Source: Neolecta irregularis DAH-3
Taxonomy: Eukaryota
Reading direction: 5' to 3'
Assembly (NCBI GenBank): GCA_001929475.1
Contig: LXFE01000148.1
Coordinates: 1-32,314 of the forward strand
Length of the DNA: 32,314 bases
Shown here: positions 1 to 32,314 of the stretch, piece by piece
Layout: every line of letters begins with the position of its first letter
Numbering within the stretch: the first letter of the stretch is position 1
Program-made: the position numbers and the translations under genes
Notes under the pieces: generated by a model
Seen by the model: only the letters and a program-made list of their open reading frames with translations
The model's database searches: none
Told to the model about the DNA's origin: nothing

Positions 1-60
1 CCTATTATCGCCTGTTATCATCTGCCCTACTTGCCTGCTATCACCCCGCCCACCTTGTCC

Positions 61-203
61 GTTGGTCACAATATGATGAACCCTACATCATATTGTCACA
101 ATATGAAAAATCCTACATCATATTGTCAAAATATGAAAAAACCCATATCATATCATACAATATGTAATATATCATATTTATTGGCATATTGTTGCCAACA
201 CTG
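61..203 (-). mobile_element. hAT-like DNA transposon/MITE end with subterminal repeats
   Basis: Minus strand reads CAGTGTTGGCAACAATATG from 203. About three 30-bp units (67-156) contain ACAATATGA and its reverse complement TCATATTGT. The partner end is not in the window. Confidence 0.55.
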
Positions 204-384
204 TATGATAGATAGGGGTTGACTCATGGAATTTTACATTTTGCATTTTGAAATAAATGTTTGGACCAGTTTGATCAGGCTAAATCGGATGCAAATTGAG
301 CTCTTATCAAGGATCCTTTTCAAAATTATACTAGAAATATATTGAATTATATTTCAAAAGATTGACCACTACTACAATGTCATT

Positions 385-681
385 TTAGAAAAGATTGAAA
401 AACAAAGTAGATTCATCATCATGATAATTGAATGTCTTCATTTTTAAGACAACTTGATTATGATCAGTAGGTGCAGTCAAAGCTTCAATCATAGAGGAAA
501 CCCAGAATCCATTTTCAAAGGATACATCATCGGGTGGTGTAATGCCTTCTAGTTCATTATTGATGAAAATCGGCCCAGTAATTTCAGTATGAGCAATGTC
601 GAAATCGTTCCATGATTCAATTTCACTGTCGAAATCGTTCCATGATTGAGTTTCAGCCGTGATAATGGTGATATCACTCAA
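385..681 (-). other. acidic ORF of unknown status with an internal duplication (ESWNDFD-like unit twice)
   Basis: TGTCGAAATCGTTCCATGATT occurs twice, 30 nt apart (~598 and ~628). No ATG start and no recognisable domain. Confidence 0.25.
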
Positions 682-789
682 CTTTGATTTAAAAGTTGAT
701 GGTCGATTGAGACTCTATTTTCGGAAATAGTTCTCTCGGATATTGTTTGAGTACACATTGATACGGTCTTGAAGTTATCAGGTCTGGTG

Positions 790-1041
790 TAAAATCCCCT
801 TCGGGACTCAAAAATGGTGACCAGCACCCAGAATGCATCTTCAGTGGAATGACTTAGCAAAGAGTAGCTGCGATAAGGTTCACTTTATGGTTTAGAATGG
901 AATTAGAAGGTGTATGTACTTTTTTGGCAAATCCAATTGAGGGGTTGTGTCGACTGAAAGCTTGCAAAAAGTCTTCAGTTTCGGTACACGCGGTCCCTTG
1001 CCTCCGAAAAAGATATTATTAGGCATAGTCTGATTGATATC
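790..1041 (-). pseudogene. TBC/RabGAP domain gene fragment
   Basis: Reads DINQTMPNNIFFGGKGPRVPKLK / LQAFSRHNPSIG / intron-like GTACAT..AAG / NLIAAT / LLSHSTEDAFWVLVTI, matching TBC motifs (DxxRT, YxQGMN, EEDAFW). About three frameshifts are needed. Confidence 0.75.
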
Positions 1042-1048
1042 CTATATT

Positions 1049-1153
1049 CTAAGCCTCCTGTTTGCCGTCTGTCCACCACCGCATCCCCGCCTCGCTCTCG
1101 TCCCAGACAAACACACTGCCCGACCGGATCTCACTGCGCTCCTCGCTCAGCTC
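1049..1153 (-). pseudogene. Gti1/Pac2 (WOPR domain) gene fragment
   Basis: ELSEERSEIRSGSVFVWDESEAGMRWWTDGKQEA* matches the WOPR core IRSGSVFVWDEREAGMRRWTDG, then stops. No intact upstream frame. Confidence 0.8.
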
Positions 1154-1215
1154 CCGCCCCAGAACCTTTGCCCGGGAGGGGCGGGAGCAGGGGAACACTG
1201 TCTCAGGAGTGCAGT

Positions 1216-1484
1216 CTAGGAGAGTGACCGAGCGAACCGGGGTATGTTTTTGTTGAAGCCATGGAGATAGAAGCCGCTGCGGTGGGGGGGATATTCGACG
1301 CAGAGCTGCGGGTCAGAGAAGCAGATGACAGGCATACTTCAGCTACGGCAGTTGCATTCATGGCGCGCAGGATGTTTGCAAAGTTGTCTGATCTTGCTGA
1401 CGGCAGTGAGGGTTGTTGAGATGAATTGGGGTTTTGGGGTGGATAGCGATGATGGGTGGACTCGCGGAATTTTACATGTTGCAT
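1216..1484 (-). CDS. possible small 2-exon hypothetical protein (78 aa)
   Basis: ATG 1484, a typical 32-nt intron 1337-1306 (GTATGC..CTGAC..CAG), stop at 1216. No homology recognised. Confidence 0.3.
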
Positions 1485-1519
1485 TTTCAAAACAAACTGT
1501 ACTAAGCTACCCGCCCATG

Positions 1520-1608
1520 GAAGAGATCTGAACCGTCCGCCCGGATAGTGCTCTGGCGGGCTGTTGGGCAGGTTGGATAAGAGGGATAAAGTGTATCTGT
1601 AGCTTGGT
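1520..1608 (-). repeat. ~85-bp dispersed repeat, copy 1 (inverted relative to 6823-6905)
   Basis: Reverse complement aligns to 6823-6905, including an identical CGGTTCAGATCTCTTC. Confidence 0.75.
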
Positions 1609-1635
1609 TGGCTGTAAAACACGCCCTCAATTTTC

Positions 1636-3158
1636 ATGTTCTCCCCACCTGCCCTCCATGGAATGAAAAATCTAGATCGCTCATTATTCCATAAAACAAT
1701 CAACCTCTCAGCAGCTCGAGTTTCTGGCAACCAAATTCCTCTCTTTCAAAGAAGCTGTCACCAGTATGCCAATCTTCCTACCACCTAACTCAAAGAGACG
1801 TCTTCAAAGTCCCAAGACTCCGTAGCATATTGCAGGACGGAGACGATCGACTCATCTTATTACGACCAGGCGTTTTACCAGATGGTAATTATTCTTTTTC
1901 AAAAAAGATTTTAAATTAGATCTCTCAACGTTATCTACACCCACAAGGCAGTTCATTTCTCAACATTCAATAAAAATTGAACCTTACAAACTTGAACTGG
2001 ACTATTCTTATTGGAAAACTGGCATCTATTATCTTGTACCAAAATTAATTTATAGACGACATCCTATCCAGCATTCTACCCAAACACCTCGATGAAATCC
2101 CAGGAGGATTCACTCTAGTCGGCCATATTGGTAATCCTCCAAACTTTTGTCTAACATTTGAGCCCACTTGAATCTCCGAGATCAGTATCTCCCATATAAA
2201 CACATCATCGGCCAAGTCATCCTCGATAAAAATTATAGTGTAAAAACAGTGGTAAATAAACTCGACATCATAGACTCTCAATTCCGCAACTTTCAAATGC
2301 AAGTACTCGCAGGACCCGCCGAATTCATCGTCAAGCAGGTCCTTATTGACATAAAATGCAAACTAACCAACAGCGAGAAAATAATTGTACCTTTCATTTT
2401 GACTTTTCCAAAGTTTATTGGAATTCACGATTGGAGACGGAACATGCACGGCTGATCAAATTATTTGAAACACACGGCATTGTCTGTGATGTTTTTGCGG
2501 GAGTGGGTCCATTTGCTGTACCTGCTGGAAAGAATGAGACATTTGTTCTTGCAAACGATTTAAATCCATCGAGTTATTTAAGTCTTGTTGAAAACATTCA
2601 TTTTAATAAAGTATTCTTGTTAAACGGCTCGATTGATATCTAGGTCGGCGCATTTGTACGCGGATATAACCTTGATGGAGGAGATTTTATCCGACAGAGT
2701 CCGAAATTAGCTGAGGATCTTGGAAAGACTGCTAGCGTTACCGTGGGCCGGTTAAAAAGGAAACAAGATAGAATTATCGCTGTGCCGCGGTATATCTCGC
2801 ATTATGTCATGAATCTCCCGGCTTCCGCCATAGATTTCCTGGGCAAGTATAAAATTAGTATATATTGACCAATTAGCTCATTTTCGAGGGATCTTTTCCG
2901 AAAGATGTATTCCTGACGATAAACTACCAATGATTCACGTTCATTGTTTTTCAAAAACGATGCCTGCTGATGACGATTTACTCTTGCATATTCGCAGGTC
3001 ACTTGCATTCAACATTCCCAGTGCACAAGTGTCGATTCATAATGTCCGAAGTGTAGCGCCGAATAAAGTATATTTTGCAAATGTCACAGGCTGATTGAAA
3101 GGAAATGTACTGTTGTTCGTTTCGATTACCTAAACAAGTCGCATTTGCAGATACATAG
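1636..3158 (+). CDS. TRM5: tRNA (guanine-37-N1)-methyltransferase, 9 exons
   Basis: Motifs [54 protein letters not shown]. Introns 1764-1795, 1885-1919, 2022-2055 (GC), 2131-2162, 2339-2373, 2611-2643, 2843-2876 (GC), 3068-3101 keep the frame. Confidence 0.95.
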
Positions 3159-3200
3159 ACGGGAAAGATTTTTTAAATGTATTATATCTACGACTCAAGT

Positions 3201-5035
3201 TCATGCTGTAAAATCTTCTTCTTCCTCGCCAGTTGAATATACGCGAACAAGAGGCCTATTTGGATCCTGCGAAAATCAGAATCATGTTCATGAGCAAAAC
3301 ATACCTTGATCAGCACAGATTTCCCTTCCGGCATCTTCATGCACATGTCAACTATAGTTCTAACGATTCCCCATCCATTTGAAATATTCAAGTTCATTTG
3401 AGAAGCGAAATCACGGGGCCTGTAGCCACACACTCCCACTACAGAATGTTTAGTCGCGTCCTTGGGATTCATCCTCGACACAAATCTAATCGTCAGCCTT
3501 GCACATGAAAAATGTAACCCGAGTTTCATTTGATCGGCTCCAGCTAAATAACTCTGCACCGCCCATCGAGCTAATTTAAAATTGTTGTTTTTCATTTCAG
3601 TCGCAACGACAGCACCTCTCTGAGAATCCAATTTTGCACGCCAATCAATTCCACTTGATCCAGCTGCCTTTGAGTCAAATTCATTCAAAGCTTTTATAGT
3701 CAGGAATTGAGTTTCACCAGACGGTGTGAGCAAAACTGCATCGATTTCCGTACGGACAATCATCGAGAGAGGTTCTTCTTCACTTATACTCAAATCAAAC
3801 CGTCGGTATCGGTATCCTTTATTAGCTAATGGGTCCGTCTCTTCTGATTCATTGTAAAACGGATCGGGATGTTGAAATTTATGAACCTGAGTAGATTCAG
3901 AAACAACTTGGACGCCAAAGTTTTGGACTATATAAGTTGCTTCCAACCTCAATGCGCTCGAGGTGTTGATTACTTCTTTGATTGTGTCGTCGTCTTGAGG
4001 GGGATTAGCCGCGTTTTCATTGACGGTTACGTAATCTCATGTTAGTCTAGGGTTGTTCATTGAAGAAAATACCAAACGGTCCGTTTTCTCGTTTGTCAAG
4101 GAATAGTTTGTTTCCTTCCCGATGGACGATGATATCCCATGGTAAAACAGACCTTGGGGCACACATCAAAAGAGAGAGAATATTATCCGTTGCAAAAATC
4201 GTAGCTGTGTCTGATTGTGCTAATTTCTGGATCACTGGATCGTCTGTTGTAGTTGGATTGAACTGTACTCGATCAATGCTTTGAAAGATACGTTCGGTTT
4301 TTGGAGCGATTTTATCGTAACTTTTATCGTAAAAATTAAGAGATCCATAGGTTTCGCTGATGTTAATATAGTATTAAAGATTGGCTTACACATCCTCGCC
4401 CTGGCTTACATCCAAATTGAGTTTACTCAAACGATTAAATTCGATTTCATCGACAAGTTTCCAAGTGGGTTTGATATTGATACTAGCATCGCGAATCTTT
4501 GTGGGTTTATCATAATCTTTCCAACCCATCCGTCTGCCTCGGCCAGCTTGATTATTTTGTTGAGGTCGTCGATTATCCTGAGCCGAAAGTCTTCCTCCAC
4601 CGAGTCGCTGAAGGTTACTTCGTCCACCACGACCAGGTTGACTAGACCCTCTTGTAAGTCGAGACTTGTCTGCAGACTTTCGGGCGATTGGATCTTTTGC
4701 TTTTGATGAAGATTTATTGTCAACGACGCTAAATGATCCTTCTTCTTCTTCACCTTGCTGGAATGCAAAAACAGAATTTAGTCCAGCTCCATAGGCTTGA
4801 TATTGATCTAAAGTTAATTATATCATTTAAAAAATGCACCTCTAATTCCGCGTTGCTGACGTCCGGCGTCTCGACGGTCTTTTTCACCGTCAGCAGTCCA
4901 ATCCGCGATTTTCCCCAGTTTATCGCCTTTACTGTACGGCGCATATGGGACATCTGCTAATGGATCATCTTCAGGGGCAGTAGCCGGAGGACCCCATCCT
5001 AATGTTTTTGGGAATTCTGGAAGCGCAAATGTCAT
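3201..5035 (-). CDS. EIF3D: translation initiation factor eIF3 subunit D (Moe1-like), 6 exons
   Basis: Motifs [51 protein letters not shown]. Introns 4839-4808, 4389-4357, 4072-4036, 3518-3486, 3304-3267. Confidence 0.95.
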
Positions 5036-5124
5036 GGGCACTGGAACTGAGATTTGGAGGTGACTTCGTAGATTGTGGCAAGTCACTCACGTTCACCAAT
5101 CCTAAAGATTTGCAGATTTATAGA

Positions 5125-6161
5125 CTACAGGATTTCTGATGCGATCCACTGCGAAATCTCATTATCTGTTTGAATAAAATTTCCCCGGCCATACTTTTTT
5201 CCCACGAGTCCTGCTTCCATTGCTGAGGCTGAAACATAAAACGTAGCTGGTACGCCTTGAATGTCGACTTTTATGATGTCGCCATGTTTGGAAGAAACCT
5301 CTACCATCTGGAATCAGCAGGGATATGATGAAGTGAATACAACGGTCCCAAAGGAGAATGATTTCTCCAAGTTCTGTGTGAATGCGGGTGTTTGCCCGTA
5401 TAGCCAATTGTCTGTCTACTATCGGTAAGGGGTCCGAAGCGGCGATACCTGAAATTCTTTCTCTATTTGGTGTACATCTCCTGTTCTCGCTTCATCCTCT
5501 GTGACATGGACAATTTGACATTCCCCATAGTGTTGTTGAAATTGCATGCAAACACTTTTGACAAATTCTTCATGTGGAATCTCTAGATTTTGAACACTAC
5601 TCCTGACACTATCGATGCCCATTATGCGCAGACCCTTTCTAGTTGATCTCAAAAGCCTATTCAAGTTTTCTAGATTTGAATGGAGGAGCATTGTTCCATG
5701 GTGATACGCTCGGCCTTTGGAAATTTTGAAAGCCGATCCAGAGACCTTTTTACCATAAAGAACAATATCGTGACGATGGTTGACGGTTGTATCTCTTCCC
5801 ATCATGTTCAAGGCTGAGCTCACCAACTGGGCATTTCCAGAGCGGGTGAATTCGGATGACTGCATGAATACACAATAGTTTGTGTTTCCGAGGTCGTGGT
5901 AGACCGTGCCGCCGCCAGATTTTCTGCGGACAAAAGGAATTGAACGGGACTGCAAAAGAGAAAGGTTTATTTCGTGCCAAGGATTTTGATTACGACCGAT
6001 TACTACGCAGGGATTGTTTCGATAGATGAATAGGGAGGTTTGAAGGGGTGTATGGAAGAGAAAGTCTTCAAAGGCGAGATTGAGATAGGGCGAGAAGAAT
6101 TTGGAAATGTAGATTGTCTTTCGTTAGTTGCGCGGGAGAGAGGCGATGCCCGCGGAAGCAT
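5125..6161 (-). CDS. AIM22: lipoate-protein ligase A / lipoyltransferase, 4 exons
   Basis: Motifs NLAFEDFLF, VVIGRNQNPW, RRKSGGGTVYHDLGN, KVSGSAF, HHGTML, WLYGQTP. Introns 6149-6118 (GC), 5448-5416, 5340-5308. Confidence 0.9.
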
Positions 6162-6822
6162 GCAGGAGGCTTCGCTTGAGAGCAAAAACAAGATGTGCAA
6201 GAGTGGCGAAGGCACTGCGTTTTGTCGGCGGTTCGTTGCAGAAATGAATTCGATTAATAATAACACATTTACAACATCCAACAGGTCATCTATTCCATGA
6301 ACCAGATGCACTAAATGATAGCTCCTATCCCAGACATGAGGGTTTGGGTTACATGCTTGATATAATGAGGTAGCCTACATACCTTCCTACTTCTATTACT
6401 TTATTATGCTATTCTAATGTACTGTGTTGTTGTTCTTGTCTTTGTATTAATTAAAGGCCCTTCCGCGAGGAGAAATAATAGCAACTGGGGAAATTGCCTG
6501 ATAGAAATCAATTTATGTGAGCAATTTTTGTTGTTGAATGGGGGATTGCCGTCAGTCTGAGCCACGCAATGTGATCGGACTCGGTAAATTAGCAATTCCG
6601 GTCGCAGGCGGCGGGTTTTAACCACCTGCCTCGTTCTTTTCTCGACATCTTCAAAAGGCAGACAGAATCCCAGCCTTTCGGACAATAGCGTGTCCAACCG
6701 CCCGCCCGCCGTGGTCGACTGTTCGTGAGAAAGTGCTCCATGGTGATATAAGTTGACCAAATTTTCAAGTTGGGCAGACATTTGTAACCCCTTTTGACTT
6801 GAAACCAAATTTGAAACAATAT

Positions 6823-6905
6823 ACCAAGCTATACACCTGTTCCTTTTAACCAACCCGCACAATTGCCTGCTGGAGCACTCTCAGGCGGGCGGTTCAGATC
6901 TCTTC
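6823..6905 (+). repeat. ~85-bp dispersed repeat, copy 2
   Basis: ACCAAGCT..ATACAC..CCAACCCGCACAATTGCCTGCTGGAGCACTCTCAGGCGGGCGGTTCAGATCTCTTC aligns with the reverse complement of 1520-1608. Confidence 0.75.
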
Positions 6906-8235
6906 AGCGATTGGTTCAGAACTTTTTTTATTATCACCAATCTCACTTACAATTCACTATCCTATCTATTTTGGCACGGGTTCTGCTTCAAACGTCGGTT
7001 CTCTGTCTTCTCGAGAGTATCTTCGTACCGAGAGTATGGGGCGTGCTGACGAGTCACCGTCGGTAAACGGGGCTTAGCTTAGCTTATCGCGCAGATTCTG
7101 GTTGTAGAGTATTGCAGGGGGTTCTGATATATATCAGAAAACGATTCTTAGAGGAGATGAAGCGAAAACGATTCATTGATTCTTTGCGTGGATGGATAGA
7201 GCATTATCCAACGCCGTACAAAGAGGCAGCTACATAACTACTTATAGTTTTACAAGTATGAGCCACGTCATTGTAGTAAACCAAGGAAGCGTATAATAAT
7301 AGAAAACCCCATCAGATAACCGGAAAATACTACGTGGACCGTTTTCCTGCGACAAGCTTTTCCATTTATTTTTACCTAGAGCATGTACTGGAAGGAATTA
7401 TGTTGTGTTCTGCAAGTATATAGTATAGTCTCGCGCCCCTCTTTCTTCCTAACAAAATATCAAAGATCAAAAAGAACATCCTTAAGAAGCCTACCTGCTA
7501 CTACCTACCCATTTAACAACAATCAACACTCACTCTATTCTCATCCTTAAAACGACTTTAATCTTTGGGACGGATTCTGCGCGAAATGCCCTTACACTAG
7601 CAGTTCCTCAAATCACCCCTGTCTCGGATGCACATAATTCCGAAGCTATCCTAGCTATAAGTAGGCAGGCCCAGGCTAAACAGAATTCCTTTGACCTCCT
7701 CTTATCGCACGGAATAATTCAGCTTCCATGCCACAGTTTTCTTTGCTAATGTGGCTTATAGCCTTGTTCATTGCTTCTTCGTCGGGTATGGTACTCTTTT
7801 ACACTGTCTGAATTTGTAGTTGAAGGCGCAATCATAGAACGTGGCGCCTTTCACTTAAAAGACTTACCATCTCCTTGTGAACCAATGGATCCCAACCCCC
7901 GCTGCCACACTTAAGACTTTCCTTATGGGAACTTTGAGTACCTTGCTTCTTTTATGTTAAACCGTGTCTTCCAATATATATTCCAGAAGTGAGGGAATTG
8001 CCTTTGCTAGGACTGTATATCTTATTTGAGTAAAGAATATGTGTTGTGTATATGCTGCATGAAATTCTCATTGGTTTTACCACTGGGGCATTCCAAACGA
8101 GTGGATGGATCGTCAACAGGCAGCTATAAGTTGGTTACTTAATCACGTGGATAAATCCAGCCATGACCAGTTGACATTTTATTCCCATGACTCACTTCAC
8201 TCGCGTGCTACCACTTGATCTGCGCGCATTCGAAT

Positions 8236-9521
8236 ATGAGGGTACTAGGCACAGCGATTAGGCGATTTTTGCGGCGGTGGCAGTACCGCGAACAGCGGCC
8301 GGCAGCAGGCGACCGGGTATTTGTCGCGGTTTCTGGAGGTGTAGACTCTGGTGTTGCGGCCGCACTTGTAAAGCAGCAGGCATGGAAATTCGGCCTCTAC
8401 CCAGCTAAAAGAAGGGTTTCCAGGTGGAGGGTATATTTATGCGGTCGTGGGATGCAGAAGGGTGCAGCTCGAGTGCGGATCTTGATGCTGCTCGCGATGT
8501 TTGCCGGTCGCTGGATATTGTTCTGCACACTGTTGATCTGAGTAAAGAATACTGGCTGCGGGTGTTTGAGCCGCTGCTGGCGGAATATGTGCAAGGTCGA
8601 ACGCCGAATCCCGATATTGAGTGCAATTCTCTGATCAAGTTTGACTGCCTGTGTGCACATATAGACCATAAAGTGAAATTGAGTGGAGCAAACTGGTGGT
8701 TGGCGACTGGTGACATTCCCGGGCGACGCCGCTGATGCAATAGGCCACTATGCGCGCACTGCCCGCCTGCGCCGTTCGAGTTTGTTGCTGCGACCTGCGG
8801 ATGCAAACAAAGATCAAACATTTTTCCTTGCGCGCATCCCGCAGCACGCTCTCCAGCGGGTATTCCTCATCACGTGCGCCGCTGACGTCAGTCCCTCTTC
8901 CCGCTTGCACACTTAACCAAACACCACGTCCGCAGACTTGCGCGCCTGTTAAATCTTCCAAATGCAGATCGCAAAGACTCACAAGGCCTCTGCTTCGTCT
9001 CGCCTGCCCATTCTCGCTTCGCCAATTTCCTGCACGAATATATCCCAAACAACCCTGGCGATATCATCACCACCGACGGCCAAAAGATCGGCACCCACAA
9101 TGGCATCTGGCATGGCACCATAGGCGAAAAGAGCCACTGCTACGTCACGAATCATAGGTGGTTTATTGTTGCAAAGGATCCCGTCAACAATACAATCATC
9201 GTCGGGAAGGGCTGGGACAACCCATTGCTTTTAGCACGCAGAATATTCGCTGCACACTGGAAGTTTGTTGATGAAATCCCTCGGCCTCCTGGTACTCGTA
9301 TCCCCAACTTGCATGTCCAAATCAGACACCGCGAACACGCAGGTATGCAATTTTGTTTATCAAGTTGAACAATAGGATATGCAAATGTCCTCATTCTACA
9401 GGATGGCAAAGCCGTTGTAGAGTTGGAATCTCGGATTCGTGCTGCAGCTCCCGGACAGACTGTTGTTGTCTGGGACGATGATATGTGTATCGCAAGTGGA
9501 ATCATTGAATCTGCATATTAG
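8236..9521 (+). CDS. SLM3: mitochondrial tRNA 2-thiouridylase (MnmA family), 5 exons
   Basis: Motifs SGGVDS, GRTPNPDIECNSLIKF, ATGHYAR, KDQTFFL, KDSQGLCFV, APGQ. Arg-rich N-terminus. Introns 8380-8414 (GC), 8710-8743, 8860-8891, 9343-9375. Confidence 0.93.
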
Positions 9522-10066
9522 ACTGGACATTGGTTCAATGACCTCTTAATCTATGTACTATTCCCACAAATGTCATGTATATTTTGTGTAGTGTAATTGT
9601 AAGTGTAATATGTAATATGTAATTGTAATTTTAATCTGTACAGCTATCATTATGGACAACTGTATATCTGTATTATAATCTATATCCTTGTATCTCGGTT
9701 AGCTGAACAATAAACCTTTGACACAGAATATTCTGTTCTCCCAAGCATTTATCTACCCATTTTTATCTTTGCTATCCTGAGTGGCAATTGATACAAAATG
9801 AGTCCTCAGTTTAATTTAAATTCTGTCGACAGATGTGCTGTTGATTTTACCTCACGCTATCTGGGTCCCAAGTTACTCTTTTCAATAGATTCTCGAAATT
9901 CTGGTTCATCCCATCACATATTTATCTAATTTGTTTAGTGCAGAACTTGATACTAGCTATCGTATCAAAATTTCCTGACTGTTTCTATTTTTTCTGTCTA
10001 TTCCTATAATTTCCGTTCATTCCATCTTTTCTCTCAACCCCAAGCGAATTCGATGATAGAAACTTG

Positions 10067-10630
10067 CTATTCAATATTAACAATTTTATGCACAAATTCC
10101 TGCTCTAATTTCCTGATTTGACCCCTGAAGTTCATCAGTACTTTCACTCAAAAATGATTTGCCCATACTTGAAATCCTCTACTTCCTTCCAACATTCCAA
10201 CGGCCTGTGTTCATGTAATTTTAGACAACCCACTAGATTCTCCCGAACTTGGTTAACACCATCTAATTCCCTTAATTTTGGACGTTTTTCCAGTTTCTTT
10301 TTTAAATTTGCGATATCGTTAGATAGAATAGTGCTATTTAGACCGGAATCATTTTCTATATTTATTTTTGATAATTCAGATGCTTGACGTTCAAAAGCTT
10401 CGGATTCAAGAAGTTCAAGTCTCTTCAGCTCGGCATGGACTCGAGATTGAATATGTGATTCAAGTGTTATACCTCTGCTTATATCGGCCTTCCTTTTAGA
10501 TACGACGTGAAAAAGAAAATACTTTTTTCGAGTCGAGATGTTCGACTAGTACCGAGGAGAGCCCTATAGGATAGGATCGCGGGTTTTGGACTACATAAGG
10601 CTGCGAAGAGGCCGACTGACTATTTCCCAT
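10067..10630 (-). CDS. MIC19: MICOS subunit Mic19 (DUF1690), 3 exons; missed by the ORF track
   Basis: MGNSQS N-myristoylation motif, TLESHIQSRVHAELKRL, and C-terminal RENLVGCLKLHEHRPLECWKEVEDFK. Introns 10522-10489 and 10168-10125. Confidence 0.85.
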
Positions 10631-10856
10631 CTTGCGAGGTGGAGTGAGTGTTCGTGTTGGGCTTGACCAACCCCAATCTCATTAGTAACACAAAGACCAA
10701 GAAGATGATCTTGAAGGTTCTATCTAATCCACTTGTGAAGATCATTGGAATCCATGAGGCTTAATAAGGATACAACCATAAAAAAGCATTCTATGCTTTG
10801 TCCTAACCAAAACCTTTGGCTAGACCTTAAAAAAACCCCAACACCTTTCAACATAT

Positions 10857-11899
10857 TCAAACTCCATCAACGTATCTTTCCTCCACATTCCTGAAGAAAT
10901 CGTCTTTTCGTCGATCAGATGATCGCGGAACACTCGACTGTGATGAACTATCAACTATGTAATCTGCATGAGGCAAAGCTTTAGCAATATAAGTTATATC
11001 TCCATAGATGACATAGTACCTTCATCTGGTGATAACAGACCCATTTCATCAAGCGCATGGGGAAATTGTCCTTCATCTTTATCTGATGAGCAGGCTATAC
11101 TTTAGCATTCACACCATCCGAAACAGATATACTCGACTCTTCTCCCATCTCATGATTAGAACATGTCCTGAAATCACCTACTGCATCTAATGAATCAACT
11201 GAAGCCAAGGCGGCTTCAGACATCAAAAATGCATCTAAAGCATCATTTGCATAATCGAGTAAGCCCAACATACCGCTGGTCCTAGTTGTCATCTTGGTTA
11301 TCCCATCCCTCGGATTTAGGATTTCAAAGATCACGTCGTCCACTTGAACCAATTCGATTTTGCGTGACGGACTTTTAAAGAGATCCCTTCGTATCCGATC
11401 ATATTCAACATCTTGAAGTTTGCTATGGGTTGCTATTCAGTCAATCCATATGAATTCCGAGAGGGATACAAATGGGCGAAATCTGGGAATCAATTAAGGG
11501 TGCGGCTATCGAGGACTTTTCAAATTTGCTTTCCACAAATGTCGAATCTGCAGTATTTTCTTGCTTGAAATCTTTGTTCGATGAGGAGAATTTCTTTTGT
11601 AATTTCTCAAATCGAGTTTCGCGGAAGGGTGTATTGGTCACATTCGGTGGGAGTACTCGTTTCGACCCAGAAGTCCATCGCAAGAGCCCTGACTTCTTCC
11701 GGGTGAGAGTGTGATGACCAGTTCCTGAGACATTGCTGGGCGTTGATGTTTGACAAATGACCTGCCGCGGAGAACGGGTGGTCTCTATCGATTGGGAGGA
11801 GGGTAGAGCGGAACTGCTTTCAAGCTGGTGTCTGTTTCAGTCAGTTTTGGTCAATCGATGAGGGGATGGTGAAACACAAGAGAGGTGTGCCTACTTCAT
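10857..11899 (-). CDS. hypothetical Ser-rich protein, ~5 exons
   Basis: ORFs 11441-11683 and 11095-11352 join in frame through short GT-AG introns. Stop at 10857. The start is uncertain. Confidence 0.55.
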
Positions 11900-12325
11900 G
11901 ATTCTGGCGACGTCGTTCGACCCAACTTAACAGAGCGCTAAAGAAGAGGAAGCTACGGAAAAGGGGCAAGTAGACATAAAGAGGCAAACAGCGAGGACAA
12001 GCGCCCGAATCGTCACTGGGAATCGAAATTAAAAGATGGATGTCATTCCCTAATCTCTCGCATATGAAATGACGGTGGGCTTGATGTGGCTTGCTTTGTA
12101 TTCGTATCTCCAAAACTATTTCTACATAAAGCTTGTCTAAATTTCCTGGTAGCATTGTTCGGTGTGGCATTGCTAATCAAAAATATGATTCAAAGGGATG
12201 GGCCAAGAGACCGATGGAGCATTTTAAGATCGACAAAATGTGGAGAACTAGGAAAGTGATCTGCACTTCGAGGCCAGCCTCCCGCCATTCCCAACCGCTC
12301 ATCCAATTATTCCAATCGAACAATT

Positions 12326-14255
12326 ATGCATCTGCCCGCATTACTTCAAGCCCTTCGCTCTCAAAAGAGACATCAGGCGCAGGAGGTCTCGCAGTATCGG
12401 TATGAATCAATGGATATGATCTCTCCCGTGGCGCGCCCACTTTTGCGAAAGCCAAAGCCCCGGGAAGAAGTTTGTCGCCTATCAACTTCCAAAAGTACGA
12501 GGTCCCTTTTGCCGGAGACGAAGGTGGAGAAGACAACGGAGCATGTTGGAGGACCGTGTTTAGCGAGGTGGGGTGCTGATGAGGATATCACGACATGGCG
12601 AGGTTACGTAAACGCTTACAAGCAGGTATGTCTCTGTTCTGTCTGCAATTTCAAATAAAAACGAATGAAATTCGTCTCCACGTAATCGCTGCGAGAAAAC
12701 CATGTGATGTATTGACATATTTATTTGGTTGGCTCTTTTAGAAGTCGCAAAAACATTGCTCTGTTTTCCGCAAATATTCGACACCCTAAATTTAGATTTC
12801 TGATATGAAATATTTGCCATAAAATTAAATTGCAAGGTTATACAAAGATCCTCGTATTCATCTCTTTTAAATTTCTTTCTTGATTGTAAATCATGTACTT
12901 ACTACTATTCAGGGCCGGTTAAACTTCTCGAATCCCCCCTTGCCACCCCCAGATATGCCACACATGAACTATTTTCCACCTCCTATACCTGATAATGAGA
13001 AGGAACGTCTGGCTGCATGACTCCCACTGATTCTTTCGAGTAATGAAAAAGGCCGTTCGTGCATACGACACCCCCCCTAATGCGGCCAACTTCCAAAGAA
13101 TTGTTTCTGCATTAAGAAAGTTATTCAATACTAATTTAGCATTTGTATCTCTAATCCATGATAAAAAAGCATTTGTGAAATCTCAAGTGGAATTTGGACT
13201 GTAATTGCTTCCTCCGGAACTTGGCTGATATGCTAGAGATGCCACAACCAGAGATATAACCTTTTGCGGTCATACAATTCTCGGTAGCGAACCTCTTGTT
13301 ATTCTAGATACACTTAAAGACTGGCGACTAAAAGGAAATCCTTTAGTGGTGGGTCCTCCTTACCTAAGATTCTACGCAGGATCTCCAATAATAACCCCTG
13401 TTTGTATTTTTTTGGGATTCTACTAAGGGCTAGGAAGGTTTTGCAATAGGGACGGTTTGTATATTAGATTTGAAGGCTCGCGAAAGCTTCTCTGCACAAG
13501 CTCGGCGTCAGCTATCTGAATTTGCTCGAATCGCTATGGATGAGATCATCAGACTTAAAGAACAAAATGCTTCTGCGATGTCAGCTTTACTGGACGATGA
13601 AATGGTATCTGGCGAAGCAGTGTTCAATGTCAATGGGAAGAAGTATAATATCCAATACAGCAGAACAGAGGAATTACAAGAAGAAACTTCCGAAAGTGTT
13701 TTGAAAGCACCGAACTACTCTTCTGCTAAGCCGGATAAAAGAACTTCGTCAGGAAGGACAATTCCCCATGAGCGAAATGCTTCGCAAAGCTCAAATAATC
13801 CGCAAAAGCACTCATCGCATCCACAAGCTGACAATGTCACTGAACAATTGAACGCCCTTGATATCGCTGTAGAACTTGTTTCTCAAACACTGAAATTGGA
13901 CCTGGTGTATATTGTGAAAGTGTCTCCCTCGCGAAATGTTTGTGAATGTAGCCTTCTAGTATCTCATGGTCTTTCCACTCCGCTTCCAGTATTTGACCCG
14001 ACTTTACACTTACGAGCCTTGAGATCAGATAATGGATTGGTTTACGAGAATCCGACCAACGAGGATCAAGTTTACAAAATAGGAGTTCTCGTTCCGGTGT
14101 GGAGGGAGGGCGAAGATAGAACGGAGTGTGTTAAGGGTGTCATACTTGCTGGATTTGCAAAATCTGGAAGATCAAAAGGATTTACACGGAAGGAAGTTAA
14201 TTATCTGAGGGATTTTGGACCATTGTATTCTTCTATATGGTCAGCCCTCACTTAG
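12326..14255 (+). CDS. GAF-domain protein
   Basis: PIPDNEKERLAAV, RDITFCGHTIL, DWRLKGNPLVVGPPYLRFYAGSPI, GFAIGTVCILD. Introns 12626-12912, 13015-13051 (GC), 13201-13236, ~13399-13432. Confidence 0.85.
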
Positions 14256-14535
14256 ATTTTGAATATGATCGCTGAACTGCTTAAACAATATGTTTCATTG
14301 TAAATCTTTTCTAATTGTTCAATTGTTATCCACAGCTGAAAAGTGCATAAGCAAATCATCCCTATTGATTTGAAAGAATAGAAACAAGGTAGGAAGATAA
14401 GGGCAAGAGAGCACAACTATCAACAAGGAATAGGCTCTCTCGGAATATGTCTTTTGTTCAAAGTATTAGCCATACTAGTGGCAAATCCACCATTGCGAGA
14501 AGATCATAAATGCATTTCAGTTTGGTCTACTGCCA

Positions 14536-15940
14536 CTAGAACTGCCACTCGCTACTCTGTTTCCTTCCCATACGAGGCCTTTAAGATGTTAGTAGGTATT
14601 TTCAGGGTGCTCTCATACTTGGCGACAGGAACCTGTTCATCGTCATCTCCAAAGCCCCAGTTTGGGCGTAATGCATTTGTGGCAGCTAGTTTCTGTTTTA
14701 TCGGCAGGGGAATTTCCTCGCCATTGCCCCAGTGTGAAACCAAATGCTCAAGTTGAGGTTTTTTTATTTGAGTTTGCTCTGGAGTTCCCGCAAAGTCAAA
14801 GTGAGATAAGTTTTTGCGGGCATTACTCGCTAATCCCGAGCCTTGTTCTGTCTTGGGTGCTATTGTTGGCTCGTCATCGTTGAAAGAAAAGTTTCTCTCT
14901 GCATCCCTGCGAGATTCTTTCGTAGGGGGAATTTTGGTAGCCGGGGTATCTTCGCCCCAGAGATTAAATTTTCCAGTTGCTGTTCGACTAGCGACTCCGC
15001 CGCGAGCACCTTTGAACAAAGTATCTCGTTCATCCTGAGCGGACTTTTCGTCTGGTGTACCGAACTGAAACCCGTCCGAGATATCTTGTCCTCGCCGAGA
15101 CAACTTGACAGGTTCTGGATCTTCTGGATGGATCGAGAAGCTCTGCTGGGGTGCTGCAGCACCACCCTTACTTCTGCGTTGTGGAGTAGGTGCAGGGGTG
15201 TTCTCATTAGGAAACAGATCTTCGTATGGGCGGGGTGGTGGACGGGCAATCTCTGCTGATTTGACGATGGCTTCTTGCCGGACGTGAGGTTCTTTGGGAG
15301 CATCGTCGAATAGTTGAAGAGTTCTACGAGGATCAGGCGTCGGATGAAGGTGTTCAGATTTAGTTTTTCTTTGGATCGGAGGAGCCACTTAAACGCGTTA
15401 GAAACCCTGCAGAGAAAAAAGAATCAAGCGACCTCCTCTCAAAAGAGCCATGGATTGTTCCTTGCCTGTAATTGGCCAGGCGTTTCCTCTAGTTCCAATA
15501 ATGCCGATTTGCTTCAACACGGTTGCTTGATCCCAGAAAATCCTGATAGCGCGAATTTTCATGTCTTCAAATATCACAACATGTACCTACGGTCAGAGTT
15601 TAGCATCCATCTCAGATGATTGAAAGAAGGGCAGATTTACCATTGGCAAATCGACTTTTTGATCGCGACAAAAATTCTCCTCTAAACCAGGAAGCATCCA
15701 TCCCCCGCTATTTTTGAAATGAATCTGAGCATTGGACTCTAGGACGAGAGAGTTCGAGCCAATGTGAGTTGAAGTGATTTCATCAGTGCTTTCCAATTCC
15801 GTGCTGGAATTGATGATATGTTTGAGAATATCGTCCGGGCCACTCAAATATAGGCAAGTGGGAATGTAAATCAAGGTTGCTTGATCATGGAGATATTGCG
15901 CCTTTGGCGACTTGAGGAAAAGCCTATACATATCGTTCAT
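14536..15940 (-). CDS. conserved fungal protein with NTF2-like N-terminal domain and disordered tail
   Basis: LHDQATLIYIPT, GGWMLPGLEENF, IRIFWDQATVLKQIGIIGTRGNAWPI. Three introns join ORFs 15593-15997 and 14552-15388. Ends MGRKQSSEWQF*. Confidence 0.7.
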
Positions 15941-16657
15941 TGCGCCGGGGGGAAGTAGATTGATGATTGGGAAAGAGGGGGCGATGGTGTTTCTCAAAAC
16001 ATCAACCAGTTAGGCAGCGCTTGGACCGCACAGGGCCTCCCCCATTTTGACTGTTTAGAATTTACAGAACATCAACCTAGCCACGTGTTTAGTGACTGGT
16101 GGCGAGGCACAGTAAATAAATTCCGTGAAATGACAATAAAGGCAGTCTATGGTAGAAACTGAGTTGAGGGAAGAGGGACACTCCTCTATTCACATATCTT
16201 TTATAATTTCCTTTCCAGTCAAGGTCTATCATAAGACGGGTACTTGTTGAGCACCTAGGACGGTATTTCGAATAAATTGAGTGCTGTTAATTGCTCCAAT
16301 CACGTATTTCGTCCAGTTTGCGAAGCACTCGCTAGATTGAGAATGATCATTCAGTGATTTTTGGCAGATAGCTACCATTGGATATTGTCAAGGTAATGAC
16401 GAAGGTATTGGAGGTGGTGACGGGATTTGGAAGCTATCAAAATAAGGCTAGTGAGGTTGTTCTGCTTGATATCAATTGTTGAGAGCTGAGAGTCCTGAAG
16501 CGAAATATCGAAGCAACCTAACTGTTCAACTCTGAAGAAGCTCGTACGATCAAGGCATAGTGTGTCACGGCACGTCCTGTGCTCAATCATCGAAGCAGGG
16601 TTAACCAGCAGAGATGGCATCAACAGGGTTTTCAATATATGCATGTTCGGGAATTTA

Positions 16658-17572
16658 TCATTTATTGTCAACCTGCATCTTGCGGTCTTCCTCTTCCTTC
16701 TTCCGTTCACCTGCTTCCTTACAGTTAACGTATATTCCAGAAGGAGACAAACCTGCCTAGCCTTTTCTTCTTCCATGCTCATTTTTAATGCCAAGGCCAA
16801 CTCAGGATCCAGACTAGGATCGACTCCAAACTCAAACTGTTCACCACTGCCGCTAGCAGCAACACCTCCAACTTCCCCATCTCCACCTAGAATCGTACTT
16901 CCAAGGAGCATATCGCTCAATAAATGTGGGCCAGGCGGGATTGTAACTAGATGGCTGTTCTCTGCACTGTTGATGTTTTGGATGAAAGCTTCGACTTTCT
17001 CTTCATTGGTCGAGTCCTCGCCAAAACTTATAATATCGACTGATATGTTATTTTTCTTCAGTTTTTTAGCGAGTTTGACTAAATCTTTTGTATCTTCTGA
17101 AATTGGAGAAGCGGTCAAAACGACAATCCGTTGCCGTTGATTCTTGTTTTCACGGTGTTTCAAAGCTAGCTATGAATATCAGACATTGAGCTATGGGGAG
17201 GTCTACTTGAGCAATCTGAATCGCAGTTGTAAAGTGGCACGATTCTGATATCTTCACATCATGTAAAGCCGCCAAAATAGCTCCAAAGTCCGTTGTTAAC
17301 GTTGATTTTACTTCTGGGCTGATATTCATTAGCACAATTGCCCGAGCTCAACCCACGCTACCTTTTCCCAGCCATAGTCATTATGCCCACTGCATTCTCA
17401 GGATTTGCCTGTGTCTTTGCATTGAATAGTAAATGAACAGCCGATAGTTGAGCCTCGAACCTAGTCGGTGTATAATCCCCATTCCGCATGAATTCGGAAT
17501 TATCTATGCTATTGGTTAGGACTTTGTCTAAACTAAAGCATCGAACATGATCATTGTAGCTTCTAACACCAT
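16658..17572 (-). CDS. RPN10: 26S proteasome regulatory subunit (VWA + UIM), 5 exons
   Basis: MVLEATMIIIDNSEFMRNGDY, ALKHRENKNQRQRI, FGVDPSLDPELALALKMSMEEE. The ORF-track tail to 16372 is intron read-through. Confidence 0.95.
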
Positions 17573-17804
17573 CCTGAAGAGATCCTGTAAAGTTGAGCTG
17601 AGATGAAGTTTGATTCAGTCAGAGCTTGCGTATGAAATCTAGGGAATATTGAACCACCCAAATATTTCAAAACATATTACCTAGCAAAACTACTTAAAGT
17701 TTTCAGAAATAATTATTCTATGGTTTTCCCGTGTATGTTATAGGATAATATTTTGACCGCGCAGTTCACCCAACTAGCGATCAAATATCAACACACTCCT
17801 TCAC

Positions 17805-18084
17805 ATGACAAGGCAACGCCCATCACAAGTCCTTCGTCAACAGAGTATGTTTCTCATTGATTTGTATTGAAAATCCAGTCAATACCCGAATTGCGACATT
17901 ACAGACACATTCCCAGTTGATTCAACATGCACTCCGTCTGCGTATTGAGAAACGGATAGCAGCCATCCCTGAAGAAATTAGAAATAAGCCACTTAGAGAA
18001 GTAATTAAGATAGTCAAGGTATAGATTTATCGTAACGACTTCTTGATCAGCTAGAATGGACGGAAGAAGAGACTGAAGAACTAG
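17805..18084 (+). CDS. Borealin/Nbl1-like small protein (69 aa), 3 exons; missed by the ORF track
   Basis: INTRIATLQTHSQLIQHALRLRIEKRIAAIPEEIRNKPLREV resembles the Nbl1/Borealin N-terminal domain. Introns 17845-17878 and 18019-18054. Confidence 0.6.
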
Positions 18085-19043
18085 TTCTCCAGAATTGATC
18101 GATTCAGTAATGTGGGCGTTCAAATGGATTTTTGATTGATTTTTGACATTGGATTGATGTATCTGTGTGAAGCTATTGAATATTTTTTGTAAGACAATCC
18201 AACGAGTTGTGCGTCGCAAAATCTTTTACGAGTTGTCTTCTAGGTTGCTGCATACGCTTCTTGAGTACTCTTAGTGAACTCAATCGGGCCAAAATTCTCT
18301 TCGAATATCCCTGTATGATTAATGTCTATAAAATGAGATTGATAGCATGATCAGCCTATATTCAAATCACAAGGTAGATTTCCCTTTCTCGGAGCAGATT
18401 CGAGGCAATAAACGAAAAACTATATCAATTAATCAATTAATCAATGAAAGTCCATAGACGAATAGGAATCTCAATTGCCAATTTTGAGATCCTATAAGAT
18501 TTTGAATTAACGAGACATTTAGGATGATGTCAACGCTCACTGTTTTTACAATTCAGTACAAAAATATATCAAACTTGTAGTTGCAGAAGTCAATCAGTCT
18601 ACCAGTCAATCATCTATATCAATCAAAAGATTTAAATAATTCGTCAATAGAAATGGCTTTCAGTCCTCCGAGCCGATTATGCTTGAACTGCACCAGCAAA
18701 CCAACATAGGCCCAAATTGTATATATTTATTTGAAATAATTCCGGAAATCAAAACCCTCAGGCAAGCTTGAATGATATGGAATAGTTACTGAGTCAAGAG
18801 AATTAACCTCTTTCGAAGTGAATTCCTTTCTCAGATAACTAAGTGTATTCTTCCTCTTCTGAACGTCTAGAACTCCTGGTAAGAATTATCACATTTGACA
18901 GACTCGATAAATTTTCTCAAAAAGCGACACGATGAGTAATCGACTTGATTGCAGAGCAGTATGAAACAGTCTTCGACAATTAAAATAATGCAGTCAAAAT
19001 TAAATAACTTGACCCGAAAGACCAGGTTTGTCTATGTAGCCGT

Positions 19044-20348
19044 CTATTGTCTCTTTAAGCTTCCATAACCTGAACCGACACTGTCGATTCTTGATGTACG
19101 CTGTATCTCTATGGCGCTGTTGCCTCCAAAACCTTTATGGCCACCTCGAGCACATCTTCGAAGGACGTTCTTTAATTTGTCAATTGCATCTTCGGATATT
19201 TGATGATGCATAACAATCCTTCCGTTGCCCAGTTTAATACCTGCTTTCTTTGCTTCCTTGTCAATTTCATTAAAGTCCGGATAACGAAGCAATATCATAT
19301 TTGTTTGGACGGGAAGGAGAAGCTCGTATCCTAGATCTGCAATGTAATTACTCAAGGCAAGAGTAATCTCGTGGGTTCGTTGTAGAGTCGGGAAGATGTT
19401 GTCGTATGCTGCCCGAGCTGCAGCAGCGAGTAAACCACTCTACGGATGTCAGCTGAAGAATTCTAGAGATGAATGCATACCTGACGAACTCCACCGCCAA
19501 TAGCCTTACGATACCATCTCGCCATTTTTATTGTTTCTTCATCGCCAAGAATGACGCTTCCATACGGCGCTCCCAGGCCTTTCGAGAAGCAGACAGAAAT
19601 TGTGTCTACATGTTTTGCGTATTCAGAGAGGCTGACTTTAGAGGCAACACTGGCATTCCATAGCCTCGCTCCGTCTAGATGAACCTTGATGCCATGGTCC
19701 TTTGCAAGCTTGGATATCTCAATAAGATCTTCAATCGGCAATATAGTTCCGTTGAGAGTATTTTCCAAGCTGATTATCTTTGTGGGGGCTGTATGAATAT
19801 CCTCCAGCACAATGCCACGTTTGATATCTTCAAGGGTCAAATGGATTCCGTTTTCAGGAAAAACAGGAGTGAGCATTGCACTGCTTAGAAGCCCCACGCC
19901 ATTCGCTTCCCACGCATATACATGTGCTCTCTTATCGCAGATAATTGAGTATGGGCCCCGGGGCTCAAGGCTCTTTAAGCTCAGTTGGTTGCCCATTGTT
20001 CCACTGGCCACAAACAGAGCGGCAGGCTTCTGGAACAGGTCGGCGATAAACGCCTGGAAGCTGTTTGTCGCGTGGGATTCGTGGTATACATCGTCTCCGT
20101 GACTAAGGGCCTGCGCAAGAGCCGCTAGCATTTCTGCAGTCGGGGTTGTGACTGTATCGCCTGAAGAACGGGTCAGCGTAGGACGGTCAGGGCAAGGCGC
20201 GCGCACTTCTAAAATCGTGGGAAGCCATCGCGCTTGCCGCAGGCGACTGGTTGCTCGGCAACTGGCGGGGGCAGAAATATGCTCTCGGAGCAGTGGGCGG
20301 TAGTTTGGGGCGAGTCGCGGCTGAGGCGACAGTGCGGCGCTGGAGCAT
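19044..20348 (-). CDS. GLY1: low-specificity L-threonine aldolase, 3 exons
   Basis: DFRSDTVTTPT, GDDVY, SGTMGNQL, LENTLNG, HLDGARLWNA, CFSKGLGAP. Two in-frame ATGs (20348 and 20228). Confidence 0.93.
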
Positions 20349-20448
20349 CCGAGCAAGAGCAGAGCGGGGCAGTTTGCCCGGCCAATTTCGGTACGCTAGA
20401 CCTGTCACAAGGTAAATATTGCGTCCACGTGGTCTCTTGACGGGCCAG

Positions 20449-21276
20449 CTACAAACAACCCAGTGCCCCGCCATCCCGCCCAGTACTGGGCAACGGTGTT
20501 TCCAGCATGGCGCCCGAGCTGCAGTAGTCTTCCCGCAGAATGGCCTCCCAGATTTCCGCCGCTCTTTCCACTATGTCGTCTTCGCCTTTAGCGCTCAAAA
20601 TACCTGCAATCGCACTTAAACACAACCGCTCATGAAGCAAAAAATACACATATGGCGAAGCAGGGATCATGGATCGCTTGCGATGTGGAAGTGCCGGAAG
20701 TGCTGCCCCATGAGGCCGAAGCGTCATGTCGATTCGCTTGAAGATTTCAGGCGTGATATACCGATCCCGCAAGTTCAGATATATCCTATTCTCCCAACAG
20801 AATCTTCGATTTTGGAGCTCCTGTCTAACAACACATGGCTTGGAGATCTCGACGAGACGTCGAAGAAATGTTGACGACATTACAATACATCCGTTTCGGA
20901 TAATGTGTGCTGTAGGACCGTTTTCAATTTCATCGGCCAGAACATCGAGATACGTCAGAAAGCTTTGATCTTGACTTTGGAGCGCGGCGGCGATTTGCGA
21001 TGTCATATCCAATACTGAATAGAGAAAGGCAATGTACGCCATCGAGATCGTTTTAGCCTTTGGCCGAAACACATCGGATACTAAACGTAAACATGGACTC
21101 TGATCAACCTCGAGGAAAAATCGCTTGTTGAGAAGGGAATCGTAACAAGATAAAACCGTCAACGACAGCAATCGAGAAACCCGATAAACATTTACGATAC
21201 TTCGAATATCTGTATAGCGCAATATCTGGGTAAGCAGCTCTGTAGGAATCTTGGAGAAAACGTCGGGTCGAGACAT
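20449..21276 (-). CDS. F-box domain protein (275 aa)
   Basis: N-terminal FSKIPTELLTQILRYTDIRSIVNVYRVSRLL fits the F-box consensus. Uninterrupted ORF. Confidence 0.7.
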   Translation of the reverse strand: MSRPDVFSKIPTELLTQILRYTDIRSIVNVYRVSRLLSLTVLSCYDSLLNKRFFLEVDQSPCLRLVSDVFRPKAKTISMAYIAFLYSVLDMTSQIAAALQSQDQSFLTYLDVLADEIENGPTAHIIRNGCIVMSSTFLRRLVEISKPCVVRQELQNRRFCWENRIYLNLRDRYITPEIFKRIDMTLRPHGAALPALPHRKRSMIPASPYVYFLLHERLCLSAIAGILSAKGEDDIVERAAEIWEAILREDYCSSGAMLETPLPSTGRDGGALGCL

Positions 21277-23293
21277 TGCTGGATGGGGCGAAATGAGGGA
21301 CTGTTATATATCCTGCTTGAGTCACTAACCGCGTGAGAAGCAGAATTCTTGTATTGAAACCAATTAAAACGCCTCATTCGTTAACGAATATGTTCGTACC
21401 AAATGTTAGCCTTGTTTCTTTCGGAGGTGCCATCTGCACACAAGCTACTTTTCCTTAGTCACCTGAATTTCAAGGGAATGAAGCTAAGTTTCGTGAATAC
21501 TGATTAGATAAGACTTGATTCATGAATTATTGCTTCAAGACCCAGTAGATGTCGATGTTTCATCAATGGCTCCTAAAAAATTACCTGATCAATAATACCA
21601 TTAGGCGATTGGCTATGATCCTTTTATCTTACTTCTTGGAAGAATATTGAAGAATTCGTCTACATCATCGACTTTAGTCAGCTACGGGAATATCCTCCGG
21701 TAAATTTCGAATGGTCTGAGATAGTTGGTCTAGTACTGAAAGTATTCAGAAACCAAGGATCTTCTATCTATATATCGATACATAAAAATCACAAGGTGTG
21801 AAAAGCTTGAAATTATCTTTCAATTGTCTTTAGGCTATTGTTCTCAGGAAGAGGATTAAGGGAAGGCCAATTATCGCGAGCTTGTCATCATACTCATGAG
21901 GACTATTATATCAAATCTCGTGTTTCATACGAGAGTATAATCAGTCTTCCACGAAGATCGACCTCCGCTATACGTAGAGCTTCACACTATCGCAGGCAAA
22001 AAGTGCATAGGCTGTCCTACAATTCTCAGCACCAAAGTTTTAGCCTGAAGAATTACGGACGAAACAGTAGAATCCGAATCTAGGATTTACATTTGACAGA
22101 TGAGATGATTGGGGTTTGGAGCGAATTCCCTGCATGTGATAAAGAAAAGCGCGAGTTCGGTTTATGCCAAGAGACCAACCCACCTTTTAAGTAAAACGAA
22201 ACAACATGAAACTAGTTTCGAGAAATTCTTGCTTTATCAAATAACCAACAGTTTCAAAGATCGACAATTTGCTTTTGCTTTACTGCTGTGACTCTAATCA
22301 TTCTGTCTTGATTAGGCCTATATCCTTGTGATAATCGCCAAAGCGGTCTTATTATTTCATTGCTGAACAGTCCTCCTGAGAAATGAAAGCTCGAACCAAA
22401 GGGGATTTGGTTGTGCGCCTAAAAAACACCAATCACTGTAGTAGTTCATTGTCACAGGGAATCAGCACTGACCGGATGGCATGTATGTGCCTGTGCACGA
22501 TTGAGTTTAGAGTGAAAGGAGCTCAAGCAATTCTTTAAGATCAACATGCCACACTCACAAGAACGGGCCATAGCTTCTAAAGGAATTTTCCCAGGCCAAG
22601 AAGGTTAAATGGCAGCTAACTCGCTTCATTTTTAGTCGCTTTTACAACCCTCCATGTATCCACCGCTTTTTTCAATGTGAGGACGCCTGTTAACACACAG
22701 GTTCCAATCAGTGTTCACAGTGAGTTTTAATTGCTTTGACAGGCGGTGGGTTTTTGGTGGAAATGGGGTTTGAAGCTTTGGTGTGCGAGGGCGGGGTCTT
22801 GGAGCGAGGAACCAAGTTATCAAAAGACTTGACTCGCTATTCAGACAGCATCCTCTTCTATCAAAAAAGAAACCTTCGCAGCCCTTTTATCGTATCCGCA
22901 GAACACAAGCTATGCCAAGTGGTTCAGAAAAACAAAAATGATAAAGTAGTAAATAAAAATAAAAGATAAGAAACTTCTCTAAACTAGACCTAGTGAGACA
23001 ACCAGCCGCATTCCCCTATACAAGAGACCTATGGCAAGCCAGACCGATTCAATGACCTAGTTCTTCAAAGTTAAACGAAACACGACGTTGGTTTTGGATG
23101 ACCGCGTGCTGAGACGTCTAAAAATGCCGCGCAAAATAGTTGAGGTAAATGATGTGATGATATGGGATAGTGATAGGAGTTCCGAAGGAGCTGGGGGGTA
23201 ACTGTTGGGGTAAATAGGGATAGTGGTAGGGTGAGGGAGTAGAAGAGGTTTGTCGCTGTAACCGGAAAATGAAGAAATGCGTATTTCCAAGTT

Positions 23294-23497
23294 ATCAGGA
23301 CGGTATCATGGAGATAATCATCATATAGGTTCTCCTTCTATGAGGTCACATCTTGATCCGATAACCCTTTGCCGACGTCAACCTTTGGAGGAGCCAAACT
23401 GCCCTGATTGCGAACTTCCCAAGCTAGACTAACAATATAATTCATTTCGCCTTCTTTTGTGCCAAGTATATCTAACATTTTGGTGCGTCCAATCTCA
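23294..23497 (-). pseudogene. inverted ~204-bp copy of 25015-25218 with a premature stop
   Basis: About 12 mismatches by eye. The parent TGG (Trp) is TAG in the copy. Confidence 0.9.
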
Positions 23498-23927
23498 CGC
23501 CCAAGGTGTGCTACATTATTCACTGGCTATAATCGTGCTTACTCCGAGTTACCAAAACTCTGGTGGATTAAGTCTGACGGATTTAACTCGTAATTCCGCT
23601 CGAATTAAGCTGTTGTGTTATTCAAAGTTTACCTAATTCAGCCACTTCGTCATCAAGAACTTCATCCCACAAACTTTTAAGTATTTTCTCACAATTTCGT
23701 ACCTTGGATAGTAACGTTCCGGTTGGAAAACCTATATAGCTTGCCGGATTCCTAGCAGTATGCGGTTGGCTTTCGAAGGTAAATTATGAGTGTATCACAA
23801 AAGAGACCTCAGACAGCGCTAAGCTACTCTTAATCTGCATATTGCCCCGCCTGCCTCCCTGTCCCTCTTCCCTTTTCTACTCCTATTTGATCATTTATTC
23901 CAATTGATTCTTTCTTGTTCCCTATCG

Positions 23928-25300
23928 ATGGTTAATCTACGATCTTGGATTTCGTTGGCTCTGCTACTTGTAGTACTTTACATAATATACAAGATCGACA
24001 GGTGTACAGTTCTTGCGACAATCAGCTCAGAAGCTGATGGTTTTCCAGACAATGAACCCGATATTGCATATTTCTCTTCGCGCAGGATGTTTTCATCTAA
24101 CCATCCTTTTGGAGTAACAGAGATATGCTCCACTCATCATATCCTAACCAGCCCATCGAATCCCCACGGAATCACCCCAATCGACTTCGGCTCCGCGAAA
24201 CTCAATCCAAATATCCTTCCTCTTCCCCCCAATGCAAAATATCCGTATTTTATCATTGGGAGATCTACGACGGACGGTTCGTACCAGGAAATTGTGGCCT
24301 GCTTTGCGGATTTTGAACATCTACCATTGACACAACGTCGTATTCTCAAGTGCGTTGACGAACCAAAAGTGATCACGGTCCCAAGCACGAAGGCCAAAAA
24401 ATGCGAGAAAACATGGATGGAATTAGTGAAAGGACCTCATGACCCTAGAGTTTTTTGGAGTCCGAAGGGAGAGCCACTCATGACTTTTGGCACTCAGAGT
24501 TCATTTACTTGTTTTGGCCAATGGATTGTCGATTTACGGGCTGTTTATCAACCATTGAATGACCTTCTCAGTGGAACTATCGGGGGAAATATTAATTTTT
24601 CCGAGCTACAAGAGCTTCGACGGCCTGAGCCTTATGGCGAATTCGAGAAAAATTGGTTTTTGATCTGGGATGAAACCGGAGATATGTATGTTCATCACGA
24701 CTCAAATCCCAGAGTCTTTTCAAAACTCGGCGTCGAAACCCCGGTGAATTTGGCTCAAGAGAAGCCTTGCAGATCACGTATACCACTCTGGTTGAGTTTC
24801 AATAACTTGCAGTACCAGACCCATCGCTGCTTCCAGAAGGTGTCGACCATCATCAATCGACAAACACCCTCCTTGTCTTCCTATGCAAACGCTTGTCCTG
24901 CCCACCCAATCCCCCACAAGTCCTTATATCTATCCATCAAAAGAAATACTTTGAGATGTATCACGCATTCTATCAGCGATATGTAATTGTTTACTCCGCA
25001 ACTTTTCCATTTCATGAGATTGGACGCACCAAAATGTTAGATATGCTTGGTACAAAAGAAGGCGAAATGAATTATATTGTTAGTCTAGCTTGGGAAGTTC
25101 GCAATCAGGGCAGTTTGGCTCCTCCAAAGGGTCACGTCGGCGAAGGGTTATCGGATCAAGATGCGACCTCATGGAAGGAGCATCTATATGATGGTTATCT
25201 CGATGATACTGTCCTGATCAGCCTAGGAATCGAAGACAAATATAGTGCGATGCTCGATGTAATAGCACAGGACTTGGTTGGATGCTTGGACACGTGTTAA
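23928..25300 (+). CDS. type II membrane protein, putative beta-mannosyltransferase-like (GT91/GH130-like) enzyme, 2 exons
   Basis: N-terminal TM helix, GPHDPRVFWSPKGEPL, EKNWFL, HQSTNTL. Intron 24778-24812 joins ORFs 23904-24986 and 24893-25300. The family assignment is tentative. Confidence 0.65.
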
Positions 25301-25627
25301 TTTGGTTCTTTTTTGGCGATGTAATACAACGTGTTTTGAGGGTATATTATTATAGTCGATTGAGTTTTAATCTTTATATGCTGTATGCATGTTCTCTGGG
25401 ACTTGATATTAGAATTCATTACAGAAAAAATCCCCTCAAGAGGTCTGACTATGGTTAGTTAAGGAATTCTGGGTACACTTCAAGCCTCCTGCGAAAAATA
25501 TCTGTGCAAATCTCAAGCTGGTTGAACAAAGGAGAGACGGTCTCAAGTATAGGAGCTCCATTCATCTAAAACGGAACTTTGAAGAAGTTGAATCAATTTT
25601 CTCCACCACCATATTCTGCCAACCAGC

Positions 25628-26332
25628 ATGGTAACACCACCTTTATTCAACCCGAGTCTGACCAATTGTAGTCACAGACACTCCGTCCATATTTATCTGC
25701 TGTCCGTTCTTCTCTGGCCGCTGCTTTGTGTCTAGAGAACTTTGCATCCCAAGTCGTGGAGCGCCACAATAAACCTGAAGTTGAAGTCAGGTCTAGTCTC
25801 CCATATACGACATTCATCCGCCATGCTGACTGCTGTTAGAACGACACCCGAGGTCCTTCTGCAGCCTATTCATATTTCGCGGAACGAATCAGAACGTGTA
25901 CTTATAGAACCATCAATTAATTCAATTCGGTTCAGCATCAAAATTAAGCAGGCAGATGAAATCGAACATGTTCTAGTTGATCGGTTTACTAGATTTTTAA
26001 TGGGCCGTGCAGAGGCTTTCTTCATTTTGCGGAGAAAGCCAATCAAAGTAGATTAATCGACAATGCATTTTTGACAACTAAGGGCTATGATATATCCTTT
26101 CTAATCACCAATTTTCACACAGAGAGTATGCTAAAGCACAAACTTGTGGATTTTATCATCGAGGTATCCTTGATTTTGGTTCATTCAGTTGATCTGTAGT
26201 TCATGGAGGAAGTGGACGCGGAAATCAATGAAATGAAACTTTTCCTGAACGGAAGGGCCCGATTCATTGCTGAAAGTTTTTTGGCACAGGCATAGCACAC
26301 TTTTTTGACGTTTCTGACATTAGTTCGATTAA
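25628..26332 (+). CDS. ARC19: Arp2/3 complex subunit ARPC4, 6 exons (exon 1 coding part is ATG only)
   Basis: [61 protein letters not shown]. The last intron 26290-26323 has a GC donor. Confidence 0.95.
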
Positions 26333-26784
26333 TTTGGTAGCATAGGAGATCCGGTTCCAATCATCTCCTTTTTGATGTCCATATATTCTATGAAAGGCCT
26401 GATGAAGAAATGAACTCTCAGGTCCATCAGCCTTTCTTTCCGAGTTGATGAGTCTAAAACCTTATTCAATTCTTCTATGGCCTCGATTTCCGGCCAGCAA
26501 ACATTGCCATTGACACGACGATAAGCATCCTTCGTTTGTTTTGGCAGTGAAATCTTGCGATCCACACGAAAAAATGCACTGAACGTTAAGCCTTCATAAG
26601 AGATCATAACTTTCTTACTATCAGTCATGGATTCGTAGTGATTTATTCTTCCAATTCGATATACTCCTGTATTAAACTTTTGCAGTTTGATACCTTTCTG
26701 ACCCCTTATTCTAAGAGTAGTCATGCTTCCAAGTTTGGCGATCTCTCCCTCCGGGGTGTTGAGTTGTATATTGTGAATCGACAA
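26329..26784 (-). CDS. hypothetical protein (3' portion; 5' exons up to ~27050 unresolved)
   Basis: 151-codon open frame filling the gap between ARC19 and PFK26. No motif recognised. Confidence 0.45.
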   Translation of the reverse strand: MSIHNIQLNTPEGEIAKLGSMTTLRIRGQKGIKLQKFNTGVYRIGRINHYESMTDSKKVMISYEGLTFSAFFRVDRKISLPKQTKDAYRRVNGNVCWPEIEAIEELNKVLDSSTRKERLMDLRVHFFIRPFIEYMDIKKEMIGTGSPMLPN

Positions 26785-27189
26785 ATTGTCTTAGGTAGCT
26801 CTAGGTTCATTGAGATAACTGGATGACCATCCGCGAATTTGAAAAGCTCATCAAATAATTCAAAATCCAGGAGTCTGCATTCTGCTTGTCAGTATATTCA
26901 AGGTGACACATTCCGAGCTTCATTTGATGCCAACTGCGGGAGTGAAGTAGCCTCGAGATGTGATGTTCACAGTATATCTAAGTATCTGAGAAACTTCAGT
27001 TATTCATTGATTTAGCAAATATGAAAATGCTATTAACCAGTCGGCCATGTGTTACAAGACTAACAGATGTGCTCTGCTATTTTCAGTGGTCGTCATCCCA
27101 GTCACAAGCGCTAGAATTTCGCAACAACAATCAAAGCCGCAGATTCCCACAAATTCTCCCTCATAAACCCTCATAAAGGCCAACTTACG

Positions 27190-29220
27190 ATGTCCAGAGG
27201 ACCTGCAATGCAACTCGGGTTTAGAGATGGCCCGCGACATGCAAACCTATTACTTCGAAAATCTAGTTCGTCTGCGCTGTGGATGGATCAAACTTGTACG
27301 CCGATGACCAGTCGTCCTCCTAGTCCTAAAATTGGGGCGTATGAAGATTATTTCTTGTGGTTCGAGCACTGATCTTGTAGAACAAAAGGGACTATTGATA
27401 TTCCTGGGCTTACGCGGGCGAGAGGTATGTTATTCTTGACAGGCTCCAGATAATGATATTCAGGCGGTCGCCGTAACTCAGACGATATTGGTTCAAAGTT
27501 GTGCATCGCTTTAGTCGGCCTACCTGCCAGAGGAAAATCCTATATTGTGAAAAAACTGGACCGCTATCTTAGATGGTAGTCGATCAGATTACATCAGGTT
27601 CATTGAGCAAATAGGCTTCAACATTCTACGCAAATCTTCAACGTCGGAAATTTGCGCCGAAGAAGATCCTGTGCATTAAATGACCACGATGCAAAATTCT
27701 TTGATCCCCATAATGAAGCTGCTAGGAATGTCAGGGAAGAGTTGGCAAAAGAGTGCCTCGAAGAACTAATTCATTTTCTCCTCTATGAGGGAGGCACTGT
27801 GGGTATCTTAGGTATATATCGACAAACTCTGGTCAGAGATTGACAAATTTCATAGACGCGACGAACTCTTCTCGTAGCAGGCGAAAAATGATTATAGAAA
27901 GAATAGCCCAAGAACCACATCTCAAGAGTAACTGTTAGTTTTCTGTAACTCTCTAATCGTTGCAGTACTTTTCATCGAGTCGATATGTACGGAAAGCGAG
28001 ATACTCGAAGCGAATATACGTCTGAAGCTTTCTGGACCTGATTATCATGACAAAGATCCCAGGTTATCACTTGTAGACTTTCGGAAGAGGATAGAAATGT
28101 ATGAGCAAGCCTATGAAACCATCGACGAAGACAAAGAAGAAAACATACAGTATTGCAAAGTAAACTCTTTCATTTCCGATGATATATAATAACTTGTAGC
28201 TGATCAATGTCGGAAAGAAAGTTGTTGCTTATAACATACAAGGATATCTCTCAGGTCAGGCAGTGTATTTCTTACTGAATTTCAACCTTGCACCACGGAT
28301 GATTTGGATTACACGTCATGGTAATTCTTCTTGTATATCTGTTTTGATAAGTTAGGTGAGTCTGAAGATAACCAAGAAGGAAGGATTGGAGGGGATGCCG
28401 TTCTAACCGAACGAGGACATCGTTACGCAAAAGCTCTTTCTAGATTTCTCGAACGTATGGCTAGTGTGAGCAATTCACCCAACTGATCTTTAAGAACAAC
28501 GCCGTGATTTTAATGATCGCCAAATTGAACTTCGCCAATGTAAATCTCCACTAATGTTCACAAGTTCACCTCCTCCGCCGTTAATAGAAAAATCATTCAG
28601 CGTTTGGACAAGCATGATGCAACGATCTATCCAGACATCGGAGTTTTTTGATGAAAGTGTTTACGACGTCAAAATGATGAGGATGCTGGACGAAATCAAC
28701 GCTGGTATCTGTGAGGGAATGACATACGAAGAAATAAAGCAGAGCTATCCAGAGGAATTCGAGGCAAGAAAACAAGATAAACTGAACTATCGCTATCCTG
28801 GGCCAGGAGGTGAGAGTTATTTGGATGTCATCCATCGACTGAACAGTGTGATTGTTGAGGTTGAGCGGTACGAATCTATACATATTGATTCACTAATGCT
28901 ACATTCTCAAGGATGACGGATCATGTATTACTCATAGGTCATCGTGTTGCAACCAGGATTTTGCTTGCCTACTTCTTGAACCTCGATCAGAAGGCATGAA
29001 AATACACATGTGCTGGAAAATATGCTGACTCTTCTTTCTAGCTTATTACTGACCTTGATGTTCCCTTGCATTCATTGTACGTTTTAGAGCCAAAACCATA
29101 TGGGACAGGCTTTAAAAAGTATTTTCGATTCAACCTGTTTTGGTTCTCTAACGCCGCAGGTTCACGTATGACGAAGGGAATGATCAGTTCATCGAAGCAA
29201 ATATCAAAGGCGTGTATTAG
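27190..29220 (+). CDS. PFK26: 6-phosphofructo-2-kinase (Pfk26-type), ~12 exons
   Basis: TIDIPGLT, VGLPARGKSY P-loop, FNVGN, DATNS, LFIESIC, WITRHGES, LDEINAG, YPGPGGESYLDV. Intron 28994-29041 has a GC donor. Confidence 0.9.
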
Positions 29221-29493
29221 TCTGCATCTTGTATGCTATTGAGTTTCTTTGGTTGTATGTTGATTTGCGACGGTTTCGGGGTTTGGCACATGGTACTTTT
29301 ATTCTGGCTTTCATATTTTTCGCCCTAAATGTTATAAGGCTGTTTTTTCTGCTGTATTTTGATCCTTTGAGAGATATTGTAGCATAGTTGAAGGGTGTTG
29401 TCGTGAGACTCAATCAGGTAAATCGTATAACAGTATAAATGAGGAGATCTATTTCAACATTTGACCACAATCCCCAAACCTCTATTTCATAAA

Positions 29494-31361
29494 ATGAGCA
29501 ATAGAAGCCCATCTTCAGCATTGGTTGCCTGGATGCAGCTTCTGTATGACTTCAATTATAACATGACTAATGTGACAGGATGAATGCTAAAGCAACAAAT
29601 ACTCATGTCTTGAAAGATTATGATGTTAATGTTAAAACTTGTTCTTTTGACAACTTCTTACAATATTCAACCTCAGGACCTGAACAAGGTACTATTGGAT
29701 CCTCTACAGAAGAAGAAAGAAGGAAATTCTTAGGTTTAATTCATACAGAACTGGAAAGAAGTATACCTCTTTCCCAAGAGTATTGGAGTTTGATTGAGGC
29801 ATTGAGTACAGTAAAGTCTTGTAGTTTGTCAATATTTGATAATTTAGGCAAAGCCAAATGATTCTTTAGAACAAATCAATCACTCTTTTGACAATGAAAC
29901 TCATTTGCCACAATTAATACCAAAAGAAGCTACTAAAGATAATGATTCTGCCATTAGTTCTGTATTGATTTATTTCTACTTCTGCTAAATTTCTTAGTAT
30001 AAAACAACAACTGTAGTTCCAACTCCTTTTGTGAAATCTCCAAGGCAAAATACTAATGATAATTCTCCTATTATACCTTTAACCCAAGCTTTTGTTGGAC
30101 CAATAGTTCCAGTTATTTCTATTTATCAACCTGAAGTTACTATTGGGAGACTTAGTACTGCTATAACTGATAATAAAGTTAGAATTGCTTTTAGAAAACT
30201 TCAAAGTAATTCTGTATTATATTTCTCAATAATATCTTCTAATAATATAGGCTTCTGTTAGACAAATTATTAAATTAGGTATTCCTTCTATGGTTAAGGC
30301 AACTATTTTAATAAGTTTAACAATAGCTAATCATTAGATTGATCCATTTTCTATTAAACAGTCAGAAGGTTTTGAAAATACAAATTTCTATCTAAATCAA
30401 AAAGAGCTAGATCCTTTCAACCTGAACCTACCTCTACCTTCTGCCAAAGGTATTCAATGGCATCTCAAATGGCCTAAAGAAAGAAATTTAATACTAGTAC
30501 CTATATTACCTTTATTATCTATCAAAATTATAGAAGATAATATAGTACAAGAAGAAGAGAATTCTAGAACATTTAGTATATCTAACTTAATTTCATATTC
30601 AGAACCAAGAATACCTTCAACAAATTCAATAAATAAAGCCAAAGAGAATATTGTTTCAAGTCCTAGATTATATTCTTGGGCTTCATGTTGTAGTAGTCTT
30701 ACAAGTACTCCAAGTCCAGAAAAACAAGTTTCTCCCAACAAGCAACTAATACAAGGAGGTGAAATACTTGATAAAAAATACAAAGGTAGGAATTTTATAC
30801 AAAAATCTTGGTCTCCTGCAATAAATCAACAATGTTTTATTGATAAAAAAGAATCTCCTTTAGATATATCCTTACAGTCTTTATTAGTTAAAAATTTAAA
30901 TCAACCAAAAATATCTTTCCAGTATTCTAATAAAAATAAAGGAAAATCTCTTTTGAAATCAAAAATAGAAACTCCCTATGAAAATGATACTGAACCTTGG
31001 TTATTTAATAAAGAAAGTCCATTTTTTAAAAGACCAATTTACTTTAACTCCTCAAAATATATACAAAAGGTATTTTATCTTAAAATTAATCTCTTATAAC
31101 CTTAAGATATCTTCTACATCTCTTGAGCACTCCCACTTAAATATAAAAGATGATGAGGTATTACTTTACCCCAAAAAGGATATACAGAAGAATTCTACAA
31201 ACTATTCAAATACAGATATCAGTATATTATCAAAAATAGAGATTGAAGATATTAACAACTTTATTATCAGTGAGTTAAGGGCTAAAGGTGAGAAAGAAAC
31301 TACTCTAACAAGATATAAAAAAGTACTCAATAGTTTATATGAAGAACAATATCTTATTTAA
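29494..31361 (+). CDS. orphan protein (~550 aa), 7 exons, no CpG
   Basis: Introns 29544-29578, 29811-29847, 29962-29997, 30214-30250, 30299-30337 (GC), 31070-31106 give one stop-free frame, including a 732-nt exon (30338-31069) missed by the ORF track. Confidence 0.65.
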
Positions 31362-31429
31362 AAGTCAAGGTTTTGTTATTATAAGTTTTGTAATTGTAAA
31401 ATATACTATATCCAATAAAACTTGGCTCA

Positions 31430-31775
31430 GCTTGAGAAGGGCGATATGGATAATGGGGGCTTGAGGTGGGCGAGACAGGCGCGCAAGATGGGAGGGCAAG
31501 GCGGGAGAGGTGCACAAGCCGGGAGAGACGGGCGGGCAAGACATGAGTGCGATGTGGATATGGGGAGCGCGAGACAGGCAAGGTGCGAGACAGGCCACAG
31601 GTGCGCGAGGAAAGAGAGGTGCGCGAGGCATGAGAGGCGTGAGAGGCAGGCGAGATAGGAGAGGCGCATGAGGCAGGTGAGATGGGAGAGGTGGGCAAGA
31701 TGGGAGAGATCGGCTGGCGAGGCGGGCAGACGAGGCTGGTAGGAAGGCGGATAGGAAGACAGGGGAGGAGAGGGC
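31430..31775 (+). repeat. purine-rich degenerate tandem repeat
   Basis: Recurring GCGAGACAGG, GCAAGATGGGAG and GAGAGG units. Confidence 0.7.
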
Positions 31776-31804
31776 TACATAGTATTATTGAATATCAAGT
31801 GAAA

Positions 31805-31906
31805 AGGTCCATTTCGGCCCATGGGCCAATGGGCCGGGCTTTTTTCTGAGCTAAGCCCACGGGTTTTTCATGGGCCGGGCTAAGCCCATGGCCCGTCCCA
31901 ACACTG
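31805..31906 (-). mobile_element. hAT-like transposon end with GCCC/GGGC subterminal repeats
   Basis: Minus strand reads CAGTGTTGGGACGGGCCATGGGCTTAGCCCGGCCCATG from 31906. GCCCATGG, TGGGCCGGGCT and GCTAAGCCCA are each repeated. Confidence 0.55.
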
Positions 31907-32314
31907 AACATGATGATATTGACTGTCAGCAGATATCGTTTTGAGCTCCTTTTGGTGAAAATTAGTGGGGAGATCGAGAACCGGCTTTTCGAGATTGTCC
32001 AGTACTGGATGCGGAGATGATCCCTGCAGATATCCCCAGGCAAATCTAGTGTAATAGGCTGGGAAGTCGGCACACCGAGCGAGGACCCGCGCCAAGCTAG
32101 TTGTGTGCGATTGCAAACTGAGGATGCTTTGCCAGTAGCCGGGCCGCTACGATGCATAGGGCTTCGGTAGCAGAGACAGACGGACAAGAGCCGCGCGAGA
32201 GGCCGCTGCGGGTGCGGGTGTGGCTGCGGGAAGGGCTTTAATGTGGCGTCGGGCGCAACCGGGAGGGGACGCCGCAGCCGCCGCCACCGGCAGAGCGTTC
32301 CGGGAGGCCGGCGG

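Follow-up and report, generated by a model that had tools for sequence, protein, structure and literature searches.

Unusually frequent GC-AG introns on a Neolecta irregularis contig suggest that the lineage reads intron starts loosely

The window analyzed here, the entire 32,314-bp contig LXFE01000148.1 of Neolecta irregularis DAH-3, holds 16 gene models whose curated table comprises 62 introns, 54 of them GT-AG and 8 GC-AG (12.9%). The introns were short (median, 37 nt; 60 of 62 were ≤54 nt) and had a G+C content of 37%, the window standing at 42.5% and the Neolecta genome at 44% (PMC5309816); N. irregularis is known to be intron rich, with 4202 introns in 1211 orthologues (PMC7940399). All non-GT donors in the table were GC, and all acceptors were AG. 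The eight GC-AG sites fell in seven different genes spread across 28 kb, seven on the plus strand and one, at 6149, on the minus strand and read downwards. Each of the GC hexamers listed in a preliminary description of the contig was found in place, and its count of 8 of about 64 introns agrees with our independently curated 8 of 62. Proposed coordinates, but never evidence, came from our own codon-usage/DP gene finder. This program fused neighbouring genes and under loose settings returned spurious GC-AG introns (24769, 6409, 27366, 5440, and others), so a GC...AG pair is easily over-called. Left out of the count were a small plus-strand ORF set at 17.8 to 18.1 kb, which had no workable GT-AG or GC-AG first intron and no X2 depth in its bin, and the uncertain first intron of a minus-strand gene at 26.3 to 27.0 kb. 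In the minus-strand gene at 10.9 to 12.2 kb, the modelled first intron (11877-11832) was wrong and was replaced by a 63-nt intron seen in X2.

Junctions were scanned in a splice-site-agnostic manner, each donor and acceptor position being tried and the open-frame products scored against an HMM of homologues. At five sites (2022, 2843, 8380, 13015, and 28994), removal of the GC-AG intron restored both the frame and collinearity with homologues, the GC-AG junction ranked 1st to 4th of 247 to 466 open-frame products, and no plausible GT-AG alternative was present among all scanned donor/acceptor pairs. Six GT-AG control introns ranked alike in the same scan (1, 29, 1, 2, 1, and 2 of 333 to 507), so the scans behave the same for GT-AG and GC-AG introns. 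Five of the eight GC donors were hence forced by conserved protein sequence, as had been claimed for most of them.

Two of the forced introns lie in TRM5 on the plus strand. The first, at 2022-2055 (34 nt; GCATCT, phase 1), joins ...YWKT to DDIL..., and its product was the top of 290, and of 383, open-frame products against an HMM of 92 TRM5 homologues (65.5 to 65.7 bits). A GT-AG product was impossible among all open-frame splice products scanned, which bears out the earlier choice of this junction as an example of a forced GC donor; the NCBI TRM5 model P0001 splices here as well. The second, at 2843-2876 (34 nt; GCAAGT), joins ...AIDFL to AHFRGIF... and ranked 4th of 466 (104.5 bits versus 105.3 for the top product), its best GT-AG rival scoring 97.1 bits and requiring a 19-nt intron. 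Model P0001 runs through this intron, ending ...GKYKISIY, and misses the C-terminal exons (2864-3067 and 3099-3149) found by tblastn of P0067 and P0092. In the gene for a mitochondrial MnmA/MTU1-type 2-thiouridylase, the plus-strand intron at 8380-8414 (35 nt; GCATGG) joins ...LVKQQ to GFQVEGIFM..., and its product was the top of 308 with 101.9 bits, versus 87.5 for the best GT-AG product (donor 8368). The flanking exons align gap-free to solved MnmA chains, meeting at Q31|G32 of 9hln/9hlv and Q40|G41 of 2der; a scan of genome contigs for MnmA yielded just two loci, bacterial in each case, and both of them were used.

The plus-strand intron at 13015-13051 (37 nt; GCATGA, phase 0) in a GAF-domain gene joins ...EKERLA to AVRAYD... 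and yielded the top of 366 products (137.2 bits versus 125.0 for the best GT-AG product). The relative P0122 (91% identical) reads ...EKERLAAVRSYD; a scan of metagenome contigs for the DNA of P0122 found no relative. The NCBI model P0121 begins farther downstream, at the Met encoded at position 13043. The fifth forced intron, at 28994-29041 (48 nt; GCATGA) on the plus strand, lies in a 6-phosphofructo-2-kinase/fructose-2,6-bisphosphatase gene; its length is a multiple of three, and it contains an in-frame TGA. Its product scored 66.9 bits, at most 1.6 below the top of the 247 open-frame products (HMM of 62 homologues), among which a GT-AG product was impossible, and the homologue P0246 spans the junction at equal length. 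The exon that follows had 0 matches in the PDB, and Pfam searches of the short flanking exons returned nothing usable.

The other three sites are graded lower. In ARC19/ARPC4, the 34-nt stretch at 26290-26323 (plus strand; GCATAG, phase 0) stands before the last two codons (FD), a conserved C-terminal motif, and with the support of that motif is probably a GC-AG intron: CTGAC lies six nt ahead of the AG, the spliced tail ...FLAQFD resembles fungal tails (TPFD in 9/14, APFD in 1/14, AQFG in 1/14), and the ARPC4 HMM scored the spliced form at 51.0 versus 47.2 for the read-through (+3.8 bits). In NCBI model P0126 the stretch is left in and the protein ends ...FLAQA, at the length of solved homologues; this C terminus, offered earlier as a second forced example, is not strictly one. 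In the lipoate-protein ligase gene, 6149-6118 (32 nt, minus strand; GCATCG) follows a four-codon first exon (MLPR) and is probably an intron, the sole basis being that the gene requires a start codon. Over about 250 nt ahead of the conserved exon, no frame has an ATG other than that at 6161, GT is absent from there to the 6118 acceptor, and a start at the exon's own first Met would cost about 85 conserved residues. Finally, in an AT-rich orphan gene, 30299-30337 (39 nt, plus strand; GCAACT), which ends in an in-frame TAG, is a possible but optional GC-AG intron, required only if 30251-30298 is a genuine 16-codon exon; one GT-AG intron of 124 nt (30214-30337) would likewise keep the frame, and no homologue or Pfam family for this gene was found to decide.

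Contigs of two further data sets bear on these calls. X1 contigs, at a depth of about 350 to 420, covered 1700-4877, 4909-6431, 7511-10304, and 10532-19478 with 0 to 1 differing letters, none of them at a donor, and the DNA confirmed C at +2 at all five donors compared (2022, 2843, 6149, 8380, and 13015); the comparison with X1 and X2 ended by 21699, and the sites at 26290, 28994, and 30299 lie beyond. A transcript-like X2 contig skips exactly 13015-13051, an interval ending GC..AG, with 105 letters on its shorter side, whereas record 10 retains 8380-8414 and record 9 passes through 6149-6118 unspliced. These were the three GC introns with visible X2 evidence. Among the 15 of 42 X2 joints listed, joints at 2022 and 2843 were absent and nine were GT-AG, eight of which matched curated introns and one of which corrected a model; spliced forms of 8380 and 6149 may occur among the other 27. 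It is very improbable that the C at +2 is an artefact, be it an error of assembly or sequencing or a base edited to U before splicing. Editing would be invisible after intron removal, but no support for an artefact was found: X1 reads C throughout at these five positions, C also stands in the X2 contigs in which 6149 and 8380 are retained, and eight independent like errors at functional positions are implausible. Assembly error, the caveat attached to the original observation, is ruled out by the X1 and X2 contigs at the five donors that they cover. At least five or six of the GC-AG introns are real, one of them with RNA evidence.

The GT donors on this contig carry little information, with a consensus of only GTA(T): among the 54, A was present at +3 in 43, T at +4 in 28, and G at +5 and −1 in 15 and 28, respectively. 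The eight GC donors had G at −1 in 7 and A at +3 in all 8; six read GCAT, which departs from the local GTAT consensus solely in the C at +2, making the earlier label of "non-consensus" misleading. Compensation by a near-perfect AG|GCAAGT donor, typical of GC-AG introns, was lacking, as the classical GCAAGT was found in 1/8 (2843), but a modest compensation was present (−1 G in 7/8 versus 28/54; with +2 left aside, matches to CAG|GTAAGT averaged 5.0 versus 4.07 for GT donors), although none of the differences was significant (61-intron table, 8 GC; Fisher P values of 0.07, 0.22, and 0.33 for −1 G, +5 G, and +3 A, respectively). In branch-site motif and length, the GC introns resembled their GT-AG neighbours: YTRAY occurred 4 to 16 nt from the 3' end in 6/8 GC and 37/54 GT introns, and median lengths were 34.5 and 37 nt. 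The weakly compensated donor GCT|GCATGA at 13015 had 3/8 matches, yet its intron was seen removed in X2. The 5' splice site motif of U12-type introns is [AG]TATCCTT. Introns of this minor-spliceosome type were rejected as candidates, with ATCC at +3 to +6 in 0/8 GC donors and only ATC shared by GCATCT and GCATCG.

Across 61 species with 2.46 million introns, the GC-AG share is 1.3% (PMC3033335); GT-AG introns account for 98.7% in fungi (PMC7072748), where GC-AG introns have been put at 1.0 to 1.2% for some ascomycetes and at as much as 3% for basidiomycetes (cited in PMC4500085). The 12.9% found here is roughly 10 times the usual 1 to 1.3%, as far above it as the preliminary description had indicated, with a 95% interval of 5.8 to 24% (from an 8/61 table) that refers to one contig chosen for its odd look. 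At an expected 1.2%, the probability of at least 8 of 62 is 8e-7, and that of at least 5 is 9e-4. The introns might be real and the contig merely a chance cluster, inflated by one or two over-calls, in a genome with a rate ordinary for fungi (about 1 to 3%). We consider this unlikely, though it deserves some weight: the data are from one contig only, 30299 is optional and 6149 indirect, a relaxed gene finder easily invented GC-AG introns, and the five firmest sites alone, set against 3%, give P = 0.04. Against such a cluster, the five forced sites plus 26290 (at least 6 of 62) give P = 1e-4 at 1.2%, the sites are in seven genes over 28 kb, and everywhere on the contig the GT introns show a weak donor consensus.

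The eight introns share with U2-type GC-AG introns, the "major non-canonical" class, a GC 5' end and an AG 3' end (8/8), a branch site and length like those of neighbouring GT-AG introns, removal that restores frame and homology (in 5/8), a setting in ordinary housekeeping genes, and frequent errors in automatic models; they differ from that class elsewhere in their share of the 62 introns and in the rarity of GCAAGT beside GCAT. High lineage-wide shares are on record for the algae Aureococcus anophagefferens (39.6%), Micromonas pusilla (22.2%), and Chlorella sp. (7.7%), where the cause is unexplained and the U1 5' end canonical (PMC3033335). Those genomes, however, are 66 to 70% G+C, which that source offers as a driver (PMC3033335), and their shares are lineage-wide, whereas the Neolecta share is known from one contig. 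Lineage-specific loosening of the donor dinucleotide has also been described for Oikopleura dioica and Eurytemora affinis (both GA-AG) and for Meyerozyma guilliermondii, but the excess there is of GA-AG or mixed minor classes (PMC7072748), unlike the exclusively GC excess of Neolecta. The genome of Oikopleura is compact. Where introns are dense, 5' splice sites have been reported to be less conserved (Irimia, Penny and Roy 2007, cited in PMC8476143), a pattern that the low-information GT donors of the window fit; that work concerns +3 to +6, and its proposed extension to +2 is ours. No report of GC-AG donors in Neolecta was found in the literature searched: the words "intron" and "splice" are both absent from the main text of the genome paper, the passages on splicing considered from other Neolecta papers give no donor dinucleotides, and a genome-wide figure may be given in the genome-paper supplement or in File S1 of PMC7072748.

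Recognition of the donor does look relaxed, as first proposed, given how little information the GT donors carry. An altered machinery, in which changes in the U1 5' end, the U6 ACAGAGA box, U1-C, Luc7, or Prp8 let C at +2 be read almost like T, is nonetheless improbable. In its favour are the high GC share and the weakly compensated donors, including one spliced with 3/8 matches, and U1 snRNP proteins or base modifications have been suggested as a possible explanation for the GC-AG-rich algae (PMC3033335). Two of those algae, however, have a canonical U1 5' end (PMC3033335), a precedent against a changed U1. Moreover, C at +2 remains outnumbered six- to sevenfold by T, and two GC introns were retained in visible X2 contigs, which together look like tolerance rather than equal recognition. 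An Rfam search of the 32,314-bp window gave 0 matches and no snRNA.

We favour, with some confidence, ordinary U2-type (major-spliceosome) GC-AG introns that are unusually frequent in a lineage of ultra-short introns and low-information donors. The introns of N. irregularis are numerous and very short, their donor is no more than G-T-A-(T/A), and the clearest signal in them is the YTRAY branch site shortly ahead of the AG. Because such a donor carries so little information, recognition would depend on the short, fixed intron length together with the 3' end and the branch site. A T-to-C change at +2, the substitution best tolerated by the spliceosome, would in turn meet only weak selection, and GC donors could drift up to about one intron in ten, keeping the local GCAT and gaining a slight compensation, chiefly the −1 G. 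A likely cost is that some GC introns are spliced less efficiently, visible as intron retention. The GC-AG rate may be the same genome-wide, with relaxed selection as its cause.

More tentatively, Neolecta, and perhaps Neolectomycetes, could have GC donors in about 1/10 introns genome-wide, weakly compensated, spliced less efficiently than their GT neighbours, and recognized via length and branch site instead of U1 pairing. If so, no other fungus would be known to have as high a share of GC donors, Neolecta would be the first example outside G+C-rich genomes, and a sizeable number of housekeeping genes (tRNA modification, lipoylation, Arp2/3, PFK2) could be throttled or regulated through intron retention. 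A fungus of 44% G+C with about 10% GC donors would separate base composition from GC-donor frequency, and its introns of 32 to 50 nt would make it a compact model for probing the minimum of donor information that a spliceosome needs.

Fungal comparative genomics and studies of intron gain and loss make wide use of the Neolecta genome as a "living fossil" outgroup. The NCBI gene models of this genome, described as RNA-seq supported (PMC5309816), have already been misled by GC introns, and at this rate genome-wide several hundred of them would probably be truncated. Of the four GC introns with a checkable NCBI model, that at 2022 is used, and those at 2843, 13015, and 26290 are ignored; the public TRM5 model is short by about 95 C-terminal residues, the GAF-domain model lacks its first 130 or so residues, and the ARPC4 model ends in A, not FD.

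Sixteen gene models were curated from open-frame segments, homologue alignments, three NCBI proteins and the joints in contigs assembled from sequencing run X2; the intron count leaves out a few small ORFs at 17.8-18.1 kb that resisted modelling, as well as an uncertain intron near 26.9 kb. The resulting table held 62 introns, 54 GT-AG and 8 GC-AG (12.9%), which upholds, for this contig, the high GC-AG frequency claimed in the preliminary description. All eight of its GC hexamers were present, with donors at 2022, 2843, 6149 (minus strand), 8380, 13015, 26290, 28994 and 30299. Reported GC-AG shares are 1.3% across 61 species (PMC3033335) and 1.0-1.2% in some ascomycetes, reaching at most 3% in basidiomycetes (as cited in PMC4500085); GT-AG is given as 98.7% of fungal introns (PMC7072748). 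Against an expectation of 1.2% over 62 introns, P was 8e-7 for eight sites, 1e-4 for six and 9e-4 for five; against 3%, it was 0.04 for 5/62. Very probably, five or more of these sites are real GC-AG introns, and it is reasonably likely that the genome-wide share lies well above 3%.

The junctions were scanned with no dinucleotide assumed: every possible segment with ends within ~30 nt of those proposed was removed, products with an open frame were kept, and an HMM built from homologues was used to score them. As controls, six GT-AG introns of the TRM5 gene ranked 1, 29, 1, 2, 1 and 2 of 333-507 products, the one ranked 29 lying in a poorly conserved stretch of TRM5. The GC-AG junctions behaved like these controls. 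The intron at 2022-2055 ranked 1 of 383 (65.7 bits), with no GT-AG alternative possible, and that at 2843-2876 ranked 4 of 466 (104.5 bits; top, 105.3), where the best GT-AG product scored 97.1 and requires a 19-nt intron. In the MnmA/MTU1 gene, 8380-8414 ranked 1 of 308 (101.9 bits; best GT-AG, 87.5) with an HMM of two bacterial MnmA sequences only; the flanking exons align gaplessly to solved MnmA chains at Q31|G32 (9hln/9hlv) and Q40|G41 (2der), with the acceptor at 8414. The intron at 13015-13051 in the GAF-domain gene ranked 1 of 366 (137.2 bits; best GT-AG, 125.0), and a relative from a JGI source (P0122; 91% identical, 512 aa) reads ...PIPDNEKERLAAVRSYD..., the exact product of splicing 13015. 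For 28994-29041, in the PFK2/FBPase2 gene, the product scored 66.9 bits, 1.6 below the top of 247, and again no GT-AG alternative was possible. At 13015, 26290 and 28994 (3/8) the donors are phase-0 GCA TGA or GCA TAG, so that an unspliced message would reach a stop right after the first intron codon; three cases are few, and the pattern may be due to chance.

Despite the label “DNA?”, run X2 has contigs that omit introns precisely (ten intron joints across five genes among the joints listed), and over 1700-21699 it behaves as a transcript assembly. Segments missing from its contigs in that interval end GT..AG or CT..AC. Fifteen of the 42 joints were listed, and the figures given here refer to these 15: nine were GT-AG introns, of which eight matched curated introns and one changed a gene model. 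The joint 13014->13052, at which 37 letters are skipped with GC..AG ends and a shorter side of 105 letters, directly supports one GC-AG intron (13015-13051). On the opposing side, two X2 records retain a GC intron: record 10 is gapless over 7819-8708, so it keeps 8380-8414, and ends at that exon's end, and record 9 is gapless over 5449-6955, so it keeps 6149-6118, and ends at the next exon end. Because the pieces end there, we infer splicing at the following GT intron, and both records would be partly spliced transcripts. Without splicing, the MnmA message is frameshifted ahead of the conserved core, and the lipoate-protein ligase message lacks a start codon from which its conserved domain could be read; if these genes work, both messages must be spliced to some extent.

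The remaining three sites, at 26290, 6149 and 30299, were weaker. Left unspliced, 26290 gives an ARPC4 C terminus of ...FLAQA*, as in the NCBI ARC19/ARPC4 model (P0126), and the same length as 168-residue solved homologues; spliced, it gives ...FLAQFD*. The last helix is kept in 14 of 37 ARPC4 homologues of 160-186 residues, whose tails read TPFD (9) and APFD, AQFG, TNI, TPVSP and TPVIRL... (1 each), and an HMM of 12 complete homologues favors the spliced form (51.0 versus 47.2 bits). In the two tails where V follows TP, a Pezizomycotina GT intron occupying the same position has apparently been read through. We consider it highly likely that 26290 is a real GC-AG intron. For 6149, the ~250 nt that precede the conserved ligase exon hold a single ATG across all frames, at 6161, and no GT lies between this ATG and the acceptor; a start at the next in-frame Met would cost the LplA-B catalytic domain ~85 residues. 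With its retention in X2 taken into account, 6149 is probably a real intron. The site at 30299, in an AT-rich orphan gene, would be needed only with a genuine 16-codon exon, and a 124-nt GT-AG intron is likewise in frame; since introns longer than 54 nt are rare here (2 of 62 curated), the GC-AG reading is somewhat favored.

Intron length was strikingly uniform, with medians of 37 nt (GT) and 34.5 nt (GC) and 60 of 62 introns at or below 54 nt, and 37 of 54 GT and 6 of 8 GC introns carried a YTRAY motif 4-16 nt ahead of their 3' end. Among the 54 GT donors, A occupied +3 in 43, T +4 in 28 (A in 13), G +5 in 15, T +6 in 22 and G -1 in 28; the most frequent hexamer, GTATTT, occurred just 4 times. 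The eight GC donors had A at +3 in all 8, T at +4 in 6, G at +5 in 4 and G at -1 in 7. Mean matches to CAG|GTAAGT outside +2 were 5.0 for GC donors and 4.07 for GT donors, a modest compensation that is not significant at this sample size. The preliminary description had interpreted the sites as non-consensus GCAT donors under relaxed or altered recognition. This reading is supported in part: a relaxed donor is, the GT donors being themselves weak on this contig; “non-consensus” is not, as GCAT is the local consensus carrying C at +2. U12-type introns were excluded (ATCC core in 0/8 GC donors).

The introns here are short and carry a weak donor signal, and most of the GC-AG ones are very probably real. 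In such a system, recognition would depend chiefly on branch site, 3' end and short length, which would leave a T-to-C change at +2 only mildly deleterious and able to accumulate. T at +2 is 6.75 times commoner than C; this excess, along with the two GC introns retained in transcript contigs, fits tolerance, not equal recognition. Less conserved donors have been reported for intron-rich species (PMC8476143), and Neolecta is described as intron-rich (PMC7940399). A changed U1, U6 or Prp8, the alternative raised in the preliminary description, is as yet a proposal; the U1 5' end is reported to be canonical in Aureococcus and Micromonas pusilla, where GC-AG shares are 39.6% and 22.2% (PMC3033335). 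Taken one by one, the introns are unremarkable U2-type GC-AG introns. Their frequency, in a fungus and at moderate genomic G+C, is the unusual feature; the G+C explanation proposed for GC-AG-rich algae is inapplicable here (introns, 37% G+C; window, 42.5%). Placement of Neolecta, an early-diverging ascomycete, with GC-AG-rich lineages awaits a genome-wide count. No report joining Neolecta with GC-AG introns was found in the literature searched, whose supplements may give a figure, and the main text of the genome paper makes no mention of introns or splicing (PMC5309816). That paper gives a genome of 14.5 Mb, 44% G+C and 5,546 genes, with fruiting bodies as the source of the sequenced DNA and RNA (PMC5309816). 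Further RNA-seq libraries, with 75-bp paired reads, come from a 2026 study (PMC13263728). NCBI models, compared at four GC introns, used 2022 alone: the TRM5 model (P0001) ends at a read-through stop after 2843, the GAF-domain model (P0121) begins after 13015, and P0126 reads through 26290.

Pfam families on long open frames were TRM5, eIF3d, lipoate-protein ligase, MnmA/MTU1, a DUF1690 protein, threonine aldolase, an F-box protein and PFK2/FBPase2; ARPC4 was identified by comparison with solved structures. In a protein search, the tRNA (guanine(37)-N1)-methyltransferase of Neolecta irregularis DAH-3 was 99% identical to one TRM5 exon. A 33-nt eIF3d intron (3486-3518, minus strand; GTTACA...TTAG) has a multiple-of-three length and no in-frame stop; unspliced, it would add 11 residues ahead of the conserved FVSR, and the Pfam match around it spans 244 residues across 232 profile positions. 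At 25628-25671, ARC19 opens with a coding exon that consists of the ATG only, and a 41-nt GT-AG intron follows immediately, in agreement with P0126 (M|SQTL...). The gene at 29440-31361 (~530 codons, five short introns) is AT-rich (36-38% G+C), in composition unlike the rest of the contig, and the searches made returned neither a Pfam family nor a homologue for it.

Several repeats and variants were also observed. The segment at 6369-7702, which separates the divergently oriented genes LplA and MnmA, is multicopy (depth of 3,080-9,860 versus ~400 elsewhere in sequencing run X1, and also very high in X2) and shows several length variants, five listed X2 joints falling at 7060-7394; transcripts of both genes extend into it, and it is probably a dispersed, transcribed repeat. 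At 10061-10562, around the DUF1690 gene, X1 yields another contig (record 5, depth 457 of 880) with 20 letter differences and a single gap in 244 bases, and further variant sites reach 10562; this represents a diverged allele or else a second copy. An inverted repeat of 204 nt, 94% complementary, joins 23294-23497 and 25015-25218, and the gene at 23.9-25.3 kb is closely preceded by a partial inverted copy of its own last exon (peptide ...EIGRTKMLD.LGTKEGEMNYIVSLAWEVRNQG...). Near the left end, a 30-nt unit is repeated in tandem 3.4 times (65-164) and a 30-nt duplication lies at 597-655; near the right end, 31569-31691 consists of tandem G+C-rich units of 16-27 nt (GCGAGACAGG...).

Follow-up and report, generated by a model that had tools for sequence, protein, structure and literature searches.

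The early-diverging ascomycete Neolecta irregularis (Taphrinomycotina) carries a gene that contains no CpG dinucleotide and far exceeds its neighbours in AT content, a composition that points to a mutation process acting at the DNA level. The gene is intact, spliced and single-copy, and no homologues of its product were found in the libraries searched. It lies in a 32314-nt stretch of strain DAH-3 (assembly GCA_001929475.1, contig LXFE01000148.1, positions 1 to 32314 of the forward strand), which we refer to as the window. A literature search returned no paper joining Neolecta with CpG, and none on the gene's locus tag, NEOLI_001749.

A CpG-free block around an intact spliced gene

The window contains 1275 CpGs, and the longest gap between two of them measures 2018 nt (29424 to 31442), the second-longest 245 nt. 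The 2016-nt block inside the longest gap (A771 T660 C321 G264; GC 0.29) has 0 CpG where 42.0 are predicted from mononucleotide composition (Poisson P = 5.5e-19; Table 1). None of 20000 shuffles of the block gave zero CpG (shuffle minimum 22), and CpG was present in 8 of 8 other AT-rich 500-nt windows (GC ≤ 0.36; 4–16 observed vs 13–15.5 predicted), ruling out base composition as the sole cause. The original prediction, made from the sequence alone, had described both this void and the abundance of CpG around it, and both hold: the observed-to-expected ratio (o/e) of CpG is 0.89 in the rest of the window, 0.85 in the left flank (29221–29425) and 0.91 in the right flank (31442–32314). The block is also a sharp-edged island of GC content (0.29, compared with 0.39 to the left and 0.60 to the right).

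Table 1. Features of the CpG-free locus and its surroundings (window coordinates).
Feature	Position	Strand	Details
Last exon of upstream 6-phosphofructo-2-kinase/fructose-2,6-bisphosphatase-like gene	29160..29220	+	Start from X2 record 11 piece; stop 29218-29220 from our own reading
CpG-free AT-rich block	29426..31441		From 68 nt upstream of the start codon to 80 nt past the stop codon
Exon 1	29494..29543	+	ATG at 29494; model translates to P0001; X2 record 11 piece stops exactly at 29543
Exon 2	29579..29810	+	Preceded by 35-nt intron 29544-29578
Exon 3	29848..29961	+	Preceded by 37-nt intron 29811-29847
Exon 4	29998..30213	+	Preceded by 36-nt intron 29962-29997
Exon 5	30251..30292	+	14 codons; preceded by 37-nt intron 30214-30250; least secure exon
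Exon 6	30338..31069	+	244 codons, without ATG or GTG; preceded by 45-nt intron 30293-30337
Exon 7	31107..31361	+	Stop codon 31359-31361; preceded by 37-nt intron 31070-31106
Purine-rich imperfect tandem repeats	31442..31794		GC 0.61, CpG o/e 1.01; abut the CpG-free block
Dispersed high-copy repeat with GGCCCATGGGCC palindromes	31795..31975		From X1 depth

The block carries a genuine seven-exon gene. Its exons splice, as had been proposed for a frame of about 550 residues, into a stop-free frame of 546 codons, whose product is identical, letter for letter, to the deposited 546-aa protein (P0001; source name hypothetical protein NEOLI_001749, Neolecta irregularis). Under local composition such a frame has a probability of ~1e-20, and the other five frames contain 19–69 stops. 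The model draws on open stretches of 96, 87, 253 and 130 codons, each with P between 3e-4 and 6e-10 (5.7e-10 for the 253-codon frame around exon 6); the 28-codon open frame of exon 5, taken alone, has P = 0.095. All six changes of frame fall at GT..AG introns of 35–45 nt, of which five start with GTA and four have CTAAT near the 3′ end. An alternative genetic code (table 4) gave no useful lengthening of frames.

Transcript evidence comes from run X2, which is labelled 'DNA?' and which we treat as cDNA-like because its contigs skip GT..AG introns that X1 retains (at least four, of 35–49 nt, among the joints listed). No bin of the gene is left uncovered by X2 contigs. A piece of record 11 begins at 29160, spans the last exon of the upstream gene and continues unbroken to the exon 1 donor, a piece of record 12 begins at 30336, 2 nt short of the modelled exon 6 acceptor (30338), and record 13 covers 31140–31894. 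None of the X2 joints listed lies within the gene, so that transcript support consists of bin cover and of the piece ends at 29543 and 30336. The gene is thus transcribed, and an untranscribed, unspliced locus, which would have spoken against an intact gene, is not what the cDNA-like cover and the piece end at the exon 1 donor indicate. The Neolecta genome paper reports RNA-seq support for 99.4% of gene models (PMC5309816).

Loss of CpG at the level of DNA

Arginine is encoded by AGA (13) and AGG (4) in 17 of 17 cases, and exon 6 has 0 ATG, 0 GTG, 15 ATA, 6 CTA and 12 TTA codons, both in agreement with the original prediction. GC content is strongly periodic in the codon (GC1 0.37, GC2 0.36, GC3 0.17; GC3 is 0.44 in neighbouring ORFs), and together with the open frame this periodicity bears out the claim that the gene is still under selection. 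CpG predicted by codon position amounts to 10.1, 11.4 and 9.1, and 0 is observed at each; at codon boundaries the 0 vs 9.1 expected recurred in one of 20000 codon shuffles. Back-translated with the codon usage of the neighbours, the protein would have on average 61 CpGs (minimum 41 in 2000 draws). The gene's six introns likewise have 0 CpG at GC 0.23, compared with 7 CpG in the 211 nt of five host introns, at GC 0.45; the noncoding parts of the block alone predict 6.3 CpG. As CpG is absent within codons, across codon boundaries and in introns, the cause acts on DNA and not on codon choice.

The third-position context separates two components, an approximately twofold general loss of G and C and a complete loss at CpG. 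With A, G or T as the preceding base, G/(A+G) is 0.18, 0.22 and 0.22, respectively, and after C it is 0/48; with A, C or T as the following base, C/(C+T) is 0.17, 0.18 and 0.23, respectively, and before G it is 0/45; the matching fractions in neighbouring genes are 0.37–0.59. Relative to host usage, the loss of G and C is 100% at CpG, 63–70% at CpA/TpG and 41–55% in other contexts. Synonymous composition outside CpG is flat (0.17–0.23), and the host preferences for NTG and for NNC before A are absent. Amino acid usage is shifted toward AT-rich codons, with N, K, I and S raised and R, A and G lowered; the Arg share (3.1%) equals that of the host counted over AGR codons only (86/2875 codons, 3.0%). 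Over its final 328 residues the protein has no Met (P = 3.5e-4). The gene retains 27 Gln codons (CAA/CAG) and 7 Trp codons (TGG), at which C-to-T or G-to-A changes would create stops.

The claim that AT content rises toward the flanking repeat stands for raw GC, which declines from 0.37 to 0.23 in the 5′ to 3′ direction across the block. It fails for GC3, which in successive 60-codon blocks is 0.28, 0.23, 0.07, 0.07, 0.18, 0.12, 0.12, 0.20 and 0.25 (heterogeneity chi-square p = 0.005), with a minimum in mid-gene and no fall toward the repeat.

Repeat-induced point mutation (RIP) is indicated by TpA/ApT at or above about 0.89 and (CpA+TpG)/(ApC+GpT) at or below about 1.03. The original prediction had proposed a check of RIP indices; of these two, the first lies above its threshold (226/219 = 1.03; 0.99, 1.01 and 1.16 by part; 0.5–0.8 in most host windows) and the second misses it (205/177 = 1.16). 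By part from 5′ to 3′ the second index is 1.28, 1.12 and 0.91, and TpG o/e is 1.20, 0.82 and 0.74, so that the last 372 nt alone pass the classical thresholds. The codons ATA and TTA are enriched, and the protein is poor in Met, His and Cys. CpG depletion affects both strands independently of frame (NCG 0/48; NNC before G 0/45), as expected of methylation-driven decay. The matching TpG and CpA excess was not found in the block (o/e 1.01 and 0.96; symmetrised 0.99, below the host's 1.09), and plain CpG deamination, as first proposed, is not upheld.

Copy number, flanking repeats and search for relatives

Upstream, the 6-phosphofructo-2-kinase/fructose-2,6-bisphosphatase-like gene (His_Phos_1 match at 28494–28913; 41-nt intron 29119–29159 before its last exon) ends 273 nt before the start codon of the CpG-free gene. 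Downstream, the CpG-free gene adjoins repeats near the contig end. The flanking repeat region (31442–32314; GC 0.60, CpG o/e 0.91) is not depleted of CpG, and its summed X1 depth in the bin 31632–31975 is 5847, compared with 349 for unique sequence. A second repeat (22688–23375) has GC 0.43 and CpG o/e 0.80. Among the 40 of 121 differences between repeat copies that are listed, 7 of 28 transitions lie at CpG sites. Terminal or direct repeats and target duplications bounding the block were sought, and only weak, chance-level pairs were found. Neither Rfam nor tRNA scanning gave a match in the window.

The prediction had taken the gene to be multicopy or adjacent to a transposable element. One X1 contig spans 25681–31545 and accounts alone for the depth at 29224–31287, matches of at least 80% identity included. 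Self-BLAST of the window gave three pairs, none in the CpG-free block; tblastn found no paralogue in the window, and the protein libraries returned the gene's own protein only. The multicopy claim is therefore not supported, and the proposed scoring of paralogues for transition bias found none in the window or the protein libraries. Nor do the flanking repeat's GC and CpG content and the lack of a GC3 gradient support a spread of mutation from that repeat. What survives of the idea of a DNA-level mutation process filtered by selection is its core, seen in the loss of CpG from introns, codons and codon boundaries; the multicopy state, plain deamination and spread from the repeat are not supported.

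On sequence comparison the 546-aa protein is an orphan, with no detectable relatives in the libraries searched. Pfam gave no family for the whole protein at E up to 10 and none for five ORF pieces at E up to 0.1, apart from one sub-threshold TssR_M match (0.094), and PDB sequences gave no match at E up to 10. In homologue searches, 0 of 350 candidates passed for the 253-aa exon, and the whole protein found only its own entry among 8000 candidates scored. A phmmer search of 1.84 billion representative proteins likewise yielded no relative, returning the protein's own entry and one low-complexity match (P0002; E 4.5e-4, best stretch 28 residues), which we treated as spurious. Pattern matches in metagenome contigs (80) and viral contigs (5) included 0 confirmed relatives, and a 22-nt exact pattern of the flanking repeat had 0 matches in metagenome contigs. 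The ESM Atlas offered no usable feature match and structure matches of TM ≤ 0.26 (model pLDDT 0.30), and single-sequence AlphaFold2 produced a poor model (mean pLDDT 33.6, pTM 0.19).

Origin of the CpG-free gene

As the best explanation, held tentatively, we propose C-to-T decay confined to the locus and tied to cytosine methylation or to a process of RIP/MIP type, in which selection would have maintained the frame. A DNA-level mutation process limited to the locus, for which we infer a C-to-T and G-to-A direction, would have driven the entire transcription unit, introns and short flanks as well as exons, to its low GC and GC3 and removed every CpG, while purifying selection would have preserved the open frame together with the branch sites and all six pairs of splice sites. 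Cytosine methylation with subsequent deamination, which would remove CpG fully and other cytosines partly, is the likeliest candidate process, and it may have been triggered when a past duplication or the repeats nearby provoked a response of RIP/MIP type. The GC3 minimum (0.07) lies mid-unit, with higher values (0.23–0.28) towards both ends, as expected of a domain-centred process acting in situ, and the short introns, similar to those of the host (35–45 vs 35–49 nt), suggest a gene of the Neolecta lineage and so favour an origin in place. Several observations count against the proposal. Simple recent CpG-to-TpG decay should leave a TpG/CpA excess, which is lacking; CpG is undepleted in the adjacent high-copy repeats (o/e 0.91, 0.80), so a defence aimed at repeats would have spared them; a minority of the listed transitions between repeat copies (7 of 28, not a decisive tally) lie at CpG sites; the gene is transcribed, unlike typical methylated fungal DNA; and RIP was not detected in three other Taphrinomycotina (PMC7882544). 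A paralogue or orthologue by which to polarise the changes was not found in the window or in the protein, metagenome and viral searches.

CpG decay through deamination of 5-methylcytosine is familiar from vertebrate genomes and from methylated repeats of Tuber, Ascobolus, Uncinocarpus and Cryptococcus. The Neolecta depletion resembles it in being CpG-specific and in extending to both strands and every codon position, and differs in being total (o/e 0, 95% upper bound ~0.07 by our own Poisson estimate), in lacking a TpG/CpA surplus and in affecting one active single-copy gene while sparing adjacent repeats. As in CG-methylated systems, proteins with a DNA methyltransferase domain (C5-methyltransferase, PF00145) are reported for N. 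irregularis (preprint 10.1101/2023.05.12.540427). A stronger version of the favoured explanation, in which CpG-preferring, methyltransferase-dependent C-to-T hypermutation of RIP/MIP type, current or recent in Neolecta, struck one functional gene, seems rather unlikely; selection would have preserved the gene while its ancestry was erased ('orphan by hypermutation'), leaving it immune to CG methylation beside repeats.

The main rival to locus-confined decay, somewhat unlikely in our judgement, is foreign origin, in which horizontal transfer, introgression or transposon cargo brought the gene from an AT-rich, nearly CpG-free genome and its composition has not yet become host-like. The flat synonymous composition outside CpG, without the host preferences, fits a long equilibrium in such a genome equally well. 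Like horizontal-transfer islands, the block has sharp edges in GC and CpG, foreign codon usage, amino acid use skewed to AT-rich codons and no paralogues, and the gene lacks homologues and adjoins repeats near a contig end. Unlike in such islands, the gene carries six spliceosomal introns that belong to the unusually short length class of the host, and neither the representative proteins nor the metagenome and viral contigs yielded a donor-like relative that would place its closest kin in another lineage. The lack of terminal repeats or target duplications above chance level around the block, a GC3 profile that is U-shaped rather than uniform and the upstream housekeeping gene ending just 273 nt before the start codon also speak against transfer.

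RIP is a process of the Pezizomycotina that leaks into single-copy genes beside repeats, as in Neurospora and in the AT-isochore effector genes of Leptosphaeria. Classical RIP of the gene, or RIP leaking in this manner from the adjacent repeat, is very unlikely. The Neolecta unit resembles RIP targets in being AT-enriched at the DNA level beside repeats, with TpA/ApT raised, in being orphan-like and fast-evolving, and in having lost more CpA/TpG than CpC/CpT relative to host codon usage; in addition, its last 372 nt pass the usual thresholds, TpG o/e and the substrate index fall toward the 3′ end, and Met, His and Cys depletion accompanies ATA and TTA enrichment. It is unlike them in that CpG and not CpA has been wiped out, the substrate index of the whole block is missed, third-position TpG (0.22) is in absolute terms no more depleted than ApG (0.18) or GpG (0.22), the gene is intact and expressed, X1 contigs, self-matching and tblastn in the window revealed no duplicate, and the neighbouring repeat is unmutated, with no GC3 gradient toward it. 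A survey of three other Taphrinomycotina, Neolecta not among them, reports no RIP detected, and RIP-like defence is described as lacking in the subphylum (PMC7882544).

Selection against CpG, whether because an active gene beside methylated repeats gains from offering no CG substrate or through selection at the RNA level, is a very doubtful cause. It would fit the close match of the void to the transcription unit and the transcription of a gene abutting repeats. That match is weakly determined, since the noncoding parts predict so few CpGs, and the general shift to AT would be left unexplained; to our knowledge, a purge of all ~42–61 CpGs, introns included, has no precedent in fungi. Least credible is an annotation artefact in which a decaying pseudogene was threaded into frame by the choice of short introns: a 14-codon exon 5, the plenty of GT and AG sites in AT-rich DNA, the piece start 2 nt off the modelled acceptor, the lack of in-gene junctions among the joints listed and the poor structure model would suit it, and against it stand the improbable open stretches, the codon-position GC periodicity, the placement of all six frame changes at short GT..AG introns, the cDNA-like piece stopping exactly at the exon 1 donor and the RNA-seq support of the genome's gene models.

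If the favoured locus-confined process acted in place, the gene would offer a natural record of cytosine mutagenesis in specific contexts, in an ascomycete that diverged early, would suggest one route to orphan genes and would provide a natural example of a gene out of reach of CG methylation. If the gene is instead foreign, it would represent one of the rare transfers between eukaryotes, here into a genome of 14.5 Mb.

CpG void and the gene within it

The window holds 1275 CpG dinucleotides, and the longest CpG-free gap runs from 29424 to 31442 (2018 nt), the second longest being 245 nt. The block inside it (29426-31441, 2016 nt; A771 T660 C321 G264; GC 0.29) contains no CpG, as originally predicted, versus 42.0 calculated from base composition (Poisson probability 5.5e-19). 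Composition alone fails to account for the void, with 0/20000 mononucleotide shuffles reaching zero (minimum 22). CpG observed/expected (o/e) is 0.89 in the remainder of the window and normal in both the left flank (29221-29425, 0.85) and the right flank (31442-32314, 0.91; GC 0.60). AT-richness as a cause is ruled out by the eight other 500-nt windows with GC ≤ 0.36, each of which contains 4-16 CpG against 13-15.5 expected.

Three-frame reading of the block reveals long open stretches on the + strand, with the frame switching between stretches. A phmmer search of 1.84 billion representative proteins with a 253-codon stretch yielded one real match, P0001, a deposited 546-aa protein named hypothetical protein NEOLI_001749 [Neolecta irregularis DAH-3] (one member sequence), at 99% identity over P0001 residues 219-464. 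Translation of seven exons is identical to P0001, letter for letter. The six introns (35, 37, 36, 37, 45 and 37 nt) are all GT..AG, with a GTA start in 5/6 and CTAAT near the 3′ end in 4/6. The stop probability per codon under local composition is 0.081, giving P of about 1e-20 for a 546-codon open frame; stops number 38 and 69 in the other two sense frames, and 45, 19 and 56 in those of the opposite strand. An annotation artefact, in which a decaying pseudogene would be made to read open through the choice of short introns, is less likely.

A word-index search with P0001 returned no match other than P0001 among the 8000 candidates scored, and no Pfam family, PDB sequence or usable Atlas neighbour was found for it. 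The AlphaFold2 model has a mean pLDDT of 33.6, and the last 40 or so residues alone, which are helical, reach 62-74. P0001 is high in S, I, L, K, N, E and P and low in R, A, G, M, H and C, with no Met beyond residue 218 (P = 3.5e-4). Two stretches reach a borderline Kyte-Doolittle value of 1.69 over 19 residues, prolines included.

Features of the window; exons 1-7 together translate to P0001
Feature	Position	Strand	Description
Exon 1	29494-29543	+	
Exon 2	29579-29810	+	
Exon 3	29848-29961	+	
Exon 4	29998-30213	+	
Exon 5	30251-30292	+	
Exon 6	30338-31069	+	
Exon 7	31107-31361	+	
Host introns	24004-24048, 24778-24812, 25631-25671, 25791-25839, 29119-29159		Skips or piece ends in run X2; 35-49 nt only; CTGAY-type branch motifs
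Inverted repeat	23294-23497 / 25015-25218		204 nt, 94% identity; flanks a gene with ORFs 23823-24986 and 24806-25300
Dispersed repeat	22688-23375		High depth in run X1
Dispersed repeat	31632-31975		High depth in run X1; bears GGCCCATGGGCC palindromes
Tandem repeats	31442-31794		Imperfect 9/18/27-nt units, purine-rich, GC-rich, abutting right edge of block
Contig end	1-530		AT-rich, CpG-poor in part (1-500: 4 CpG against 13 expected)
Tandem unit	about 60-160		Roughly 30 nt, about three copies

Codon and context signature of the CpG loss

Across 2875 codons of neighbouring ORFs (GC3 0.44, CpG o/e 0.95), CpG codons are in free use (e.g. TCG, 41; CGN, 123/209 Arg codons), and P0001 recoded in the usage of these ORFs contains a mean of 61 CpG (minimum 41, 2000 draws). 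GC at codon positions 1, 2 and 3 of the gene is 0.37, 0.36 and 0.17. Counts confirm the predicted codon bias: Arg is encoded by AGA (13) and AGG (4) with CGN 0, and the 244 codons of exon 6 include no ATG or GTG and are rich in ATA (15), CTA (6) and TTA (12). For positions 1-2, positions 2-3 and codon boundaries, the expected CpG counts are 10.1, 11.4 and 9.1, with 0 seen at each; only 1/20000 codon-order shuffles lacked boundary CpG. The introns of the gene have GC 0.23 and CpG 0, compared with GC 0.45 and 7 CpG in 211 nt for five host introns. As CpG is absent at all codon positions, boundaries and introns, the cause acts on DNA and is not translational selection.

At third codon positions, G/(A+G) in the gene is 0.18 after A, 0.22 after G, 0.22 after T and 0/48 after C (neighbouring ORFs: 0.37, 0.37, 0.59 and 0.41), and C/(C+T) is 0.17 before A, 0.18 before C, 0.23 before T and 0/45 before G (neighbouring ORFs: 0.57, 0.40, 0.43 and 0.38). 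The signature has two parts, a roughly twofold, context-flat loss of G/C and a total loss of CpG. If the gene started at host usage, losses rank as CpG (100%), CpA/TpG (63-70%) and other contexts (41-55%).

RIP indices, copy number and transcripts

The original prediction invoked a RIP-like or methylation-deamination process on a multicopy or TE-adjacent gene. RIP is generally indicated by TpA/ApT of at least about 0.89 and a substrate index (CpA+TpG)/(ApC+GpT) of at most about 1.03. The whole block has a TpA/ApT of 1.03 and a substrate index of 1.16; an index as low as 0.91 is confined to its final 372 nt (TpA/ApT 1.16). The trace that simple, recent CpG-to-TpG decay should leave is missing from the block: TpG and CpA show no excess (o/e 1.01 and 0.96), and their symmetrised o/e (0.99) lies under that of the host (1.09). 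Adjacent repeats show no CpG decay (o/e 0.91 for 31442-32314 and 0.80 for 22688-23375), at summed depths in the public sequencing run X1, which may be the source of this DNA, of about 5800 (bin 31632-31975) and 5500-6400 (22688-23375) against about 349 in unique sequence. GC3 along the gene is heterogeneous (p = 0.005) and U-shaped (0.28, 0.23, 0.07, 0.07, 0.18, 0.12, 0.12, 0.20, 0.25), with no gradient towards the flanking repeat. The predicted rise in AT content nearer the repeat holds for raw GC, whose drop towards the 3′ end stems from the first and second codon positions.

No paralogue was found in the window or in any library searched. A single X1 contig spans 25681-31545, and summed X1 depth over 29224-31287, taking in matches down to 80% identity, equals that of this contig alone (348.8); the gene is thus single copy in X1, and the multicopy premise is not supported.

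In a second public run, X2 (catalogue label 'DNA?'), the contigs skip four GT..AG stretches of neighbouring genes (45, 35, 41 and 49 nt), all of which X1 retains; X2 therefore behaves as cDNA. X2 depth is present in every bin over the gene. One X2 contig (2401 nt) links the last exon of the upstream 6-phosphofructo-2-kinase/fructose-2,6-bisphosphatase-like gene, a 273-nt spacer and exon 1. It is continuous between 29160, where a 41-nt intron of that gene has its acceptor, and 29543, the exact modelled exon 1 donor, and reflects either UTRs that overlap and were fused in assembly or transcriptional read-through. A second enters the window at position 30336, 2 nt ahead of where the model places the start of exon 6, and 129 of its letters lie elsewhere; a third spans 31140-31894. 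The predicted spliced, stop-free frame stands in its match to P0001, and its splicing is supported by X2 at two of twelve edges among the rows listed. The genome report (PMC5309816) describes sequencing of fruiting-body DNA and RNA and a 14.5-Mb genome with 44% GC and 5,546 genes, 99.4% with RNA-seq support.

Origin of the locus

The AT shift has its centre on the transcription unit, and the DNA on either side is normal. A DNA-level, CpG-absolute and otherwise context-flat shift on one unit argues for a cytosine-to-thymine process confined to the locus. Cytosine methylation followed by deamination, perhaps with a RIP/MIP-like start, is the best fit, held tentatively. Foreign origin of the gene, the main rival and less probable, accounts equally well for the uniform loss across non-CpG contexts and for the lack of relatives but leaves the host-type introns unexplained; their extreme shortness argues for a gene of the Neolecta lineage. 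Classical RIP leaking from the repeats, whose two index thresholds are both passed by the last 372 nt and only in TpA/ApT by the whole block, is less likely, as is selection against CpG, which would address the empty dinucleotide class and not the G/C loss in other contexts. Our literature search found no paper mentioning both 'Neolecta' and 'CpG' and none containing the locus tag NEOLI_001749. A survey of three other Taphrinomycotina did not find RIP (PMC7882544), and proteins with the PF00145 C5-methyltransferase domain have been reported from N. irregularis in a preprint (10.1101/2023.05.12.540427).

Under methylation and deamination, perhaps triggered by a RIP/MIP-like event, a locus-confined cytosine-to-thymine process would rewrite the transcription unit, while selection for the reading frame and splice signals would filter the mutations.
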